NCBI GenBank assembly: GCA_000004985.1 | Contig: GG738890.1 | Origin: Naegleria gruberi | Lineage: Eukaryota | Direction: 5' to 3' (one strand) | Length of the DNA: 64,000 nt | Part shown: positions 1-64,000 of the stretch, piece by piece | Numbering within the stretch: position 1 is the stretch's first letter | Layout of the letters: each line of letters starts with the position of its first letter | Translations under genes and position numbers: made by a program | The notes under the pieces: generated by a model | Told to the model about the DNA's origin: nothing | What the model saw: only the letters and a program-made list of their open reading frames with translations | Database searches by the model: none

Positions 1-195
1 CCTATAAATTTCCATTCTGCTCTTTATCAATTCCATTCCGAAGCGATTTAACAGTTCATCAACTTGTTCTTCATCTCTAGAAACTGAGAGAAAATACAGT
101 AAATAATACCGATCAGCAGAGCCGAGAAATTTAATCATCTCATTGAAACAATCATGTTGCTCTGAATACAACCGAGCAAGATGACAACTTGACAT
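1..195 (-). CDS. Partial CDS for a hypothetical protein. The 5' part runs off the left edge and the C-terminal portion lies outside the window. The visible peptide begins MSSCHLARLYSEQHDCFNEMIKFLGSADRYYLLYFLSVSRDEEQVDELLNRFGMELIKSRMEIY.
   Basis: Minus-strand ATG at 195..193 sits in an A-rich context (aaaaaaATGTCA). The frame stays open for 65 codons to the window edge. It is not in the ORF track because it is truncated. I recognise no domain. Confidence 0.3.
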   Translation of the reverse strand, partial: MSSCHLARLYSEQHDCFNEMIKFLGSADRYYLLYFLSVSRDEEQVDELLNRFGMELIKSRMEIYR

Positions 196-571
196 TTTTT
201 TAAAAGGCTGCAATTTTTGAAAAAAAATAATATTAATAAATTCAAATGATATTCTTAATGAGATCTTGCTTATCAAAGAAAGATCTGAAATTTAATAGTC
301 TATTAGCACATTGAATGAGTGATGTGTTCTTTACAAAAATTCAATAAATAAGGTCAATGGCGTTCCACCCCCATAAAAGGATCTTCGTGCCTCCACTTTC
401 CTTTATAAAAATCTGCTATCTCTGTGGTGCCCTTAATAGCCGCATCAAAACTGCAGAGTTTTTGATGAAAAGTAAAAAAAAACGAAAACTTCCCTCCACT
501 TCTGTTTCTCTGAGGTTTTATTTAACTGTAAATTAGTGTAAAATTTGTTAGTAGGTAGAGAACACAATCAT

Positions 572-2032
572 ATGATGAAGATGATGGAAAAGAAGAATAT
601 TGGTGTTGTGAGTATTGGTACCCGAGGTGATTTTCAACCATTCATTGCCTTTGCATTAGCTTTACAGGAAAGATTGCCCGAATCACAAGTTTACTTGATC
701 AGTAATTCAATCTATGATCAAGTTGCTGCTCAGATTATTCATGGTAGAAAATCAAAACTCTTATTCAGAGGTTTGAGTGGTAATCCGAGAGAGACCTTGG
801 ATCATCCAGAAACAAAGAAGGCCCTAAAGACTGGTGATTTGAGTAAGTTAGAATTAAACAAGCCAACGGAGGATTTGATTAAGAAGTGCATGGTCGACTT
901 GATAGATTTGAGCGTGAATCAAATCAAGTTTGATTGGTTTATTAGTGCTCCGATGACATTCCCTGTTGTGTGGATGCTTAGTGAAAAGTTTGAAATTCCA
1001 ATTGATTGTATTGCTTTGGTTCCTGATGCTCCAACTGAAGATTTCCCATTCTGTGTGGTTTCGGCTTCAAGTTTGGGAGCTGAACAAAATTTGGCAACCT
1101 ATGAAATGATTTACAGTGTTGGATTTCAAATGATGCAACACTTGTTCAATGAACAGAGAGAATTATTGGGACTCCCAAAGATGACTCAAAGTTGGAATAG
1201 CATGAGAGAAAAGCTCAATATGCCTCTCTTGTTTGCATGCTCTAAACATTGCTTTGATAATCAAAAACCATCCAAATATAGAGACAATGTTGAATTGACT
1301 GGATATTTAGAATTGAAATCTGAGGGAGAATCACTCTCTCAAGAATTGGAAGAGTTTTTACAAGTTGGCCAAGCTCCAATCTTTTTATCATTCGGTTCAA
1401 TGCCAGCACTCGATCCGTTCCAATTATTTGAATTGGCTCATGATGTACTTGTAAAACATGACTCGAAGAGAGTCGTCTTGTCCTGTGGCTGGACAAATAT
1501 TGATTCAATCTTTACAGATTTGAAGGAACATAAATATGAACAAGAACAATCCACAACCTTCTCTGAAGAGGAATCCACCAAATACGAATCAATTCTCTCC
1601 AATATGAGAGATTTAATCACAGAGAAGAGACTGCTAATTATTAAGGAAGCTCCATACTATTTGCTCTTCCCTAATTGTGCAGCCATAGCCCATCATTGTG
1701 GAGCTGGTACAACTGGAGCAGCTGTTGTAGCTGGAACACCACATTTACCAATTCCAATCTTCCTTGATCAACCATTCTGGGGACAAAGAATGTTCGATCT
1801 TGGTGTTGGTTCTTCTCCAATCTTGTTCAAGGATTTGACCAGTGACAAGTTAAACGAAGCAGTGAGTTATGTATTGGATGGAGAGAAGAGTGAATCTATC
1901 AGAAACAAGGCACTTGAAATTAAAGAACTCATAGAAAGAGATGAGGCTGATCCTTGTGAAATCAATGTCAATATTTGCTTGAAAAATTATTGTAATCATC
2001 CATTCATCGTTCCAAAACAAGAGCTCGAATAA
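572..2032 (+). CDS. GT1-family UDP-glycosyltransferase of the sterol or macrolide glucosyltransferase type
   Basis: The C-terminal UGT/PSPG-like signature is HHCGAGTTGAAVVAGTPHLPIPIFLDQPFWG. The N-terminal motif GVVSIGTRGDFQPF is typical of GT-B glycosyltransferases. The ORF-track start at 545 is a TTG; the first ATG is at 572 (MMKMMEKK). Confidence 0.75.
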   Translation: MMKMMEKKNIGVVSIGTRGDFQPFIAFALALQERLPESQVYLISNSIYDQVAAQIIHGRKSKLLFRGLSGNPRETLDHPETKKALKTGDLSKLELNKPTEDLIKKCMVDLIDLSVNQIKFDWFISAPMTFPVVWMLSEKFEIPIDCIALVPDAPTEDFPFCVVSASSLGAEQNLATYEMIYSVGFQMMQHLFNEQRELLGLPKMTQSWNSMREKLNMPLLFACSKHCFDNQKPSKYRDNVELTGYLELKSEGESLSQELEEFLQVGQAPIFLSFGSMPALDPFQLFELAHDVLVKHDSKRVVLSCGWTNIDSIFTDLKEHKYEQEQSTTFSEEESTKYESILSNMRDLITEKRLLIIKEAPYYLLFPNCAAIAHHCGAGTTGAAVVAGTPHLPIPIFLDQPFWGQRMFDLGVGSSPILFKDLTSDKLNEAVSYVLDGEKSESIRNKALEIKELIERDEADPCEINVNICLKNYCNHPFIVPKQELE

Positions 2033-2059
2033 ATCTTAAACTCTTTATACAATATGAAT

Positions 2060-3037
2060 TTAGAAAACTTTTGTCAATTTGAGAGCAATAGGAACACCTA
2101 CAGCCAATAAAATAGCTACAATTACAGTAAATATAACCACAACTGCAATGATAATGTAAAGACATTTTCTACTTGTCTTTTGAACCTTTCTGGCAGTCTT
2201 AATATCCTTAATACCCTTTTCTACATATTCTACAGTACAAGCACAGTTATATTCAATATTATCCAGTAATTCATCTTGTTGTTCAACTAACATGGCAAAA
2301 TCCATAAACATGGAGTGTAATTGTCTCAGAGAGTGTTCAATTTGTTTCAAATCATCGTGTGTTTCAGAAGCTTCATTATAGTAGGCATCGAGTGTGGCAG
2401 ATTGTGATGAGGTCAGACCATCCATCGATTGTTGAACCAAGTCAGCAGGATTCAGTGTACTCTTGTCTGCCATTTCATCGACAACTCTATCCAATTCTTC
2501 ACCACTTGCACCTCCACTTGATGAATTGACAATTTTCAAAATACGTTTCAATCTATTCTTGTAATTAGATTTGAATTGTTGTTGTAAATCTTGATAAGTA
2601 TTCAAAGTATCAATAAATTCCTTTGTCAGGAGAGCATGTTGTTGCTTTCTAATTCTAATTACAGGTGAATTTGCTTCTTCCTTTTCCAATTCCATTGTTC
2701 TTTCATTCATAGTTCTCAAATCTGTTTGAATTTTTTGAACATTTCTTCCAGTTTCGTCAATTAGCATCTTTTGACGTCTCTTTAATGTTTTTTGCTCTTC
2801 TGCAATAGTTGCCGATAAATATTGATTGTAAAGTTTTTGTAATTCTGTCAATTTAGTTTCTGTTTGTGCAATATTATCTTTAATATCTTGAACTTCTGCA
2901 TAGTATTCTTCCATAAATTTTCCCAACTCTCTAGTTTCGGATGAGTGAGCATCAGAAGATTCTCTATTTTCCATTTCAACATCCAATGATGAATATTGTG
3001 GACGACGCGATAATTCATTAATTCTGTCAATGACCAT
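2060..3037 (-). CDS. Syntaxin (Qa-SNARE / t-SNARE) with a C-terminal transmembrane anchor
   Basis: It has an N-terminal coiled-coil (Habc-like) region. The SNARE motif reads ...HDDLKQIEHSLRQLHSMFMDFAMLVEQQDELLDNIEYN... with a central Gln. KTARK is followed by the hydrophobic tail LYIIIAVVVIFTVIVAILLAV. ATG at 3037..3035. Confidence 0.8.
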   Translation of the reverse strand: MVIDRINELSRRPQYSSLDVEMENRESSDAHSSETRELGKFMEEYYAEVQDIKDNIAQTETKLTELQKLYNQYLSATIAEEQKTLKRRQKMLIDETGRNVQKIQTDLRTMNERTMELEKEEANSPVIRIRKQQHALLTKEFIDTLNTYQDLQQQFKSNYKNRLKRILKIVNSSSGGASGEELDRVVDEMADKSTLNPADLVQQSMDGLTSSQSATLDAYYNEASETHDDLKQIEHSLRQLHSMFMDFAMLVEQQDELLDNIEYNCACTVEYVEKGIKDIKTARKVQKTSRKCLYIIIAVVVIFTVIVAILLAVGVPIALKLTKVF

Positions 3038-3686
3038 TTTCTCTACTAGTTTCGAATATTAGTGTATTTTCTGTAAGTAGTAGTAACAGAAAGGTTGATT
3101 ATTTTAAATATTGGAAAGTTGATTATACTAACAAGTGTGATGATGAGAATGATTTTGTTGTTGATGATGTATTTGTTTTGTAGTTGTTGATTAGAGGAGG
3201 ATTAAAAATGTATTCGAAACCAACAGGTGCGATTTGGAATTAGTTTCGAATAAAATCCAATGATACAAACCTATTAAATTTTGATGTTGTTTGTTGTGTT
3301 CGATTTTCAAATTGATACAACGGATATTAATGTTTTTGCTTGCTGATGGCAAGGAGACGTTTTTTCTTTTTTTTAAATTTAAATATTGAATGTCGCTTGT
3401 CATAGATTATCAGTAACGTTCATCAACACCATAAGAAAGGAAGTTGTTCTAATCCTGTTTGATGTTCGAAAACAGAAGAAATAAGAGAACTTAGAATAAA
3501 TAAATTTTATTCTCAAAATTTTACAAAATATTGAAATTTAGATAATAATTGACATCTAAATGCAAAATCAAAGATGTTCTTCCCTTTCGAGAATGTATGA
3601 ACCAAACTTTGACTTTTTTTCAAAAAAGTGAAAGAGCTCTTGCGAAGAAACACTTTCACTTTTGAATTATTTCATTCATTGATGAT

Positions 3687-5303
3687 CTACTCTTCAATAG
3701 ATTCCATTCTGTGAGCAAATGAATTAGTATCATCGAATAACTCATCAGTGGTGGCAATTGTTGATTGAGGAAGGCAGACTTGGGCAAAATAGCTTTCATC
3801 TTGCTTTTGGTCAATGAGAGAAACATCCCTGTCAATAGCGTATGTCATGGCATATTCAGTTAATTCTTCATCGTTCATTCCTTGTTCATCAATGTTAATA
3901 ATATATTCAAAGAGTTCTCTATTGGTGAGGATGGAATTTAATCCTTGCTTTTGGAAGAATTCATTAACGTGTTGACAATCATTCTTGAGGAAAGACTTGG
4001 CATTCATGTGATGAGATTCAACTGATTGAGAAACATCAATAAAGTAAACTTCTCCGTGAAGATAGAGGATATTGTACTCACTCAAGTCAGAGTGAATCAA
4101 GTGAGCCTTTTGGTACATCTTTCTCATGTTGAGAATGACCTTCTTGTAAGCTCCTAGAAGTTTTTCCATTGAAGTAAAGTTTACATCTCTCAAACTTGGT
4201 GCTGGGAATCCTTGTTTTCCAATAAAGCTCATTAAAATAACGTGATCCTTGAGGAGATAAGGAGTTGGGCAACTGACACCAGCATCTTGAAGTTTCTTTA
4301 AATTTCTCATTTCCTTTTCAGCATACTTTTTAACATTCTTTTGGCTGTTTGTCTTTAACTTGTCCTTGAAACGATGTTCAGAATTTTGATATTCTTCTCT
4401 TCTACGGAATGAAACTCCAACAATTTTGAAAATCTTGATACAGTAATCAATTTCTGCACCAGTAGTTTCTCCAGTGACAACATCCAAGCATCCAACAGCA
4501 TGATAAACATGAGATTCCTTACCACTAGAAACACATCCATCCATTCTAGTGATAATTCCAGAATTCATCAACTTGTACAAAATCATTGATGTTCTGTGAT
4601 CCATAACCTTATCGGAAGTACTTTGATCAGTCTTGTCAACAGTACGAATTCTTTGAATTGTTTCCTTCTTATTTCTTCTAGAACTAAATTGTTGAGCACT
4701 GGCATCTTTCAATTGACCTTGGAATACTTTAGTATCTGCCTTCATAATGGCATCAATACGATCACCTCCAAGTCCCAAACTATTAGCATTTGAAATATAG
4801 GAAACATCATACATTGATTCCATAGCATATTCTTCATCAAGAGTTAAATCTTCATCTCCACGAATATTTTCCAAATCTTCTTCATCGGAATAATCAGAGT
4901 CATATTCTGGAGCAATATATTGTGCATTGGAAACACCTCCACCTCCAATCACAATAGCAACCTTGGAATTTTCTTCTTCTTGTAAAATTCTAGCCAATTC
5001 TTCATCAGTCAAATTTTCAAAAGATTCCTTCTCCGAGCTGCTTTCTTCTTGTTGAGATGCTTCAGATGAATTAGCTGCTTGTTCTTGAGAGTTTTGTCTA
5101 GCAGCCTCTTCCTCTGCTTGAATTTGTTCCAAAATCAAACGTTGTTGTTCAACATCAATTTCATCCAAACAAAAATCTTGTTCATAGGCAGCAGTGCTAG
5201 TAGTAGTTTGTGATTGGAATTCAGACAAGGAAATTCCCTTCTTCTTCTTCTGAGAGGCACCATTATTTTGGCCCTTCTTTTGTCCCTTGTTCTTATTACT
5301 CAT
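3687..5303 (-). CDS. rio1: RIO-type atypical Ser/Thr kinase (RIO1-like) with an acidic Ser/Gln-rich N-terminal extension
   Basis: RIO domain motifs are present: the ATP-binding loop GCVSSGKESHVYHA, the catalytic and metal-binding region LIHSDLSEYNILYLHGEVYFIDVSQSVE, and the surrounding KIFKIVG / KYAEKEMRNLKKL blocks typical of Rio1. ATG at 5303. Confidence 0.8.
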   Translation of the reverse strand: MSNKNKGQKKGQNNGASQKKKKGISLSEFQSQTTTSTAAYEQDFCLDEIDVEQQRLILEQIQAEEEAARQNSQEQAANSSEASQQEESSSEKESFENLTDEELARILQEEENSKVAIVIGGGGVSNAQYIAPEYDSDYSDEEDLENIRGDEDLTLDEEYAMESMYDVSYISNANSLGLGGDRIDAIMKADTKVFQGQLKDASAQQFSSRRNKKETIQRIRTVDKTDQSTSDKVMDHRTSMILYKLMNSGIITRMDGCVSSGKESHVYHAVGCLDVVTGETTGAEIDYCIKIFKIVGVSFRRREEYQNSEHRFKDKLKTNSQKNVKKYAEKEMRNLKKLQDAGVSCPTPYLLKDHVILMSFIGKQGFPAPSLRDVNFTSMEKLLGAYKKVILNMRKMYQKAHLIHSDLSEYNILYLHGEVYFIDVSQSVESHHMNAKSFLKNDCQHVNEFFQKQGLNSILTNRELFEYIINIDEQGMNDEELTEYAMTYAIDRDVSLIDQKQDESYFAQVCLPQSTIATTDELFDDTNSFAHRMESIEE

Positions 5304-5534
5304 CGGTCAGGAGGTGAAAATCAAATTCTAAATTCTGTGATGAATGATTTAATTTTTTAGCTTTTTTTTTTCCAAATCTATTTTTAATTTCAAATTCAAT
5401 ATTTCCTTCGAATTGTAACTTTTGAGTGTGTCAAGGTGAGAATTGAAGTAAAGGTTGAAAATGATAAAACAATGCAACATGAAATAGGTATGGGAGGTTT
5501 CATAAATGAAATAAATTAAATGATGTTTCATATA

Positions 5535-6785
5535 TTAAAATGTACAGGAGAGAGAAACTGCATAATGATCTGAAAGTTGAGTGCAAGGCATGGATTCGGT
5601 AATTTTCTCTAATGGTCGAAAGAATGGTTCAATGCAACAATTCTGCACAGAAAGTGTTGGGATTTGAAGGGATGATTCAACTAGAAAGATATAGTCGAGT
5701 CTTTCCTTAGTGATGAGAGTTTCTGGATTGGTGAGAATGACCTCTCTTGGTTTCTCTGTTCCATTCTCCACAATGAAATCTCCAAAAGAAATTGGATGAT
5801 TGCCTTGTTTCTCCAATACTAGATCTGTAATTGAAAGTTTGGATTCTGATTCACCCTTCCTTTCTGATAATTCCTTTACAATGGATGTATATTCATCAGA
5901 TATGTGAGAACCTTGAAGAGGGGAAATGTCGAGAGGATATTGTTTTTTCAAAGCTTCTAATGCTTCATTATTGTTAATTTCATTAAGACGATCCATCATC
6001 CAATTGTACCATTCTGGCTTATTTCTGGCATCGATATTGAAATCACCACAAACCAATGCTGAAACTCCACTGAATTGTTTCATCTTTCTGTGAATGAAAA
6101 TTGCCATTTCACTCACTTGAGATTGTTGAATTTTCCAATAGCTTTCGTCCTTCAAATCATAATTAGCCTGAGTGTGAGTATTGAATATGAGGAGATATTT
6201 CTTCTCCTGTGAATCCTTCTTTGAAATATCCAGCAAGACACTCAAAACTCCCTTTGTGGTATATCCATCAATATTCGATCCTTGTGAAAATATGAAAGAA
6301 TCTCTTTCAACAATTTGAAAACGACTCATAATAACCAATCCAGAATCAATTGGTTTCAACTTCCAAGTATTTCTCGACAAGTGCACATGTTCAAAATCCG
6401 AAAATTCCTTCAATAATTTACTCAATCGATTACTTGCTGTCGAAAATAATTCCTGTAAGCAAATAATATCAAAATTGTCCTCCTTCATCTTGATAATCAA
6501 CTCATCCAATCGTGCATCTTTATAATCACTCTTATTTGTCTTGACAATTGGTCTCATAAACACATTGTAGGATAGTAATTTTAAATCCATGAAGGCTCCT
6601 TGTTTAATGTCGGAGGAATTTCCTTCTTGATAATTATTCTTATCGGAGTAGGATTTTATTTTTCCACTCTCTTCCTCCTCATCAACAACTCTTGCAGCAA
6701 TAATAGAATGATCATCCTCACTTGTTCCCAATTGCAAATCATTCACCTCAGAAATAATTGGTTGTTGCTCATTCGAGTTTTGCAT
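5535..6785 (-). CDS. Endonuclease/exonuclease/phosphatase (EEP) family phosphodiesterase, possibly a neutral sphingomyelinase or CCR4/nocturnin-like enzyme
   Basis: EEP catalytic motifs are LKLLSYNVFMRP, DIICLQELF, NTHTQANYD, GDFNI and the terminal SDHYAV. The track start at 6821 is a TTG. The first ATG is at 6785..6783 (MQNSNEQQ) in an A-rich context. Confidence 0.65.
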   Translation of the reverse strand: MQNSNEQQPIISEVNDLQLGTSEDDHSIIAARVVDEEEESGKIKSYSDKNNYQEGNSSDIKQGAFMDLKLLSYNVFMRPIVKTNKSDYKDARLDELIIKMKEDNFDIICLQELFSTASNRLSKLLKEFSDFEHVHLSRNTWKLKPIDSGLVIMSRFQIVERDSFIFSQGSNIDGYTTKGVLSVLLDISKKDSQEKKYLLIFNTHTQANYDLKDESYWKIQQSQVSEMAIFIHRKMKQFSGVSALVCGDFNIDARNKPEWYNWMMDRLNEINNNEALEALKKQYPLDISPLQGSHISDEYTSIVKELSERKGESESKLSITDLVLEKQGNHPISFGDFIVENGTEKPREVILTNPETLITKERLDYIFLVESSLQIPTLSVQNCCIEPFFRPLEKITESMPCTQLSDHYAVSLSCTF

Positions 6786-6982
6786 TTTTTTTAATTTTTG
6801 TAAAAATTGCAAATTATCCAAAAAAGTTATTTTTATATTTGGATGGAAAATGGAGTTATCTGGATAACAGGAAGGAAGATTAAGAACAAAAATGTTAGAT
6901 CTTGTGAGAATGGAAATATTTTAATTTATTTATTAAATCAATTTCAATTTTTTCAATAATTCTTTTTGGAGATTAGTTTACT

Positions 6983-7381
6983 TTAAACATCAACATCTCT
7001 AACGAAAACTCTTTCGGCCAATTGTCTTCCATTGAACAAACTATCCTTATCATTCTTTGTCAACCAAATTCTTGAATCCAAAAGCTTAAATCCATGATTG
7101 GCCAACAATGTCCACAATGTCCATGAACCAACAGTCATTGGTGAGGAAGAAATAATTTTAGTATTATTAACCCATTCAATTTCATGACCAATCAACAATG
7201 TAAGATTAACTGATCCGAATGGAATCTTGGAAACAACATCACCCTTTGCTAATCCACTTGGATAGTCAACCTTGAAGAGTTGTTTAAAAATTTCAGGTGA
7301 AGTTTTAAGAGTGCTGTGGACATCAAAGGAGTCAGATGTGGTGGCGATCACTTCCTTGACAATGACAAATTCTTGTGGCAT
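6983..7381 (-). CDS. Hypothetical small protein of about 132 aa, with no confidently recognised domain
   Basis: The ORF-track N-terminus (MINQMKIVEQPSNPIKKKQKSK) is translated A-rich leader. The ATG at 7381..7379 (MPQEFVIVKEVI) has the typical aaaaATG context. The protein is compact and globular-looking. Confidence 0.4.
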   Translation of the reverse strand: MPQEFVIVKEVIATTSDSFDVHSTLKTSPEIFKQLFKVDYPSGLAKGDVVSKIPFGSVNLTLLIGHEIEWVNNTKIISSSPMTVGSWTLWTLLANHGFKLLDSRIWLTKNDKDSLFNGRQLAERVFVRDVDV

Positions 7382-8082
7382 TTTCGATTTTTGTTTTTTT
7401 TTTATTGGATTTGATGGTTGTTCAACTATTTTCATCTGATTGATCAAATAATGTGATAAAGAGTGTTACATGAAAAAGATGACAGGCAAATCTTTCGGAA
7501 GAACTCTACTGATCTTGCCTTTAGGAGTTGTTTTGGGTAAATGAGAACCTTAGCTCTGAAAAAGTTGTAGTTACTATCCAACTGTTAACAGTTGTGCAGT
7601 AAATTCCTCAAGTTGCATATAAAAAATAAACCCAGATAACGCAGAAATCATGTTTGCTTTGAAAATGTTTATGATGTTTATTTATGAAATAATTGTAAAG
7701 CAATCTTTCTTTGATTTTGATTTAATGAACCCTATCATTCGAATATATTGTTATTCAATTTCTAATAACATAAGTAACTACAGTTTTTCAGAAGAATCAT
7801 TTAACCTTTCAATGTTAAAACAAATTTCTGAAGCATCACCCATAAATAGTGGTTCCCCACCACATTAAGACAAAAATTCACAATTTCAAGTATTCGTTAC
7901 TCAAATTCTAAACATCCTCTCAAAAAACAACCGCCTTCAATAACAAAAAAAAAAACTCATCACACAGTCTTCGTTCAGTTCCATAGTTTCCTCTGAACAC
8001 AACTCGTCATTATCAAATATATATAAAAATTTGCAAAAACACAACAAACTGAAAATTTCACAATTTTAGAAGAAAAAGAAAA

Positions 8083-10782
8083 ATGATTAGTGAATTGATG
8101 AATAAGCAATTTCTGGTCATTGACGAGACTGATATTGCCAATATAAAAATCAATAATGATAAATCGAAAGGATCATCCTCTCCCAATACTCACTCTCGGT
8201 CAACTAGTGGTGGTTTGGCAATTTTAGCTCCGAATTCACCACCTTCTCTGACTCCATTGAGTACTTCACCTTCTCATGGAAATGGATCCCCGAGTAGGTT
8301 TTCAGGACATAGGAGAGGATCATCACTTTCGAAAGGTCAATTGGAAATTAGAAAGGTTTATGAAAAGATTTCGAATAGTCCAATTTTTAATGTGAAGGAT
8401 AAAGTTTTGGAAAAGAATCAGAAGGCTATTCAATTGTCAAATGATGAATCTCTATTGGCACTCTATTTTAATGATTGGTTGGAAGTTATGGAAGAACAAT
8501 GTGATTCCCATCATTGTAATCAACATGGAAAATCAATCATGGTTAAGAAGAAGGATCATTTTCATGTTAAATTCACAATGTATGATATGGATGATTATCC
8601 ATTTTACTTTCCTTTGAATTTGTTGGATGATGGAAGATTACACGATGATTTTGTCAAGTTTAGTGTTACCTTTTTCATTCCTTCAATTAAGGAAAGAGAG
8701 AAGACATTTCTATTTTTGGAAGATGGGTTAGTACACAAGGTGGAAAGATCAGATTTTAAATTGTCAAGTGAAGGAGCTTTGAATTATAAGAGTGCATCCA
8801 TTGTGATTCGTGAACATTCGGATAAGTGTAAGATTTTGAAGAAATTGAAAAAGATTTGTAAAGTCATTCAAGAGTTCAATATTGACAAGACATTCCACAT
8901 GAATAATAAGGGTGGTTCCTTCTTCTTTTGTAGAAAGATTGCCAAGATTTTCTCAGAGGAAGGAAATTTAAAATCATCCCTTTCAGATAACATTAAGAAA
9001 CTCTTCAAATTGTGGAAAGAAAGTGCTGATAAGAAGAAGGAAGATGAGGAGCATTTAGATGATTTCTATCATGACCCATTCTACAGTAAGAATGAACACG
9101 TTCCAATGGATGATTTGTCAAATTTAGTCAAAAAGGCAACACAAACTATTCCAGAAAAGGTAAAGTCAAATGCTATTCATCCATCTGCCTATGAAATTAT
9201 CAATGAAAAGATAATGACAACATCCTCCATGATGGCCAATGGAAAGGATACATTCCCTTTATTCGAATTTCACTTACCAAAAAAGGGACACTTCCATTTT
9301 GAAAGTTACTCTCAATTCAATGAATTTCTCTATGAACATTTCCAAAATGAGGAAGGATTGGAAAAATTGAAGAAACAACATCCTATGGATTATCTCTATC
9401 TCAAAATTTTGGATAGAAAATTGTGGTGTTGTAAGATTGCTACAGGATTATTTGATCCTCTCATTTCCAAACCTTACTTGTTCAATATTGGATCGAGAAA
9501 ACCATTCTTTTCCATTCCAATATCTTTGAAGGAATATTTTGGAAATGCTGAATCTGTTCAAATTGATTATACCAAACTGAAAGAATCCAAACAAGGAAAA
9601 ACTGTAAAAGTTCTATGTTTGGATGGTGGAGGTATGAGAGGTCTGTGTATTATAGAACAATTAATTGCTATGGAACAAAAAACTGGAAAGAAAATTAATG
9701 AACTCTTTGACCTAGTGTGTGGAACGAGTACAGGTGGAATTATTTCATTCTTCATTGAGGCAGGATATTCAATGGAGGAGGTAAAAGCCAAGTACATGCT
9801 GATGGGAAGAGATATTTTCAATATTAAGAGCAAATTCTCAAACATGAAGAAGGCTTTTAATTTTTTGAGAGGCAAGAGTTGGTACGAAACTAAAATTATT
9901 GAAAAGTACTTTAAAGAAGAAACTGGCAGAATGGATTTGTATAGTGCAACCAATACTAGACCTTTCGTATTTGTGTGTGGTACCATCAAACCAGAGAAGG
10001 TGAAAGAACCAGGGTCTGTTGTCTCATCCAAGTTTGTTGAGCAATTCCCATATATTTTCAGAACTTATCCTAATCCTTTCCTCTCCACTAAAGAATTATC
10101 AGACAAGATATTGGATCCATATCTTGACTTTTTACCAAAGAATGAATATGATGACATCTTTTATTCGGGAACTACTACAGGACGTGGTGTGAAAATTGTT
10201 GAAAGTTTGAGAGCTACTACAGCTGCTCCAATCTTTTTCGATCCAACCATTATTGGAAATGACCACTTCACTGATGGTGGTATTGTAGCCAATAATCCAT
10301 CTGCCATTGCATTGAATGAAGTTATGAGAATGTACATGGGACATTCCTCCTTTATCTTTGTATCTTTAGGAACTGGTAAGAAGAGAAGAAAAGTTTTTGA
10401 TTCTGAAAGTATTGATATGAGTTCTACCGCTTCTTCAAAGAAGGGTTCTTCCTTCTCATCGACCTCTTCTGCGGACAATATCAGTGAGAGAAGTTTTGTG
10501 GAAAATTTAATTATCACTGCATCAGATCTCAAACTATTGATTGATTTGGTCATTTCCTCTGAGAGAATTCATGCTCAAATGTTGACCACTGTTAAATTAT
10601 TGAACGAGAGAGATGTTAATGCAAATATCAGCTATTATCGATTTGATCCAGAAGATTTGGGTCAATATGATTTGGATTGCATTCTTCCAGAAGTAATTGA
10701 AAAATATGAGAAGACAACCAGAGAATACATTCTCTCGCAACCAGACTTTGATGTCGTTTGTAAGAGATTATTAGATCCTTAA
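8083..10782 (+). CDS. Patatin-like phospholipase (iPLA2-like) with a long Ser-rich N-terminal region
   Basis: Patatin-domain motifs are the oxyanion hole VLCLDGGGMRG, the GXSXG nucleophile elbow VCGTSTGGI, and the catalytic Asp in FTDGGIVANNPS. ATG at 8083 in an A-rich context. It is a single 899-aa exon. Confidence 0.8.
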   Translation: MISELMNKQFLVIDETDIANIKINNDKSKGSSSPNTHSRSTSGGLAILAPNSPPSLTPLSTSPSHGNGSPSRFSGHRRGSSLSKGQLEIRKVYEKISNSPIFNVKDKVLEKNQKAIQLSNDESLLALYFNDWLEVMEEQCDSHHCNQHGKSIMVKKKDHFHVKFTMYDMDDYPFYFPLNLLDDGRLHDDFVKFSVTFFIPSIKEREKTFLFLEDGLVHKVERSDFKLSSEGALNYKSASIVIREHSDKCKILKKLKKICKVIQEFNIDKTFHMNNKGGSFFFCRKIAKIFSEEGNLKSSLSDNIKKLFKLWKESADKKKEDEEHLDDFYHDPFYSKNEHVPMDDLSNLVKKATQTIPEKVKSNAIHPSAYEIINEKIMTTSSMMANGKDTFPLFEFHLPKKGHFHFESYSQFNEFLYEHFQNEEGLEKLKKQHPMDYLYLKILDRKLWCCKIATGLFDPLISKPYLFNIGSRKPFFSIPISLKEYFGNAESVQIDYTKLKESKQGKTVKVLCLDGGGMRGLCIIEQLIAMEQKTGKKINELFDLVCGTSTGGIISFFIEAGYSMEEVKAKYMLMGRDIFNIKSKFSNMKKAFNFLRGKSWYETKIIEKYFKEETGRMDLYSATNTRPFVFVCGTIKPEKVKEPGSVVSSKFVEQFPYIFRTYPNPFLSTKELSDKILDPYLDFLPKNEYDDIFYSGTTTGRGVKIVESLRATTAAPIFFDPTIIGNDHFTDGGIVANNPSAIALNEVMRMYMGHSSFIFVSLGTGKKRRKVFDSESIDMSSTASSKKGSSFSSTSSADNISERSFVENLIITASDLKLLIDLVISSERIHAQMLTTVKLLNERDVNANISYYRFDPEDLGQYDLDCILPEVIEKYEKTTREYILSQPDFDVVCKRLLDP

Positions 10783-10864
10783 TAAATAAATTAATATTTC
10801 TTTCATTACACTTATCATGGCTTTTTTGAGGATTTAATTAAGGATTTAATTACAAGAAATTTAT

Positions 10865-13800
10865 TTAATAATATTTCACTCCATATGGTGATTCTTGATC
10901 TGAGGCAGATTGATGTACTTTTTGATGTTCTTTCCATGCCAACATTTGATGCTCTGAGGAACAGAAATAAGTTGGAGCTACATGAACACCCTTTCTTCTC
11001 AATGAAGCACAAAAGTTACATTCATACATTGATTCTTGACCACAAACAACACACGGTTGATTCACTGGGACCCTACGAGATGATTTAGTAGGAGTAGCTG
11101 GGGTAGTAGGGGTCTTGGTTGGAGTGGTGGTTTTAGTTTCTTCTTGTTTTTCACTATTTCCAAAAGGAGAAAATGCACTCTTACCAGAAGAAAAGCTTGG
11201 GAAACTGTTAGAGTTAGAAGTATTGTTAGACATGAAAGGACTGTTTGCTCCAAATCCTAATCCTCCACTCGATACAAATCCTTTGGATGGAGATGAAAAG
11301 CTTGTATTATCATTGACATTGGCAGGAGGTTGATTCCAAGTTGAAGAGCTAGATTCACTTCCCCATGTACTACCAGATTTGTTATCAAAGTATGAGAGGA
11401 ATGCAGAGGATGTAGAATTGGAATTATTGTAGGCATTAATCAAATTACTTGAGGTTTTAGGAAGGGGTGGAGAAGGGGATTTTTCAGAGAGTAGTGAGTC
11501 AGTTACAGAGTTGGCAACCTCTTGGTGATGGTTTAAGGAATAAGAAGGTGAAGGAGTTGTTGAAACACTCTGGGAGAAATTATGTTGATTGGCCAAGCCA
11601 AATGCTGATGATCCAGTCATAATATCCCATGAAAAACCTCTTGGAGCATTATTTAGTGAGTTTGAATTGTCAAAGAGTTGCATTTGTGAGAATTGTGACA
11701 TTTCATTGGATTGATTAGATATTGGAGAGGATGGGAATCCAAAATTACTTCTATCTTTGACTCTTGGTGAGCTCACAATAGGACTAGCTCTTGGAGTATT
11801 ACTCATATTCAACCCATTATTAATCATATCAAGAGGATTCAGGGTTGGTGTTGTACTGTTTGATCCGCTTTGGCTCTTTTTAGATCCTTTAGAAAGTTGA
11901 TCGAGTGAAGGATATTCCTGTTCATATTGTCTAGATGGTGCATTATTTGGAATTCCAAGTACTTGTCCTCCACCAACTGGATTTGGTATATTCATTCCTC
12001 CTATGAAAGCATTTCCTGGCATTAATCCCACTACCATATTACTAGGGTATTGAATATTTCCAATAATATTACCTCCTCTCACTAGTAAACCTCCAGGTTG
12101 TTGTGCTCCGAAATTACTTGTTGTAAACTGTTGTGGATTAGTAGTATTAGGAGGTGGTTGTTGTGGTTGTTGTTGTTGAACAATAGGAGGTTGATTAGCA
12201 AGAGCACCAAGAAGAGATGATGAAGCAAGAGGTGTTTGCCAGGCAATTGTTGGTGTTGTTTGTTGAGGATTTAAGAGTGGCGATGGTGTTGCAGATGTTA
12301 ATGGAACATTAGTGTTTGGAGAAGGTATGATTACCTTATTTGGGATTGGTTGGGAAGTTGGAGTGGTGGATGAATTTGTTGTAGTCTTATTTGTAGAAGT
12401 ATTCACAGTCAAGTTGGCTGTTGATTTCTTGGTATTGCTGGCTGTGGTTGTTGGTTGGACCTTAGTTGTGGTTGGAGTTGGTTTGGTATTGTTGGCAACC
12501 GAATTCTTTGTGGCATTGGATGAAGCATTTCCCTTTTTAGAGGCATCAATCCATTCCTGTTCGCTTGGTCTCGGAGTATCACATAATTTACATCTACTTA
12601 AAGAATTTACATTCAAATAGGTGCATTCACTACAGCTCCACTTGTTTGCAGAACCAGTGCTACCAGTACTAGAAAATGAATTGGTAGAACTTGTTGAACT
12701 TGTAGAATTGGTTCTTTTCCTTCCTGTTGAATAATTTGAGCTGGTTGAAGCAGGAGTTGTAGGAGCAGTACTTTTAGCTTGTTGAGCCTTTTTGGTTTGT
12801 TTTAATCGTTGTTCCTCATTATGTTCCTTAATATAAGCAGCCCACAAAGATGAAGTTCCAATAATTTCTGACATTTGATCACCAAGTTTTTCCACAGTAG
12901 GTATCAACTCAATGCACTTATCTATGAGTAATTGTTTGAGTGTTGCACTGATAGATATTATACTTTCATCATCAGGAGTTTGACTTTCAGAGGTTGTATG
13001 TAAATGCTTAGAGTTTAGTGAGGCACCCTTCTCATCATCTGGATCCAGAAGAGTAATTCCTGTCATATTCGTTGCAGGTAAATTCTGCATAAACTCTGAG
13101 GCAGAAATCAAATCTTTGTGTAACCGAATTGCAGCATTGTTGGATGTTGTAAGTTTGGATAACATTTTTTCATCGGTTATAGTTTGTATGGACTTTTGAG
13201 ATCTTGGAGTTTTCCATTCTTTCAACTCGCTAATACTCTTTTTCAAACGATCTATTCTTTCCTTAATGTGTCTCACACCAGCAAAAGCCTCAATTAGTTC
13301 ATAAATTTGATCTGGTGATAATTCATTTACACTAGCCATTTTACATATCGAATCGAGAATTGGAAATTCACTTGCATGATTATGACTTGATTTGTCCCAA
13401 TCTTGAATGATTTCCTCAACTCGATCATCAATACTAACTTCTACCAATTTACCATTCTTTTTAGCTTGACATGTTCTGTGTTTCATATTTCTATCACCAA
13501 CTACAGCAACATAATCAGCAATTGAATTTGTTATTACTTCCTGAAGATGATCAGGCTTAATAAATTCATGATCATCGGGAGAACTTGGTACCTCCTTGGT
13601 ATAACAACCAAGCTGTGTATAAACATTAATACCTCTATTTAAAAATGTATCTTGAATTTGTTGAGCATAATTTCGTACTCTAACATCTGCAGCAAATAAA
13701 ACAATAATATGTAATAAAGGTTTTCTACTTAAAAAGGCTTGTGTAATAGGATCTAATCCATTTTTGATATTACTTAAAGTTTCACTATGATTAGAAACAT

Positions 13801-14422
13801 TCATTAAATTATTTGATGAAGAGTAGTGAGTGGAATGATATCTACCACCCGAAGTAGTATTAGAGGATGTTTTTGATAAAATTCTTGGATTATTTGTACT
13901 TGAGCTATTTCGTGATGAATTCGAAGAATATGAAGAATGTGTAGATCTAGGGGAAGAAACTTGAGAGGAAGATTGATTATAAGATCCACCATTATTATTT
14001 GATGATCCGTAAGAGGAAGAAACATGCTGAGATTGAAATTGGCTTGGTCTTGGTATTAAAGAAGATGAGGAATTGTTAGAGTACTTTCTTGATGATGAAG
14101 CCTTTGTACTATCTTCAGAAGTTGTACTTCTTGAATCATTTTCTTCATAATTTTCCTTACCATAGCTACTTTCATCGTCTTGATAATCATCATCATCCTC
14201 ATCGTCATAATCATCCTCATGATGGCGATAAACTGGTTGTGATGAATAAGTAGTATTACTTCTATAGTTCGAATTATTATTACTATATGAATTATTACTT
14301 GAATTTACACGGTTTTGATTTTTCAATATTGTAGGTGGAGTTTTTGTATAGTCGTGAGTTTTGATATTTTTCGATGCTGTTGTTCCACCACCTCTAGAGT
14401 TATTAGTTCGGTGCTGAGTCAT
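10865..14422 (-). CDS. Low-complexity (S/N/T/Q-rich) protein with a RanBP2-type zinc finger, a C-terminal MYND-type zinc finger, and a central alpha/beta domain
   Basis: The RanBP2-type zinc finger is W-x-C-x2-C-x3-N-x6-C-x2-C (WSCSECTYLNVNSLSRCKLCD). The MYND-like cysteine/histidine cluster at the C-terminus is CVVCGQESMYECNFCASLRRKGVHVAPTYFCSSEHQMLAWKEHQKVH. The central segment HIIVLFAADVRVRNYAQQIQDTFLNRGINVYTQ...YVAVVGDRNMKHRTCQAKKNGKLVEVSID resembles an anticodon-binding-like alpha/beta fold. ATG at 14422. Confidence 0.6.
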   Translation of the reverse strand: MTQHRTNNSRGGGTTASKNIKTHDYTKTPPTILKNQNRVNSSNNSYSNNNSNYRSNTTYSSQPVYRHHEDDYDDEDDDDYQDDESSYGKENYEENDSRSTTSEDSTKASSSRKYSNNSSSSLIPRPSQFQSQHVSSSYGSSNNNGGSYNQSSSQVSSPRSTHSSYSSNSSRNSSSTNNPRILSKTSSNTTSGGRYHSTHYSSSNNLMNVSNHSETLSNIKNGLDPITQAFLSRKPLLHIIVLFAADVRVRNYAQQIQDTFLNRGINVYTQLGCYTKEVPSSPDDHEFIKPDHLQEVITNSIADYVAVVGDRNMKHRTCQAKKNGKLVEVSIDDRVEEIIQDWDKSSHNHASEFPILDSICKMASVNELSPDQIYELIEAFAGVRHIKERIDRLKKSISELKEWKTPRSQKSIQTITDEKMLSKLTTSNNAAIRLHKDLISASEFMQNLPATNMTGITLLDPDDEKGASLNSKHLHTTSESQTPDDESIISISATLKQLLIDKCIELIPTVEKLGDQMSEIIGTSSLWAAYIKEHNEEQRLKQTKKAQQAKSTAPTTPASTSSNYSTGRKRTNSTSSTSSTNSFSSTGSTGSANKWSCSECTYLNVNSLSRCKLCDTPRPSEQEWIDASKKGNASSNATKNSVANNTKPTPTTTKVQPTTTASNTKKSTANLTVNTSTNKTTTNSSTTPTSQPIPNKVIIPSPNTNVPLTSATPSPLLNPQQTTPTIAWQTPLASSSLLGALANQPPIVQQQQPQQPPPNTTNPQQFTTSNFGAQQPGGLLVRGGNIIGNIQYPSNMVVGLMPGNAFIGGMNIPNPVGGGQVLGIPNNAPSRQYEQEYPSLDQLSKGSKKSQSGSNSTTPTLNPLDMINNGLNMSNTPRASPIVSSPRVKDRSNFGFPSSPISNQSNEMSQFSQMQLFDNSNSLNNAPRGFSWDIMTGSSAFGLANQHNFSQSVSTTPSPSYSLNHHQEVANSVTDSLLSEKSPSPPLPKTSSNLINAYNNSNSTSSAFLSYFDNKSGSTWGSESSSSTWNQPPANVNDNTSFSSPSKGFVSSGGLGFGANSPFMSNNTSNSNSFPSFSSGKSAFSPFGNSEKQEETKTTTPTKTPTTPATPTKSSRRVPVNQPCVVCGQESMYECNFCASLRRKGVHVAPTYFCSSEHQMLAWKEHQKVHQSASDQESPYGVKYY

Positions 14423-16387
14423 TTTGTTTTAAAAAGAGTGCTGATGATGAAATGTTGATACTATTATTATCAATGAAGAAAAACCTTTAAAATTGTCGGA
14501 TGATCAAAAAAGCCTTGTTTTGAATATTATATTGCGCAGCACCAAATATTATTGCAATAACTTTAAAAAGGTGCAAAAAGGCTTGTTGGCTAATTTTTGA
14601 AAAATTCACTTGTTGAAAAACAAATCTATTATTTGATGTTGTTATTGTTGTAGAATTTAAAAATTGTATTCTTCTTGTTGATGATTTTTGGAAAATAAAT
14701 GATGATGATGAATCTCTACAAGCCACACACAACAAAAATCGAATCTTTTTCTATTGGCAATCTTTTTCGTCCTCGAGAGAAAAGGTTATTTTTTACTATT
14801 GGTTTTTGCGCCAAGAATATTTTGAGAGTTTTGGTTGTTTCATCAACATAGCCTTGTTTGTCTAATACAGGCCAACTTGGAAGTTTACGTTTTGATCAAA
14901 GTTTAAAAAATTGAAAAAGTTCATAAGCTCGCGATGTAATAGGCTCATGATGGTTTTTTTGTTGTAGTTCATATCATTAATTAGAAGAAGGATTAAAAAA
15001 GATTAAAAAATTAGGAATGAATAATTGCATCTGCACATATTATATTATTAAATAATTAAATATAATTAATTTATGTGATGAGAAAAATTGCATTCCGAAC
15101 TATGTCTTCCTCAGTAAAAACAACTGATCACACCTTACAAATTGGGAAGATGATGATAATGTGCAATTGTTTGTGGAAGGTTAATTATCTGACACATCCT
15201 AAAAGCGTGGCAACAGGGTTTCTATTCTGGTGATTAATTGGCAATTACGTACCTTAAGAAAATCATAGAAAATGCAAGGTTTGGATTCAAGAATGCTTGG
15301 ACATTGGATAAGATATCTACAAAATAGTTTCTAATGAGCTACAATCCAACATGCCATATTCAGAAAGTAACTGTATTTTTTACTCTTGACCTGTTGTAAA
15401 AGTTTGTTGTACCCGAGGACCTCTCACTTATTGTTGAAATTATTACTGAAGCGCTGCTAGTTGACCAAACATTGTGTTATCCTAATACTGGTCACCAACT
15501 AACTGGCTAATCTTTAGGTACAAAAAAGACTGATTACCAAATTGTAGATACGCAACTTTTCTAACGTGCTGAAGAGCTTTGTTGGAAATATTGTTCATAA
15601 TTAGCTCATACTTTTAAAAGGGCAGCTATTACCAGTTATTATGTATGTGATGACGGACAGCTGTCATTTTTACATCATGTAGAGCCAACACAATCCACAA
15701 AAAAGAACGATTAGTTGACAGAAATCATGTGACTTTTGGTATTCAGCACCAAGATAATTATTCCGCAATACAGAAACTGATAGTACGTTTTTGCATCAAA
15801 GCTTTCATTTCTTAAGAGAACTGCAACCCCTCCTCACACATTATAATTGACTATTGAAACTGGTTGTAACAAATTGCCTTTTCCTTCACTTGCTTTGTGA
15901 GTTGTTGGAACCCCACTTAATTTACCCAAGATTCTGCACGTTATCCTTTCAATATGTTTCTCTGTTGTTGGATGCAGAGCCACAAGGCAACAACATTGAG
16001 AAAAGGAAGGAATGCAAATGTGTTTCGTCTATTGAGAAGTAGCTTACCAATTTGCTTCGGACACATTGGTCCAATCATACCACAAAGAGTAGACAGCTAC
16101 AAACCTTCCATTAAAAACGTAAGAGGCACTTCCATTGTTAACATCACAACTTCTCCTGTCTATTTGTTGTTTCCATCCGTAATATTGACCGACCTCACTT
16201 AACAAATTGATTTCAGACAAGAAAAAATTGTGTCAACCCTAATTGCTAGCCTAAATTTTCACACAACACACAATATTTCTCCTACAAGTCCCTCGACACT
16301 CTAATTACTACTACTTTGTGTTAACACATTTGGTCCACTTGTATCCAACAGGTTAAATAGCACAAATGTTGATTGTCTCAAATTGAC

Positions 16388-17662
16388 ATGTCTTTCCAAC
16401 ACCATCCCTATAATCCCAACTCTTCTAGAACAAAACGAGAACGTTTTAATTGGTCCTCTTTCATGGAGAATCAAGCTGAGGGTGTTGGTTCTTCTTCATC
16501 ATCAAGTAATTCACATAATAATCAGTTATTGATTACAACTACTATTCAACCACAGCATCATCATCAACAGAATCAACAACCAACACTTTCAGATGCTTCT
16601 TCATCCAATAATTCACATGCCACCAAATCATCTCCACATGATAATTCAATTCTGATTCATCAATCCAAAAAGCAACAAGATGAAACCCCTATGAAACAAC
16701 AACATTCCATGCCACGCTATTTTGGTGACACACCTTTAATGTCAGCTAGCAATTCTATGGCAACCCAACCCTCTTACATGAACGAACATCAAGGGATCCA
16801 AATACTACCCCATCCAACCACTATTATCAATCCTCCAATCACACAAACAAATATCTTGAACAGTCCCTTGACTATTCAAGGCAACAACACAATGCCCATT
16901 ACCATTCAGCAACCACATGGGATTATGAGGATGACAAACAACAATACAGAGACAAGAAAGTCAAACAACAAGAAGGAATATCAACAACATGGAAAAGAGA
17001 AAGAGGAATATAATATTCGACTACCTTCCATTTTTGAATGGTGGCATGAAGATAGTCCTCCAACATCATCTAGCTCTCCTTCAAACAATCCTTTCAGTTT
17101 TCCTCCTGCTTCCACGAATACCCAATTTTTTGACAAGACTCATTCACCACCTCCTTCTTCTTCATTTGTTCCAATTTCGAATTATCATGACCAACATGCC
17201 AATTCTACTACGAGTTTTACTACTTTTCGGAAGAAACGTCATTCCCCAGATTCACATGCAGCCATATCTCACGATTTCACACAAATAGTAGCACATCAAC
17301 AGCTGTTAGATAATAGTCCTCGTTCTCAATCTCCTCCAAATAATAACAATATTAATAATTTGAATAATTCTATTAACAGTAGTGGAAGACATAACACAGT
17401 AACAAGTAATATTTCTTCTACTCTAAATGCTACTCCAACAAGTCAATTATCAAAAAAGAGGAAAACCACAAAACCTACTGCCACTGTAATGATACCCTCA
17501 ACGAGTTCAATCGCTCCACAACAAGATTCCTTTCTTTTACAAAATGAATATGAACAATTTAATAAGGGAGAGCATGAAATGCAGAAAAAAGGAAGAGGAG
17601 AAAAGATTTTCAAATATTCTTACTATCAATATAACAATACGAGTTCAAACAATAAGCAATAA
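16388..17662 (+). CDS. Q/N/S/P/H-rich low-complexity (prion-like) hypothetical protein
   Basis: It is a 1.27-kb open frame with strong compositional bias and no recognisable domain. The track start at 16373 is a TTG and the first ATG is at 16388. Upstream exons hidden in the ORF-less 15.1-16.4 kb block cannot be excluded. Confidence 0.35.
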   Translation: MSFQHHPYNPNSSRTKRERFNWSSFMENQAEGVGSSSSSSNSHNNQLLITTTIQPQHHHQQNQQPTLSDASSSNNSHATKSSPHDNSILIHQSKKQQDETPMKQQHSMPRYFGDTPLMSASNSMATQPSYMNEHQGIQILPHPTTIINPPITQTNILNSPLTIQGNNTMPITIQQPHGIMRMTNNNTETRKSNNKKEYQQHGKEKEEYNIRLPSIFEWWHEDSPPTSSSSPSNNPFSFPPASTNTQFFDKTHSPPPSSSFVPISNYHDQHANSTTSFTTFRKKRHSPDSHAAISHDFTQIVAHQQLLDNSPRSQSPPNNNNINNLNNSINSSGRHNTVTSNISSTLNATPTSQLSKKRKTTKPTATVMIPSTSSIAPQQDSFLLQNEYEQFNKGEHEMQKKGRGEKIFKYSYYQYNNTSSNNKQ

Positions 17663-18251
17663 CATTTTTGACATTGAGAAAAATTTTGACATTTTCGAGA
17701 ATTGTAAATAAATTAAAATTTTTATTCGAATATTTCCACATTAATACAAATACCCATATGAAAAAGTAAATGGGCATGCGAGAGCAGCGGAACATGCACA
17801 ATAATGACTGGTTGTTAACTCTTTCATGTAGTTTCTTCCTTCTTGGATTTAATTCTTGCGATGGCAGTTGCCATCTTTAACATGTTATTTTGTTTTCACA
17901 CAAATGTTGAGAAGCTGATTTTAATTGGAGTGAGTAGCCAGAGGGTTGTTGTTTGTGCAAGCATTAAATATTTGGGTTATTCTTGTTTGGATTACATGTA
18001 ACAGAGTTGATGAACAAAATATAAATGGTCTAATTCATACTTGCTGTAAATTAATGATCCTATTAAATATCATATAATAATATTGTTGAACATCCACTTT
18101 CTGTTGTTCATGATGTAGAAAAATTGCACTGATTACATTCTCGGAGTTAAATCAATAATTTCACAGCTGTCGTTGTCGTGACATTTTTTTTCTGAATATT
18201 CTTCAAGTACCATTACTGTTCAATTATTTTATTTTTAGACATAACAACGAG

Positions 18252-18335
18252 GCTCATATAGCTCAGTGGTAGAGCATTTGTCTTATGAGAAATGAGGTTA
18301 GCAGATGGCCGAGGGTTCGACCCCCTCTATGAGCA
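18252..18335 (+). tRNA. Intron-containing tRNA of class I. The anticodon most consistent with the fold is UAU (Ile). A 12-nt intron lies at the canonical 37/38 position.
   Basis: Hand-folded cloverleaf: acceptor GCTCATA/TATGAGC with discriminator A; D arm GCTC-AGTGGTA-GAGC; anticodon stem TTTGT/GCAGA (two G-U pairs); loop CTTATG|A with U33; intron AGAAATGAGGTT; variable loop TGGCC; T arm GAGGG-TTCGACC-CCCTC (GTTCGA box B). A T7 run begins 8 nt downstream (Pol III terminator). The D arm and acceptor resemble eukaryotic tRNA-Ile(UAU), but position 37 reads G, so the isotype is tentative. Confidence 0.75.
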
Positions 18336-18342
18336 GCTCAAA

Positions 18343-18349
18343 TTTTTTT
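18343..18349 (+). terminator. Pol III terminator (T7 run) downstream of the tRNA
   Basis: TTTTTTT lies 8 nt after the discriminator base. Confidence 0.5.
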
Positions 18350-18619
18350 ATTCAACTTTGCAATAACAGTGATTTACAGGGCTAATTAAAATAAGCAATA
18401 GCTTATTTAAGGATTTTCCAAATCATATGGAACAACTCTACACTAGTATTACATTTCCACCTATTAATCTTTTGAGATTCAGTAAGTGCTGTACCTCTAA
18501 TGTACAACCTCCTCCTCCTCAATAAACATCACAACATCTACACAACCAATATATTTATCCATCAACTACAGTTGTTTTGCGAATCAAGCATTATTTTAGC
18601 CTCAATACAGCAAAAAAAA

Positions 18620-21571
18620 ATGAAAGAGGAAATTGAGTGCGAAATTGGCTCCTCACTGCCAATTTGTTCTGTTGATGATGTTGCTGCAGTAGGTGATGGA
18701 AGATTTGAAGAGGCCGGTGCTGGTTGTAGTAGTAGCAGAGCTAGGATGGATATGAATTTAAAATTGTCATCATTAGAAAAATCATCTTTATCAGCACCTT
18801 CATCGTCAAGGCAGTTATCCACTTCTTTTGTTGGAAATAATAATAGTAGTACTAATATGATGGTTGTTCAACAACAACAACAACAACAACAGCCGAGGAA
18901 TAATTTTGACGGCAATGGTTTAAAGCAAGAAAAACCATCAACACAATTAGTGGAATCGAAACCGAGAACGGACTATCCAGATTATCATCAAGACAAGAAT
19001 GGAAAGAAATATGTAAATAATCAAGAAGAAGAAATTCAAAAGAAGAGTAGACTGCGGAAATTATATATTAAATACTTTAGGAATGTTTTTTTGGCTGATG
19101 AAGACGATCAATTGAAATATCAAATGAAAATACGAGCAGCAGAGGAGCAATACAAGATACTAATACTTTTAGGACTTAGTTTGAATTTAATCACGTCAAT
19201 ATTCTATATTGAATGGAATTTTATTAGACAAGTCAACTTTTTCTCATTGTGCTTCCTTGACACCTTTTTGGATATTGTGGTGCAGTTATTACTAATATTT
19301 TGTGGAGCTGCAAAGGATTTGCCAACACTGGAATTGGCTCACGTTTTTAAGAATTTAATTTTGGGCTCAGTGAGAGCTGTTAATCAAATCTATTCAGGGT
19401 TCTACTCACCCATATGGATAATGAATGGCTTTGCATTGCTTATATTTTCTCATGTGGCGTTTTTCAGAAATTCACTCTCTCTTATATCCTGTCTGACCCT
19501 CATTTTCAGTTCCATGTTTGGGCAGTATGTATCTTTCCAAGTAATGTTTTCAGAAGTGGAGAGGGGAGGAAGATTCATCACACTCACTCATCTTGAGAAG
19601 CAAACACCACACATGCATATGGTCTTGAATTCATCTATTTATTTACAAACTATTCTACAAAATACCATTATACAGGTGTTCATTCTTGCATTGGGAATCA
19701 TGTTCTCGAGAGATGTTGAAGAGCAGTACAGTAGAAGTATCCGATTTGAATATCAAATCAAAACTGAAAGGTTTTTAAATGCATCAAAAACCAAGTTTAT
19801 TGGAAACTTGTCTCATGAGGTGAGTGCTATTCTATTATTTGTACATTTTCAATTAATAACTATTTAAATTAATTATTTTAATTTTGAAAAATAGATGAGG
19901 AATCCATTACATGGAATGATTGGAATTATTGAAATTTTGAAAATAGAAATTAAAAAGATTATTGACACACTGAGCCAAACGGATTTTAACAAACATGAAA
20001 CAAGAGAACCAGTAATTAAGGAGGTAATCTCTGCTAGTGAATCGAACATTGACCTCATCGATGATATACACAGTAATGCAAGAATGCTCTTGAATATATT
20101 TTCCAATTCGCTTCAAATAAGTAGTCTCGAGTTGGGTCAATTGAAATTGAATTATAGCCACTTCAACATTCTGGAAATGAGCGATTCCATCATTTCAGTG
20201 TTTTCAACCATTGCAAGAGACAAGGGTCTTGTACTTCAGTCATTCTTTGATGTTGAAAATGTTCCAATCGTACTCAAAGCAGACTCGGTAAGACTCTCTC
20301 AAATTTTAATCAATATTGTATCCAATAGTGTCAAGTATACAAGGAATGGAAAGGTTATCTTCACTTGTGGAACAGTTGACAGATCAGATGCAGACTTTCC
20401 ATTCAAAGAAGAGAGGATTTCTCTCGATATTGGAGAATCTGAGCCTATTGAAGAGGATAATATTTGCTTTTTAAAAATTGAGTGTAAAGATACAGGAATT
20501 GGAATTGCTCCTGATCAGTTGGAAAAGTTATTTGAACCTTTTCATATTGTTGAGGAAAAGACTGTGAAACAAAATATGGAATTTGATAGGTACTATACCC
20601 AATCCGTTGTTAACACTAACAATTCATTCAACGATAGACACGGCCTCGGATTGAGCATCTCCCACAAATTGATTCAATTAATGAGGGGAAAGATTATTGT
20701 AAAGAGTAAAGTCAATGAAGGAACGACAATCACTCTCTACATTCCAACAATCAAAATTCCACAAGAGGAATCGAAACAGTATTCTGAATGCATACATAAT
20801 AAGATTAAAGAATTGGAAACGAGCGATGTCAGAGAAGTATTAATTTTAGACGACGATGACGGAGTGAAAGATGTTCTTCACAAGTATTGTGCATTTGTTT
20901 TCAAAAAACCAATCAGAGAACTATCCACTGAGAAGGATGCCATAGATTTTTTCAATAGCACAACCAATCTTAATAATTGTTTGATACTGTACAATTCAAA
21001 CAAGTTTTCCTCTCCGTTCTCCATGAATATTAATGCGAAGGAAAATATCATCATTCAGCTTTGTTCTCGATCAACAACATCCAATTTGAACTCTAACACA
21101 CTCTATCTTCCTTTCAAATTTGAAAAGTTTATCAATATTTTGTACAATAATATTGTTGTAAAGAATAAGGAAAATGACAAGTCATTCCATATTGATAAGG
21201 TTGCAAATGGCGCCAAGAGAGCTCTCGTTGTCGATGATAATGATGTCAATAGAAAAGTACTTCAGAAATTAATGACCCTTCTTGGCTTTGAAGTGGAAAC
21301 AGCTGCTGATGGTTTGGAAGCTTTTGAGATGGTGAAAAAAACGTCAAGACCATACGATATTATTCTAATGGATCTGCTAATGCCAGTCCTTTGCGGAAAG
21401 GAGAGCTGCAAACTCATGAGAGATTTAAAATGCTCTGCCAAGATTATTGCTGTCACTGCAAACATTTGGGAAAGCATGGATACCATTCAACAGGCAGGAT
21501 TTGATTCTGTTTTGAGGAAACCAGTCATGCTTAATGACCTCCGAAAAGAACTCTCTAAATATCTTAACTAG
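18620..21571 (+). CDS. Hybrid sensor histidine kinase with a multi-TM N-terminal region, HisKA, HATPase_c and a C-terminal receiver domain. The CDS is join(18620..19819, 19895..21571).
   Basis: The H-box spans the intron: ...FIGNLSHE|MRNPLHGMIGIIEIL. The N box is IVSNSVKYTRNG, G1 is DTGIGI, and G2 is GLGLSISHKLIQLMRG. The receiver has ALVVDDNDVNRKVL...DIILMDLLMPV...KIIAVTAN. The 75-nt intron runs GTGAGT...ATAG in phase 0. The N-terminal start is uncertain: I chose the ATG at 18620 in an aaaaaaaaaATG context, and the ORF extends further up to 18500. Confidence 0.8.
18869..18892. repeat. (CAA)7CAG microsatellite encoding a polyglutamine tract inside the histidine-kinase N-terminal region
   Basis: Direct read: caacaacaacaacaacaacaacag. 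Confidence 0.9.
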
Positions 21572-21802
21572 ATGGAATTTAATGATTATTTAATTTACTG
21601 CTTCAATTAATGTGGACGGATCGTAAAAGTAATAACAATTCTTGATGATTTTTCAAAACATAATTAGTTGGATGTATTCTCCAATAATTGATTGACACTA
21701 TCCGATATCAATTTACCAGTGATCTCTATTGACAGAGTTATATTTTGAATAAGAGAGAAATTATTAGATATTATTCTTGATAATTTACAATGCTATTTCA
21801 TT

Positions 21803-22705
21803 TTATTGATTCTTTGCATATTCAATCAAAGAAGTTGGCTTTACATCAAAGAGATTATTATCAAGCTTTTCAACAAGTGACTTTCCAGAAACAATTCCCC
21901 ATTTCAATTGACTAAAAGCGATTGAAAGGAATTCTTCAGGAGCAAAACCATTCTTCAACTTTTCTTGGATTTGGTTGAGTAAATCTTGAGCTGATCCAGC
22001 ACGAACCAAAGTTGCTTGTGGACCCACAACAATGTCAGCCACTTCTTTCAAGGTCAATTCATCACCTGCAATGTTAATTGATTTGTTTTTCAAGTTTGGA
22101 TTCAAAGCAGCTTGAACAACATATTTGGCAATATCAGCAGTGTCAGTCAATTGAACCTTACCATGTAAATCTCCATAATATTTGTAAGAATCACCTTCCT
22201 TTTCAAAGAGGAAGTTTGGATAGAATGCAAACTTGTAGAAAATACTTGTATGAATCAGTAAATAGTCAACTTGAGTTTGATTCTTCAAGTCAACAACAAG
22301 TTTCTTCTTTGGATCATTGAGAAGAAGTTCACCAAATTCGAAATTTTCATAATTTGAACCAAAGCTTGATGGAATAAACTTGTTTACACCAGCCAACTTG
22401 GCAGCATTCAACAATTTCAATTGACCATCATAGAAAACTGAATGATCACCAGAAACTGCACTCACAATGACTTGAATTCCCTTCAATGATTGAGCCAATT
22501 CTTCAACAGTTGAACCAACAACATCTCCTTCAATCAAGTGAGCTCCCAACTTGACCAATTCTTCAACCTTTGTTTCACTTCCCTTTCTAACAAGAATGTG
22601 AGTTTTAACACCTGATTGACTAAGGAATGCTTTAGTAATTTGAGAACCAAGGAAACCACTGGCACCAACAATGACAACAGATGAATAATTATTAGAGTCA
22701 GACAT
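21803..22705 (-). CDS. NmrA-like / isoflavone-reductase-like NAD(P)-binding Rossmann protein of about 300 aa
   Basis: The N-terminal dinucleotide-binding motif is VVIVGASGFLGS, and overall length and pattern fit the NmrA family. The ORF-track N-terminal 51 aa are translated leader. The ATG at 22705..22703 (MSDSNNYSS) sits in an aaaATG context. Confidence 0.75.
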   Translation of the reverse strand: MSDSNNYSSVVIVGASGFLGSQITKAFLSQSGVKTHILVRKGSETKVEELVKLGAHLIEGDVVGSTVEELAQSLKGIQVIVSAVSGDHSVFYDGQLKLLNAAKLAGVNKFIPSSFGSNYENFEFGELLLNDPKKKLVVDLKNQTQVDYLLIHTSIFYKFAFYPNFLFEKEGDSYKYYGDLHGKVQLTDTADIAKYVVQAALNPNLKNKSINIAGDELTLKEVADIVVGPQATLVRAGSAQDLLNQIQEKLKNGFAPEEFLSIAFSQLKWGIVSGKSLVEKLDNNLFDVKPTSLIEYAKNQ

Positions 22706-22997
22706 TTTAATATATTTGTTTTGATTGTTTTTTTTAAAGTTTGTTATTTTGTTTGGCAAAGACTTATTGCGAAAGAAATATCTATTTATATTATTGGAAG
22801 AAGATAGATTATACGCACGGATCCAGGTCCGTAATGAGGACAGTTTCTGATAACCGGTCAAGAAAATGGCAAAGTTGACATGTCATGATGGAAATTCCTT
22901 TCTGTGAAATGTTAGAAATTTCAAAGAACTTAAAAATCCAAATGGAAAATTCCAAAAATTATTTAATAATTCTTTTCATTGTAATAAATTTACATGT

Positions 22998-24067
22998 TTA
23001 TTCCATGAAAGATTTAATAATTGTTTGACTGTCAGTAATCTTCTTCTTTGGATCAGCAATTGGAAGAATGGAACCATCTTGACATTGAATATACAACACA
23101 GATTCATCATTTGAAAGTTTCATTGCTTGGAATTTGGAAATTGATTCAGGTCTTGCTGTAGATCCATAATTTTCAGAATCCAAATTAATGTAGTGAATAT
23201 TGTCACTAGTCAAAACCAATAACAAGTGTCTACTTGGTGACATGAACATATCCAATACTATTTCAATTAACAATTCTCATGAAAATTAATCTATGAACAC
23301 TTACCTTTTTCACATGATGGAATAGTTCTGAAATTGTACATTGGAGAAACGTCACTCATCAAGAACATGAACATGTTGTGATATTCTCCCTTTCTGGACC
23401 CATTAATCTTCTTGCAATTAACAAAATCAGGAGTATTCTCATCTGCATGAATAAACACAACATTGGCATCATGTGAAACCAAAGCATGATGAATTCCAAA
23501 TTCTTTAAACTTGTCAAATGAATAGAGATGATCTTCAACCACTCTCTTTTTGACAATCTTGTTAAAAGTAACAGATCTCAATCGGTAGTCATTGCAGAAC
23601 ATGTAAACCTTATTACCTTTGCCACCTTCGACCATGAAATTGAAACTTGTGCAAGTGGTGGTGCTGTCAGGGAAAATTTTGACAGCTTCAATCAGTTTGA
23701 CAATTTCACTGCCATTCCAATCAAAGCGAATGTAGGTGGCATCTTTAAGGAAGACGAAAGCAGTTCCAAATTGGAATTTGATACTTTGAATTCCATGCAT
23801 GGCGATACTGTAAAGTTTAGTCAAAGTTTCGTAATTCCAAATGGCCAATTCGCTCTCAGTCCATGAGAAACCAACTTGATAGTCATCACTGTGGGTGATA
23901 CCCAAGACTTTACCTTCATGAATCTTGTTTCGAATAGGTGTGCCATGGGAAGCAGCAGAATCATTTAATGTGATAGACGAAAGTGTACCATCTTCTCTAC
24001 CAATAATTAACTGTTGAGTAGTATTTGAATTGTTTGGCTTGAAAGCGTAAAAGGCAGTGAATGACAT
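22998..24067 (-). CDS. Hypothetical beta-rich protein of about 340 aa. The CDS is complement(join(22998..23257, 23305..24067)).
   Basis: Two same-strand ORFs are joined by a 47-nt intron (GTAAGTG...AATAG, phase 1). The splice restores one continuous frame: ...SCEKG|VLDMFMSPSRH.... I recognise no domain. Confidence 0.5.
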
Positions 24068-24786
24068 TTTTTTAAATAAATCAAAGCAATGATGATCGTT
24101 TGATTTGATTTGAGAGTCAATTGAGTGTTAAATACCTAAGGCATCAAATCTCGAGATATGCAAATGAATGTTTCAGCACATTTTCAATGTTGTTAATACG
24201 AGTTGTGCAAGGCAAGAATGGAAATATCCAGCAAGATACTGCAACACTGTTGTCGCATTTATACACTTGTTTTTGTCCGTTTTACAATTACAGCTCACCG
24301 CTCCAATTAGCCGTTTAAAAAAATAAAAAAATTCTAATATAATATGAAAATTTTAATTTAAAAAAAAATCACCAATGCTCACTGATTAGATCCTTACCAC
24401 AAGGGATGAAGGTCATCAAAGAGGTGTTTACACCGATAAGTACATCTGAATATTGAAAAGGAAGTTGTATCTTATTCTCTTGCAAGCTTGAATATTATTA
24501 GCTGAAGCTGTTCATCACGGATAATACCTCTACTAACACATGGTGATGAAAAATAATAATATTATTTAAATATATCTAATATATTATTCAACAACCTCCG
24601 TGGAGATTGAACATGAAAAAATCTTACGAACAAACTGAATTTCCGCCACTAATACGAAAAATATCAAAAACCAAAAAAAATTGGCGCTTTTTCATTGGTT
24701 CATCACGCGTATTTTTTGATCATCATCAAATATTATTTATAATTTAATTATTCTTTAATAAAAAACCAAACACATAATTGTTAACA

Positions 24787-25575
24787 ATGTCAAAGAAGGA
24801 ACTTTTAAAGGTTATTGTCTTGGGAGATTCTTCCGTTGGTAAGACTAGTTTGATGAATCAGTTCGTTAGTAAAAAGTTTTCAACTCAATACAAGGCTACT
24901 ATTGGAGCAGACTTTTTAACGAAGGAGGTTATGATTGAAGATAAGATGTGTTCCTTGTCAATTTGGGATACTGCTGGTCAAGGTTTGTTTATTGGATATT
25001 TAAATTTATTATAATTATTAATAACGAATTTATTGTTGAACGTTTCTAAATATTATTACTAATATTATTGGATAAATACATATTCTTATTGGAAATAATA
25101 TCAAACAGAACGTTTCCACAGTTTGGGATTTGCATTCTTTAGAGGATCCGATGCTTGTGTACTTGTTTTTGATATTACTGTACCAAAGACATTTGAAAAT
25201 GTTAATAATTGGAGAGATGAATTCTTGATGCAAACCACTCCAGAAGATCCTGATAATTTCCCATTCGTACTCATTGGAAACAAGGTTGACATGGAAAACA
25301 TGAGACAAGTCCAACAAAAACAGGTCACTAATTGGTGTAGAAGTAAGGGCAATATTCCATATTTTGAATGTAGTGCCAAGGATGGTACCAATGTAGAAAA
25401 TGCCTTTGGTATGTAGACAAGTTTGTTATTATGTTGTTAATAATTGTGAATTGTAGTAACTTTGGCAAAGAGAGCATTATCAGTGGCTAAGGAAGATATT
25501 ATTCAAAGAAATGAAGGGTTGACAGACTTTGGAGACGAACCAAAGCCTCAACAAAACACTGGTTGTTCTTGTTAA
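24787..25575 (+). CDS. rab7: Rab7-family small GTPase. The CDS is join(24787..24982, 25109..25408, 25457..25575), 204 aa.
   Basis: G1 is GDSSVGKT. The effector/switch region [14 protein letters not shown] is diagnostic for Rab7. G3 (WDTAGQ|ERF) is split by intron 1. G4 is GNKVD, G5 is SAK, and the C-terminus GCSC is a prenylation motif. Intron 1 is 126 nt and intron 2 is 48 nt (GTATGT...TAG). Both are phase 1 and the frames are consistent. Confidence 0.85.
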
Positions 25576-26376
25576 TTATAAGCAAGAGATTAACTTGTAA
25601 TTGTATCATACTATCTAATTTATACACATATTTGTACATATTTTCTACTTTATAAATTATTGTTTGATTTTACACGAATTGATAATATTATAAATACTGA
25701 CAACTTTAATTGTCCTTTAATCTCTTAATATCCCTAAAAACCTAACCCTTGACATGATGAAATAATTACATTTACAATTGTCTCTATATTAGAGAATTTA
25801 AGATTTGGATAAACAGTTGTGCCATAACTACTTTACCTGGCTTATGGCTTGTGTTAAAATAAGGTTAAAATCAAAAGAAAGACTAAAATTTCCTAAAATA
25901 CAATGGATACCTAGTTGGATGGAGGCCATTTCATGCCTTAATGGAGGCATGAATTTTGCCATTCTTCATTTCGCATCTCTTTTACCATTCCAATCAAGTT
26001 ACCGCATGTGTAATATAGAATTATCACATCCAATATTATACCTCTATAACATTTATAATAATCTCAATAATTCAACAAACAATTAATCATTTAATGTGAT
26101 AAATACCTCTCCTTAAGATAGTGGGTTCAATACGGGAAATATATTTTACCTGCGATTTTTTGAAAACGCCAAAAACCAATTCACTTCCTTAATTAGCCCT
26201 CGAATTTCAAGTTTGGTTTTCTCCTCCTACGTAAAAAACAAAAGAAAAACGCCAAAATCTTAAAAACCCCTTAACAAATCAACCTTAATTGCCGAGTTGA
26301 ATCTTGAAACAAACTCTAAACTCTATATTTTACAGAGAAAAGTAGCTTGTTAAATATTGATTGATTAATAATAATA

Positions 26377-29300
26377 ATGGAGGAGAAGAAGGTGATTAAC
26401 AGTATTACCATTTCATCTTCGGACGCCAGCAATGAAGAGTTTCTAGATTATAAAAACCCTCATGAATCCAATTCGGTAGGAGGACATAACGAGAGTGGTA
26501 ACAATGTAAGAAATACTAATAATACTGTGGGAGCACCATCACACATTGGTGGTGGCTCATCAACAATATCATCGGGTCAACAATCATCAGCTCTCACTGG
26601 TAATAACAAATTTATAACTCTGAGAGAAACCCTATTTCAATTCCTAATATCACTTAATGTTAAAACGCCTAAGGTTAATTCCAAAAGAGGTGCCTTTATT
26701 AATTTTCTCTTATACTCATACCTATTGTATATAACTGTGATTATTTCTTCGAGCCCTAGCTTGATATCACAAGATCCAACAACCTCTACATCATCATCAT
26801 TGAATAGTTCTAATAGTATGTTATGGGGAGGTATTCCTGGATGGATTTGGAGAGTACTCTTCTATCCAATCAATCTAGGGGCTGAACATTATCCGTATGA
26901 GGCAATTGTTTCACTCTTGGCTATATTTGTGGCCATTGAGGGAATGGCCTTATTTTTCTTCTACTTGTTCAAAGTTTTTGTAGATAGGGGAAGTAAGGTC
27001 GTGCCTAGAATGAGGATAGCGCTTAGGATATTCTCTATGGTCGTATTATTCCTTTCTCCCTTCATTGTTTGGATACACTCCATTCCTATGGCTATCTATT
27101 CTTCAAATGGGTCATTGACTCACTTTCCAACCATTCAGTACAATTCTCCAATGAACATTGCAGCTATAGTCATTGGATGTGTTGGCATAGTACTAACAAT
27201 TATTATAACACTGATAGGATCCTATATTGTTGTGGAAACAATACCTCCTTCGTTGAGATATATCTTTTTTGCTGCTGAAAGAGTTTACCCTCTCACTGCC
27301 TTATTCATTTTCAACCAATTATCAGTTTTACTCACTGTAATATGTGATGTGAATTATGTAATTGTTGGCTCCTCTTTAAAAATAGTTCTTTCACTGCTAT
27401 TGATTGGAATTTTTGCTAATCGATTGCCATTCTTTAAGAGATTTGAAAATTCAATATTGATTGGAATTTTATGTGCCCGAGTTGTTGGATCGATTGGTCC
27501 AATAGTTAGTCATTCAATATTAGTGAATAGTAGTGGTCTTTCTTCTCAATTGGTGGAGACAATTGGCGGATCTGTTACTGGAGGAACATTGGTGTTAATG
27601 ATTGGATTTTTCATTCTCTCAACAACAATATTTCAAATTTACCTTATTTTGATGACAAGAGGTGTTAAAAAATCCCTCAGAGAATTATTCAACAACAGAA
27701 AAACCTCCAAAACAGAGAGTATCAAATATTACATGAACTGTGAGGAAACACATACTTTGAAAAAGTTGCTCACCTTTATGAAATTTTCCTTAAATAGTTT
27801 TGAAGAGAAGGAAGATTCAGATTTTGAGATTTGTAACAATTTAGTTCAGAGCTGTATGAATACCAAAGTTGCAATTGATGTTGAATATTTAATCTTATCA
27901 GGAATGTACTTTGGTTTCTTTGGCGATGCTGATGCTAATTTGACGAATTCTGTGATTTCGATTGGAATAATGACGAGAGGATTGAAGCACCAACCTAACA
28001 TTATTCAAAAATTCCACATTATTCTAAGAACGAGGGAGATTGAATCCATAGCCTCTCAATCCAATGCTTTCAACCTTGAACTCAAGCAACAAATGAGCTC
28101 TCTGGATAAGAAACAAGTTCTCATCATGTATTTTCACAGAGAATTCTTCAAAGAACTCTTGAGTGATAAGCCACACATTGTCAAATTGGAAAATATTAAC
28201 AGAACTGTCACTAAAATGGTGAATGACTGTGATAATAGATATAGAAATTTGGCAGCCATGCACCGAAACAACAAGACTCTGTTAAGATCATATGCTGTAT
28301 ATTTGGAAACCTTGCGTTTTGAAAAGGAGGCAGCTCAAGAATTATATGAAGAAGCCAATACTCTCGAGGAGGAAGAAGTCAAGAGAGGAAGAAGACCCAC
28401 TCACAAAACAAGTCGTTTCTTTGTCCCTCAAAAAGGTGGTTCTAGAAATAGAGTCTTTCCAGTAACAACCACTTCAGAAATGAGAAGGGATTTCACACCC
28501 GCTAATGATGACGTTCAAGAGATGGTTATTGTCGATGAAGAGAATTGGGATTCTGTCAGTGCCATGCAAGATGAAGGAACCAAGAAGGAGATTGTCTATC
28601 GAATGGCTCTCAATTCACCAGATGACAATAAGAATTACACAATTTGGTTTGCTCTATTTTGCTTTTTCACAGTCATTGTATTCGTTACTTGTTTGGCAAC
28701 TTCATTATCAATCAATGACGAAACTTCGAAGAGAGTTTCACTTCAGGAGACAGTTTGCAGTTTGAGTTCAATACCTTCATTGATGGCTCAACAAATGAGA
28801 GCCATTCTAGCCAAGTTCAATCACGCCTCACATCCAGAGGATTTGGTTGAATTGGAAATTATCAAGTCAGTTTCTAGAAAACAAATAGAATATCTAATAT
28901 CCAAGGTACAGCTTGTGCAATATGCTTCTACATCTGGGGCTTTTATTGAACAAGTTGTCAAGACCTATACGGATCAGAGTTGGGACTATTACATTCCCAC
29001 AAAACAATTTGATGAATTGGCAGATCCATTGTATGATATTGGTAACTCATCGGTTGGTCAATTTGTAGATATGATTATTGATTCAGGAAGTGATATTATT
29101 GATGGAATGGAGGATTTAACCACTTTCAATAAGACTCTATCCAATTATCCGTTTCTTCTCATCTTCCTTAATAGAAAGCACTTGACAGAGGCATTTGATT
29201 CATTTTGTGTAACTTTTATTGAAGGATCAAAATATAGCTCCCAACAAGGAAGTATAATTTTTCACAGCGTTTGTTGTGGAGTTTTGGGACTTTACCTTGT

Positions 29301-31653
29301 ATTCACCTCTATTTATCTTTTCGTGCTGAGAACAGAACTATTACAATTACACAGAATATTCAATAAGGTTTTCACAAAGGTTCCCAAAGATGAGACTGGT
29401 AAAATTTTCCATTCATTTGATAAGAAGGTCGAAGATGAAATTAGAAAAGAGAATAGAACTATTTTCACACCGCAGGCAATGTTCTTGTCTTTCACAATTG
29501 CCACTATTGTGGTAGTGGTTATTGTAACCATTTTGGTAATTGTAGAATTCAATATCAATGCTAGATCTGCAGAGTCGACCATGTTAGCAACCAATTCTAT
29601 GAATACCGTAGTATTAAGCTCCATGGTTGTTAATTTTAACTTGTTAGAAATGATATTAGAAAGTCATTTGTATCCAATACCACAAGAAACCATCAAGAAG
29701 ATTAATATTGAACAGCTGGCTATAGCGAACTTTGCTTGGAGAGCTATTTCTGTAGGAAGTGAATCGAATAATTACAAGAGTTCCATCTATGGAGTTTATG
29801 AAGAAATTGATCAGTTATTGAAAGGCAGTTGTGTGAATGCTACAGGCTCACCTGAAAGGCTGACAAACACTACTGAAATGATGGCAGTTCTAGATTGTAT
29901 GGGAATGGAAGATTTAGTAGATATGTTTGTTTCTCATGCTACTGAATTCAATCAAGATTTTGCTGTCTCACTTAACGAACCTGAAACTGAAGTGGAAAAT
30001 TACTTTTCACATATTTATTATGTTTCGATTTATCTTTCACAAAAATTATTTGAATTTATCAAGACATTTGTTTCACATTCAAAGAATGCATCAATTGTCA
30101 TTACATATGCATCTTGCTTTGGTGGATTGGGTATTGTTTTGGTTCTATTCTACTTTTCCTATACATTCCTTCAAAACTTTTGGGATGAAAAGCATCATGC
30201 TAGAACAATGCTCAACTATGTTAAGTGGAATATTTTGGAACAGAATAGAGAGCTTAATCAATTTGTTATTTCACACGAAATTGGTGGATTTACCTATTCC
30301 ACTGTTGAAAAGATTGCAAATAAGGTAAAGAAAGGGATGAGTAGTGAAGAGGAGGAGGCAGAAGATCCAATGTCAATGACCATCTCAATTCTAAATGCAA
30401 CCACAGATGGTAGTGTTATTTGTAATCATGAAGGTGCTATTCAAGTGTTCAACAATGCAGCTGAAGATATGTTTGGATGTAGAAAGAGTCAAGTTGTTGG
30501 TCTCGATATTTCAAATCTGTTCTCTATGGAGGATCAACCAAGAGTTTTGAAATTTATTACCTTAATGAATTCATCCAGCAATGTAGGAGGAGAGGTATTG
30601 GAAATAGATTGTCAGAGAAGAAACCAGACTATTTTCCCTGCCAAAGTCACTCTATGTGTCAGCTACTATAATAAGAAACCAATTTTTTCATGTTTCATTA
30701 GAGATGTTACAATGGAAAAGAAGCAAAATGCACTGATTCAAGAAGAAAAGAAGAAGAGTGAAGAACTCTTGTTGAATATTCTTCCAAAACCAGTTGCTCA
30801 TAGATTGATGGAAGGTGAAAGAAATATTTCAGAAAAGTTTGGAGATGTTTCTGTTTTCTTTTCAGATATGGTTGGATTTACCAAATTTTCATCCCAGATG
30901 GAAGCTTCTGATTTGGTCACCATGTTAAATCAAATTGTGGAGGGATTTGATTCTCTCACTGATAGGCATGGATTGGATAAGATTAAAACCATTGGTGATG
31001 CCTTCTTTGCTGTAGGAGGTTTATATGCTTCAAAATCGAGCGACCATCCTGAGAGAGCTTTGAAATTCTCAATTGATGTTTTTGGATTTTTGAATCAATT
31101 TAATAAGAATGAAAAGAGGAATATTAATATTCGTATTGGACTTCATACCGGACCGTGTGGTAAGTAGTAACATGTTTATTCATGAATACTGAAAATTAAA
31201 GTTGGTGGAGTGATTGGTAAACTCAAATTTGCCTACGATTTGTGGGGTGATACAATCAATACTGCCTCAAGAATGGAATCTACAGGTGTCCCGGGAAGGA
31301 TTCACATGAGCAGATCAACCTATGAGCGTGTTCATGACTTGGGATTCAAGTTTGAGGAAAGAGACGAAATTATGGTAAAAGGAAAAGGCAAGATGAAAAC
31401 CTATTTACTTCACAGCAAGCACCACTTGCCAGCTTTGGAAGAATATGACATTACAGTTAGTACAGACGCTATTCCAGTGGAGAATAATGGATTGGAAGCA
31501 GCAAGATTAAATATTCCAAAAGTGAAAAGCATGTCTGGTCTCTCCCAAATATCAAACTTGGACGACTATATGGTTTCAAATAGGTCTGAAACAAGAAGTT
31601 ATGGGTCCATGAGCCAAAGAGGAAGCGCTGAAGATTTTAGTAAATATCAATAA
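26377..31653 (+). CDS. Polytopic membrane adenylyl-cyclase-like protein with about 12 predicted TM segments, a PAS domain and one class III nucleotidyl cyclase catalytic domain. The CDS is join(26377..31159, 31202..31653), about 1745 aa.
   Basis: The cyclase domain reads LLNILPKPVAHRLMEG...VFFSDMVGFT...KIKTIGDAFF...IGLHTGPC|VGGVIGKLKFAYDLWGDTINTASRMES...KGKGKMKTYLL. Both metal-binding Asp residues are present (FSDMV, IGDAF). The substrate-specifying Lys (KIKTIGD) and Asp (YDLWGD) indicate ATP, not the Glu/Cys pair of guanylyl cyclases. The Asn/Arg transition-state pair is in NTASR. PAS-like region: ISILNATTDGSVICNHEGAIQVFNNAAEDMFGCRKSQVVGLDISNLF. The 42-nt intron GTAAGTAG...TTAAAG restores the GPC-VGGVIG motif. 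Hydrophobic segments of 18-25 aa form one block of about 8 and a later block of about 4. Confidence 0.8.
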
Positions 31654-31732
31654 ATCTGTTGTGGGCTATGAATTATTGGAAGTATTGGGTTATTTTGAAA
31701 TGAAATGCTTTATTAAACATCTATCTTTCATT

Positions 31733-33884
31733 TTACAAGTCACCAATGGAAAGGTTGCTAGAACTTAAATGGGATTGTTTGGTTGAGCTGATGTTAGACA
31801 TTTCGGAAGCCATCTTTACTAGATCTGCACTCAAAAAGGCAACACACTCAGAGAAGGTAACTTGTTGATTATTGTTCGGATCAATGGTGGAAATACTTGT
31901 CATCAATTCAGACTCATTACAATTTGGATTTACCGTCATTAATAATCTCTTAATCTCAACTTGGTTCAAAATACCATCTCTGTTGATATCAATTTCTCTA
32001 AATAATTTGACAAACTTGTTTAGGAACTTTTCATGTGATTCCAATTGGAAGTCCAATAATACATCGATAAACATCTTGAATGGAACCTTGTTTGACTTTT
32101 CAAAGCTCTTATTAGATTGTGAAGATCCTCCTGATTGGTTGAGAGAAGCTTTTTGACCTTCCATAACAGCGTCGTTAACTCTGATAATGACAGTGAGTGA
32201 ATCTTCCTTATTGTACATGTACTTGATAATGTCAACCCATTCATCTTCATTCAAATCGCCATTCACTCTGTTTTGAATAATTTGAATTAATTCACTATCT
32301 ACCTTCTTACTATACTTTCCTCTAAGGAATACCTTGAGGAGTTCAACTGTAGTGTCCTTAAGTTGTTTTTGAACAAATCTGAATTCTTCATCAATTTCAT
32401 TTCTCAAAATCTTTCCAAAACATTTGACATCATTGTCTTCTCTGGAAAATCTCTTAACAGCAAAAGTAATGGCAGTAGCCCACTCGAAAACGAGGCTCTT
32501 TAAACCGTACTTTTGATTAAGGTATGTATATAAGTGTTGTTCCATGGTTTCTCTTGGTAATTGATTGTCGTGGCATTTCTGGTCAAATCTTTGCTTAGAT
32601 TGATATATTTCTTCTATTACTTCTTTTAATTGTTTAAGACTTAGAGGTTTCAACTTAGTTGGTTTTGTTTCTTTTGGTTTGGCAGTACTTTGGTTCAAAA
32701 CCTGGGTTGGAGTGTTTGTGACTTGAAGGGCAAGTTTCTGTCTATTGACTTGAATTTGATTGAGCCTATTCTTGTATCGTTCAATTTCTACTTTCAATTC
32801 TCCAATTTCTTCAGCCATTCTGCTTCTTTCCAGCTCTTGTTGTCTTATAATCTTATTCTTTGCCTCTTCGCTTTCAGATGCTAGCTTGTGAAGAGCTTCA
32901 GTCTCCTCTAATAATTGAGCAATGTCCTTATCTGCACTATCCAACTCTTTTTGGAGTGCCAATAATTTTGAAAAGCACTCCCCCGACACTGATTTGATAA
33001 GTGAATAGTAAAAATCACACAAATCAGAGTATGAATTCTTAACAATTGTTAAAATACTGGCTGCTTTCTTATCAGTTTGAGCCACCTTCTCGATAACATC
33101 CTCGAATGAGATATCAAAGAGTTGCTTCTTGCTATTGAAAAGTTCGGACTGATAATTGATCGAACCTTGTGGTGTTGTTTCTCTTTTCAAGTCGAGCAGT
33201 ACTTTTAAGTTTGGAATCGAGTCAATTACGAAGGGTGTCTTCTTTCCCAAGTACAAACAGACTGCTTCGTGAAGTCTTTTTGCATCCTTAAAATCCTCAA
33301 CACCAATTTCTTCACTAGTAGTGCCATTGCTTTGTGGGGTTGATGCTTCTTCTTGTTCTATTGGAGGGATATTATTTGTATCATCATTGTTCCGGTTATC
33401 TGTATTGTTGGTTCTTTTTGGTGATGAGTTGTTTTTGCTTGGTGAATATTGGGGAGGATCTGCATCAGGAAGATCTGTGAGTGCTGTTATATATTATTTA
33501 ATATTAAATTATTACCTATTATCTATACTTACGAGTTCCATTAAAAGATTCCAAATTAGAAAGGGAAACGATAATTTCATCTTCCTCTTGTTCGTCAAGG
33601 GTAATATACAAGTGCTTGAGAGAAGGTAGGGAAAACAAGCCTGAAAGAACATTCTGTGATGAATTGAAATTGTTGTTTCGGAGATCCAAATATTCAACTC
33701 TTTGAAGACCACTCATATCTGAGGGTAAGTATCTCAACTGATTATTTGCAAGCCTTAAAACTTTGAGGTATCTCAACTTGGAGAGATCGACAAGAATTTC
33801 ATCCAAAGTTTTTAAACCACAGTGCTCAAGAGAAACCTCCGTAGCATCTGGGTATTTGTTCATAATTTCGTTAACCTTTTCCAT
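31733..33884 (-). CDS. Leucine-rich-repeat, coiled-coil and EF-hand protein of about 700 aa. The CDS is complement(join(31733..33474 or 33483, 33533..33884)).
   Basis: Exon 1 has LRRs (LKVLRLANNQLRYLPSDMSGLQRVEYLDLRNNNF). The donor is GTAAGTAT at 33532 in phase 1. Two in-phase acceptors are possible (AACAG or CACAG), giving an intron of 49 or 58 nt. A long coiled-coil middle is followed by an EF-hand-like loop EIDINRDGILNQVEIKRL near the C-terminus. ATG at 33884 in a ccATGG context. Confidence 0.6.
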
Positions 33885-34170
33885 GGTTAATGATATATTA
33901 TGATGATGAAGATTATAATAATTTAGCTGATGATGACTAAAATTCCCGCTTAAACCTTCTTTCGTGGTGTGATTAAGGCTTCACTCTAGTAGGTATTTTT
34001 TTTAAAATCATTAATCAAATCAATACTTGCAACGGATGGATTTACAGTGAAACTTGGCGCCACAGTAATCATAGCCTTTTTATTCACTCACTTTGCTTGT
34101 GATAAGATACGGTTTGGAAATGGTGAAACATCAAGGATAACAGAGAACGTCTATTACTTTTGATTATTTC

Positions 34171-37100
34171 TTAGAAGGAAAGTCTATACAATACATAGCA
34201 AACGCGATTCACAAATGTTCCAATAAAATCTTGTTCTTGATCATTTGGTATTCTTGGATCTTGAATAGTGACACCCTCAATCTTTGGTGAGCTGGATCGT
34301 TGTTGTAATTCTAGTAGTAATTCTGGCTCTTGTAACAATCTCTTCTTACACAAATAACAAGAGATAGTGTTGGAGAGGATTGAATAGTTAATGTGAAGTA
34401 AGTAATTTTGGCCTGTTGCACTACTGTCTGGAGTGATAATCAAGTGTTGAGCAGTGCCATCCTTTTTGAAAATACTCCCAGCCCTTTCTCCTCCATAAAT
34501 ATTCCACAACTCTGAGATGACATCATTCCAAGGTATATAGTTGGCCTCAAATATGGACAATGTAAAATCATAATCGGTAATAGGTGTCTTGATCCAAAGG
34601 GCGTCCAAGTCATTGAAGAGATTTTCACTAATCTTGAAATTGAGAGCCATTTCCCACAAAATATCAAGCTTGAATGAATCCTTAACGCTGTGGAGAAGGT
34701 TGAGAAGTTTTCTCTCATATTGTTGAGCCATTTGAGTGACAATCTTGTACATGTTTTCTTTGGAACCTTCAACATCAGAATCATACGGATGTCTATTGGT
34801 AGCATCTGCAAAGACAATGTACATTGTGAGATTCATTGTAGAGTTTTCATACATTTCTTCAGACATTGGACTTGAAGGAGAGATGTGAGAAGTTGAATTT
34901 TCAATACTCTTAGTGACAATGACAGAGTATGAGTAGTCTGCCTCATCATGTGAAATATAGGTATCCAAAATAAAGCACTCCTTACTCTTTTGGTTGAACT
35001 TGACACGATATCTTTCAGAATTCTTGCAAATATATTCAAAGAAGAAATGGAAAGGATCATTCAATATTTCTCTTCTCTCCAAATTTCCACTAGCCTTTAT
35101 GTTGGCCTTTTCTCTCATAATATCGGCAATGTCCTTAGAATTTTCAAATACGATATGATGAGAGTGGAGAATATTTCTGGTGTGAGGAGGTGGCTTTGGA
35201 TAGAATTGAGCAAAGTCCTTCAACAAGCACATAAAACTGAGAGAAGGAGGAAAGCCAGAATAGTCTGTAGTGAGGTAATTCAAAAAGTTTCTCAAATGGA
35301 AATCATAAGAAAATGAATTCATGTGGAGTGAGTGTTTGAATTGACTGACTTTCTTCAAGAATTCTCCTCTGGAAGAAGAACGATTATGCATCAATCCTGA
35401 AGGTTTTTGAGACACTGTATCGGATACATAGACATTCAAGTAGGCATAAATACTGTCCAATCCAAGCTCCAAAAACAAGACACCTTCATCCATTTGTTTT
35501 TGGAAATAAATAGTTGTTGGTTGAAGTTTGATAATTTGGTTACCAACGACTTGAACCAATGGAGTAGGTTGTTTTGGTTGCTTTTCTCTTGTGATTGAAA
35601 TTTGAAGGTTTGGTTCTGCTCCAGGAGTTGAAGGAATATCGTTCTGCTCGGATGGATTCAAAAACACATCAGAAATATCCAAAGATTTGACATACTCAAC
35701 ATATTCGCTAAGGAAAGATTCAAATACCTTTCTGTGGTATCCAATTTCACGTAAATTATTATTTTGGGTATCTTCAAAGGATGAGGTATTACCAAGATCC
35801 ATCTGTTGAATAATTGCTGCAGAGCTTGAAGATACAAATGAGGATGGATCGAAAAGTATTCTTCTTAAAGGATTGAACAAGAGAGGTACTCTACAGAAGT
35901 GAATCAATCTCGAAGTATTCTTAATGAGTTGGAAATCTTTCGATTTGAGACTAGTAGAGTAGGATTTGTTATTCCAAAATCCATAAATTTTAGAAACTTG
36001 TTGTTGTTCCACCTTCTTCTTGTAATTTTGGTGGACAATGTGCTTAAAGTGGAGACCATGAATTAAGAGCTGATCTTTCTTTGATTCTACTGGGGTTCTT
36101 CTACTCAAATATCTGCCAGGATTCTTATCTAGATCATAAATTCCTTTCAGCAAGGAACCAAATTGATTCTTGCTGGATTGTGGCTTCTTTTCCTTTCTGA
36201 TAGGTTTGGCAACTTCACTCTTTACCTCAACTGTTGCTACTTGTATTGGTGTTGTGGTTTGAGGTGTTTTGAATCTATTGTAAATTTGTCCTCTAACATC
36301 AGGCATTTGTTTTGGTGCATTCATGGTGGATGGAGTGGAAGGTGTTGTAGTACTTCTCCTGATTGTGGTTGTAGTTTTAGGATCTACTGGTGCATTTTGT
36401 TTGTTATAAATCAAGAGGTCAATATTGTTGAAGGCGAATTGAACTTCCTTTTGTGGCTTTCCACTTTGACTTGGATTTAAAGGATTTGATGGAATTGAAA
36501 CCAAGTTACTAGAGTGTGAGTGATAGAATAAACCAAGTTTTTGATGGAGAATGCTATTCAATAAGTGAGCTCTACATCTCAACCATGAGACAGTTTGATG
36601 CAAGTGATATTTGAATTTTTCAAACTGAGGAGACTTCCAGTTGTAAGCTATTACTTGGAGCTCAGCACTTGTGAGGATAATGACAATACAACATTTTCTA
36701 TTATATTTGAATGAATTTCTATAGTTAAATCCTTCCAATGATATTATATCACCAATCTTGATATTTTCACCAATATTAATAACTCTATCATTATTTTGCA
36801 CAAGTATATTACCGGCTATCATGGCAAAACAAACATTGTTAGAATCAATCAAGTGGTACTTTTCTGTGAAATCTTCACTTCTAGAGTATTTGACAAAGTT
36901 TTGCCTTCCGTCTGTGCTGACAAATGTAACTGGTCTAAATTTAAAGCTGTATACAGAGAGTAAGTTGTAGAGATCTCCAATAAAACGTCCCATTTCCCAT
37001 AATGGTAAGAAAATAGATGCTCTGTGTTCAGTTAGTGTTGGAGAATCAATTCTGGAGGCTTTGATGGCTTGAGTTTGTAATCTAGCTAAAAAGTATCTGT

Positions 37101-40100
37101 TGAATCCTTCCAAACTCAAAGGGTTTGTAAATAGTCCACATTCCACAATATAATCAATAACAGATTGGTTAACAGTTTGAACAATCTTTTCTAAAAGGGA
37201 AGGAATATCAACTTCTCCCTTCTTCCAAAACTCGAACAGTATCTTTCCATTCTCACTTGACAATGACTTGGAAGATACTTCTGTTGTTGTCCCTACCTCG
37301 TCATCCTCATCTTCAGAGTCAGAGTTACTGCCTTCCTTCTTTAAAATGGGAGCACCAAAATCTGTGTAAGGAATGTTTGCAGGTTCTTCTTGCAAGTTTC
37401 CAAGCTGAGAGACACCTGTCAAATCGCAAACATATGACTCCTTCATAGGTGGGAAAACTGTAACCATCTCTCCATTTTGATTCAGTAATGTTAATTGTAC
37501 ACAAGCTATACCTCTGCAATTCACTGTTGAGGTCATGGCTCTTGAGAAGGTATTCTGTGTGACAGAGTTGAACAAGAAGGAAAAGTCCCAAGCTTTAAAT
37601 ACCATATCATCATCCTCGTCCTCGGTAAATGACATGTAGGCCTGAGGATTGTTACTATCAGTAGAGTCATCACTACTAGATAAATAGAGTTGATTCATAA
37701 AGGTCAACATGTTATTCCTGAGGAATAGCATGAACAAGAGCTTGTTGTTAATAAACTTTGGAATATTGATTAACACACTTTTTTGTGGTTTTTGTAGTAA
37801 TGGTCTAATAAACTCCAAATCTTCAACTGTAACTTTGAATTGTCTGTTTCTCAATAATAAATTGGAAATAATATTCATAGTGAGAGCAGATAATTTTCCT
37901 TCAATAAGATTTCTCAATTGTGCAGTAATTTCCGCACTTGGAGAATAGACACCATAGACTTCCAAAACTATGGAGGATGTCTTATTCTTCAAATCCAATT
38001 CAGCATACAAATATTGACCCATACTTGACAAGGAAAGTGAGTAATCTTTCAATTTCGTCTTGAATTCTTGGTCGGATTGTTCAGGTTGTTCTGGTATTTC
38101 AGGAGACTTTTCAGTGGTTGGTGACAATACATCTACCTGCTTGTTACCATCAACTAGTTGCAAATAGAAAACTCTACCACTTCTTTCCTTGTAGACAAAC
38201 ATTTCACTTCTGTTAGCAACAATGAACGGATTAAAAACTGCTTGATTCAAGTGATTAATAGCCATAGCAGTAGTCAAACGACTATGAAGAGGGAAAGAAA
38301 TTTCATATGTCTTTCTACAAGCAAAGTCTCCTTCCTTGAATTTTTCTGGATTTGGTTTTTCATTGTCCTTTCTGATAAGTTTCTTGTCTAGAGTATTGAT
38401 TTCATTTTGAAGAGCCTTCTTATCCTTTTCCTTTCTGAAGGGTAATAGGAGGGAGCTACAAAGTCTGGTATCATGTAAATTGGAAAGAAGTAACAGAGTA
38501 TTCACTCTCTTACAAATAACACTGATTGCCTTGAAAACAACACTAACCACATCATTGGCATGTTTAGTGGATAATGCAGTAGGTGAATAAAACAGCATTG
38601 ACATGGATTTTTTGTTTTCCACCCTTAATATAATCCAGAAGGGTAATTCCAGACAAGATCTTTCCATTTCAATATCGTTATCAAAAATAACCATTTCCAA
38701 ATCATCCAATTCCTTCTTGTAGAGATTGTACTTGTTATTATCAGAGGTTGCATCTTGCTCACAAGCTTTATCAAAATCCTCAAATATTGTATGCTTGGAA
38801 CAACAATTTCTCTTTCTAAAGTAAAGAATGTAGTGATTTTCAATATTCTTAAAGACCAAGTTCTTACATTTGGCCATTTCTTGGTGGAATAATTTCAATC
38901 CTTCAACAGGGTCGATGAAAAAGAGAGGGATTGAGTGTTTTTGGTAACAGGTGGTTGGCAACTTCTCTATATTATCAAAAACCTTCTTGATTGAATATGA
39001 AGTGATTGGATGAGTTTTAAGGAGAGCATTCAAAATTTCTTTGGAAATAAGAGCTTGGAGACGCTTATTAGTTCTAGACATTATTCTTCGAATGTGTCTT
39101 GGCAGGTATCCCTTGTCGAGGTAAGGTGCTGCTTCATCTGTTGGTACATCAGCTGATGAATCCTCTTCGACATCGAATACACTTCTTGCATAGGCAAACT
39201 GACTTTCAGTTACATGATTTCTGAACATCATGAGTAAGTCCTTCTTGGCTGGTTCGAATCCATTCACAGCCGCAAAGTGTTTATCAGGTGGAAGAGTAAT
39301 ACAATAGAGTCTGAGAGAAGTCTTTACAGAGTTTAAAGAGTTAATCCAGTCCAAATCCATACTAGAACGAGTGAAACTCTCAGGTTCCTCTTCTTCATCT
39401 TCACTATCTTCGTCCTTTGAAAATGCAGATAATACTTGAGCAAATTCACCCTTGCTAGACATGATTGTACTGGCAATTTTGTCAATTGGCAGTTTCTTAA
39501 TAGGTACTTTGATAGTGGAACTTATATTCTCCGAGTCATTATCAAGTTCATTCCAACTATCGTGATCCCTCTCAATTGGTGATAAAACACATTCCATTCT
39601 CATGAACACTGGGATGGTAGAATTTTCCAACTCTACAGAGTTGAATGTATCAGTCAGTGAAGAGCCAGAACTATCTGTTAATGAATCAGAAGCATGATCT
39701 GAGTGAGGATGAGTATCTGCTCTTGCTCCAGCAGATATACTTGTTGAGATGGAGTGAATTTCATCCTCTTCGCTATGGAAACTGCTAATTTCATCATCAG
39801 AAGCTTCAGCGTCAAAATCTTCATTCTCAATTTCTTCTAAATGGTCAAAGCTCTTGGCACTATTCTTCTTCTTGAGAATTTTTGGATTAGTAGTAGTGGT
39901 TGTCTGATTCTTAGTTTTTGGTATCGAACTTTCTCTCAAATAGTAATGATACTTAGTTCCTCTGATATCATCAAAGTACTTTTCAATTATAGCCTTGAAG
40001 GAGGCTGCCATTGATTCGCATGGACTTATTCCATTTTCTCCCTTCTCGAAGAAGTAACTTCTTGCCAATAGTATTGCTTCAAAGAATTCAGACAAGTCAA

Positions 40101-43100
40101 TTTCCTCCCTATATTCGTAACAAGATTCAACAGCAGATACAATATTTTCTCTATCAACCAAAAGTTTTTGGTTAAGATGCTTATAAACTCCATAAGATAA
40201 ACTGTAGGAGTGAAGATTAGTAACAAAATCACAATATGAAGCAGAAGAAGAAAATGCTTGCTCCTCCTCGTGCATTAGCATTGGGTGTGCCTTCACATTT
40301 AGAGGTCCATTCTTGGAACATACTAACTTTTCAATTGCCTCATTACGTTTCAGATTCTCGATGTTTAAAAGTTGGTCCTCGTTACATTCACATACAATAA
40401 TGTTGAAGTTTAACTCCTCTCCATTCACTTGAGCAGGAACGATTGTTAAAATAAAGTCCTTTTGTCTTTCAGAGCCAACAGTTTCAAACACTCTTGCAAA
40501 ACATCTTGATTTGGTATTTAAATTGAGTGGAATCCTATCAATGTTCAATTCCACATCATTGATATTACTAAGGAATTTGATGAGTCTGTCATAGAGTAAA
40601 ATATTATTCTTCTTGCATAATTCCGACTCTGATTCACTTGAAATTTTAAAGACCTTGAATTGAAGGTCTTGCTTCTCAGATCTATCAACAATACCCTTTA
40701 GGTTGAAAGGGGTCGGAAGATTATTCTTTTCAGCTTGGAATACGGCAATATTGTTATTATTTCCTTTCCCGGATTTACATGCCGTAACAACACATTCAAA
40801 GGTTGAAAATAGAGAAATAATTTGCAAATCCAAATTATAAAACCAATTATCACACAAATCAGTGTAAAATTGGGAAGAATCAGAGAGAGCACCACTCGAA
40901 TGGGTCACATAACCTGATTGTGGCTCAATCCAAAGTTCTGTAATCAGCTTCTTTTCTTTCTTGAGGATGTGAATACAATAAAAGACCAACAATTTAGAAA
41001 GATATTCCGCATCGTTGAAGGCGTTTCTTTTCATCATTTCCAATTCCTTCACAAATACAATAGATTGTTTTGAAGAAACTAAAGAGAAACCTTCACTAAA
41101 TCTCTGAGAGAAAATGGAGGACAATATTCCAGCAACATTCAATCTGCCACCAACAGACCATACCCAATTTTTGTGCTTCATATATGAAGTATAGTGTGGA
41201 GGAGCAGAGTAGAGTGATTGATTATACTGTGATTCATCCTCTCTACAGTTGGGCAGCCTGGAAGCAATATCTGGGAAGTGTTCACTCACATAGAAATTGG
41301 CTGAAATTCCTTTCTGATGGAATGTCCTTGTTATCTTTTCTTTGAATTGTCGAATAATTCTAGAAATTGTGAAGGAAGAAACATTAAAGAATTGGAATTG
41401 AATCTCGATTGGTGAATTGAAATTACTCAGCAGTTTCAAAAGGCAAAAACCAGAAGAAACACAGCTATCCTTCTCTTCCATGCTTAATAGAGAAGTATCA
41501 TCTACAGACTCGTACAGGTAACAGGTGGAATCCTGCTCTGAGAGGAATAAAATGTAAAAATCGTCTGATATTTTTGTTGAAGACCAACTGTTGTCACAAA
41601 GGGACCTCAGTATTGAAATATGATTTTGAACAGTGGTAATTTCCGTTGTTCCTGATTGAATTTGGGTCAAAATCTTTTGAATTATCGAATCTGATCTGTG
41701 TAAGTGTTGCTCGTCATTGTGAGGTGAGAGCATCAAAGTTTGTCTATCAAATAAAAAGTCTTTCTCATGTTCAAAATTAATATTTGAAAGGTCTAACTTT
41801 CTGATAGGTGTTCTGTTGGTGCATGAGCAATTGTCAGCAAGATTATGATATTGCTCCAGCAGCACATCCTCGATATTGATCTTTTGAATAAAGTCCTGCA
41901 CTGATTTGAAGAAGGACAACTCCTTATTTTTCTTTTTCAAGTACATCTTGAATCTTTCTTGATTGGATTTGTGCATAAATGCTGTGATTGTCACCACAAT
42001 TTTAAAATTTTTTAGTTTGGTGAGTGCAAAATTAGTAAAATTACTACTCGACAGCATTTGTAAATCTTGTTCTTCATTGAGAACATCTGTTCTTTCTATT
42101 TGCATTCTGTAAATAATTTCAATATTTCTCCTATAAAGTAAACTCATTTTGATGGATTTGTAATCGAGTTTTTCCTCTTCTGCCTTGAACTTGGTAAGAG
42201 AGTCTGTGTTTGTTGCGTATTTCAAGTCCATAATTTTGAAACCTTGTTTTGCCCTAGTTTTCAAGATGGAATCCACATTGGTCATATTCAAACTGTAGGC
42301 AAGGATTTCCGATTCACAATAACCCTTCTTTACATCCTTTTTTATATCGGTCTGTGTGGTGAAAACACTCCCTTCTCCTGCAGAAATGATTAAACTCTCA
42401 TTCTCAGCTGCCAATACAGGTGTTGGCCTGAATAGCAATGCATGTTGGAGTGCATTAGTCTTTTTTCTATCATTTTCTGATGGAACTTCTTCAATATACT
42501 CATAATCAATATAGTAACCATCCACACAAGCGATAAATGACTCTACCAATTCAGAATCAGGCAGATAACTATATAAGTAAGCCCCTTGGGATTGATTGGT
42601 GATATTAATTGTTGCAAAACTAATATCCTTTTGATTAATGCTCAGTATTGTTTCAGGAGTCAAATCAGAAATATTGAAAACGTTATCACTAATGAGAAGG
42701 AAAATTGGGCATGCATCTTTTGGTAAAAAGTCAAAAGCCAGTATCGAATCAGAAATGTAAGTATTGAATTTAGAATCAGAAGTCTCCGAAAGACTTTTAA
42801 GAGAAGGTCTAAGAGCATTTGAAGCCATATTTTCAGTTTCGCATAAATTTTGATAAACCTTTCCTAGAACCTCCACAAGATTTGTCGAAGTAATATGATA
42901 ATCTTGAAAGAGACAATAAACTGGTCTTCCAGCCATTCCAATAGCAATACAAGAAACATGAAGCTCTGGTAAAATTTCCTCCGAATAATTTGGTACAATA
43001 ATTGGTTGTGTTAAATGTGTTAAAATATTCGATATTGTCTTGAATACTCTGTCGAATAATACTTCTCCTGTTGTTGTATCAATTGCAAGCATAGAAGGAC

Positions 43101-44136
43101 TAATATCCACAGTAATAACAATTCCGTATTTTGAATAAATAGTATGAACCAATGAAGTTGGTAAAAGTTCTATTCCTAAATCCTCAGTAAATTCCTCTGT
43201 TGATGCAGTCGAACTAACAGTCTCAATGGTATCAAGATGTCCATGAAATTGGTTAAACTTTGGTGATGATTCATTTCCATTATAGAAATTTGGTGGCAGA
43301 ATAACAACACCACCTCCCTGTTGATTACTTCCTCCATAGTGAATCTGATCAATACTAATACTCCTCACAATATTTGAATTTGTGGCTTGATGTAATTGAT
43401 CAATACTCATACTCCTAGGAATAGAATCATGAGTAAATGGAAATTGATTTAAATAGGATTCATCAGAAATTGTTGTAGTTGGTGAATTTTGCATTGAATT
43501 TCTATCCATAGAATATTCTGAAGAGTGCATAAATCCACTCGTAAATGTTGTAGATTCATCCATAGAAGATGAATTATGATGGTGATGATGAGAATCAACA
43601 TGTTGATGGTTTTTCAAAAATCTATTCTTCCTAACAGATAAATCTTTACAAGTCTTGATAGAGACCGAAATAACCTGAATGTTTTTGCTATTATTATTGG
43701 ATAGGGAAGGAGAAGTAGGTGAATTTGCTGTTGTTGTTGTCGACAACATTGAAGAACGAGGAGAAGAGGTTACTTGCTCATGTGCAGCACCATCATGATT
43801 TTTCGTTATTAATTGATTAATATTAGCATGAAGATGATTCAATTGCCATACCAATCTCTCGGATTTTCTAAAGAGTGAATAGTCTTGTGATTTGAGAAAA
43901 ACATGTTTTGCTCCAACATTACGTCCAATATTATTACTATGAACCATATGAATAGAGGAAGAAGATAATGCTCTCTTGGACCGATGATGAAGCACTGGTC
44001 CTCCTCCATTCTCATCATGAAAATCATCCTGTGAGAGTGGAAGAAAGTCTTCCGAAGTGATCAACTCTAAAGGTTGTTGTTGTGTAGAGGGTGAGGTTGG
44101 AGAGGTCGTTAGCATAACATGATGACCGCTCCACAT
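34171..44136 (-). CDS. Giant 3321-aa protein, a putative SZT2 (KICSTOR complex) homolog
   Basis: It is a single uninterrupted 9966-nt ORF with ATG at 44136. The N-terminal segment ...HVFLKSQDYSLFRKSERLVWQLNHLH... matches my recollection of the vertebrate SZT2 N-terminus (...[25 protein letters not shown]...), and the size is similar (about 3300-3400 aa). I see no other recognisable domains: no chorein, BEACH, PIKK or AAA signatures. Confidence 0.5.
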   Translation of the reverse strand: MWSGHHVMLTTSPTSPSTQQQPLELITSEDFLPLSQDDFHDENGGGPVLHHRSKRALSSSSIHMVHSNNIGRNVGAKHVFLKSQDYSLFRKSERLVWQLNHLHANINQLITKNHDGAAHEQVTSSPRSSMLSTTTTANSPTSPSLSNNNSKNIQVISVSIKTCKDLSVRKNRFLKNHQHVDSHHHHHNSSSMDESTTFTSGFMHSSEYSMDRNSMQNSPTTTISDESYLNQFPFTHDSIPRSMSIDQLHQATNSNIVRSISIDQIHYGGSNQQGGGVVILPPNFYNGNESSPKFNQFHGHLDTIETVSSTASTEEFTEDLGIELLPTSLVHTIYSKYGIVITVDISPSMLAIDTTTGEVLFDRVFKTISNILTHLTQPIIVPNYSEEILPELHVSCIAIGMAGRPVYCLFQDYHITSTNLVEVLGKVYQNLCETENMASNALRPSLKSLSETSDSKFNTYISDSILAFDFLPKDACPIFLLISDNVFNISDLTPETILSINQKDISFATINITNQSQGAYLYSYLPDSELVESFIACVDGYYIDYEYIEEVPSENDRKKTNALQHALLFRPTPVLAAENESLIISAGEGSVFTTQTDIKKDVKKGYCESEILAYSLNMTNVDSILKTRAKQGFKIMDLKYATNTDSLTKFKAEEEKLDYKSIKMSLLYRRNIEIIYRMQIERTDVLNEEQDLQMLSSSNFTNFALTKLKNFKIVVTITAFMHKSNQERFKMYLKKKNKELSFFKSVQDFIQKINIEDVLLEQYHNLADNCSCTNRTPIRKLDLSNINFEHEKDFLFDRQTLMLSPHNDEQHLHRSDSIIQKILTQIQSGTTEITTVQNHISILRSLCDNSWSSTKISDDFYILFLSEQDSTCYLYESVDDTSLLSMEEKDSCVSSGFCLLKLLSNFNSPIEIQFQFFNVSSFTISRIIRQFKEKITRTFHQKGISANFYVSEHFPDIASRLPNCREDESQYNQSLYSAPPHYTSYMKHKNWVWSVGGRLNVAGILSSIFSQRFSEGFSLVSSKQSIVFVKELEMMKRNAFNDAEYLSKLLVFYCIHILKKEKKLITELWIEPQSGYVTHSSGALSDSSQFYTDLCDNWFYNLDLQIISLFSTFECVVTACKSGKGNNNNIAVFQAEKNNLPTPFNLKGIVDRSEKQDLQFKVFKISSESESELCKKNNILLYDRLIKFLSNINDVELNIDRIPLNLNTKSRCFARVFETVGSERQKDFILTIVPAQVNGEELNFNIIVCECNEDQLLNIENLKRNEAIEKLVCSKNGPLNVKAHPMLMHEEEQAFSSSASYCDFVTNLHSYSLSYGVYKHLNQKLLVDRENIVSAVESCYEYREEIDLSEFFEAILLARSYFFEKGENGISPCESMAASFKAIIEKYFDDIRGTKYHYYLRESSIPKTKNQTTTTTNPKILKKKNSAKSFDHLEEIENEDFDAEASDDEISSFHSEEDEIHSISTSISAGARADTHPHSDHASDSLTDSSGSSLTDTFNSVELENSTIPVFMRMECVLSPIERDHDSWNELDNDSENISSTIKVPIKKLPIDKIASTIMSSKGEFAQVLSAFSKDEDSEDEEEEPESFTRSSMDLDWINSLNSVKTSLRLYCITLPPDKHFAAVNGFEPAKKDLLMMFRNHVTESQFAYARSVFDVEEDSSADVPTDEAAPYLDKGYLPRHIRRIMSRTNKRLQALISKEILNALLKTHPITSYSIKKVFDNIEKLPTTCYQKHSIPLFFIDPVEGLKLFHQEMAKCKNLVFKNIENHYILYFRKRNCCSKHTIFEDFDKACEQDATSDNNKYNLYKKELDDLEMVIFDNDIEMERSCLELPFWIILRVENKKSMSMLFYSPTALSTKHANDVVSVVFKAISVICKRVNTLLLLSNLHDTRLCSSLLLPFRKEKDKKALQNEINTLDKKLIRKDNEKPNPEKFKEGDFACRKTYEISFPLHSRLTTAMAINHLNQAVFNPFIVANRSEMFVYKERSGRVFYLQLVDGNKQVDVLSPTTEKSPEIPEQPEQSDQEFKTKLKDYSLSLSSMGQYLYAELDLKNKTSSIVLEVYGVYSPSAEITAQLRNLIEGKLSALTMNIISNLLLRNRQFKVTVEDLEFIRPLLQKPQKSVLINIPKFINNKLLFMLFLRNNMLTFMNQLYLSSSDDSTDSNNPQAYMSFTEDEDDDMVFKAWDFSFLFNSVTQNTFSRAMTSTVNCRGIACVQLTLLNQNGEMVTVFPPMKESYVCDLTGVSQLGNLQEEPANIPYTDFGAPILKKEGSNSDSEDEDDEVGTTTEVSSKSLSSENGKILFEFWKKGEVDIPSLLEKIVQTVNQSVIDYIVECGLFTNPLSLEGFNRYFLARLQTQAIKASRIDSPTLTEHRASIFLPLWEMGRFIGDLYNLLSVYSFKFRPVTFVSTDGRQNFVKYSRSEDFTEKYHLIDSNNVCFAMIAGNILVQNNDRVINIGENIKIGDIISLEGFNYRNSFKYNRKCCIVIILTSAELQVIAYNWKSPQFEKFKYHLHQTVSWLRCRAHLLNSILHQKLGLFYHSHSSNLVSIPSNPLNPSQSGKPQKEVQFAFNNIDLLIYNKQNAPVDPKTTTTIRRSTTTPSTPSTMNAPKQMPDVRGQIYNRFKTPQTTTPIQVATVEVKSEVAKPIRKEKKPQSSKNQFGSLLKGIYDLDKNPGRYLSRRTPVESKKDQLLIHGLHFKHIVHQNYKKKVEQQQVSKIYGFWNNKSYSTSLKSKDFQLIKNTSRLIHFCRVPLLFNPLRRILFDPSSFVSSSSAAIIQQMDLGNTSSFEDTQNNNLREIGYHRKVFESFLSEYVEYVKSLDISDVFLNPSEQNDIPSTPGAEPNLQISITREKQPKQPTPLVQVVGNQIIKLQPTTIYFQKQMDEGVLFLELGLDSIYAYLNVYVSDTVSQKPSGLMHNRSSSRGEFLKKVSQFKHSLHMNSFSYDFHLRNFLNYLTTDYSGFPPSLSFMCLLKDFAQFYPKPPPHTRNILHSHHIVFENSKDIADIMREKANIKASGNLERREILNDPFHFFFEYICKNSERYRVKFNQKSKECFILDTYISHDEADYSYSVIVTKSIENSTSHISPSSPMSEEMYENSTMNLTMYIVFADATNRHPYDSDVEGSKENMYKIVTQMAQQYERKLLNLLHSVKDSFKLDILWEMALNFKISENLFNDLDALWIKTPITDYDFTLSIFEANYIPWNDVISELWNIYGGERAGSIFKKDGTAQHLIITPDSSATGQNYLLHINYSILSNTISCYLCKKRLLQEPELLLELQQRSSSPKIEGVTIQDPRIPNDQEQDFIGTFVNRVCYVLYRLSF

Positions 44137-44325
44137 ATTTGTGTTTTATATTGTTATTAGTTGGATTACTCTGCAATCAGGATTTGTTGATGATTAAATT
44201 GTGATGAGGTTTTCCGTTTTCTTAGTTTAAAGTTTTTTCTTTTTTTTCAAATTTCAAAAATTAATTTTCTTGTTTTTTTATTTAATTTACATGTGATAAA
44301 CTAATTTACTTCATTTCCATTAATG

Positions 44326-45729
44326 TTAATGGAAATCTAAGAGGGATTGATTGGCCACTGCTCCATTTCTATGAGCACGAGGGGTTACTGCAGAAATTTT
44401 AACCCTCTTACTATCAAATTTTTGTTTGGCTCTGTCCACCAATTGACACATTAATTTGAAATTTTCAACAACAATCATTTGATAAATTTCTTCATCTAAA
44501 TGATGTTTCTCAAAGTGAGTAAAGAATGTTGGAAAGTCATGACTATCACCAATTCCAAGCAATTCCATAATGGACTTGTTTTCAACCACATACCACTCAT
44601 AGAAGAGTTTCAACAATTTCACTCTTTTAATTCTACTTTGATTGATTGGATCTTCTTTAACTTCAGGAATATTAGCTTCTGTTCCTGGTTGAGAGCCTTC
44701 TTTCTTATCTTCTAATTGAGAAATATCAATAATTGTGCTATCTTTCTTAATGTATTGATTGAAAAGATAGAGATGGTCAATTTGGCTCAAACAGAAAACT
44801 GGTGGAGTTTGAGCTTGTCTATTGTACATATTGACTAAATACTGATAGAAACTCATCACCGAGTTCCTTTCTTGACTTACAAGTTCTTGTGTGTCTTTCA
44901 TTGGAATTGGGACGAAAATTGCATCAATTTTCAATTCCTCTTCCTTTTCTTTGAGATGAGCAAAAAAGTGTTCCAATCTCTCCTTCATAACTCGTGTGAA
45001 TAGAGCTGGGCAGTCAATGAGAGAAATTCTTGAGAAATCAGACTGATTAATTCGCTCAATGGAAGCCAAGTGATTGGTGTAAGATCTCAAATCTTCTTCA
45101 TCTTCACTGACACTCCAATTTTCGTTAGAGTTTTGTAAATGAGAAGAATTACCAACAATGAATGGATTGGTGAGATCTGAGTTAAGATTCTTGCACGTCA
45201 TGTTCAAAAGAGTGGACTTTCCACTTCCAGTTTCAGATAGAGGAATGAATCTGAATTGGTAATCTTTTTCTGGGAAATTTTTCAAACTTTCAATAAGTTT
45301 AGTTCTCTGCGCATCAACAGAACCGTCATCACTCAACAATGCCTTAGTAGCAGCTGAGTAACTTTTCGTAGTCAACTCTCTAGTTGACAAACAAGTTGTC
45401 TCTGCACTGAGTTCCAATCTGAAGCTTGCGCAATTAGGTGGAGCAATGACAAGAAAACGACGTGTATTAATTGTTTGGTTTTCATGCTCTCCAATCTCAG
45501 TGACCTCATCCTCACCAGTGAGAGTGAAGATTTTCTGAGTGACCTTTGATTGTGGAAAGTATACTTTCAAGGTCATTGTTGGTAAACTGGAAGAATCAAA
45601 TAAATCTCTTGGGAGTGTAACTTCCCAAAGGCAATTACCGAGTTTTTTGATGGATAGCTCCTTAAGGGTTGGTTCTTCTGGCTGGTTGGTTTGAAATTGA
45701 TGGTATGAAGAAGATTGCTTGTTTCCCAT
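44326..45729 (-). CDS. P-loop NTPase of unknown family with an N-terminal myristoylation motif
   Basis: Walker A is LSETGSGKSTLLN. A candidate Walker B/G3 is ISLIDCPALF. The ATG at 45729..45727 (MGNKQSS) has Gly2 and Ser6 (N-myristoylation consensus) and an A-rich upstream context. The ORF-track N-terminal 32 aa are translated leader. Confidence 0.55.
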   Translation of the reverse strand: MGNKQSSSYHQFQTNQPEEPTLKELSIKKLGNCLWEVTLPRDLFDSSSLPTMTLKVYFPQSKVTQKIFTLTGEDEVTEIGEHENQTINTRRFLVIAPPNCASFRLELSAETTCLSTRELTTKSYSAATKALLSDDGSVDAQRTKLIESLKNFPEKDYQFRFIPLSETGSGKSTLLNMTCKNLNSDLTNPFIVGNSSHLQNSNENWSVSEDEEDLRSYTNHLASIERINQSDFSRISLIDCPALFTRVMKERLEHFFAHLKEKEEELKIDAIFVPIPMKDTQELVSQERNSVMSFYQYLVNMYNRQAQTPPVFCLSQIDHLYLFNQYIKKDSTIIDISQLEDKKEGSQPGTEANIPEVKEDPINQSRIKRVKLLKLFYEWYVVENKSIMELLGIGDSHDFPTFFTHFEKHHLDEEIYQMIVVENFKLMCQLVDRAKQKFDSKRVKISAVTPRAHRNGAVANQSLLDFH

Positions 45730-46274
45730 GTTCTTGTTTTCTTGTTTTTTTTGTTTGTTATTGAGATTTGTGGAGTTCAGACTGGTTTCTCTAATGGAGA
45801 TGGAAATGGCTAGTATTTGCTTCACGTTTTTGTTGTTCCTAATTGAGGTATGTCGCTTCTTAATGGGGTTTTCATTATCGTGCCGATAGATTTTTTCATC
45901 ACGTTTGCGCTTAATTAGTTTCTTTCATTGACTACTATTAAATTTTCATTTGTTTTACGATTTATTCAATTGAGGAATATTAAGGAATTATTTATTGCAA
46001 CAAACATTTTAAAGTTTCAAATGCACTTTTCCAATTTAAAAGAAATGACTGTTTAATAGGAAAGTTATTAACAAACGAAATTTATCTAAAAATTGATAAC
46101 AACAAATTTCCAAATCACGTTTCGAAAAATAAACGAACATTTAACATGTTCCAATAATTCCCTAGATGATTGACTACATCAGATTGAGATTTGTCTTTCA
46201 AATTTAAGAAAATTACCAATGTTATAAAGATTTATTCATTATAAACTCTTTTGTAAGATTCCATTTGAAAGTAA

Positions 46275-46958
46275 TTAATATTCATTTTCATCTTGATTGA
46301 TCAAACGAATGTTATCATTATCAACAAGGTTATCATCATCTTCCTCATTGATAGGTTCCTCTTCCTCAGGATTTATTTCAAATGAAAATTGTAGCTCTCT
46401 ATCTGAAACCTCAATTCTTGGAAGTTTGGTCAAATATCTTGTAGGAGCAAATTTTAACGAAAGTAAATTAATAAAATCCGAATCATATTTGGCAAACCAT
46501 TGAATTCCAATTCTAATAGTTTTTTGATTTTCTTCCAATACATAATTTTCCAAAGTAATTTGACAATTAGAGTGGAATTCCTTAATTTTCTTTCCTCTTT
46601 GATAAATTGTGAATCCAAATCCAATTGTTGGAACTGTGATCACCACAACACATACCAAAATTGGATAAATAACATTAACATATCGGGAAAGTAATATAAT
46701 TGCAATAATTGAAATAATTGTAACCACAACCATAATCACAGCATATATAAATGCCGTATATTTCATCAATCTATCGGAAGCATCAACATTTCTCACACAC
46801 TTCCTCACAATTTTAGAACAATTTTGCAAAAATGATTTGAAATGTTGCCGATTGATTCGATTTTCAAAATTCAATGGATAGGGCGATGAAGGAAACCTCT
46901 TACTCTCAAAATTGAAAGGAATGGCATGTGTTTGGTTAGTAGATAGCAGTAGAGACAT
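46275..46958 (-). CDS. Hypothetical small membrane protein with two central TM helices and an acidic C-terminus
   Basis: Hydrophobic segments are AFIYAVIMVVVTIISIIAIILL and IYPILVCVVVITVPTIGFGF. ATG at 46958 with aaaaaaATG. Confidence 0.4.
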   Translation of the reverse strand: MSLLLSTNQTHAIPFNFESKRFPSSPYPLNFENRINRQHFKSFLQNCSKIVRKCVRNVDASDRLMKYTAFIYAVIMVVVTIISIIAIILLSRYVNVIYPILVCVVVITVPTIGFGFTIYQRGKKIKEFHSNCQITLENYVLEENQKTIRIGIQWFAKYDSDFINLLSLKFAPTRYLTKLPRIEVSDRELQFSFEINPEEEEPINEEDDDNLVDNDNIRLINQDENEY

Positions 46959-47123
46959 TTTTTTCTGTTGGAGTTTTTACAAAGGTGAACGTTAATTTCC
47001 ATTTTCCTTCCAACTCGTCTTGGATTTTTTTGTAGTCAATTGAAAACTTGGTCAATTCACATCATTTCACTTGAAATACTGTAAAATATTTAAGGATAGA
47101 TTAGCTTTACCTCTGTTTTTTAT

Positions 47124-48359
47124 TTAAATGTCGAGACGTTCTAATTGTTTCATTCGTTGAAGGAATTTTTCTCCAACTTGAGAAATATCATTTGAATAAA
47201 TACTGAGAATTGTCAAGCTTTTTGATTGACTAATGAATTTCGCTCCATTGTCACCAATGTTATTTTCACAAATATTAAGAGTAGTCAATCGTTTCATTCC
47301 ACTAATGTGTTTAGCTCCCCTTTCACCAATATCATTACCACAAATATAAAGACTGTCCAACTGTTTCATTTCACTAATGTTTTTAGCACCTTCATGGCCT
47401 AATTGATTATATCCAATACCAAGAAATTTCAATTGTTGAAGTGCACTTATTTGTTTAGCTCCATTACTTTCAATGTTACAGGAAAAAATATTAAGATTAG
47501 TCAATTGAGACATTGCTCCAAGATATTTTGCTCCATCACCAATCTTTGCATTATTAATAGAGAGAGAAGTTAATTGTTTCATAGAACTAATGTGTCTAAC
47601 ACCTTCAATACCAATAAGATTGAAACTAATATCAAGTTCGGTCAATTGATTCATTCCACTGATGTGTTTAGCTCCTTCATCTCCAATATTATTAGTAAGA
47701 ATATAAAGACTAGTCAATTGTTTCAGTTCACTAATAGATTTAGCTCCTTCATCTCCAATTTCATTTTTGGAAATATCTAGATATGTTAATTGTTTCATTG
47801 AACTAATGTGTTTAGCTCCCTCTGTACCAATGCAATAACAATTCCCGCTAATATTAAGTTTAGTTAATTGACTCAGTTGACTAATGTATTTAGCACCTTC
47901 CTTATCTATATTATTGATACTTATATCAAGATTTCTTAATTGTTTCAATTGACTAATGTATTTTACCTCATCTGTACCAAGATTGTTATATTGTACATCA
48001 AGATCAGTCAATTGTTTCATAAATTCCAATATTTTACAATCGAACATAATTGTTAAACTTTCCCTATCTACTTTCAAAGTTTCAATATTTTGTAAAAATT
48101 GACCTTTCAACTTGTCATCATTGTTACATTTTAGCGAAAGTTTACCTCTTTCCACAACAACATTCAACCATTGTTTAGAAACTAAGGCACAATTCATTAC
48201 AATAAATTTAAAATCATTGGCGTGAAAGGATAAAATTTCATCAAGTACATCATCAGGAAAAGGAGAATGAAAATTGTTCATTGGCTTCACAGTGGTAGTA
48301 GTAGTGGTAGTGCTGGTTGATTCTGCTGCAACAGGTTTGCTTGTTTGATGTTGACACAT
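47124..48359 (-). CDS. F-box / leucine-rich-repeat (RNI-like) protein
   Basis: The N-terminal F-box is FPDDVLDEILSFHANDFKFIVMNCALVSKQWLNVV. About twelve tandem 24-28-aa LRRs follow the pattern L..L.IS.N.IG.EGAK.IS.M.QLT. The track start at 48368 is a TTG; the ATG is at 48359 (MCQHQTSK). Confidence 0.7.
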   Translation of the reverse strand: MCQHQTSKPVAAESTSTTTTTTTVKPMNNFHSPFPDDVLDEILSFHANDFKFIVMNCALVSKQWLNVVVERGKLSLKCNNDDKLKGQFLQNIETLKVDRESLTIMFDCKILEFMKQLTDLDVQYNNLGTDEVKYISQLKQLRNLDISINNIDKEGAKYISQLSQLTKLNISGNCYCIGTEGAKHISSMKQLTYLDISKNEIGDEGAKSISELKQLTSLYILTNNIGDEGAKHISGMNQLTELDISFNLIGIEGVRHISSMKQLTSLSINNAKIGDGAKYLGAMSQLTNLNIFSCNIESNGAKQISALQQLKFLGIGYNQLGHEGAKNISEMKQLDSLYICGNDIGERGAKHISGMKRLTTLNICENNIGDNGAKFISQSKSLTILSIYSNDISQVGEKFLQRMKQLERLDI

Positions 48360-48636
48360 TTTTTTCAAGTTTTTGGAACTTTATAAAGTTTTGTCATGCA
48401 CGTATTAAAGATTACAACATTAAAAGAACGGGTAAATGCAATCTAAACATTTTGTTACATTTCCAGTAACAGATTCCCATGTAGAGATGTTTGGTAAATA
48501 AGGTTTTACAATGGGTCGAATCAATTGGCAGAAACATTATCATTGTCATGGTGGAAGTTTCATCACCAATATTCACACATGTACAATTTCTAAACATCAT
48601 GTAGATGCTCTAATAGGTGTTGAGAGTTTGATATCT

Positions 48637-49356
48637 TTATTTGCATTGATATTCTTCATTTCCATTACAAACACCAACCTTACCATGACTGACTTTAATT
48701 CTAGTTTCACACTTATCAATACTTCCAGTAAATGTTTCAACAGAATAATCTGTTGAATTACATGATCTATATCTTGGTCCATATAAATTCCATTCACAAA
48801 GTTCAACAACTTCTCCAATTGCCTTAACTATTTTGTTCTTGCTGCAATTTTCATTATCAGTGGAATCTTCATGTTGAACTTGCCACAACATTTTTGGAAT
48901 GGTTTCTAATGGCAACTTTCCACATACTCGATGCATCATACCAATTCCTATTTTAGCACAGGAAAAGATATTGGAAGAAGATTTTCCAGAACAATATTTA
49001 CATGTTTCATCACAATCACGATCAACCACGAATTCTCTTTCATTGCAATAGGCCTTTTGGTAATTGTCTGGTCCAACTTTGATACATGATTCTGATGCCT
49101 TGTAGAGTGGTTGCAATTCCAGCTTGATTAATGATGCCATTTTACATTCTCCTCCTTGGAAGTAATAATCCTGATAGAAAAGGTCTGTTGTTGAATTATT
49201 ATTCACTATTATCGGAGCAACATCTTTCAATTTTGATGATGCTGATGATAATGGTGTTGTACGAATATTCAAACCATTGGCAAAGGAAACACAAGACGAG
49301 AAACCAATAACGACAATAATCAATAGGAGAAAATTGAAAGTGTTGTTGTTGCACAT
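48637..49356 (-). CDS. Secreted cysteine-rich protein of 239 aa
   Basis: A cleavable signal peptide (MCNNNTFNFLLLIIVVIGFSSCVSFANG) is followed by more than 14 Cys in the mature part and N-glycosylation sequons. No TM segment. ATG at 49356. Confidence 0.5.
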   Translation of the reverse strand: MCNNNTFNFLLLIIVVIGFSSCVSFANGLNIRTTPLSSASSKLKDVAPIIVNNNSTTDLFYQDYYFQGGECKMASLIKLELQPLYKASESCIKVGPDNYQKAYCNEREFVVDRDCDETCKYCSGKSSSNIFSCAKIGIGMMHRVCGKLPLETIPKMLWQVQHEDSTDNENCSKNKIVKAIGEVVELCEWNLYGPRYRSCNSTDYSVETFTGSIDKCETRIKVSHGKVGVCNGNEEYQCK

Positions 49357-49600
49357 TTTTTTTTAATAAGGTTCTCAAAAAATCTACGGCGGTTACATTG
49401 AGCAGTCCTTCATGAAAATAATTACACAATTCGGTTTCACAGTTACTAATAACATGAAATTGATTTCTTGTTGGAAGAAAAATAGATTGCATTTGTTTGG
49501 AGGAGTGATCTTTGGTGCATACAGTTTAGTAAGTTGAAAGACAATTTGAAAAGTTTGATTTTTTTATTTTTTGAACTAGTAGTTAAGGTTGGTGTATCAA

Positions 49601-52285
49601 TTACTTATTGAAAGTATTGTTACAGTAGGCAACATAGTCATAACCGTCACCCTTCTTTGGCATTTGTTGCAACAAGAAATCAGCTTCAGCTGGTTCCATA
49701 ACAGATCTCAATTGAGCTTCTGTGATAAAGTCCTTTTCACCTGCCAATTGCTTGAATGATTCCATAACGTCCTCATAACCAGAACCTTCAGAACCAATTC
49801 TTCTCATGTAACCCAAGAATTCATTGAATTCAACGAAACCATCCTTATCAGTATCAACGACAGCAAAGACCTTTTCGACTTCCTTATCATCAATATCTTC
49901 ACCCAATGAACAGACACAGGCCTTGAAATCTTGCTTTGACAACTTGCCATCTTTGTCCTTATCAAAGTACTTGAAGGTTTCTCTAAAGTCCTTAATTTGT
50001 TCTTCAGTCAAACCTTCGTTCTTATCAGTGAGGAGAGTGGATTCAATTTCGTAGATTGACTTGTCGACGAACTTTTCCAAATTGTCACGAACTGACTTGA
50101 TTTCAGATTCAGTAACCTTTGACAATTCGAGAATTTCACGAGCTTCCAAATCCTTCAAGACAGAGATCAAGGATTCGTATTGCTTTTCAGATTCAGCTCT
50201 GATAACAGCAGCTTGTTCCTTAACCTTTTGCAATTGTTCTTCGAGATTTTCAGTGTTTTGTCTGATAGTGTTCAAACCGTCCTTTTGTTCAACAGCAAAT
50301 TCAGTGTACTTGTCACACAATTGAGCGAATTGAGCCAACAATTCTTCGTTACCTGACAATCTTCTCTTTTCTTCTTCCAAATTCTTCTTTCTGTCAGAAA
50401 TGAGGTTACCAGCTTCCTTGAATTGGTTGTCCAAATCATTGTTATTAACAGCAGAGTATAAGTTTGGATCACCACCAGCATTCTTAATTTCATCAACCAA
50501 TTGATTGATAGCATCCAACAATGGAGCTTGTTCAGCATGACGATTTTCAACGTCACCCAAAATGTCAACAAAGACGTCAACATCCTTAACACTTGAAGCA
50601 GTGATTGGTTCGAGCAAAGCAAGGGAAATATCATCCAAGAACATGGCCAAACCTTCAGATTTCTTAGCCAAATCCAAACACTTGCCCAACAATGCTTCCA
50701 AGTTCTTCAATCTGTCGTCTAATTCTTGTTTCTTATCATCAGACTTTTGCTTGACATCATCTTGACCATTCTTCAACTTATCCATAGTTGACTTGACTTC
50801 TGGAGCAGCTTCATGTCTACCTTCAACAATCTTATCACCAATAGCATTGGTTTCATTCAATGACTTGTTAACACCAGCCAATTCATCTTCAAAGGTTTCG
50901 TGAATGTTAATCTTGGCTTGCAATGCTGAGACAGTATCTAACTTGTTCAAATCTTCCTTGAAGTAACCCTTATTCTTACCATCTTGCCATTCAGAAATCT
51001 TCTTGGCACGAACTCTGAAACGAGACAATAAGATTTCCAACTTCTTCATCAAAGTGATATGTTCTCTCAAGGCCTTATCATAAGTATCTTGCTTCTTGTT
51101 CAAACCGTCCCACTTGTCATTGATGGTGGCAGTTGACAAATCAGTTGGTGGATTGTAGATTGGTAAACCTTCGTTCTTTTGCTTGGTACGAATGTTGGAC
51201 AATAACAATTCCAAATCGTTCTTTTCTGATGATTGATTTGGCTTTTCTTGATCCTTGAACTTTCTGAATTCTTCCTTCTTATCTTCAGCTTTGGCCAATG
51301 AATCACCAAAGTGTTCGAAAGTTGGATCAGAAAGTGAGTCAGTGTTGGTATCAATCCAGTCAACCAAAGCTTGAGCACGCTTTTCATAATCATTCTTCAT
51401 GTTGTTCAATTCTTGTTCACGTTGAGCAACCTTAGCCAATTTACGACCAGCCTTTTCATTTCTATTACTGGAAGCGAAACGTTTCCAATAATAAGCAACA
51501 TAGGTCATGACTGACTTATCATCAGGAGTAAACTTGATCATGTCATCAGCATCTAACAATTGTGGAATATCCAAATGCTTTTCAGCAACATCAAAGGCAA
51601 GTTGGAGATTTTCCCTAGCATTGGTTGGATCCAAAGAGTCAAAATCTAACAAATCAGGTCTGTGTTTGTGAATCAAGGCACAGAAAGCCAAACCATCTTG
51701 CCATGATCCCTTGAAATCTTTAACATTGACATTGTTGTAACCCTTGGTCTTTTTCTTACACCACAACAATAAACCTTCTCTGGCAGAAAGTTCTATTCAT
51801 TTGGAAGAGTTGACGAGTTGAAAAAGTGATGATTGACAGGTGATTGAATTAAGCCAGCAATCAATCAAAAATTAAAAAGTGTTAAATAATACTGTTAAAT
51901 ACATGATAACAAACATACCATCTTCAGAAATGTCTTGAATTTCAAACTTGTGAATCAAACACCAAATCATACCCAAGATTTGTGTCTTTTCCTTATTGAC
52001 AATTTGTTCAGCAGAGAATTGCAAACGAATACCAACACTTCCAATGAAACTGTTGACTTTATCAACAACCAAATTCAAGTTGGCAATCTTGTGGAACTTC
52101 ATACGTGGATTAGCATAGAATTGACCCAAGGTTTCATCAGAAATGACTTCATACAAGTGAATCAATGGGACACCTGTTTCGAATTCTTCAATGATATCTT
52201 CGACTTGGATGCTTCTCTTACGGAGATGAGAGTTGACCCACTTGGTGAAGGCTCTCATTTGGATACGTTCCCATTCAGCAGACAT
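49601..52285 (-). CDS. abpA: Alpha-actinin with an actin-binding CH-CH domain, spectrin-like repeats and C-terminal EF-hands. The CDS is complement(join(49601..51792, 51919..52285)), 852 aa.
   Basis: The CH1 motif is FTKWVNSHLRK. CH2 spans the intron: ...FEIQDISED|ELSAREGLLLWCKKKTKGYNNVNVKDFKGSWQDGLAFCALIHKHRPDLLDFD.... A coiled rod follows, then two EF-hand loops (FDKDKDGKLSKQDF and VDTDKDGFVEFNEF). The intron is 126 nt (GTATGT...ATAG) in phase 1. ATG at 52285 with aaaaaaATG. Confidence 0.9.
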
Positions 52286-52908
52286 TTTTTGTGTTTACTG
52301 GTAAAGTGTTGTACAGAGGGTTGGTTTTGTTTTTTTTTAAAAATGTTTACTTCTTGTGTGTGAATTTGATCAACTTTTGATTGATGGGTTTTGATGATTG
52401 ATGGGAGTGTCAAGTTGTCAATACGAGAGAAAAAGTGATGAGAGCTGGAAAAAACCTTTCACTGCTCTCTTCAGTCATGTGCAAAGATAACCCAAAGCTG
52501 TTAACAAGTGGCTAAATTTAATCAAGTTTTATCAAGTGTCAGCAACCATCTTGCTTTGGATGTTTTTTAAGGTTGACTTGATGGTTTATTTTTACAATGA
52601 ATATTCAATTTGGTAAGAAATGCTCTCGAGAATATCTTCCAATGTTGATTGAATTGCATAATGTCTTGTTGAATTGTTAAAAGATATTGTAAAATATTTA
52701 GGAAGTTGCAAAGGATGAGTCAACATAAAAATTTGGAATATTTAAAAACTTGGAAAAAAACAATTTCGATGTTGAATATGACAACCAATTAATGACGACT
52801 TGAAGAGGAGTTCGAGTTCATGAGGATTCGTGTCTGTCTGTGAATTTTATGTTATGTTGTTATTTTTTGACATGTAAGTGATGTGTTTATTGTAAAGTAT
52901 TTAAAAAA

Positions 52909-54144
52909 ATGAATCGAGATGTGTTGGGAGAGATTTTCAAGTTTTTGGATTTTTCGAATGTGATTCCAGTTGCATTGGTTTGTAGGGAGTGGTCGGAAGT
53001 GATGCATTCTGAAAATTTGTGGAAAGTTTATTTCAACTCGTTTTGTTATTCGAAAGACCAATTATTATTGGAAAGTCAATGTAAAGATATTAAAAATTAT
53101 TGGAAGAATCAAATCATGGAACGATGTAGTGCATTCTGCTGTAAATTGCCGGCAAGAAGATTTATCGGATCACAAAAACTAAACCTTTCTCTTTCGCATT
53201 CGTATTTTCCTTCATCAGATTCGAATTATTTTAGTTGCTTTTTCAAAGTACTTTGTTCAAGGATAGAGATAGAATCTGCCAAGTTAATTTCTCTAAGTGG
53301 CGAAGAAGGATTGTCAGTTCCATTCCTTTCGGAAAGTTTTAATTTTTCACAAACACTAAACTTTAAGATTCGTCTAAAAATTGAAGGATTATCCGAATTG
53401 CTCATAGCAAGAGTGTATAATGTTCCTAAATATTCGAAAGGCTCAATATCAAGAAATTATTTCATGTACTTTGCATTGGAATCGGATGATTTATCAAATT
53501 TACAATATTTAACACCACCAATGGTAAAACTCAATCAGGTAAAATCACTGAAAAGATCATTCCTATTCGAATTTATTAAGAAGGACAGGTTTGGATCAAT
53601 AACTGGTCAGGAATATCTCATTGAAAGAATTCTTTCACAAATATTTCCACCACACTTGTTGAAAAGTGAAATTGAGAAACAGGAAATGGCATCCATGTGG
53701 TGTCTTATCATTGGTAGAATTCTCTCCTTATTGGATGCAAGTAGGTTGACAGATCATAAAGAGGTTTGGAAGTTTATTCCATTCACAAAATCAAAACAGA
53801 ATGAGGAATCACTTGTGTATGCATTCAGGAGGGGAATTTATAGAGAAAGAGCAAAAATAATAGCTCATCGAGTGCTACCAAATGATAAATATGTGAAATT
53901 TATGAAGGGGAGAGAGTCTGACTCGTTTGCTTCATTCGAAGAGTTGAAAATGCAAAAAGTAGAAATAATTTCAATGGAGCATAGAAAAGTGGTAATGGCC
54001 AAATCTCTGGATTATTCAAACTCGGGAGCTCTAGGAAATGTGTCCATCAACAAGGAAATATTGAAACAAATCAAACTGATGGCACTTTCTGATGAATTTA
54101 TGAAATATTATTTGGACTATAAATTCTCTAGGATTAAGGAATAG
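52909..54144 (+). CDS. F-box domain protein of 411 aa
   Basis: The N-terminal F-box is MNRDVLGEIFKFLDFSNVIPVALVCREWSEVMHSENLWKVYF. ATG at 52909 with aaaaaaATG. The C-terminal part has no recognised domain. Confidence 0.55.
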   Translation: MNRDVLGEIFKFLDFSNVIPVALVCREWSEVMHSENLWKVYFNSFCYSKDQLLLESQCKDIKNYWKNQIMERCSAFCCKLPARRFIGSQKLNLSLSHSYFPSSDSNYFSCFFKVLCSRIEIESAKLISLSGEEGLSVPFLSESFNFSQTLNFKIRLKIEGLSELLIARVYNVPKYSKGSISRNYFMYFALESDDLSNLQYLTPPMVKLNQVKSLKRSFLFEFIKKDRFGSITGQEYLIERILSQIFPPHLLKSEIEKQEMASMWCLIIGRILSLLDASRLTDHKEVWKFIPFTKSKQNEESLVYAFRRGIYRERAKIIAHRVLPNDKYVKFMKGRESDSFASFEELKMQKVEIISMEHRKVVMAKSLDYSNSGALGNVSINKEILKQIKLMALSDEFMKYYLDYKFSRIKE

Positions 54145-54225
54145 CTAATATGATGAGAGTAATTATTATTAATGGATTATTGGACAAGAAATGTAAAATA
54201 TTCAGATACAAGGGAGAATTGAATT

Positions 54226-56535
54226 TTATTTACAACATTTGGATCGAACAAGCTTTACAATACTATAGATGGATATGGCAAGCAAATACAATGACAATCC
54301 AATGTATAATGGTGCCAAAACGAGAGAATATCTCAGTGTAATCAAGGTATCCAAACGAAGGGAGAGAAGAATTAGGAAGGTTGTAAATGGGGAAAGCAAC
54401 AAGAATACAATTGGAATGGGAGTAAGAACAGCCAAAACGGTCGTCTTTTTGGCATGAAAACCATTGTAAAATATTTTTGCTGCATAATAGGGAAGGATTG
54501 AAATATTGAAATGTATCAATAATAAACAGACATAAGCTGGTGTCAATACTTCAGACCATTTCACATGTTCTGTAAATGACATTTCATCCAGCTTTAAACT
54601 CGCTAGCACTAGTGACGTGCCTGAAGAAAGGTAAATTAAATTCACATTCATTACTAAAAGCATGATTGTTAAAAGTTGTGATATTGTTCTCTTAAAGGGT
54701 GATTTGAGTGTCCACAATCTAACACCTCTATAGGTGAAATCAACACAAGCAAAGAGTTGGAAAATATATACAGGAATTAGGAGGTATCTCCAAACAAGTT
54801 GATCTTTAAAGATCAAAAATCTTAATCCAATAACCAAAACCAAGACAGAGAACCATATTAATTGGGATGGAGCTGCCATTTTGAGTTGATAATTTGGATC
54901 ATCAATATTCTCCTGCATATCAGAGGAGAAGAAGAGTCTTCTCAAAATGACAAATAGTACGCTTGTCTCAGCATTAGAATCCTCTTCATTAGGATGAAGA
55001 AGACTTGTTGATTCGTCAGTAGATTTCTTCTTGTGAAAACGATTGTAACAAGTGAGGAAAAAGGAGGAAAGGTAAGGTACCCAACCCATCATTAAATAGA
55101 GTGAGCCAATGAAAAGAAAAAATATTGGAAGCCATAACAATGAGAATCCAGCAGGGCTTACTGTTAGCAGTGTCTCGGCACTTTCCTTTTCCAAGGTATT
55201 GTCATAGTAGAGTCCTGAGAAGATTAAACTCAATGTAATAAATAGAAGGGTGGTTAGGGAGAGTATACATAATTGAATGTACATGCAAGGTTGACATCGT
55301 TTGCTAAAAAAGATACCAATCTTGTCCTCGGCTCGTTTTCCTCGTTCCTTTTTCTTCACTGTTTTCGAGTGGTGCTTGTAAAGTATATATTGATGTTTGA
55401 GTGGTATTCTCTTGAGATGAGAACTGGATTTCAACTCTTGCCCAGCAACTTGATAAAATGATTTGCTAGAAGAGAAGGAAGAATCCCTACTCCTAATTTT
55501 GGTAACATTATCATTAATTGATCCAATTTCTGGTATATCGTCAATATTTTCCACTGGATTAATTTCACTCATGGTATTAAGTGGTGTATAAACTGTGTTT
55601 AAATCTGTAAAATTATAATTATAATAATTATCGTGAAAATCCAATTGATAGAGTACTGTTTGCATACTAATACGTTCTCGTTGTGGGAGTCTTAGTAGTA
55701 AAGATTTCCAAAACTTGTCCTCGATTGTTAAATAGTAATAGTACTTGCTAGTGAGTCCCATATTTAAATTGTCTTCCAATGGAAGGAAGGATATGATAAT
55801 TTCCACTTCATCCTTACTCAAATTATTAAAATTCATGAAAATTTCACTTGGTTCTATAAAAATATCAGCGCTCTCATGCTTTGAGCTAATATTTGATAAA
55901 ATCCCCTGAACATCTTCAGAAGTACTAGAGAAGAAGTGAGTACCAGACACTGATCTCTCCCCTTCGGCATGTATCTGTTTGATGGCATTAATTACTTGAA
56001 AATTAAATCGTTCATCTATCGACTCATTCACTCTGAGAAATTTCGGAGATGTTGGAGGTCCAGCTGTTATCGTTGTTGGCTGCTCAAACAAACTGTTGCC
56101 ATTCAATAATGTACTCGAAGTGGCATGTATTAAATTATCTGTATGTTTGAAATATCCAGAATGAAGCGATGAAGCTAAAGTACTACTTCTATTCACTTTG
56201 TTTTTCTTTTTTCGTTTGTCCTCTATTTGCCAAGTTGGTAAGGATGATGATACAATATTATTGGTGGTATTAGAATTGGTTATTGTTGTTGTTATTGTTG
56301 TTGATGATGATGAAGGAGAATCGGAATGAAGAGGTGATAAAAAGAGGTTTTTAGAATCCTCACTCTCCTCTTCAACATCTGATGATGAATTTTCAAACTC
56401 TTCTATTATTGGTTTTCCAACTTCACTTTCCAATATATTTAATTCATCGTGATGATAGGAACTGGTAGGAGCAGCAGCAACTTGTCTATTACTACCACCA
56501 CTACCACTACCAGAACGTTTCTTATGATTATTCAT
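54226..56535 (-). CDS. Ser-rich protein with an internal F-box-like motif followed by a polytopic (about 8 TM) C-terminal domain
   Basis: The F-box-like motif is LSKDEVEIIISFLPLEDNLNMGLTSKYYYYLTIEDKFWKSL. The C-terminal 330 aa contain about eight 18-23-aa hydrophobic segments. ATG at 56535. Confidence 0.5.
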   Translation of the reverse strand: MNNHKKRSGSGSGGSNRQVAAAPTSSYHHDELNILESEVGKPIIEEFENSSSDVEEESEDSKNLFLSPLHSDSPSSSSTTITTTITNSNTTNNIVSSSLPTWQIEDKRKKKNKVNRSSTLASSLHSGYFKHTDNLIHATSSTLLNGNSLFEQPTTITAGPPTSPKFLRVNESIDERFNFQVINAIKQIHAEGERSVSGTHFFSSTSEDVQGILSNISSKHESADIFIEPSEIFMNFNNLSKDEVEIIISFLPLEDNLNMGLTSKYYYYLTIEDKFWKSLLLRLPQRERISMQTVLYQLDFHDNYYNYNFTDLNTVYTPLNTMSEINPVENIDDIPEIGSINDNVTKIRSRDSSFSSSKSFYQVAGQELKSSSHLKRIPLKHQYILYKHHSKTVKKKERGKRAEDKIGIFFSKRCQPCMYIQLCILSLTTLLFITLSLIFSGLYYDNTLEKESAETLLTVSPAGFSLLWLPIFFLFIGSLYLMMGWVPYLSSFFLTCYNRFHKKKSTDESTSLLHPNEEDSNAETSVLFVILRRLFFSSDMQENIDDPNYQLKMAAPSQLIWFSVLVLVIGLRFLIFKDQLVWRYLLIPVYIFQLFACVDFTYRGVRLWTLKSPFKRTISQLLTIMLLVMNVNLIYLSSGTSLVLASLKLDEMSFTEHVKWSEVLTPAYVCLLLIHFNISILPYYAAKIFYNGFHAKKTTVLAVLTPIPIVFLLLSPFTTFLILLSLRLDTLITLRYSLVLAPLYIGLSLYLLAISIYSIVKLVRSKCCK

Positions 56536-57217
56536 AATTACGTGATGTTCTGTAGAATATATTACTACTCCTTTTATATTGATGATGATTCCGGATATAT
56601 TAGATGATGGTGATGATATTATTATTCAAGACAATCTTTAAATTATTGTTAATTATTATTACTATTATCCAAAAATCATTAAAAAAACAATGAAATCTTG
56701 TTCTGAACAATAAATAGTATATTAGAACGGCAAGACTTGCCACCAAGAAGGAACACAGCAATAAAAAAAACAAAATCACACTGTGTTCTTGTTGTTGTTG
56801 TGTTTTTGAAACAAAATTAAAAGACCGTTATTTTTTTTCTTAATAAAAAATAGCTTGGAAAGTGAAGTCTTTTGCAAGGGTGATGGTTGAGAAGAGTTTT
56901 TCGTATCCGCTTTGATGCAGATGGATTTGTTTTGATCTGATTGGGAATGGCTTTGGAGATTTAAAGATTTTGATATATTTCTAATTTATCTTTTTCGGGA
57001 TCATCAAGAAGATTTTTTGTTTATTATTTCAAAGGCTTCTTCTTATCTAATAATTAATTAATTGTGTGGATAGAATTGTTACTCATCATGATTCAATTAA
57101 TTAAAGGAAAGATAGTTTTAAAACTTTCCGAACGCAATATCCTCTAAAAAGGAAAAACAGAAAATTGGAAATATTCCAAACAAATAATTAGAAAAAGTTT
57201 CTTCAACAAAAAGAAAT

Positions 57218-59342
57218 ATGAAGAAGAGAGAAGGAGCAACCGAGAATTGTCAAATACAGCTTCAGCACAATCCAAAAACTGCTCAAGATTTATTCAAGCA
57301 TTTACAACCCCAAACTATTCATTTACCTCCTTTGGAGAATGGTGAAATACTAATCAAGGTATTATATATTGCCTTGGATCCAAGTTTGAAACCATTACTA
57401 GCTGGAGAGAAGATACCATCTTCTAGTGATGGTACTCAAAAAAAAGATTTGGTTTATGATCATCCTCCAAGTAAAACAACCATAGATGAAAAGGGAAGTA
57501 AATTGATTATACCACCACCAAGTATTGATATTACTACATGTCAAGCAACTGGAAATACTCAATTTGCAAATTATTTCCCTCCACCATTCTCTAAACAACA
57601 AGAATGGATTGAGAGTAATCATCCTTCAATTGGCAGTAATTTGAATACAGATCCTAGACGAATACTCAATTATGGTGTATTGAAGGCGTATGCAGTTGGT
57701 GAAGTTATCGAATCTAAAAATCATTTATTCACTAAGGGAAGGTATGTATTTATTTGAGAACATTAGGATGCTCATAATATGAAATAGAAATGTTTACGGC
57801 AATTTGGGAGTTCAACAATATTTACTTTCGAGTGGAGGAAAAGATTTGGATGATAATATGGTCCGTGATATTACAATGGATTCTCCATTATCTGCATTCC
57901 TCACTCTTTCAAAAGCAGGTTTATGTGCATATTTTGGAATCACAGAGCTTAGCAATGTTGCAGAGGGTGAGTGTGTATTTGTAACAGGAGGTACTGGTTG
58001 TGTTGGATCATTTGTTCCACAGGTCGTGAGAGCCTCTCTTTCTGATAAGAAGATTAAAGAGGGGATTAAGAATGACGAAACTCATCACGAGCATGTTCAC
58101 AAAAGCTCACCATCATCCGTTGGTAATCATACGCACAATAATGGCGAAAAGACATCATTATGCAGTTCTAGTCATTGTTTAATTCCACACCGATCTTGTA
58201 ATAAGGCCAAATCCCCAACTCTATCATGGCTCTTCTCTTCATTAATTGAAGAAGAGAATGAGGAAGAATATGACCTTTCACACTCTAACAATGAGGATGA
58301 AGAGCACTTTCCCAAATCTTCTCATGAGGTCATTTCGAGAGAGGATGAGCCATCTGAAGCAACCCACTTTATACACGATCCAATCGTTACCCCACATGGT
58401 CATCTTTACCATTCCCCAGAGGAGATGAAACATGGTCATCATCTTCACTTGCCTCACCATACTACTCATCACCATCCTTACTTACACAATGTAGAAAGAT
58501 TGAATCTGATGAATTCATCAGCATCTACTCATATTCCTCCACAGATTAAGATTTTTGGATTTTGTTCCTCTGATTCAAAAAAATCACTTATGACTAATAA
58601 GCTCAAATATGATAATGCCATCAATTATTCAAATTACATGAAAAAGAAGAATACTTCAGAGAGTGGAGCATCCACTACAGATGATCCACTAAACAGCCCA
58701 TGCGCCTCTTGCCTTATTCCAGCATGGTCATCGGTGTCTCCATTTACACACATGTATGGTGCCAGTACGGGTAGTTCTTGCAGTGTATTGCAAGATCAAC
58801 CAGCAGATACTTGTCTACTCAAAACTGGTCAAAGATATGATTATTCCAAAATTGATAGAGCTGCATTGAGTAAGGCTATTGGAGAAATGTGCCCAGATGG
58901 AATTGATGTGGTCTTTGACACTGTGGGAGGTGTCTTGCTTGATTTATGTTTAGAACATTTGAAAACAAATGCAAGAATAGTTATTTGTGGAGCCATTGCA
59001 AATTCCAATGGAATTCAGTCATTTTCATCATCGGTAGGTAAGAATGAGAATGAAGCATTTGAAGGCCCTCACAATTATGTAAACCTTATCCTGAAATGTG
59101 CCAGAATGGAAGGATTTATGGTTGAAAAGTTCCAGTCCAAATTCAAGCAAGCTTCCCATACTCTTGTGAGATGGATTCAAGAGAAGAAGATTGATAGCTT
59201 GGAAGAAAATGTTATTGAATGCGATCTCAAAGATCGAACACAAGTTATCAATGCAATTGAGAAATTATTCAGTGGTGAATATTATGGAAAGTTAATTGTT
59301 AGAGTAAAGCAGAGTGGTACACTTTCCAGTCCTCAACATTAG
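57218..59342 (+). CDS. Medium-chain dehydrogenase/reductase of the prostaglandin reductase / LTB4 12-hydroxydehydrogenase type, with two large insertions. The CDS is join(57218..57741, 57788..59342), about 692 aa.
   Basis: N-terminal GroES-like motifs are ENGEILIKVLYIALDP...YGVLKAYAVGEVIES. The cofactor motif is GECVFVTGGTGCVGS. C-terminal conserved blocks are PDGIDVVFDTVGG...ARIVICGAI...GKLIVRV. The 46-nt intron (GTATGT...AATAG, phase 2) joins ...FTKG-R-NVYGNLGVQQY.... An inserted segment of about 290 aa, rich in His and Ser (HGHLYHSPEEMKHGHHLHLPHHTTHHHPYLH), follows the GxGxxG motif. Confidence 0.7.
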
Positions 59343-59374
59343 TTAACATTACAAATATACTACATTATATATAT

Positions 59375-61219
59375 TTATTCAGTTTTGATTTTGGTTGATC
59401 TTACTCTGCAACAACAGAAGCAACAACACAAGCAAGTCAAGAAACGTTTAACAATCAGTGCGAAAATTCCAATTTGTAGAGCAGTTGTAATGAATATGAA
59501 ACTAGACCATTCCAATGGAAGCTTCATTCCATCATCACCTTCATCAAATCCCCTATGTCCATTAAAATACTTGAATGTAAAATAGAGCGCATTGTGAATT
59601 CTCTCACCTGAATTTGATGAGTAATACTTGAATAATGAGCTTGCCCATTGAATTCTTTCAGCCTTTTCTTGACTAATCAAGGTGCTTTCTATCAAGTTAC
59701 CAAATGTTTGAGGAGTGATCCATTTCGAATAGATCCAATCACCAAAATCTTTATCCTGCAAACGATTACACACTAAAAATTGATCAGCAGTTATTGGAAT
59801 ACCAACCAAGAGCTTTCCATAAAAGATTCCCTCACTCACACTATTAAAACCACAATGAGTGACAAATAATCGAGTTGCCCTATGATTTAGTATAAATTGT
59901 TGGGGAAGAAAGTCACTCGAAAGTTTCATTCTCTTTATCCAAGTATTCGAATCTTGCACAGATGAAGCATAATCCAATTGATTACTATTCATTTCCTTTT
60001 CAAGAACTGCTTGTTGTTCCTTTTCAACTCTCATCAAGACATTCAAATCCTTATTCGATTTCAACACCTTCGAAAGACCTCTAATAATGTTTCGATTAGT
60101 TTCAACACTCAATTTGAATTGACTTCCTGTACTAATAAAAATCAATCTTTCATTATTATTACCAAGCAAATCTAACCAATCTTGAAGGGATTTAAATTCT
60201 AGTTGACCTGAAACTGAATCAATGAGAGGAAAACCAATATCAAAATATTTAGGATAAGCTCTCATTCTACTAGATTCCAATACTCCAGGAGCTGACATTA
60301 ACAAAACTGGATATTGACTCGAAATGGAATTGTAATTTCTATACGAAAAGGTTTTTGTAATGAACTTTGAATTGTAATGTGGTCGAATTTTGAACAATGC
60401 AAAGCAATGAACCAAAATTCTCAGAGTTGGAAAGAAAATTTGTGCAGTAAAAACATTCACTAGAATGGAAAGAATCGAATATCTCCAAACTCTCAACTTG
60501 AACCATTGAAAATAATCATGTAAATATTCGAATCTTCCTAAAATGTAATCTGTGAAAGTTCCCCAAAGTAATTCAGAAATAGAATTTGGATGTGTCAATG
60601 GTAAATCCTCAAAATCAATTGCTTCAGCAATACCAGTCACAAGTGTCATTAATCTCACACTATTATTGAACTTGGCATTTAATTGTTGAAACATGTCAAT
60701 GTATGAATAATGGAAATCCAAAGAATCAACAATTATAATATCTGGCTTTTCATTTGGATAATTCTCAAATCTTTCCATGAAAAAATTAAAAGATTCAATT
60801 GAAAATGAAGCCATGACTTCCAAACCTTCGACAATTGACATTTTCATAATATCCTTCTTCCATTCTCCATATTTATAAAAATATAGAGATTTACTTTGAT
60901 TTTTAGGTAAACCTTTCGATTGATCAATGATTTGATAATTTTGCAAAGGAAAATCTTGTGGAATCCATTCTGAGGGCTTGGACACGTTTTCGATCCACGC
61001 CAACGACACTGAAATTTCATAGAGATTATTTCCATTCTCGTCTTTTGGATTGAATTGCATTAAATTCTTAATGACGGTCATGAAGGGATTGTAATGTCCT
61101 TTGGATGGTGCTGGACAGAACAAGATCTTGATGGCTTGAACTTTCGAATAAAAGCAAACGAAAGTGAGAATGAAAAGAAGGATGAGGATTGGTTTGTTTC
61201 TAAAGACATGTGTCTTCAT
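59375..61219 (-). CDS. UDP-glucuronosyl/UDP-glycosyltransferase of the ER-membrane animal-like UGT type, with signal peptide and C-terminal TM
   Basis: The UGT signature is FILNHRATRLFVTHCGFNSVSEGIFYGKLLVGIPITADQFLVCNRLQD. The signal peptide is MKTHVFRNKPILILLFILTFVCFYSKVQA. The C-terminal anchor is IFITTALQIGIFALIV. The track start at 61255 is a TTG; the ATG is at 61219. Confidence 0.75.
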   Translation of the reverse strand: MKTHVFRNKPILILLFILTFVCFYSKVQAIKILFCPAPSKGHYNPFMTVIKNLMQFNPKDENGNNLYEISVSLAWIENVSKPSEWIPQDFPLQNYQIIDQSKGLPKNQSKSLYFYKYGEWKKDIMKMSIVEGLEVMASFSIESFNFFMERFENYPNEKPDIIIVDSLDFHYSYIDMFQQLNAKFNNSVRLMTLVTGIAEAIDFEDLPLTHPNSISELLWGTFTDYILGRFEYLHDYFQWFKLRVWRYSILSILVNVFTAQIFFPTLRILVHCFALFKIRPHYNSKFITKTFSYRNYNSISSQYPVLLMSAPGVLESSRMRAYPKYFDIGFPLIDSVSGQLEFKSLQDWLDLLGNNNERLIFISTGSQFKLSVETNRNIIRGLSKVLKSNKDLNVLMRVEKEQQAVLEKEMNSNQLDYASSVQDSNTWIKRMKLSSDFLPQQFILNHRATRLFVTHCGFNSVSEGIFYGKLLVGIPITADQFLVCNRLQDKDFGDWIYSKWITPQTFGNLIESTLISQEKAERIQWASSLFKYYSSNSGERIHNALYFTFKYFNGHRGFDEGDDGMKLPLEWSSFIFITTALQIGIFALIVKRFLTCLCCCFCCCRVRSTKIKTE

Positions 61220-61417
61220 CTTGTTTTTTTTTGTGTTTGATTTGAACAAAGTCAATATTAGGATTCTTTTGAATTACAGATTATGAAATTTTTGATTGGG
61301 TTGATGATATTTAAATGTGCGTTGCATAATAGGACTAATTAGTGCTACTTGATTAGCGCGCTTCGTTAGATATTGATATTAAAAAACCTAACATAATGAA
61401 GTCCAATGAAGAAATGT

Positions 61418-61422
61418 AAAAA
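61418..61422 (-). terminator. Pol III terminator (T5 run) downstream of the minus-strand tRNA
   Basis: An A5 run on the plus strand, which is T5 on the tRNA strand, lies 8 nt after the discriminator. Confidence 0.4.
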
Positions 61423-61429
61423 TTTGAAC

Positions 61430-61514
61430 TGCTCATAGAGGGGGTCGAACCCTCGGCCATCTGCTAACCTCATTTTCTCATAAGACAAATGCTCTACCAC
61501 TGAGCTATATGAGC
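61430..61514 (-). tRNA. Second copy of the intron-containing tRNA (anticodon UAU-like), with a 13-nt intron
   Basis: Its reverse complement is identical to the 18252..18335 tRNA over both exons. The only difference is one extra A in the intron (GAGAAAATGAGG versus GAGAAATGAGG). The 3' flank AGTTCAAATTTTT is nearly identical to the first copy (AGCTCAAATTTTTTT). The 5' flanks are unrelated. Confidence 0.75.
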
Positions 61515-61706
61515 TTCGATTTGATTTTTATTATTGATCATTAAGAGCGACAGATAATATTGCCAACCACTTTCCCATAACACGAACAGTGGAATATTCA
61601 ATTTAAAGAAATATATTATGAACTATTTAATAGATTAGGAGTCTGGTTTTGATTGACAGAGCTTGGAATCATTGTAATACATTTCGCTAATTAATTATTT
61701 AAAAAA

Positions 61707-63089
61707 ATGCAAAGAAGTGGTCTTGCAGTGTTTCTATCAAAGAATGTGAATACAATGATGAAGAATAGAAAATTATCATCATTATTCAAGAATACCAACA
61801 TGATGCTGATGAATTTACCTCATCATCATCATTATCGGAATGGATTAATGAATAATCATAATAATAATTATCGATATTTTCATAATGAATTATTCGGAAG
61901 GAGAAATAATGCAAATAATACAACATCATCATCACTACCAATCAATGACACAGAGGAAGAACAAGAACAGGAAGATCCACAAGTTAGTCAGAATGTTGAT
62001 GAATACAATTCACGATTATTGACATTCCTATTAATTGGAACACCATTGGCTTATTTAGCTTTATTAGAATTAACGAAATGGTTTGAAGAAGTTTACACTG
62101 ATTCCTCCTTAATGGCAAACAAATTGAGTGTTAATGATTTGGAAAGGATTTTCGATCAATTCACACTCAAGAATGGAGCTGAATTGTGTAAAGCATATAA
62201 TATAAATATGCTGGATTGGATCCAAGAGAATGAATGGAATTGGTTTGAAAAGGACTTTCAAAAGAAGAAGGCTACATATGCACTCTATGCCATGCATGCT
62301 GCTGGATTTGTGGGATGTTTCTTGTTGAAGAGATTTAATCCTGGCATGTTTAAAAGATTCTATGATAGACATGTGGCGATTAGTTTGAATAATATGTATG
62401 AAAGAAGATTTCACACACTTATTTTAGGTCAATTCGCTCATACGAATGTGCTTTCTCTCCTTATTCCATTAATTTGCCTTAACAACTTTAGTGATATCAT
62501 GGAGAATAACTTTTCACAAGCTTCATTACTTGCCCTATATTTTGTACTTCCAGCATTGGCCTGTATGGCCCACTCGTCACTTGGTGCTTTAATGTTGAGA
62601 TATCTTGTCAGTCCTAGCAATAGAGTTTTACAATATCGCATTGCCAAAATGGGTCAGTTCAATATTATTCAAGCTTCATTCTATTCCATATTTTTTGCTC
62701 CAATTGCTTTAACACTTCCTGATTTTTTGATGACACATGCTGGAATAACAAATTTGGAATTGAGTTATATATTATTTGGATTACAATTTTTATATTCAAT
62801 TATTTCTAAAGGTTCTCCATTTATGGTTGCAGAATTGTTTGCTTTTTATGGATCATATTTTGCTTTAAACCATTTGATTGAAAGAGAAGGATTTCAAAGA
62901 TCAAGAATTGTAGAGTTGGAGAAGGGATTTCGTTATTATTTGGGAGAGAGGGTAAATATCAAGAATAATGGAATGGCTATCTTTATTCCAGATAATAGAG
63001 AAACACTTGAATTGGCATATTATAAGAATGATAAGAAGGAAAAAGTGATCAAAACAAAGACACTTCTCGGAAAGGATTATACTGAATAA
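61707..63089 (+). CDS. Hypothetical multi-pass membrane protein with an N-terminal basic, mitochondrial-presequence-like region
   Basis: ATG at 61707 with aaaaaaATG. The N-terminus is rich in K, R and N (MQRSGLAVFLSKNVNTMMKNRKLSSLFK). Six or seven hydrophobic segments lie in the C-terminal 300 aa. There is no confident family assignment; the His-containing helices are faintly rhomboid-like. Confidence 0.45.
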   Translation: MQRSGLAVFLSKNVNTMMKNRKLSSLFKNTNMMLMNLPHHHHYRNGLMNNHNNNYRYFHNELFGRRNNANNTTSSSLPINDTEEEQEQEDPQVSQNVDEYNSRLLTFLLIGTPLAYLALLELTKWFEEVYTDSSLMANKLSVNDLERIFDQFTLKNGAELCKAYNINMLDWIQENEWNWFEKDFQKKKATYALYAMHAAGFVGCFLLKRFNPGMFKRFYDRHVAISLNNMYERRFHTLILGQFAHTNVLSLLIPLICLNNFSDIMENNFSQASLLALYFVLPALACMAHSSLGALMLRYLVSPSNRVLQYRIAKMGQFNIIQASFYSIFFAPIALTLPDFLMTHAGITNLELSYILFGLQFLYSIISKGSPFMVAELFAFYGSYFALNHLIEREGFQRSRIVELEKGFRYYLGERVNIKNNGMAIFIPDNRETLELAYYKNDKKEKVIKTKTLLGKDYTE

Positions 63090-63558
63090 TATTTTCAAAC
63101 CAAGTACAGTCTATTCATTACCCTTTGCAAACCATTCAGGAATGGAATCAATATTGTAATAACATTTCCATTTGAATTAATTACTTAATCAGATATCCTG
63201 AATATATTTCTTTTCATGGAACTCAAATGATGCAGTAGAATGTGAGAATTTTAATTATCTTTGGAATTTCTTTTAACCTTTATTCGTAACTTTTGTTCTC
63301 AGACCATTTCTGTTGTGGGTGTCTTCTTGGCGAATAGCTTGGTTCATTTCAAGATTTAGTCCAACAGAACTTGCTTGTTTTTTTTGCTAAATCTTGAGCA
63401 TAACCGCCTTAGTTAAAATTATTCCGCCAAATATTTATTCAAACAATTCTTTGAATAATCCTTGAAGACTCTCTGAAGATGATGTTTAATAATTGAATCC
63501 AGAGAATTAGGTTATTCTAATTATCCCCATTCTCTTCTTAATTATTTCATAATACTGT

Positions 63559-64000
63559 TTAAATTGTAAAATTGAATGAAAGGTCAGCATAGCTTATATT
63601 TTGCAACATGACCCTCTGATATTTGCAACTTGCAGCACCAAATAAAAGTTCCCATACGAAATCTAATTCTTCCAATGTTGAGGGAAGATAGAATACCGTT
63701 GCTCTTCTTCCACATCTTCCAGATCGTCCGCTTCTCATTCGACTGAGCGCCTTATCGCAAATCACATCAAAATGCACAACCAATCGGCAAAGTGGCATGT
63801 CAATTCCAAACCAATCCTCATGAGTTCCAATCATTAATTGTGAAAATTGGTTTTCCAAATTGAGGAGTTAGCTCAATGGATGGATATACTGATTCCTTTA
63901 GAATTTTGTAATATTGTTCTGCTCTTGTGTATGTGTTGCAGAATAGGAGAGCAGGCTCAAATTCATACTCATAATTTTGAAAGAATGATTCTCTTAATAG
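63559..64000 (-). pseudogene. Partial helicase-C-terminal-like gene fragment, probably frameshifted or decayed. It runs off the right edge of the window.
   Basis: Helicase motif VI-like SRMRSGRSGRCGRRATVFY is preceded by a motif V-like WFGIDMPLCRLVVHFDV. Upstream, an open segment ...PALLFCNTYTRAEQYYKILKESVYP... lies in a different frame. The two frames overlap within about 45 nt with no room for an intron. The conserved HGdmsQ (motif IV) region is absent. Confidence 0.35.

What the first reader, a model, noticed from the sequence alone, without database searches (positions are those of the whole stretch)
18252..61514. Two near-identical intron-containing tRNA genes in inverted orientation 43 kb apart
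The tRNA at 18252..18335 (+) and the one at 61430..61514 (-) are identical in both exons. Their intron sequences are conserved apart from a single A indel. Their 3' flanks share about 15 nt including the T-run terminator, while the 5' flanks are unrelated. The indel falling only in the intron supports the intron call. The conserved 3' flank suggests a recent duplication of the tRNA plus its terminator, not convergent evolution. An inverted pair bracketing about 43 kb of genes is a substrate for inversion by homologous recombination. In dictyostelids, tRNA genes are also the landmarks that TRE and DGLT retroelements use for integration, yet both copies here are clean.
Basis: seen in the sequence. 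Interest (0 to 1): 0.55.

Follow-up and report, generated by a model that had tools for sequence, protein, structure and literature searches.

The report
Two ordinary Naegleria tRNA-Ile(UAU) genes
The window holds two intact, intron-containing copies of the isoleucine tRNA gene that reads AUA, 43 kb apart and pointing at each other, but the genome is Naegleria gruberi and not a slime mould, and such dispersed repeated tRNA genes are normal there.

Summary
ARAGORN and the Rfam tRNA model (61.5 and 61.4 bits) call tRNA-Ile(UAU) at 18252-18335 (+) and 61430-61514 (-). The exons are identical. The intron sits at the canonical 37/38 position and is 12 versus 13 nt, differing by one A. The 3' trailers match at 11 of 12 nt up to the T-run.

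The taxon is wrong. Seven window ORFs are exact matches to Naegleria gruberi predicted proteins, so the dictyostelid TRE/DGLT argument does not apply.

N. gruberi is reported to have about 900 tRNA genes in 41 Mb, roughly one per 46 kb. The 43 kb spacing is therefore the genome average. Only the shared isoacceptor and trailer suggest that the two are paralogues.

Similarity covers only about 117 nt, roughly the Pol III transcription unit, with no larger duplicated segment. The intron pairs with the anticodon (CUUAU/AUGAG), and the indel lies in the terminal loop of that helix, so it does not disturb the structure.

The inversion idea has a precedent in yeast but could not be tested. N. fowleri, N. 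lovaniensis and Willaertia magna share no synteny here and have no tRNA beside the orthologues.

One side note: position 37 is G, not the usual A that carries t6A.

Verdict: real, ordinary, low interest.

The parts
18252..18335 (+). tRNA-Ile(UAU) gene, copy 1 (84 nt). 5' exon 18252-18287, intron 18288-18299, 3' exon 18300-18335. Anticodon TAT at 18284-18286; G37 at 18287.
   Evidence: ARAGORN; Rfam RF00005 at 61.5 bits; sequence read.
18288..18299 (+). 12-nt intron AGAAATGAGGTT at the canonical 37/38 position. AUGAG pairs with C32-U36 (CUUAU). The 3' splice site lies in a 4-nt bulge.
   Evidence: ARAGORN -i; fold of the isolated anticodon arm.
18336..18349 (+). 3' trailer GCTCAAA followed by a T7 run (18343-18349), read as the Pol III terminator.
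   Evidence: Sequence; 11/12 identity with copy 2.
18236..18251 (+). Immediate 5' flank with weak similarity to copy 2 (10/16). It has a CAA at -7..-5 and an A/T-rich tract further upstream. Possibly the leader and start-site context.
   Evidence: the repeat finder I2; empirical P 0.002. The functional reading is inference.
61430..61514 (-). tRNA-Ile(UAU) gene, copy 2 (85 nt). 5' exon 61514-61479, intron 61478-61466, 3' exon 61465-61430. Anticodon at 61482-61480; G37 at 61479.
   Evidence: ARAGORN; Rfam RF00005 at 61.4 bits; alignment to copy 1; sequence.
61466..61478 (-). 13-nt intron AGAAAATGAGGTT. It is the same as in copy 1 plus one A in the terminal loop of the anticodon-intron helix.
   Evidence: Alignment; fold.
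61418..61429 (-). 3' trailer GTTCAAA followed by a T5 run (61422-61418), read as the Pol III terminator.
   Evidence: Sequence.
18500..21571 (+). Hybrid histidine kinase gene, seen as two ORFs (18500-19867 and 19895-21571). It starts 165 nt downstream of copy 1 and has the same orientation. It is a neighbour, not part of the repeat.
   Evidence: Pfam HATPase_c and Response_reg; orthologues in N. fowleri, N. lovaniensis and W. magna cover both ORFs.
59375..61219 (-). UDP-glycosyltransferase gene. Its ATG at 61219 lies 210 nt downstream of copy 2, in the same orientation. It is a neighbour, not part of the repeat.
   Evidence: Pfam UDPGT; translation; W. magna orthologue.

Best explanation
These are two functional members of the multi-copy nuclear tRNA-Ile(UAU) gene family of Naegleria gruberi.

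How each gene most likely works:
- RNA polymerase III transcribes it from internal promoters: an A box, TAGCTCAGTGG, and a B box, GGTTCGACCCC.
- Transcription ends at a T-run 8 nt past the discriminator base.
- The pre-tRNA carries a very short intron (12 or 13 nt) at position 37/38.
- The intron base-pairs with the anticodon (C32-U36 with AUGAG). The 5' splice site then lies in the terminal loop and the 3' splice site in a bulge, which is the standard substrate of the eukaryotic tRNA splicing endonuclease.
- By analogy with yeasts, this anticodon-intron helix probably lets a Pus1-type enzyme convert U34 and U36 to pseudouridine before splicing. That would make a tRNA specific for the AUA codon.

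The two copies are paralogues that share about 117 nt, roughly the transcription unit. Selection on the tRNA, its intron and its terminator, possibly with gene conversion between family members, keeps them nearly identical. Everything outside that stretch is unrelated. Their inverted arrangement 43 kb apart has no demonstrated function.

Shown here: gene calls, structure, intron position, extent of similarity and the organism. Inferred: transcription, splicing, pseudouridylation and how the copy arose.
For: - Gene calls and intact cloverleaf.
- Intron at 37/38 and the 5-bp anticodon-intron helix, with the indel in its terminal loop.
- A box, B box, no encoded CCA, and T7/T5 runs: read directly.
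- Organism is N. gruberi: seven exact protein matches.
- N. gruberi has 924 tDNAs (883 not flagged as pseudogenes) in 41 Mb, 84% of them outside clusters (PMC2888827). Two tRNAs in 64 kb is the expected density.
- AUA makes up 11.4 per 1000 codons and 16% of Ile codons in the window's ORFs, so a dedicated AUA decoder is needed.
- In yeasts, pseudouridine 34/36 in tRNA-Ile(UAU) needs the intron-anticodon helix (PMC11408192; PMC11912914).
- Similarity is confined to about -16..+17 around the gene.
- No retroelement domains in any large ORF. The intergenic gaps beside the tRNAs are only 165-590 nt.
Against: - There are no expression, splicing or modification data.
- Position 37 is G rather than the A (t6A) expected for a tRNA reading an A-starting codon, so the tRNA is not fully canonical.
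- ARAGORN -i folded copy 2 in an alternative intron-less way with a long variable arm. I judge this an artefact of the extra A, but it shows that the intron call for copy 2 rests on homology to copy 1.
- Two neighbouring tRNA genes with the same anticodon are not expected from random scatter (roughly 1-3% under my rough estimate of family size). Some local copying event is therefore likely, and its mechanism is unresolved.
- Other N. gruberi tRNA-Ile(UAU) copies could not be retrieved, so I cannot tell whether the shared intron and trailer are family-wide.
Confidence: 0.85

Rival explanations
1. Recent local inverted DNA duplication. A small DNA segment carrying the tRNA and its terminator was copied to a site 43 kb away in the opposite orientation not long ago. 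The pair now acts as an inverted repeat that can flip the intervening 43 kb.
For: - Nearest-neighbour tRNA genes with the same anticodon on one scaffold.
- Trailer 11/12 identical, beyond chance.
- Intron identical except for one A.
- Yeast inversions are flanked by tRNA genes (PMC3302566).
Against: - No flanking homology beyond about 16 nt on either side. A segmental duplication would need both breakpoints to fall almost exactly at the ends of the transcription unit.
- If the event is old enough for the flanks to have randomised, it is not recent.
- Only 41 and 47 bp of uninterrupted identity are available for recombination.
- No evidence of an inversion: the relatives share no synteny here.
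Confidence: 0.2
2. RNA-mediated copy. One gene arose by reverse transcription and insertion of an unspliced Pol III primary transcript. This would explain why similarity begins a few nucleotides upstream of the mature 5' end and stops in the T-run.
For: - The boundaries of similarity (about -16 to the T-run) coincide with a plausible Pol III transcript.
- N. gruberi has an unusually large tRNA gene complement for a 41-Mb genome (924), which fits some efficient dispersal mechanism.
Against: - No target-site duplications beyond chance and no A-rich tail.
- The leader region is only 62% identical, against 92% for the trailer.
- The copy keeps the intron, and the internal promoter alone would explain a functional copy under any mechanism.
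- No reverse-transcriptase ORF in the window.
Confidence: 0.08
3. Old dispersed paralogues kept alike by gene conversion (concerted evolution) across the whole tRNA-Ile(UAU) family. Under this reading the proximity of these two copies is coincidental.
For: - Near-identity of an intron and trailer next to fully diverged flanks is the classic pattern of a short conversion tract.
- tRNA families in eukaryotes are commonly homogeneous (general knowledge).
Against: - It cannot be told apart from purifying selection with two copies only.
- Adjacency of the same isoacceptor would then be a coincidence at the few-percent level.
Confidence: 0.3

Closest known systems
Yeast nuclear tRNA-Ile(UAU) genes: S. 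cerevisiae tI(UAU) and the S. pombe gene
   Same: Both have the UAU anticodon and an intron at 37/38 that base-pairs with the anticodon. They share internal Pol III promoters, a T-run terminator and multiple dispersed identical copies. In yeasts the intron helix is needed for Pus1-dependent pseudouridine 34/36 (PMC11408192; PMC11912914).
   Different: The intron here is only 12-13 nt, against about 60 nt in S. cerevisiae as I recall it. Position 37 is G, not A/t6A; t6A is reported in S. pombe tRNA-Ile(UAU). Modification and splicing are untested in Naegleria.
Inverted tRNA gene pairs at inversion breakpoints in Saccharomyces sensu stricto
   Same: The pair has opposite orientation and the same isoacceptor, and it brackets tens of kilobases. 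The yeast inversions were 1-30 kb and all were flanked by tRNA genes (PMC3302566, citing the comparative yeast genome study).
   Different: No inversion is documented here. The interval is 43 kb, and no close relative was available for comparison.
Dictyostelid tRNA genes as TRE/DGLT-A retroelement targets
   Same: Both are Pol III tRNA genes in a compact, AT-rich protist genome.
   Different: The host is Naegleria gruberi (Discoba), not a dictyostelid. There are no retroelement ORFs or repeats near either tRNA.
Trypanosoma brucei tRNA-Tyr(GUA) with its 11-nt intron
   Same: It is another discoban nuclear tRNA with a very short canonical-position intron (PMC11408192).
   Different: The isoacceptor differs. 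The trypanosome intron undergoes non-canonical editing, and there is no evidence for that here.

Membership tests
Eukaryotic nuclear intron-containing tRNA-Ile(UAU) gene | Complete cloverleaf with conserved tRNA residues, scoring above the family threshold | tested here: met
   Rfam RF00005 at 61.5 and 61.4 bits against a gathering score of 29. ARAGORN cloverleaf with a 7/4/5/5-bp set of stems.
Eukaryotic nuclear intron-containing tRNA-Ile(UAU) gene | Anticodon UAU preceded by U33 | tested here: met
   ARAGORN anticodon tat. The spliced loop is CUUAUGA. Every other way of removing 12 contiguous nucleotides gives a non-standard loop (own reading).
Eukaryotic nuclear intron-containing tRNA-Ile(UAU) gene | Intron at the canonical 37/38 position, with an anticodon-intron helix and a bulged 3' splice site | tested here: met
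   ARAGORN -i finds a 12-nt intron after the nucleotide 3' of the anticodon in copy 1. The arm folds as ((((((((((.....)))))....))))) in both copies. For copy 2 the intron is assigned by alignment.
Eukaryotic nuclear intron-containing tRNA-Ile(UAU) gene | Pol III signals: A box, B box, downstream T-run, and no encoded CCA | tested here: met
   TAGCTCAGTGG and GGTTCGACCCC lie within the gene. T7 is at 18343-18349 and T5 at 61422-61418. The 3' end is followed by GCT or GTT. The consensus sequences are from general knowledge.
Eukaryotic nuclear intron-containing tRNA-Ile(UAU) gene | A37, the t6A site typical of tRNAs that read A-starting codons | tested here: not met
   Position 37 is G in both copies (18287 and 61479). 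The same CUUAUGA loop recurs in at least 125 metagenomic tRNA(UAU) genes. In IMG/VR, 6 contigs carry it against 43 with CUUAUAA under matched patterns. It is therefore a minority variant, not a defect.
Eukaryotic nuclear intron-containing tRNA-Ile(UAU) gene | Transcribed, spliced, charged with isoleucine, and carrying pseudouridine 34/36 | not testable with these tools
   No expression or modification data are available here.
Segmental inverted duplication / recombination-competent inverted repeat | Homology extends beyond the functional gene into neutral flanks | tested here: not met
   The inverted repeat is limited to about 117 nt. The 3' flank beyond 20 nt is no better than shuffles (186 of 500). 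The 5' flank is marginal and gappy.
Segmental inverted duplication / recombination-competent inverted repeat | The interval is inverted in a related genome or strain | tested here: inconclusive
   The orthologue loci in N. fowleri, N. lovaniensis and W. magna hold no tRNA (81 kb scanned) and have unrelated neighbours. Closer relatives could not be retrieved.
Dictyostelid tRNA-targeted retroelement landing site (TRE5/TRE3/DGLT-A) | The host genome is a dictyostelid | tested here: not met
   Seven ORFs are identical to Naegleria gruberi proteins EFC40811 and others.
Retroposed tRNA copy / tRNA-derived SINE | Target-site duplications and an A-rich or element-derived tail | tested here: not met
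   The longest shared flank words are 7-mers, and 28% of random controls reach that. There is no tail beyond the T-run.

The most novel reading that the evidence does not exclude
The dedicated AUA-decoding tRNA of Naegleria gruberi has G37 in both copies, so it cannot carry t6A37. That modification is regarded as near-universal on tRNAs that read A-starting codons. AUA decoding would then rely on another loop chemistry, for example m1G37 together with intron-guided pseudouridine 34/36. The same CUUAUGA loop in many environmental and giant-virus tRNA(UAU) genes would mark an unrecognised class of AUA decoders. A second, less likely possibility is that the inverted pair marks the ends of a 43-kb inversion that is polymorphic within the N. 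gruberi species group.
Probability: 0.15. Interest if true: 0.45.

Novelty: already known. Interest (0 to 1): 0.15.

Why it matters
It matters little. The result corrects the taxon: Naegleria gruberi, not a dictyostelid. It also shows that the pair is a normal piece of a genome carrying about 900 tRNA genes.

Three points have modest value:
- It gives a clean example of a very short (12-13 nt) tRNA-Ile(UAU) intron that still forms the anticodon-intron helix, outside fungi and animals. This fits the view that this intron is kept for anticodon modification.
- Similarity confined to the transcription unit raises the question of how Naegleria multiplied its tRNA genes.
- G37 in an AUA decoder could be checked cheaply by tRNA sequencing.

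Tried and rejected
- Exact protein look-ups for the genes beside each tRNA found nothing. The N. gruberi assembly itself is not retrievable through the contig tool, so I could not collect other tRNA-Ile(UAU) copies or sequence beyond the window.
- The look-up of P0121 returned only a 2-kb ENA metagenome contig.
- Synteny test: orthologues of the histidine kinase (N. fowleri, N. lovaniensis, W. magna) and of the glycosyltransferase (W. magna) were fetched with 10-kb flanks. They hold no tRNAs and no shared neighbours. Neither the ancestral arrangement nor an inversion can be inferred.
- A metagenome scan for the exact 5' exon gave zero hits.
- The looser scan returned mostly intron-less tRNA(UAU) genes in multi-tRNA clusters, many probably viral or prokaryotic. 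It bears only on the G37 side question.
- A viral scan for a near-exact tRNA body gave two unrelated intron-less hits.
- Target-site duplications were searched for and rejected.
- A full-length minimum-free-energy fold of the pre-tRNA gives a non-cloverleaf anticodon region. I rejected it in favour of the covariance-model and ARAGORN structure.
- The ARAGORN long-variable-arm fold of copy 2 was rejected as an artefact.
- A literature search for G37 in tRNA-Ile(UAU) found nothing specific.
Full report
**Observation.** ARAGORN finds exactly two tRNA genes in the 64-kb window. Both are tRNA-Ile with anticodon TAT, at 18252-18335 (+) and 61430-61514 (-). The Rfam tRNA covariance model scores them at 61.5 and 61.4 bits against a gathering score of 29, matching the full model with a 15-nt insertion in the anticodon loop.

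A global alignment shows one difference across 84 versus 85 nt: an extra A in an A-run of the intron. In intron mode ARAGORN reports a 12-nt intron, AGAAATGAGGTT, immediately after the nucleotide 3' of the anticodon in copy 1. Copy 2 has AGAAAATGAGGTT by alignment.

All stems are intact. The acceptor stem has 7 bp, the D stem 4 bp, the anticodon stem 5 bp including two G-U pairs, and the T stem 5 bp.

**Extent of similarity.** The repeat finder reports the pair as the only long inverted repeat in the window, covering 18236-18352 against 61413-61530, about 117 nt.

- The 3' trailers, GCTCAAATTTTT and GTTCAAATTTTT, match at 11 of 12 positions. The empirical P is 2e-5 against all window 12-mers. 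For the 7 nt before the T-run the match is 6 of 7, P 0.002.
- Beyond about 17 nt the 3' flanks are no more alike than shuffled sequence.
- The 5' flanks are essentially unrelated. The exception is 10 of 16 matches at -16..-1 (P 0.002). Both copies have a CAA a few nucleotides upstream and an A/T-rich tract at about -15 to -27.
- The longest uninterrupted identical blocks are 41 and 47 bp.
- Neither copy has target-site duplications or an A-rich tail.

**Organism.** That is wrong.

- The histidine-kinase ORF next to copy 1 finds its best homologues in Naegleria fowleri (40%), N. lovaniensis (38%) and Willaertia magna (33%).
- Seven window ORFs are residue-for-residue identical to predicted proteins of Naegleria gruberi (EFC40811, EFC40812, EFC40732, EFC40815, EFC40821, EFC40823, EFC40738), all on a 350,200-bp scaffold.
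- GC content is 34%. The gene content is ordinary eukaryotic: alpha-actinin, a PAS-domain cyclase, LRR, F-box and RIO-kinase proteins and a syntaxin.

The remarks about TRE and DGLT retroelements therefore do not apply. In any case no large ORF carries a retroelement domain, and the gaps beside the tRNAs are only 165-590 nt.

**Anatomy and likely mechanism.** The genes carry the internal Pol III promoter elements, an A box (TAGCTCAGTGG) and a B box (GGTTCGACCCC). They encode no CCA. A T7 or T5 run follows 8 nt after the discriminator base.

Folded alone, the anticodon arm plus intron forms the 5-bp anticodon stem stacked on a 5-bp helix between C32-U36 (CUUAU) and intron AUGAG. The 5' splice site (G37|A) lies in the terminal loop, and the 3' splice site (U|A38) lies in a 4-nt bulge. 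This is the usual substrate shape for the eukaryotic splicing endonuclease.

The A indel lies in the terminal loop of that helix (5 versus 6 nt). It is structurally neutral, which fits the intron call.

In S. cerevisiae and S. pombe, Pus1 makes pseudouridine 34 and 36 in tRNA-Ile(UAU) only on the intron-containing precursor, when the anticodon and intron form a double helix (PMC11408192; PMC11912914). The helix conserved here makes the same role the most likely function of this short intron, but that is inference.

AUA accounts for 11.4 per 1000 codons and 16% of Ile codons in the window's ORFs, so the tRNA is needed.

**Is the arrangement special?** A survey of eukaryotic tRNA genes lists 924 tDNAs for N. 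gruberi (883 not flagged as pseudogenes) in 41 Mb. Of these, 84% lie outside clusters (PMC2888827). That is one tRNA gene per roughly 45 kb, so two tRNAs 43 kb apart is the average spacing.

What is not expected from random scatter is that the two neighbours have the same anticodon. That would happen a few percent of the time at most. Together with the shared trailer it makes common descent through some local copying event likely.

The mechanism is open, because similarity is confined to about the transcription unit. There are four options:
- a small DNA duplication followed by decay of the neutral flanks, which would mean it is not recent;
- gene conversion among family members;
- selection on the intron and trailer;
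- an RNA-mediated copy, whose hallmarks are absent.

With only two copies visible I cannot separate these.

**Inversion hypothesis.** The idea has a precedent. [quoted passage not shown]

I fetched the orthologous histidine-kinase loci of N. fowleri, N. lovaniensis and W. magna, and the orthologous glycosyltransferase locus of W. magna, each with up to 10 kb of flank on each side. These 81 kb hold no tRNA gene. A tblastn of all window ORFs against them matches only the query genes themselves. In W. magna the two orthologues lie on different contigs.

These relatives are therefore too rearranged to say anything, and the hypothesis remains untested. A closer genome exists (N. clarki RU30, PMC11702301) but is not in the searchable collections.

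**Side observation.** After canonical splicing the anticodon loop reads CUUAUGA, so position 37 is G. tRNAs that read A-starting codons normally have A37 carrying t6A, and S. pombe tRNA-Ile(UAU) contains t6A.

The variant is not unique to this genome:
- A pattern scan of metagenomes returned at least 125 tRNA(UAU) genes with the same loop. Two of them contain introns, and one (L062) also shares the UUUGU anticodon stem and a GGUU intron end.
- In IMG/VR, matched patterns gave 6 contigs with CUUAUGA against 43 with CUUAUAA. Two of the six are giant-virus bins.
- A literature search found nothing specific on this variant.

I record it as a minority loop type that may deserve a look. It is not a defect of these genes.

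**Verdict.** It is wrong on the taxon, it does not show that the duplication is recent, and it implies significance for a spacing that is simply the genome average. This is an ordinary pair of nuclear tRNA-Ile(UAU) genes in a published genome.

Noticed in passing
window 18287 and 61479: Position 37 of the spliced tRNA-Ile(UAU) is G, not the A (t6A site) usual for tRNAs reading A-starting codons. The same CUUAUGA loop occurs in at least 125 metagenomic tRNA(UAU) genes. In IMG/VR it is found in 6 contigs against 43 with the A37 loop, under matched patterns.
   Followed up: partly
L125 (ENA ERZ929261, run ERR1078381) versus window 1922-4003: A 2-kb metagenome contig is 97.9% identical to the window and encodes an identical syntaxin-like protein. 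A close relative of N. gruberi NEG-M is therefore present in that sample. Its reads could serve as a source of a near-relative for synteny checks.
   Followed up: partly
L008 187-662 (contig C687J13896_1000184): Six tandem tRNA(UAU) genes of two alternating sequence types lie head to tail within 480 nt of an environmental contig.
   Followed up: no
L062 (Ga0209777_10160559) and L051 (JACCDO010782776.1): These two environmental contigs carry intron-containing tRNA-Ile(UAU) genes with G37. L062 also shares the UUUGU anticodon stem and a GGUU intron end with the Naegleria genes, so it may come from a related protist.
   Followed up: no
window 61430-61514: In intron mode ARAGORN folds copy 2 as an intron-less tRNA with a long variable arm. 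The extra A allows an AUUUGU/GAAAAU stem. This is a software artefact that could mislead automated annotation.
   Followed up: yes
window 18236-18251 and 61515-61530: The 16 nt immediately upstream of the two genes match at 10 of 16 positions (P 0.002). Both have a CAA near -5 to -9 and an A/T tract at -15 to -27. This may be a Pol III start-site and upstream element context.
   Followed up: partly
window 18335-18500 and 61219-61430: Each tRNA lies 165-210 nt upstream of a protein-coding gene and in the same orientation. The genes are the histidine kinase and the UDP-glycosyltransferase, so each tRNA sits inside a presumed Pol II promoter region.
   Followed up: no
window 47199-47980: Eight or more tandem copies of a 72-nt unit at 62-73% identity. 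They correspond to 24-residue leucine-rich repeats in ORF 47124-48368.
   Followed up: partly
window 34171-44136 (-): An uninterrupted 3321-residue ORF with no Pfam match at all.
   Followed up: no
window 19868-19894: The histidine-kinase gene is split into two ORFs by a 27-nt gap, while the N. fowleri and N. lovaniensis orthologues align across both parts. The gap is probably a very short intron or a frame change. No HisKA domain was detected in either ORF.
   Followed up: no

Follow-up and report, generated by a model that had tools for sequence, protein, structure and literature searches.

A full-length SZT2 family protein predicted in Naegleria gruberi, with a probable role on the GATOR1/Rag/TORC1 axis

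By sequence comparison, a long open reading frame (ORF) of Naegleria gruberi encodes a full-length member of the SZT2 family, in which the conserved blocks follow one another in the same order as in the human protein. The ORF product is almost certainly the N. gruberi SZT2 orthologue, and we put at roughly 0.72 the probability of the composite reading that it is this orthologue and also has a GATOR1/Rag/TORC1 role. SZT2 is the ~380-kDa scaffold of KICSTOR (SZT2, KPTN, ITFG2 and KICS2) and enables growth signalling to be shut off upon nutrient loss, while GATOR1 (Nprl2/Nprl3/DEPDC5) is the GAP complex for the Rag GTPases. The family itself is already known; the Naegleria member is previously unreported. 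Its ORF was found in the window, i.e., the whole 64,000-nt stretch of DNA that was analysed:

34171..44136, minus strand: complete ORF of the putative SZT2 orthologue, 9966 nt, 3321 codons plus stop

The ORF starts at 44136 and ends at 34171 with no interruption, which bears out the original prediction of an unbroken 9966-nt frame encoding 3321 residues and adds the strand, which had not been stated. Its product is 100% identical to N. gruberi NAEGRDRAFT_58984, a public model annotated as "hypothetical protein" that comprises 3314 residues because it begins at the second Met (residue 8 of the ORF, base 44115). This identity also corrects the host, which had been taken for an amoebozoan: N. gruberi belongs to the Heterolobosea, within Discoba. 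Amorphea is the clade that includes animals, fungi and Amoebozoa. Since Discoba is a supergroup outside Amorphea, the corrected host makes the evolutionary point of the original prediction stronger.

The identification is carried by similarity along most of the protein. When the Protein Data Bank (PDB) was searched with phmmer, human SZT2 was the sole match (E = 4e-53), in eight same-order stretches, and a profile built from heterolobosean and amoebozoan proteins matched human SZT2 in the PDB with E = 7e-153. The profile stretches correspond to human residues 12-44, 78-442, 788-1009, 1287-1346, 1950-2258, 2344-2400, 2646-2706 and 2782-3381, thus spanning ~12 to ~3381 of 3432. Similarly, BLASTP aligned the protein with a spider SZT2 in six same-order HSPs (residues 315-2999 versus 87-3285, E down to 1e-28). 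Identity to animal SZT2 proteins is ~22-26% in conserved columns. No Pfam family matched the ORF protein at E <= 1, and the PDB sequence searches (phmmer and profile) matched no family other than SZT2; together with Foldseek on the C-terminal half (see below), these searches gave no better match to another giant-protein family. The assignment to SZT2, first made from a short motif, is thus upheld well beyond that motif. The stretches concerned, in the order of the protein, are as follows:

43828..43884, minus strand: N-terminal SZT2 motif DYSLFRKSERLVWQLNHLH, residues 85-103, with a one-residue indel relative to human SZT2
43189..43827, minus strand: low-complexity linker rich in Ser/Thr/Asn/His, residues 104-316, from the sequence
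41956..43188, minus strand: N-terminal conserved region, residues 317-727, matching human SZT2 residues 78-442
43093..43107, minus strand: D-I-S-P-S, a MIDAS-like D-x-S-x-S, residues 344-348
37669..38553, minus strand: central conserved block, residues 1862-2156, matching human SZT2 residues 1950-2258
36514..36696, minus strand: short conserved block, residues 2481-2541, matching human SZT2 residues 2647-2707
35164..36120, minus strand: C-terminal conserved block, residues 2673-2991, matching human SZT2 residues ~2773-3094

The strongest matches fall in three of these regions. Within the N-terminal conserved region, residues 324-454 were matched by phmmer with an i-E of 3.4e-08, and by the profile with 129 bits (i-E 7.6e-37). 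The central block scored 59 bits with phmmer and 140 bits (i-E 2.9e-40) with the profile, and was also recovered by BLASTP to other SZT2 proteins. The C-terminal block scored 54 bits with phmmer, while the profile match reaches farther towards the C-terminus (147.8 bits, human residues 2782-3381); the human C-terminal fragment 25ge_C was matched at E = 1.2e-23. Finally, the short block scored 16 bits with phmmer and 33.6 bits with the profile.

As for the N-terminal motif from which the identification started, it is present as predicted, except for its spacing: the ORF reads DY-x3-R-x3-RL-x-W-x-LNHLH, one residue more than the x2 proposed between R and RL. The resemblance to the N-terminus of human SZT2 proved correct when compared with the SZT2 chain in the PDB (human residues 23-40). 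The motif is the best local alignment between residues 1-323 of the ORF and human residues 12-79, with a BLOSUM62 score of 54 against a shuffle mean of 26 (sd 4.3), a score reached by one of 5000 shuffles. It is strictly conserved in five heterolobosean proteins, and is the first of the eight same-order stretches in the profile alignment. A 63-residue query around the motif did not retrieve SZT2 from the PDB, and a heterolobosean motif HMM gave no score on the N-termini of spider or nematode SZT2. By itself, the motif is weak evidence and would not be diagnostic of SZT2.

Fold models are consistent with the sequence matches. The AlphaFold2 models were generated from shallow alignments of 7-8 sequences, are of low confidence (mean pLDDT 43.5 for the C-terminal half and 45.6 for the N-terminal model), and were used for local fold matches only. 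With the C-terminal half, Foldseek returned six significant matches (E <= 0.001), all of them SZT2 chains (E = 3e-23 to 2e-9), the next match having only E = 0.13. For the N-terminal model, in which residues 19-197 have a pLDDT of 50-86, four KICSTOR-GATOR1 entries gave the best matches, in each case to SZT2 (E = 6e-13 to 4e-11). Next came vWA domains, including integrin I domains, Ku, TFIIH p44, Rpn10 and TRAP; for the integrin, Ku, TFIIH and Rpn10 domains, E was 1e-06 to 1e-04. The SZT2 chain in 9v0j (292 modelled residues) superposes onto the Naegleria N-terminal domain with a TMt of 0.49 over 211 columns. Global TM-scores to solved SZT2 structures are low (0.2-0.4), and the fold matches therefore owe something to local sequence similarity. 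The first ~180 residues of the N-terminal conserved region thus model, at low confidence, as a domain of the vWA fold that includes a D-x-S-x-S motif. The D, S and S of this motif do not vary in SZT2 proteins ranging from Naegleria to spider and nematode (human has DLSPS), and neither does the aspartate of an (S/T)-D in the alignment from Naegleria to nematode. Pfam vWA models run on this domain stayed below significance (best E = 0.19-0.24, in single members).

Could the ORF be spurious or foreign, i.e., a chance ORF, a contaminant or a recent transfer from an opisthokont or amoebozoan? A single 10-kb exon is unusual and the family has a patchy distribution, both of which would fit such an origin. 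Against it, full-length orthologues with 54-64% identity are found in N. lovaniensis, N. fowleri, Willaertia magna and a JGI metagenome protein, and Percolomonas has an SZT2 orthologue as well, so that the gene is present in three Naegleria species and two further genera. The full-length heterolobosean orthologues indicate that the gene is real and under selection. Moreover, the GC content of the ORF (0.34-0.36) is like that of its flanks, and its neighbours in the window are typical eukaryotic genes. In a rough neighbour-joining tree of 751 columns, which carries no support values, heteroloboseans group together, with most Amoebozoa, chytrids and animals each apart. We have rejected chance, contamination and recent horizontal transfer on these four grounds, and consider such an origin extremely improbable.

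What might this protein do? The assignment of SZT2 modules to partners was read from the titles and chain composition of PDB entries rather than from interfaces. The entry 9v0j is entitled "GATOR1-KICSTOR complex," and 9o5d ("KICSTOR-GATOR1-SAMTOR") contains a 1349-residue N-terminal SZT2 construct, while 25ge and 25gf combine a 1245-residue C-terminal fragment with kaptin, ITFG2 and KICS2. The C-terminal block of the Naegleria protein falls within that fragment. If Naegleria SZT2 acts as in mammals, its N-terminal module would dock GATOR1, and its C-terminal module would carry KPTN-ITFG2 and KICS2, provided that Naegleria has these. GATOR1 would then inactivate RagA-type GTPases, turning TORC1 off in nutrient starvation. 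By analogy with the mammalian system, we consider it rather likely that Naegleria SZT2 acts on the GATOR1/Rag/TORC1 axis.

A different job for a diverged scaffold of this family, unconnected with Rag and TORC1 (e.g., another lysosomal or membrane-trafficking role), would be in keeping with the ~22-26% identity to animal SZT2, the large lineage-specific low-complexity insert at residues 104-316, the lack of a Pfam-annotated domain, and a functional knowledge of SZT2 that is confined to animals. However, all the conserved blocks of human SZT2 are kept in order, including the modules associated with GATOR1 and with the accessory subunits, and the pathway partners are plausibly present in Naegleria. 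Rag and GATOR1 are near-universal in a survey that took in N. gruberi, where GATOR1 is implied by the text (PMC5745459); another report describes GATOR1 as pan-eukaryotic (PMC12290439); and an N. gruberi Sestrin has GATOR2-binding motifs (PMC11429811). A role away from TORC1 is, in our opinion, improbable.

That the predicted TORC1 role would be exercised within a four-subunit KICSTOR is less likely than not, and we advance this part only tentatively, by analogy. In the rival scenario, the GATOR1/TORC1 role is the same and the composition of the complex alone differs: SZT2 would link GATOR1 and GATOR2 on its own, as a stand-alone bridge, with neither KPTN, ITFG2 and KICS2 nor a vertebrate-type KICSTOR. 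SZT2 is reportedly the sole KICSTOR component encoded by Caenorhabditis elegans (PMC8534245), and its presence therefore does not entail that of the whole complex; KICSTOR components are also patchy across early-diverging fungi (PMC11836306). No KPTN, ITFG2 or KICS2 gene is present in the 64,000-nt window. Human accessory-subunit queries were verified against the PDB, and the search with KICS2 gave 237 matches, of which the 120 listed are all from vertebrates, with no protist among them; since vertebrates fill that list, it has little bearing on protists. Conversely, the region bound by KPTN, ITFG2 and KICS2 in the human protein is among the best conserved in Naegleria, as seen from the C-terminal scores above, which makes a partnerless SZT2 less expected. 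We regard the stand-alone bridge as unlikely.

Beyond Naegleria, an exhaustive HMMER search with a trimmed profile yielded 1434 representative clusters, and the named SZT2 members come from Heterolobosea, Amoebozoa, Ichthyosporea, chytrid fungi, animals, one stramenopile and Rhodelphis. Reviews describe KICSTOR as restricted to metazoans or specific to mammals or vertebrates (PMC8534245, PMC10957897). The original prediction had cited this view, which is indeed that of the reviews but is overstated, given that KICSTOR was reported in non-Dikarya fungi in 2025 (PMC11836306) and that UniRef already calls an amoebozoan protein, Planoprotostelium fungivorum PRP81777.1, "Protein SZT2." This distribution indicates that SZT2 is ancient and often lost. 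Since there are members in Discoba, Amoebozoa, Opisthokonta, a stramenopile and Rhodelphis, SZT2 alone quite probably dates to the last common ancestor of eukaryotes. That the complete four-subunit GATOR1-KICSTOR architecture was already there, and was then repeatedly lost, for example in Dikarya and Drosophila, is a more doubtful proposition. If true, free-living protists such as Naegleria or Dictyostelium would still control TORC1 by a complete KICSTOR.

These findings are of moderate evolutionary interest. Loss of SZT2 leads to epileptic encephalopathy in humans, and the distribution of the family suggests tractable non-animal systems for SZT2, Dictyostelium foremost. They also offer a functional name for a protein that is "hypothetical" across the genus Naegleria, including the pathogen N. 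fowleri. Reviews ask why vertebrates "acquired" so large a complex (PMC8534245, PMC10957897). This question is turned around by the occurrence of a full-length SZT2 in Naegleria and of related proteins in Amoebozoa, a stramenopile and Rhodelphis, and becomes one about the ancestral role of SZT2 with GATOR1.

How does the Naegleria protein compare with known systems? Human and other vertebrate SZT2 structures (PDB 9v0j, 9v6e, 9van, 9o5a, 9o5d, 9o5e, 25ge and 25gf) provide the closest reference. The two proteins are of similar size (3432 residues in human, 3321 in Naegleria), share one order of blocks all the way from the N-terminal motif nearly to the C-terminus, and are both predicted to contain an N-terminal domain of the vWA fold that bears D-x-S-x-S and (S/T)-D. 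They differ by the one-residue indel within the motif and, more conspicuously, by the ~210-residue low-complexity insert that separates the motif from the vWA-like domain in Naegleria, where the matching gap in human SZT2 is only ~40 residues. This linker is little conserved among heteroloboseans, with 8-19% invariant columns over residues 1-300. When compared with the vWA domains of integrin I, Ku70/80, TFIIH p44/Ssl1 and Rpn10, the Naegleria domain has D-x-S-x-S and (S/T)-D at the same positions, although its site is a predicted one and only MIDAS-like.

The amoebozoan homologues (Polysphondylium violaceum KAF2077134.1 and P. fungivorum PRP81777.1), on which no paper was found in the literature searched, belong to the same family in a different supergroup, and outscore animal proteins against the Naegleria sequence (summed BLASTP bits of ~400-500 versus ~300). 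An amoebozoan protein of this kind is what the original prediction had supposed the ORF to encode. Among early-diverging fungi, the homologues of Dinochytrium (P0006) and Quaeritorhiza (P0008) have the central and C-terminal blocks in common with the Naegleria protein, and their gene models are longer (5103-5326 residues versus 3321). The Dinochytrium model looks like a fusion with a HEATR1 gene. Non-metazoan SZT2 in such fungi already spoke against a "vertebrate-specific" protein; these fungal homologues are opisthokont, whereas the Naegleria protein carries the family into Discoba.

The SZT2-like gene occupies a single uninterrupted frame, in exact agreement with the coordinates originally predicted, and its GC content (0.34-0.36 across the ORF) is the same as that of its flanks.

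44136 down to 34171, minus strand: SZT2-like ORF, 3321 codons plus stop
aa 85-103 of the ORF, minus strand: SZT2 N-terminal motif, DYSLFRKSERLVWQLNHLH

Naegleria gruberi NAEGRDRAFT_58984, annotated as a "hypothetical protein," matches the ORF product at 100% identity; its 3314-aa model begins at the second Met of the ORF. Since full-length orthologues with 54-64% identity exist in N. lovaniensis, N. fowleri and Willaertia magna, as well as in a JGI metagenome protein, the ORF is, judging by sequence conservation, a real gene under selection. The host, which had been described as an amoebozoan, is a heterolobosean (Discoba).

As for the identity of the protein, a Pfam search of the ORF product matched no family. 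When it was compared by phmmer with all PDB chains, human SZT2 (3432 residues) was the sole match (E = 4e-53), aligning over eight stretches in the same order. A full-length profile built from five heterolobosean proteins, Percolomonas and three amoebozoan proteins (alignment A4) matched PDB SZT2, again the sole family, with E = 7e-153, its stretches falling on human residues 12-44 (the motif), 78-442, 788-1009, 1287-1346, 1950-2258, 2344-2400, 2646-2706 and 2782-3381. Similarly, BLASTP against spider SZT2 gave six HSPs in the same order (ORF aa 315-2999 versus 87-3285). The original identification as SZT2 therefore survives, because similarity reaches far past the motif and a better-fitting giant-protein family was not found.

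The motif that first suggested this identity (DY-x3-R-x3-RL-x-W-x-LNHLH) is present, with a spacing one residue longer than proposed (R-x3-RL, not R-x2-RL), and the human N-terminal signature on which the comparison was based agrees with the PDB SZT2 chain. When ORF residues 1-323 are aligned locally with human SZT2 12-79, the top-scoring segment is precisely the motif, and its score of 54 is reached by one of 5000 shuffles (mean 26, sd 4.3). A 63-aa query around the motif found no SZT2 match in the PDB, and a heterolobosean motif profile did not score spider and nematode SZT2. The motif alone is not diagnostic of SZT2.

Among heteroloboseans, aa 1-300 are poorly conserved, and conservation is highest from about aa 1300 on. 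Between the motif and the first conserved domain lie ~210 aa of low-complexity linker (aa 104-316), whereas the corresponding gap in human SZT2 is about 40 residues. This first domain (aa ~320-520) contains an invariant D-x-S-x-S (DISPS at aa 344-348, DLSPS in human) and, from Naegleria to nematode, an invariant Asp in ISD/ITDG, all signature positions of vWA/MIDAS domains. Pfam vWA models reached no better than E ~0.2 on this domain, in single members. An AlphaFold2 model of aa 317-727 has a low mean pLDDT (45.6), with values of 50-86 over model residues 19-197, where β and α elements alternate. Its top four Foldseek matches in the PDB are SZT2 chains of KICSTOR-GATOR1 entries (E = 6e-13 to 4e-11), followed by integrin I domains, Ku70/80, TFIIH p44, Rpn10, TRAP and ANTXR1, all of which are vWA folds. 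A second model, of aa 1859-2997, has similarly low confidence (pLDDT 43.5), and the PDB chains that it matches significantly are all SZT2, six in number (E = 3e-23 to 2e-9; next, E = 0.13). TM-scores are low (0.1-0.4), and these matches support local homology rather than an independent global superposition.

A profile of aa 1859-2997 and relatives (alignment A2), run exhaustively with HMMER against 1.84 billion representative proteins, yielded 1434 clusters at E <= 0.001, 833 at E <= 1e-10 and 329 at E <= 1e-30. About 40 of the best 150 of the 1434 are nearer Heterolobosea than animal or fungal references. Exact look-ups identified these members:

Heterolobosea: Percolomonas cosmopolitus
Amoebozoa: Polysphondylium violaceum, Synstelium, Cavostelium, Soliformovum, Balamuthia and Planoprotostelium fungivorum (the last already named "Protein SZT2" in UniRef by automatic annotation)
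Ichthyosporea: Chromosphaera perkinsii
Stramenopiles (SAR): Mucochytrium quahogii
NCBI lineage without supergroup: Rhodelphis marinus, usually placed as sister to red algae

For stramenopiles and for Rhodelphis, membership is in each case based on a single species, and the data are mostly transcriptomic. In a rough neighbor-joining tree (751 columns, of which Rhodelphis covers 313; no support values), heteroloboseans, most amoebozoans, chytrids and animals form separate groups, a pattern that fits vertical descent over recent transfer. Very probably, SZT2 dates back as far as the major eukaryote supergroups, with many losses since.

Some retrieved relatives have unusual lengths or names. The 5326-aa Dinochytrium kinnereticum protein (P0006) carries the annotation "HEAT repeat-containing protein 1" and HEATR1-type Pfam domains, while its SZT2-like part spans residues ~3690-5210; two adjacent genes were probably fused in this one gene model. 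In the Balamuthia SZT2 cluster, the 4071-aa B. mandrillaris KAL6075545.1 (P0280) bears the name "Vir like m6A methyltransferase associated," probably through mis-annotation or another fused gene model. Four SZT2-family proteins from metagenome and Logan contigs (P0195, P0219, P0225 and P0227; 4545-5529 aa) are much longer than SZT2 and closest to heterolobosean and amoebozoan members; their sources are eukaryotes in environmental assemblies.

A coarse map of SZT2 modules to partners can be read from the composition of PDB entries. In 9v0j ("GATOR1-KICSTOR complex"), the modeled SZT2 chain of 292 residues can be superposed over 211 columns (TMt 0.49) on the N-terminal domain from Naegleria; in 9o5d ("KICSTOR-GATOR1-SAMTOR complex"), the SZT2 construct is the N-terminal 1349 aa; and 25ge and 25gf contain a C-terminal SZT2 fragment of 1245 aa with kaptin, ITFG2 and KICS2. 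In the profile comparison with human SZT2, the N-terminal (129 bits) and C-terminal (148 bits) modules rank with the best-conserved regions of Naegleria SZT2. From this map and conservation, we infer that the mechanism is most likely the mammalian one: Naegleria SZT2 would scaffold GATOR1, whose GAP activity toward RagA-type GTPases would then switch TORC1 off when nutrients are scarce. The pathway partners are plausible in Naegleria from the literature. Rag and GATOR1 are near-universal and were present in LECA according to a survey including N. gruberi, being reported missing from green algae/land plants, extremely diverged species (e.g., Giardia) and intracellular parasites (e.g., Plasmodium and Encephalitozoon) (PMC5745459). 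GATOR1 is described as pan-eukaryotic (PMC12290439), and a Sestrin bearing GATOR2-binding motifs is reported from N. gruberi (PMC11429811).

Human KICS2, ITFG2 and KPTN queries were matched to PDB chains first; among the matches listed, KICS2 gave vertebrate sequences only. An SZT2-only arrangement in Naegleria, without the other KICSTOR subunits, is a serious alternative because SZT2 is reportedly the sole KICSTOR subunit in C. elegans (PMC8534245). No further KICSTOR gene and no GATOR gene was found in the 64-kb window, an absence that is uninformative in a eukaryote. Other features noted in the window:

10865-14422, minus strand: 1185-aa ORF, no Pfam match
18252-18335, plus strand: tRNA-Ile(TAT) (ARAGORN)
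19895-21571, plus strand: 558-aa ORF, histidine-kinase-type ATPase domain and response-regulator receiver
26377-31167, plus strand: 1596-aa ORF, TmcB-type TPR repeats, PAS domain and adenylate/guanylate cyclase catalytic domain
44326-45825, minus strand: 499-aa ORF, no Pfam match, directly upstream of the SZT2 gene on the same strand
49601-51769, minus strand: 722-aa ORF, CH domain, spectrin repeat and EF-hands including a Ca2+-insensitive EF-hand
54226-56535, minus strand: 769-aa ORF, no Pfam match
61430-61514, minus strand: tRNA-Ile(TAT) (ARAGORN)

At 84-85 nt, above standard tRNA length, both tRNA genes may contain an intron. The 722-aa ORF has an alpha-actinin-like architecture, and the 558-aa ORF looks like a hybrid two-component sensor. 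Since the cyclase match is cut at the end of the 1596-aa ORF, an intron or further exon probably follows.

Our literature search found no link between KICSTOR and Naegleria, nothing relevant on SZT2 and Naegleria together, and no description of KICSTOR or SZT2 in Dictyostelium. Reviews regard KICSTOR as mammal- or vertebrate-specific (PMC8534245, PMC10957897), and a 2025 paper, whose taxa are opisthokonts with Dictyostelium as outgroup for the species tree, also finds it in non-Dikarya fungi (PMC11836306). Because the SZT2 family is known, the N. gruberi protein is already public though unnamed, and no paper was found on KICSTOR in Naegleria, Naegleria SZT2 is an unreported member of the family, the value of which is evolutionary.

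Follow-up and report, generated by a model that had tools for sequence, protein, structure and literature searches.

Coding loop insertions and a species-specific histidine cluster in a divergent medium-chain reductase-type protein of Naegleria gruberi

Introduction

How can a dinucleotide-binding enzyme of about 380 residues grow to 692 residues, and do the additional segments serve a purpose? This question is raised by a locus of Naegleria gruberi, located in a 64,000-nucleotide stretch (here called the window) of contig GG738890.1 (assembly GCA_000004985.1). A preliminary description had proposed a PTGR-type reductase carrying a single 290-aa His/Ser-rich insertion, possibly a metal-regulated or metal-buffering enzyme. 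We consider it likely that the locus encodes a divergent, zinc-independent reductase of the ADH_N_2 type, specific to Heterolobosea. Its loop expansions would be translated and disordered, and their His-rich composition would reflect drift. Though genuine, the finding is a fairly ordinary one and opens no long-standing question. Its chief value is a clean-up: the public gene model is correct, the insertion is genuinely coding, and the metal hypothesis lacks comparative support.

Gene model and family assignment

The gene is already public. Its coding sequence (57218-59342) consists of two exons, and the spliced translation is identical, residue for residue, to the 692-aa database entry XP_002673483.1 (EFC40739.1, D2VR37), annotated 'oxidoreductase'. 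This model is correct; both the start (57218) and the stop (59342) are exact. Exon 1 is defined by its open reading frame, this identity of the spliced translation and a Pfam ADH_N_2 match. The intron position, between TKGR and NVYG, is shared by N. fowleri, where the intron measures 193 nt, and by N. lovaniensis (117 nt); Willaertia magna lacks the intron. By exact look-up, no transcript-derived contigs are on record for the 692-aa protein, and a literature search by accession returned nothing for it. Exact look-up also gave no match for the upstream F-box-like and the downstream UDPGT-like ORF, whose public models presumably differ. Coordinates of all features are collected in Table 1.

Table 1. 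Features of the reductase-type locus, numbered from the first nucleotide of the window
Feature	Position	Strand	Remarks
Exon 1	57218..57741	+	aa 1-174 plus 2 nt; encodes the ADH_N_2 (N-terminal catalytic) domain with ins1
ins1 (aa 65-146), catalytic-domain loop expansion	57410..57655	+	aa 66-123 with pLDDT <50
NYFPPPF motif in ins1 (aa 118-124)	57569-57589	+	aligns with bacterial 'SYIPPV'
Intron	57742..57787	+	46 nt, spliceosomal, GTATGT...AATAG (GT..AG); splits TKGR/NVYG
Exon 2	57788..59342	+	remaining catalytic domain, Rossmann domain with ins2 and ins3, C-terminal blocks; stop TAG at 59340-59342
Gly-rich dinucleotide-binding loop GGTGCVGS (aa 242-249)	57987..58010	+	G245 and G248 invariant in 67 sequences
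ins2 (aa 260-426, 167 aa), alphaA-betaB loop	58041..58541	+	16% His, 14% Ser, 12% Glu
Island RSCNKAKSPTLSW in ins2 (aa 310-322)	58191..58229	+	from three-species alignment
His cluster HGHLYHSPEEMKHGHHLHLPHHTTHHHPYLH (aa 378-408)	58395..58487	+	13 His in 31 residues; N. gruberi-specific
betaB-alphaB-betaC segment QIKIFGFCSSDSKKSLMTNKLKYDNAINYSNYMKK (aa 427-461)	58542..58646	+	35 conserved residues between ins2 and ins3
ins3 (aa 462-524, 63 aa), betaC-alphaC loop	58647..58835	+	Ser/Thr/Cys-rich; aa 469-522 with pLDDT <50
Active-site motif CGAIANSN, then 13-aa loop IQSFSSSVGKNEN (aa 584-596)	58986..59051	+	

The proposed fit of the N-terminal part, the NADP motif and the C-terminal blocks to PTGR/LTB4DH-type medium-chain reductases is borne out by Pfam, PDB matches and the AlphaFold core. 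ADH_N_2 (PF16884) matches in two stretches, one on either side of ins1, with 45.4 bits (gathering cut-off 31; E 8.5e-12). The Rossmann domain is recognized by PF00107 (ADH_zinc_N; 32.7 bits against 31.8) and PF13602 (31.7 against 27). Sequence matches in the PDB fall in three collinear stretches, and the closest solved relatives are PA1648 (4b7c) and LTB4 12-HD/PTGR1 (1v3t, 2y05). In the AlphaFold model the two-domain core is complete (pLDDT >90), and Foldseek comparisons with solved members give target-normalised TM-scores of 0.80-0.93 with E-values down to 7e-25. The flanking conserved blocks thus belong to one gene: the core superposes on whole PA1648/LTB4DH chains (target-normalised TM-score 0.83-0.93), and the blocks are contiguous in Willaertia magna, which has no ins2.

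The PTGR label holds for subfamily homology but is too specific as a name. Two NCBIfam equivalog models were scored, with the insertions removed for the core. The PTGR1/LTB4 12-hydroxydehydrogenase model B4_12hDH (TIGR02825) reached only 135 bits for the core and 108 for the whole protein, far below its cut-off of 579.85; the curcumin reductase CurA model (NF058644) reached 150 bits for the insertion-free core, against 440. In addition, the catalytic Tyr is replaced by Ser581 (see 'Active site'). A search of 1.84 billion representative proteins gives no more than five hits at E<=1e-30, all of them in this clade; all others among the best 150 relatives are 229-473 aa long.

Architecture of the insertions

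The supposed single insertion of 290 aa consists of two, ins2 and ins3, which are separated by a conserved betaB-alphaB-betaC segment (QIKIFGFCSSDSKKSLMTNKLKYDNAINYSNYMKK). In this segment, modelled as strands and helix with a pLDDT of about 95, four columns are invariant in 67 of 67 aligned sequences (G432, K439, D450 and Y455). By the alignment, K439 and Y455 would correspond to Lys178 and Tyr193, the NADP 2'-phosphate contacts of PTGR1. Nor does ins2 start directly after the Gly-rich loop, as had been stated; it begins only after helix alphaA (aa 251 onward). Judging from the topology of the Rossmann fold, ins2 would lie at the cofactor-distal end of this helix, which would explain why the fold tolerates it. 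The reported insertion of about 80 aa in the catalytic domain exists, but it represents two loop expansions rather than one, because the conserved Y-x-P-P motif (NYFPPPF) lies inside ins1. We speak of lineage-specific expansions of four surface loops, which would add about 310 translated residues to an otherwise complete two-domain fold and NADP(H) site.

The insertions are probably intrinsically disordered. In ins2, AlphaFold assigns pLDDT <50 to aa 285-404; aa 260-278 extend helix alphaA, and a low-confidence helix is placed at 405-417. Disorder is a prediction here, since low pLDDT partly reflects an alignment that is only 3-5 sequences deep in these regions. A Pfam search at E<=10 detected no domain in ins1, ins2 or ins3; the only hit, to DUF6290, stayed below threshold (14.9 bits; cut-off 27) and was dismissed. 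An origin from DNA repeats or mobile elements was also rejected, as only chance matches of 13-23 nt occur within the window. Tandem Repeats Finder reports a single 12-nt purine-rich repeat, beneath the EEENEEE run. SPTLSWLFSSLIEEENEEEYDLSHSNNEDEEHFPK exemplifies the tryptic peptides of ins2/ins3.

Coding status

The preliminary description had judged the inserted DNA to be coding-like in composition and not plausibly intronic, and several lines of evidence agree. The reading frame of ins2 contains no stop codon while each of the other five frames contains 7-19, and none of 20,000 shuffled versions of ins2 was stop-free. Codon position 1 has a higher GC content than positions 2 and 3, which is also true of the core. 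In a 98.6%-identical strain, the CDS differs by 8 substitutions and one 3-nt indel, which lies inside ins2; in the 463-nt 5' flank, the same strain has 13 substitutions together with four indels (2, 7, 4 and 1 nt). Furthermore, N. fowleri and N. lovaniensis have ORF-continuous insertions of 165 aa at the ins2 site, and a short island within them evolves with a low omega (see the following section).

Alternatively, part or all of the insertion could be an unrecognised intron whose removal would restore an enzyme of ordinary size, some 380 aa. Naegleria introns can be short, as is the one in this gene (46 nt), and the RefSeq model of N. fowleri places a 91-nt intron within ins2. This annotated intron 2 was dropped as support for splicing, because it is an artefact that spans a frameshift of 1 nt in one of the assemblies. 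In three other N. fowleri sources the reading frame continues uninterrupted, and the 'intronic' codons show 6 synonymous differences from N. lovaniensis and 1 non-synonymous one. The comparison has thereby brought to light that the RefSeq model of the N. fowleri orthologue is misannotated. In N. gruberi itself, a scan of ins2 for GTAAGT/GTATGT-type donors found none inside. Donor-like sites occur only within conserved codons, apart from a site in the 13-aa loop (59038), for which the sole in-frame GT..AG option is 18 nt and was judged too short for an intron. A candidate bounded by CAG/GTCGTGAG and CCACAG (58023..58554) was likewise rejected, because its 532 nt are not a multiple of 3 and its removal would delete the conserved 'QVVRA' helix. 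Taken with the single open frame, the in-frame strain indel, the island omega and the core-like GC profile, these results make splicing of the insertion highly improbable.

Probable growth of ins2 and its conserved island

We return to translated loop expansions as the favoured reading. Shared presence of the insertion among relatives extends to N. fowleri and N. lovaniensis, at the same site, but not to Willaertia. The ins2 loop measures 3 aa in Willaertia (that is, the insertion is absent), 41 aa in the relative P0007 and 165-167 aa in Naegleria; ins3 is present in Willaertia and P0007 as well. This series suggests that ins2 grew stepwise in the lineage, with a length and composition that would drift fast. 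Such growth of a loop in a Rossmann fold, from 3 to 41 to about 165 aa across Heterolobosea, is of modest specialist interest.

Within ins2, RSCNKAKSPTLSW is the only segment that aligns as conserved across the three Naegleria species. Between N. fowleri and N. lovaniensis, the corresponding 32-codon island has an omega of 0.09, compared with 0.56 for the remaining ins2 and 0.07-0.24 for the core, which is under purifying selection. The value of 0.56 still indicates some constraint, and the alignment outside the island is uncertain (52 gapped columns). By this measure, the R.C.KAKSPTLSW island is constrained as strongly as the enzyme core. Its probable role is that of a short linear motif, used either in docking or as a Ser-Pro phosphorylation site. 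Core-level constraint on a short island inside an insertion is again of modest specialist interest.

One could go further and regard ins2 as a regulatory appendage, in which KAKSPTLSW acts as a docking or phosphorylation switch and the His/Glu tract of N. gruberi as a metal- or pH-responsive element. If so, a Tyr-less enone-reductase fold would have become a sensor or a regulated detoxification enzyme. We hold this to be improbable.

Histidine cluster and the metal hypothesis

The His cluster quoted in the preliminary description is present verbatim (HGHLYHSPEEMKHGHHLHLPHHTTHHHPYLH). Of the 30 long stop-free stretches compared in the window, no other has a cluster as extreme or as dense in His (8 His in the runner-up), and the underlying DNA is not simply a tandem repeat. 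A cluster of 13 His beside acidic runs would very likely bind Ni, Zn or Cu in vitro. For the N. gruberi protein, such binding is plausible on chemical grounds, which leaves some probability for a metal effect confined to this species.

Whether ins2 is a functional divalent-metal-binding module, which would make the reductase metal-regulated or metal-buffering, is a separate matter. That idea was drawn from His content, which is not conserved. Of the 167 residues of N. gruberi ins2, 27 are His; the RefSeq model of N. fowleri has 5 in 135 aa and N. lovaniensis 6 in 165 aa, and Willaertia has no insertion at all. In the orthologues, the cluster aligns with gaps or with Thr/Ser/Pro-rich sequence, and the part of ins2 under selection is the His-free KAKSPTLSW island. 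No Pfam domain accompanies the cluster. In the part of the N. gruberi copper-proteomics supplement (PMC9035749) that was covered, XP_002673483 is also not listed, a weak negative. N. fowleri does carry a separate His run, HHQRFGLHHQHHHHE, but in its N-terminal extension. Because ins2 is His-rich in N. gruberi only, nothing here supports a conserved metal role, and we regard a functional metal module as distinctly unlikely. More probably, the His/Glu-rich composition would be a species-specific product of drift.

Active site

The 'GAISQYN' motif of the family contains a Tyr with at least 90% conservation in the alignment. In N. gruberi, this position is occupied by S581 (59004-59006), in N. fowleri by Q and in N. 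lovaniensis by H. P0007 and Willaertia have no aligned Tyr, although in Willaertia a Tyr is found shifted by one position. The canonical residue is thus lost clade-wide, an observation of modest specialist interest. The 13-aa loop IQSFSSSVGKNEN following the motif occurs only in N. gruberi, and AlphaFold gives aa 580-591 a pLDDT <50. Other near-invariant blocks are altered as well ('DPAMRGW' to 'DPSLKPL', 'FDNVGG' to 'FDTVGG'). The role of Tyr245/Tyr259 is summarised in a passage of bioRxiv 10.1101/2020.07.13.201608, which cites Hori 2004 and Chou 2007.

The most likely activity would be NADPH hydride transfer to an activated C=C bond or a related electrophile. Altered chemistry or an altered substrate may be expected, because Ser581 replaces the Tyr that normally supports the network of the nicotinamide-ribose 2'-OH and the enolate. 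With this residue lost, the protein may not even be a reductase. It could be a pseudo-enzyme or scaffold, in which an NADPH-binding fold, disordered tails and a linear motif serve regulation or sensing instead of catalysis. The Tyr replacement, the altered blocks, the equivalog scores far below their cut-offs and the conserved motif island in ins2 are all compatible with this. Against it, the cofactor-site residues are still invariant, and the core omega of about 0.1 is that expected of a working enzyme. Moreover, in some members of the family, mutation of the corresponding Tyr merely lowers activity. On balance we find a non-catalytic protein unlikely.

Comparison with known systems

A divergent but functional reductase, our preferred reading, is best compared with the bacterial CurA/YncB-like oxidoreductases. 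Pseudomonas aeruginosa PA1648 (4b7c) is the best match in both sequence (E 6e-32) and structure (target-normalised TM-score 0.86-0.93), and across about 95% of the core, insertions removed, identity is 33-38%. Common features are the ADH_N_2 plus Rossmann architecture, the Gly loop, the K/Y 2'-phosphate contacts and the C-terminal 'LFSGE..GK'. In contrast to the Naegleria protein, these enzymes are 327-365 aa long, have none of the four loop insertions and keep the 'GAISQYN' Tyr.

Animal PTGR1/LTB4 12-hydroxydehydrogenase (1v3t, 2y05) belongs to the same subfamily and fold (E 5e-26, target-normalised TM-score 0.83), sharing the N-terminal block 'LPPL.NGE.L...L..S.DP' and the Rossmann motifs. 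It is not an orthologue, given the B4_12hDH score of 135 bits against 580, Ser581 in place of Tyr245 and the additional loop residues of Naegleria. Plant 2-alkenal/double-bond reductases (AtAER 2j3h, NtDBR 4hfj, MdDBR 6ytz and pulegone reductases) have the same fold and cofactor site at lower similarity (E 1e-19 to 1e-22). They lack the insertions and retain the catalytic Tyr.

Lastly, lineage-specific low-complexity or disordered insertions are known from housekeeping enzymes of protists such as Plasmodium and Dictyostelium. The Naegleria insertions are similar in that they occupy surface loops, are compositionally biased, vary in length between close species and are weakly constrained. They differ in that ins2 holds an island of 13-32 aa constrained like the enzyme core.

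Gene model and family membership

We consider it likely that the gene encodes a medium-chain reductase that is divergent but intact and binds NADPH, and that its surface loops have gained translated, disordered and fast-drifting insertions, with a single short island within one of them (ins2) held by selection. It would thereby be a divergent member of a known family, with a protist loop expansion of a familiar kind. What the preliminary description observed is largely correct, except that it merged two insertions into one.

In this AT-rich eukaryotic DNA (window GC 34%), two adjoining ORFs are joined by a short intron (see table). The spliced CDS of 2,079 nt yields 692 aa, identical at every residue to N. 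gruberi XP_002673483.1 / EFC40739.1 / UniProt D2VR37, publicly annotated as 'oxidoreductase'. This gene model, together with its insertions, is thus in the public databases already, and the limits first proposed (57218-59342) are exactly those of the annotated CDS. A literature look-up by protein accession found no paper naming the reductase. The three Naegleria orthologues have this intron at the same place, between TKGR and NVYG, with lengths of 46 (N. gruberi), 193 (N. fowleri) and 117 nt (N. lovaniensis); it is missing from the Willaertia orthologue.

Coordinates of the features in the window
Feature	Residues	Window position	Strand	Remark
ORF a, reductase gene		57218-57757	+	ORF scan
ORF b, reductase gene		57804-59342	+	ORF scan; adjoins ORF a
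Intron, 46 nt		57742-57787	+	GTATGT...AATAG; joins both ORFs
ins1	65-146	57410-57655		split by conserved NYFPPPF motif (bacterial 'SYIPPV')
ins2, 167 aa	260-426	58041-58541		junction of helix αA and strand βB
Island centre in ins2	310-322	58191-58229		R.C.KAKSPTLSW
ins3, 63 aa	462-524	58647-58835		βC/αC junction
Motif-Tyr position	581	59004-59006		Ser
Extra loop, 13 aa	584-596	59013-59051		IQSFSSSVGKNEN; N. gruberi only; directly after active-site motif
F-box-like ORF		54226-56535	-	769 aa; upstream, divergent
Intergenic region, 680 nt		56536-57217		AT-rich
UDP-glycosyltransferase-like gene		59375-61255	-	convergent
Stop-free stretch, 3,324 codons		34174-44145	-	8 His/31

Pfam places the reductase in ADH_N_2 (45.4 bits, cut-off 31), with ADH_zinc_N / ADH_zinc_N_2 also matched. 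The closest PDB entry is P. aeruginosa PA1648 (4b7c, E 6e-32), followed by guinea-pig and human LTB4 12-HD/PTGR1 (1v3t, 2y05; E 1e-23 to 1e-26); plant double-bond reductases are matched as well. Every PDB match consists of separate collinear stretches with large unmatched gaps between them, 1v3t for instance over roughly aa 30-58, 147-257 and 530-647. A search with the 380-aa core, from which the insertions were taken out, gives 2,286 relatives at E<=1e-10. Outside the clade, the nearest are bacterial proteins labelled 'NADP-dependent oxidoreductase / curcumin reductase CurA', with lengths of 327-365 aa and 33-38% identity. These come from Hymenobacter, Pseudomonas and Saprospiraceae. Since such CurA-like proteins are closer to the core than the animal and plant structures, a bacterial origin of the heterolobosean clade is possible. 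The NCBIfam equivalogs CurA (150 against a cut-off of 440) and B4_12hDH (135 against 580) both score far under threshold. The reductase is a homologue inside the subfamily, neither a PTGR1 nor a CurA orthologue.

Architecture of the extra sequence

The reductase was aligned with four heterolobosean orthologues and 62 bacterial relatives, and an AlphaFold2 model was built from a 67-sequence alignment. When superposed on the entire PA1648, LTB4DH and plant DBR chains, the modelled core (pLDDT >90) reaches TM-scores of 0.80-0.93 (normalised to the target), with E-values as low as 7e-25. Four loop expansions are seen in the alignment, against two in the preliminary description. The extra sequence after the glycine loop is real, but the proposed single insert of ~290 aa joins ins2 and ins3 with a piece of core, because 35 conserved residues (QIKIFGFCSSDSKKSLMTNKLKYDNAINYSNYMKK) sit between them. 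This segment is modelled as βB-αB-βC with pLDDT about 95 and contains four invariant columns (G432, K439, D450 and Y455). Modelled confidence falls below pLDDT 50 at aa 66-123, 285-404, 469-522 and 580-591, and αA is prolonged as a long helix (aa 251-278). No Pfam domain was matched in any insertion.

Probable translation of the insertions

The reading frame of ins2 is free of stops, whereas each of the other five frames contains 7-19, and none of 20,000 shuffles of ins2 was stop-free. No GTAAGT/GTATGT-type donor occurs within it, and an insertion is present at the exact same site in N. fowleri and N. lovaniensis. In the CDS, a near-identical strain (metagenomic contig, 98.6% identical) shows 8 substitutions and a single indel, which is 3 nt long and lies within ins2; its 463-nt 5′ flank has 13 substitutions together with indels of 2, 7, 4 and 1 nt. 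These results support the original reading of coding sequence within one gene. Neither an exact look-up among transcript-derived contigs nor the portion of N. gruberi copper-response proteomics tables that was covered yielded a transcript or peptide; we strongly infer that the N. gruberi insertions are translated. In the 13-aa loop, a donor-like GGTAAG is present, but it gives no in-frame intron whose length would be plausible.

In RefSeq, the N. fowleri model XP_044558074.1 has a 91-nt intron within ins2 (VFQX01000061.1, 7474-7564). As evidence of splicing this is an artefact: the 'intron' spans a 1-nt frameshift by a C-run in one assembly, and its codons are conserved; relative to N. lovaniensis, six changes are synonymous and one is non-synonymous. 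No interruption is seen in CAG4716553.1, an N. fowleri protein of independent origin (799 aa), or in two independent contigs (L006, P0274). The RefSeq model probably lacks 33 aa.

Drift and a constrained island

Among 1.84 billion representative proteins, no more than five match at E<=1e-30, and these all belong to the heterolobosean clade; the other relatives in the best 150 are all 229-473 aa long. The length of ins2 is 3 aa in Willaertia magna, 41 aa in a heterolobosean orthologue fragment (P0007) and 165 aa each in N. fowleri and N. lovaniensis. Between the latter two, omega (NG86) is 0.07-0.24 in core segments, 0.29 in ins3, 1.4 in ins1 and 0.43 in the whole of ins2. Within ins2, a 32-codon island, GLQVDTSQPFPR[KM]CSKAKSPTL[SN]WCV[NH]ALVG, has an omega of 0.09, a value in the range of the enzyme core; outside it, omega is 0.56 over 107 aligned codons, with 52 gapped columns. 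N. gruberi retains the island centre. The island could serve as a linear motif or be phosphorylated at its Ser-Pro.

In the N. fowleri and N. lovaniensis orthologues, the N terminus is also extended by ~175 aa (residues 1-175) of low complexity, rich in Gln, Pro and Ser; this extension is absent from N. gruberi and Willaertia. In N. fowleri it contains a His run, HHQRFGLHHQHHHHE.

The histidine-rich tract

The His cluster quoted in the preliminary description is real: aa 378-408, within ins2, hold 13 His in 31 residues, the most extreme such cluster in the window, and the underlying DNA is no simple repeat. The second-densest spot lies in a long minus-strand stop-free stretch. N. gruberi has 27 His in ins2, N. 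lovaniensis has 6, and the 135-aa ins2 of the RefSeq N. fowleri model has 5; opposite the cluster, the orthologues show gaps or a sequence rich in Ser, Thr and Pro. His richness is specific to N. gruberi, so the suggested metal-regulated reductase finds no comparative support. For the protein of this one species, metal binding would be chemically plausible.

Active site

The alignment shows an intact Gly loop, and we infer that a Lys/Tyr pair, likewise intact, contacts the NADP 2′-phosphate. The Tyr of the near-invariant family motif 'GAISQYN' aligns with that of 'ICGAISVYN' in 1v3t, which by our own count would be PTGR1 Tyr245, once the four residues added at the N terminus of the crystallised chain are allowed for. 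The literature assigns this residue to the 2′-OH/enolate-stabilising network (bioRxiv 10.1101/2020.07.13.201608, citing Hori 2004, Chou 2007). At this position N. gruberi has Ser581, N. fowleri Gln and N. lovaniensis His; the P0007 residue is not Tyr either, and in Willaertia the Tyr is displaced by one position. Further near-invariant motifs are altered in the clade ('DPAMRGW' to 'DPSLKPL', 'FDNVGG' to 'FDTVGG'). The Tyr replacement, which extends over all the heterolobosean orthologues, suggests altered chemistry or loss of catalysis, and a non-catalytic role of a reductase-fold protein is conceivable. With a core omega of about 0.1, the reductase is clearly a functional protein, and its chemistry or substrate is probably unlike that of PTGR1/CurA.

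Neighbouring genes

The stop codons of the reductase and the convergent UDP-glycosyltransferase-like gene are 32 nt apart (59343-59374), and their 3′ UTRs presumably overlap. Upstream, the intergenic region is common to the reductase gene and a divergent ORF with a weak F-box-like match and, by eye, many hydrophobic segments in its translation. The protein collection contains no sequence identical to it, so this ORF has a different public model. In N. lovaniensis, a 972-aa TnpB/Fanzor-like gene with OrfB_IS605 / Cas12f-like TNB domain matches (PYSW02000054.1, 12714-14409) lies about 4 kb downstream of the reductase orthologue.
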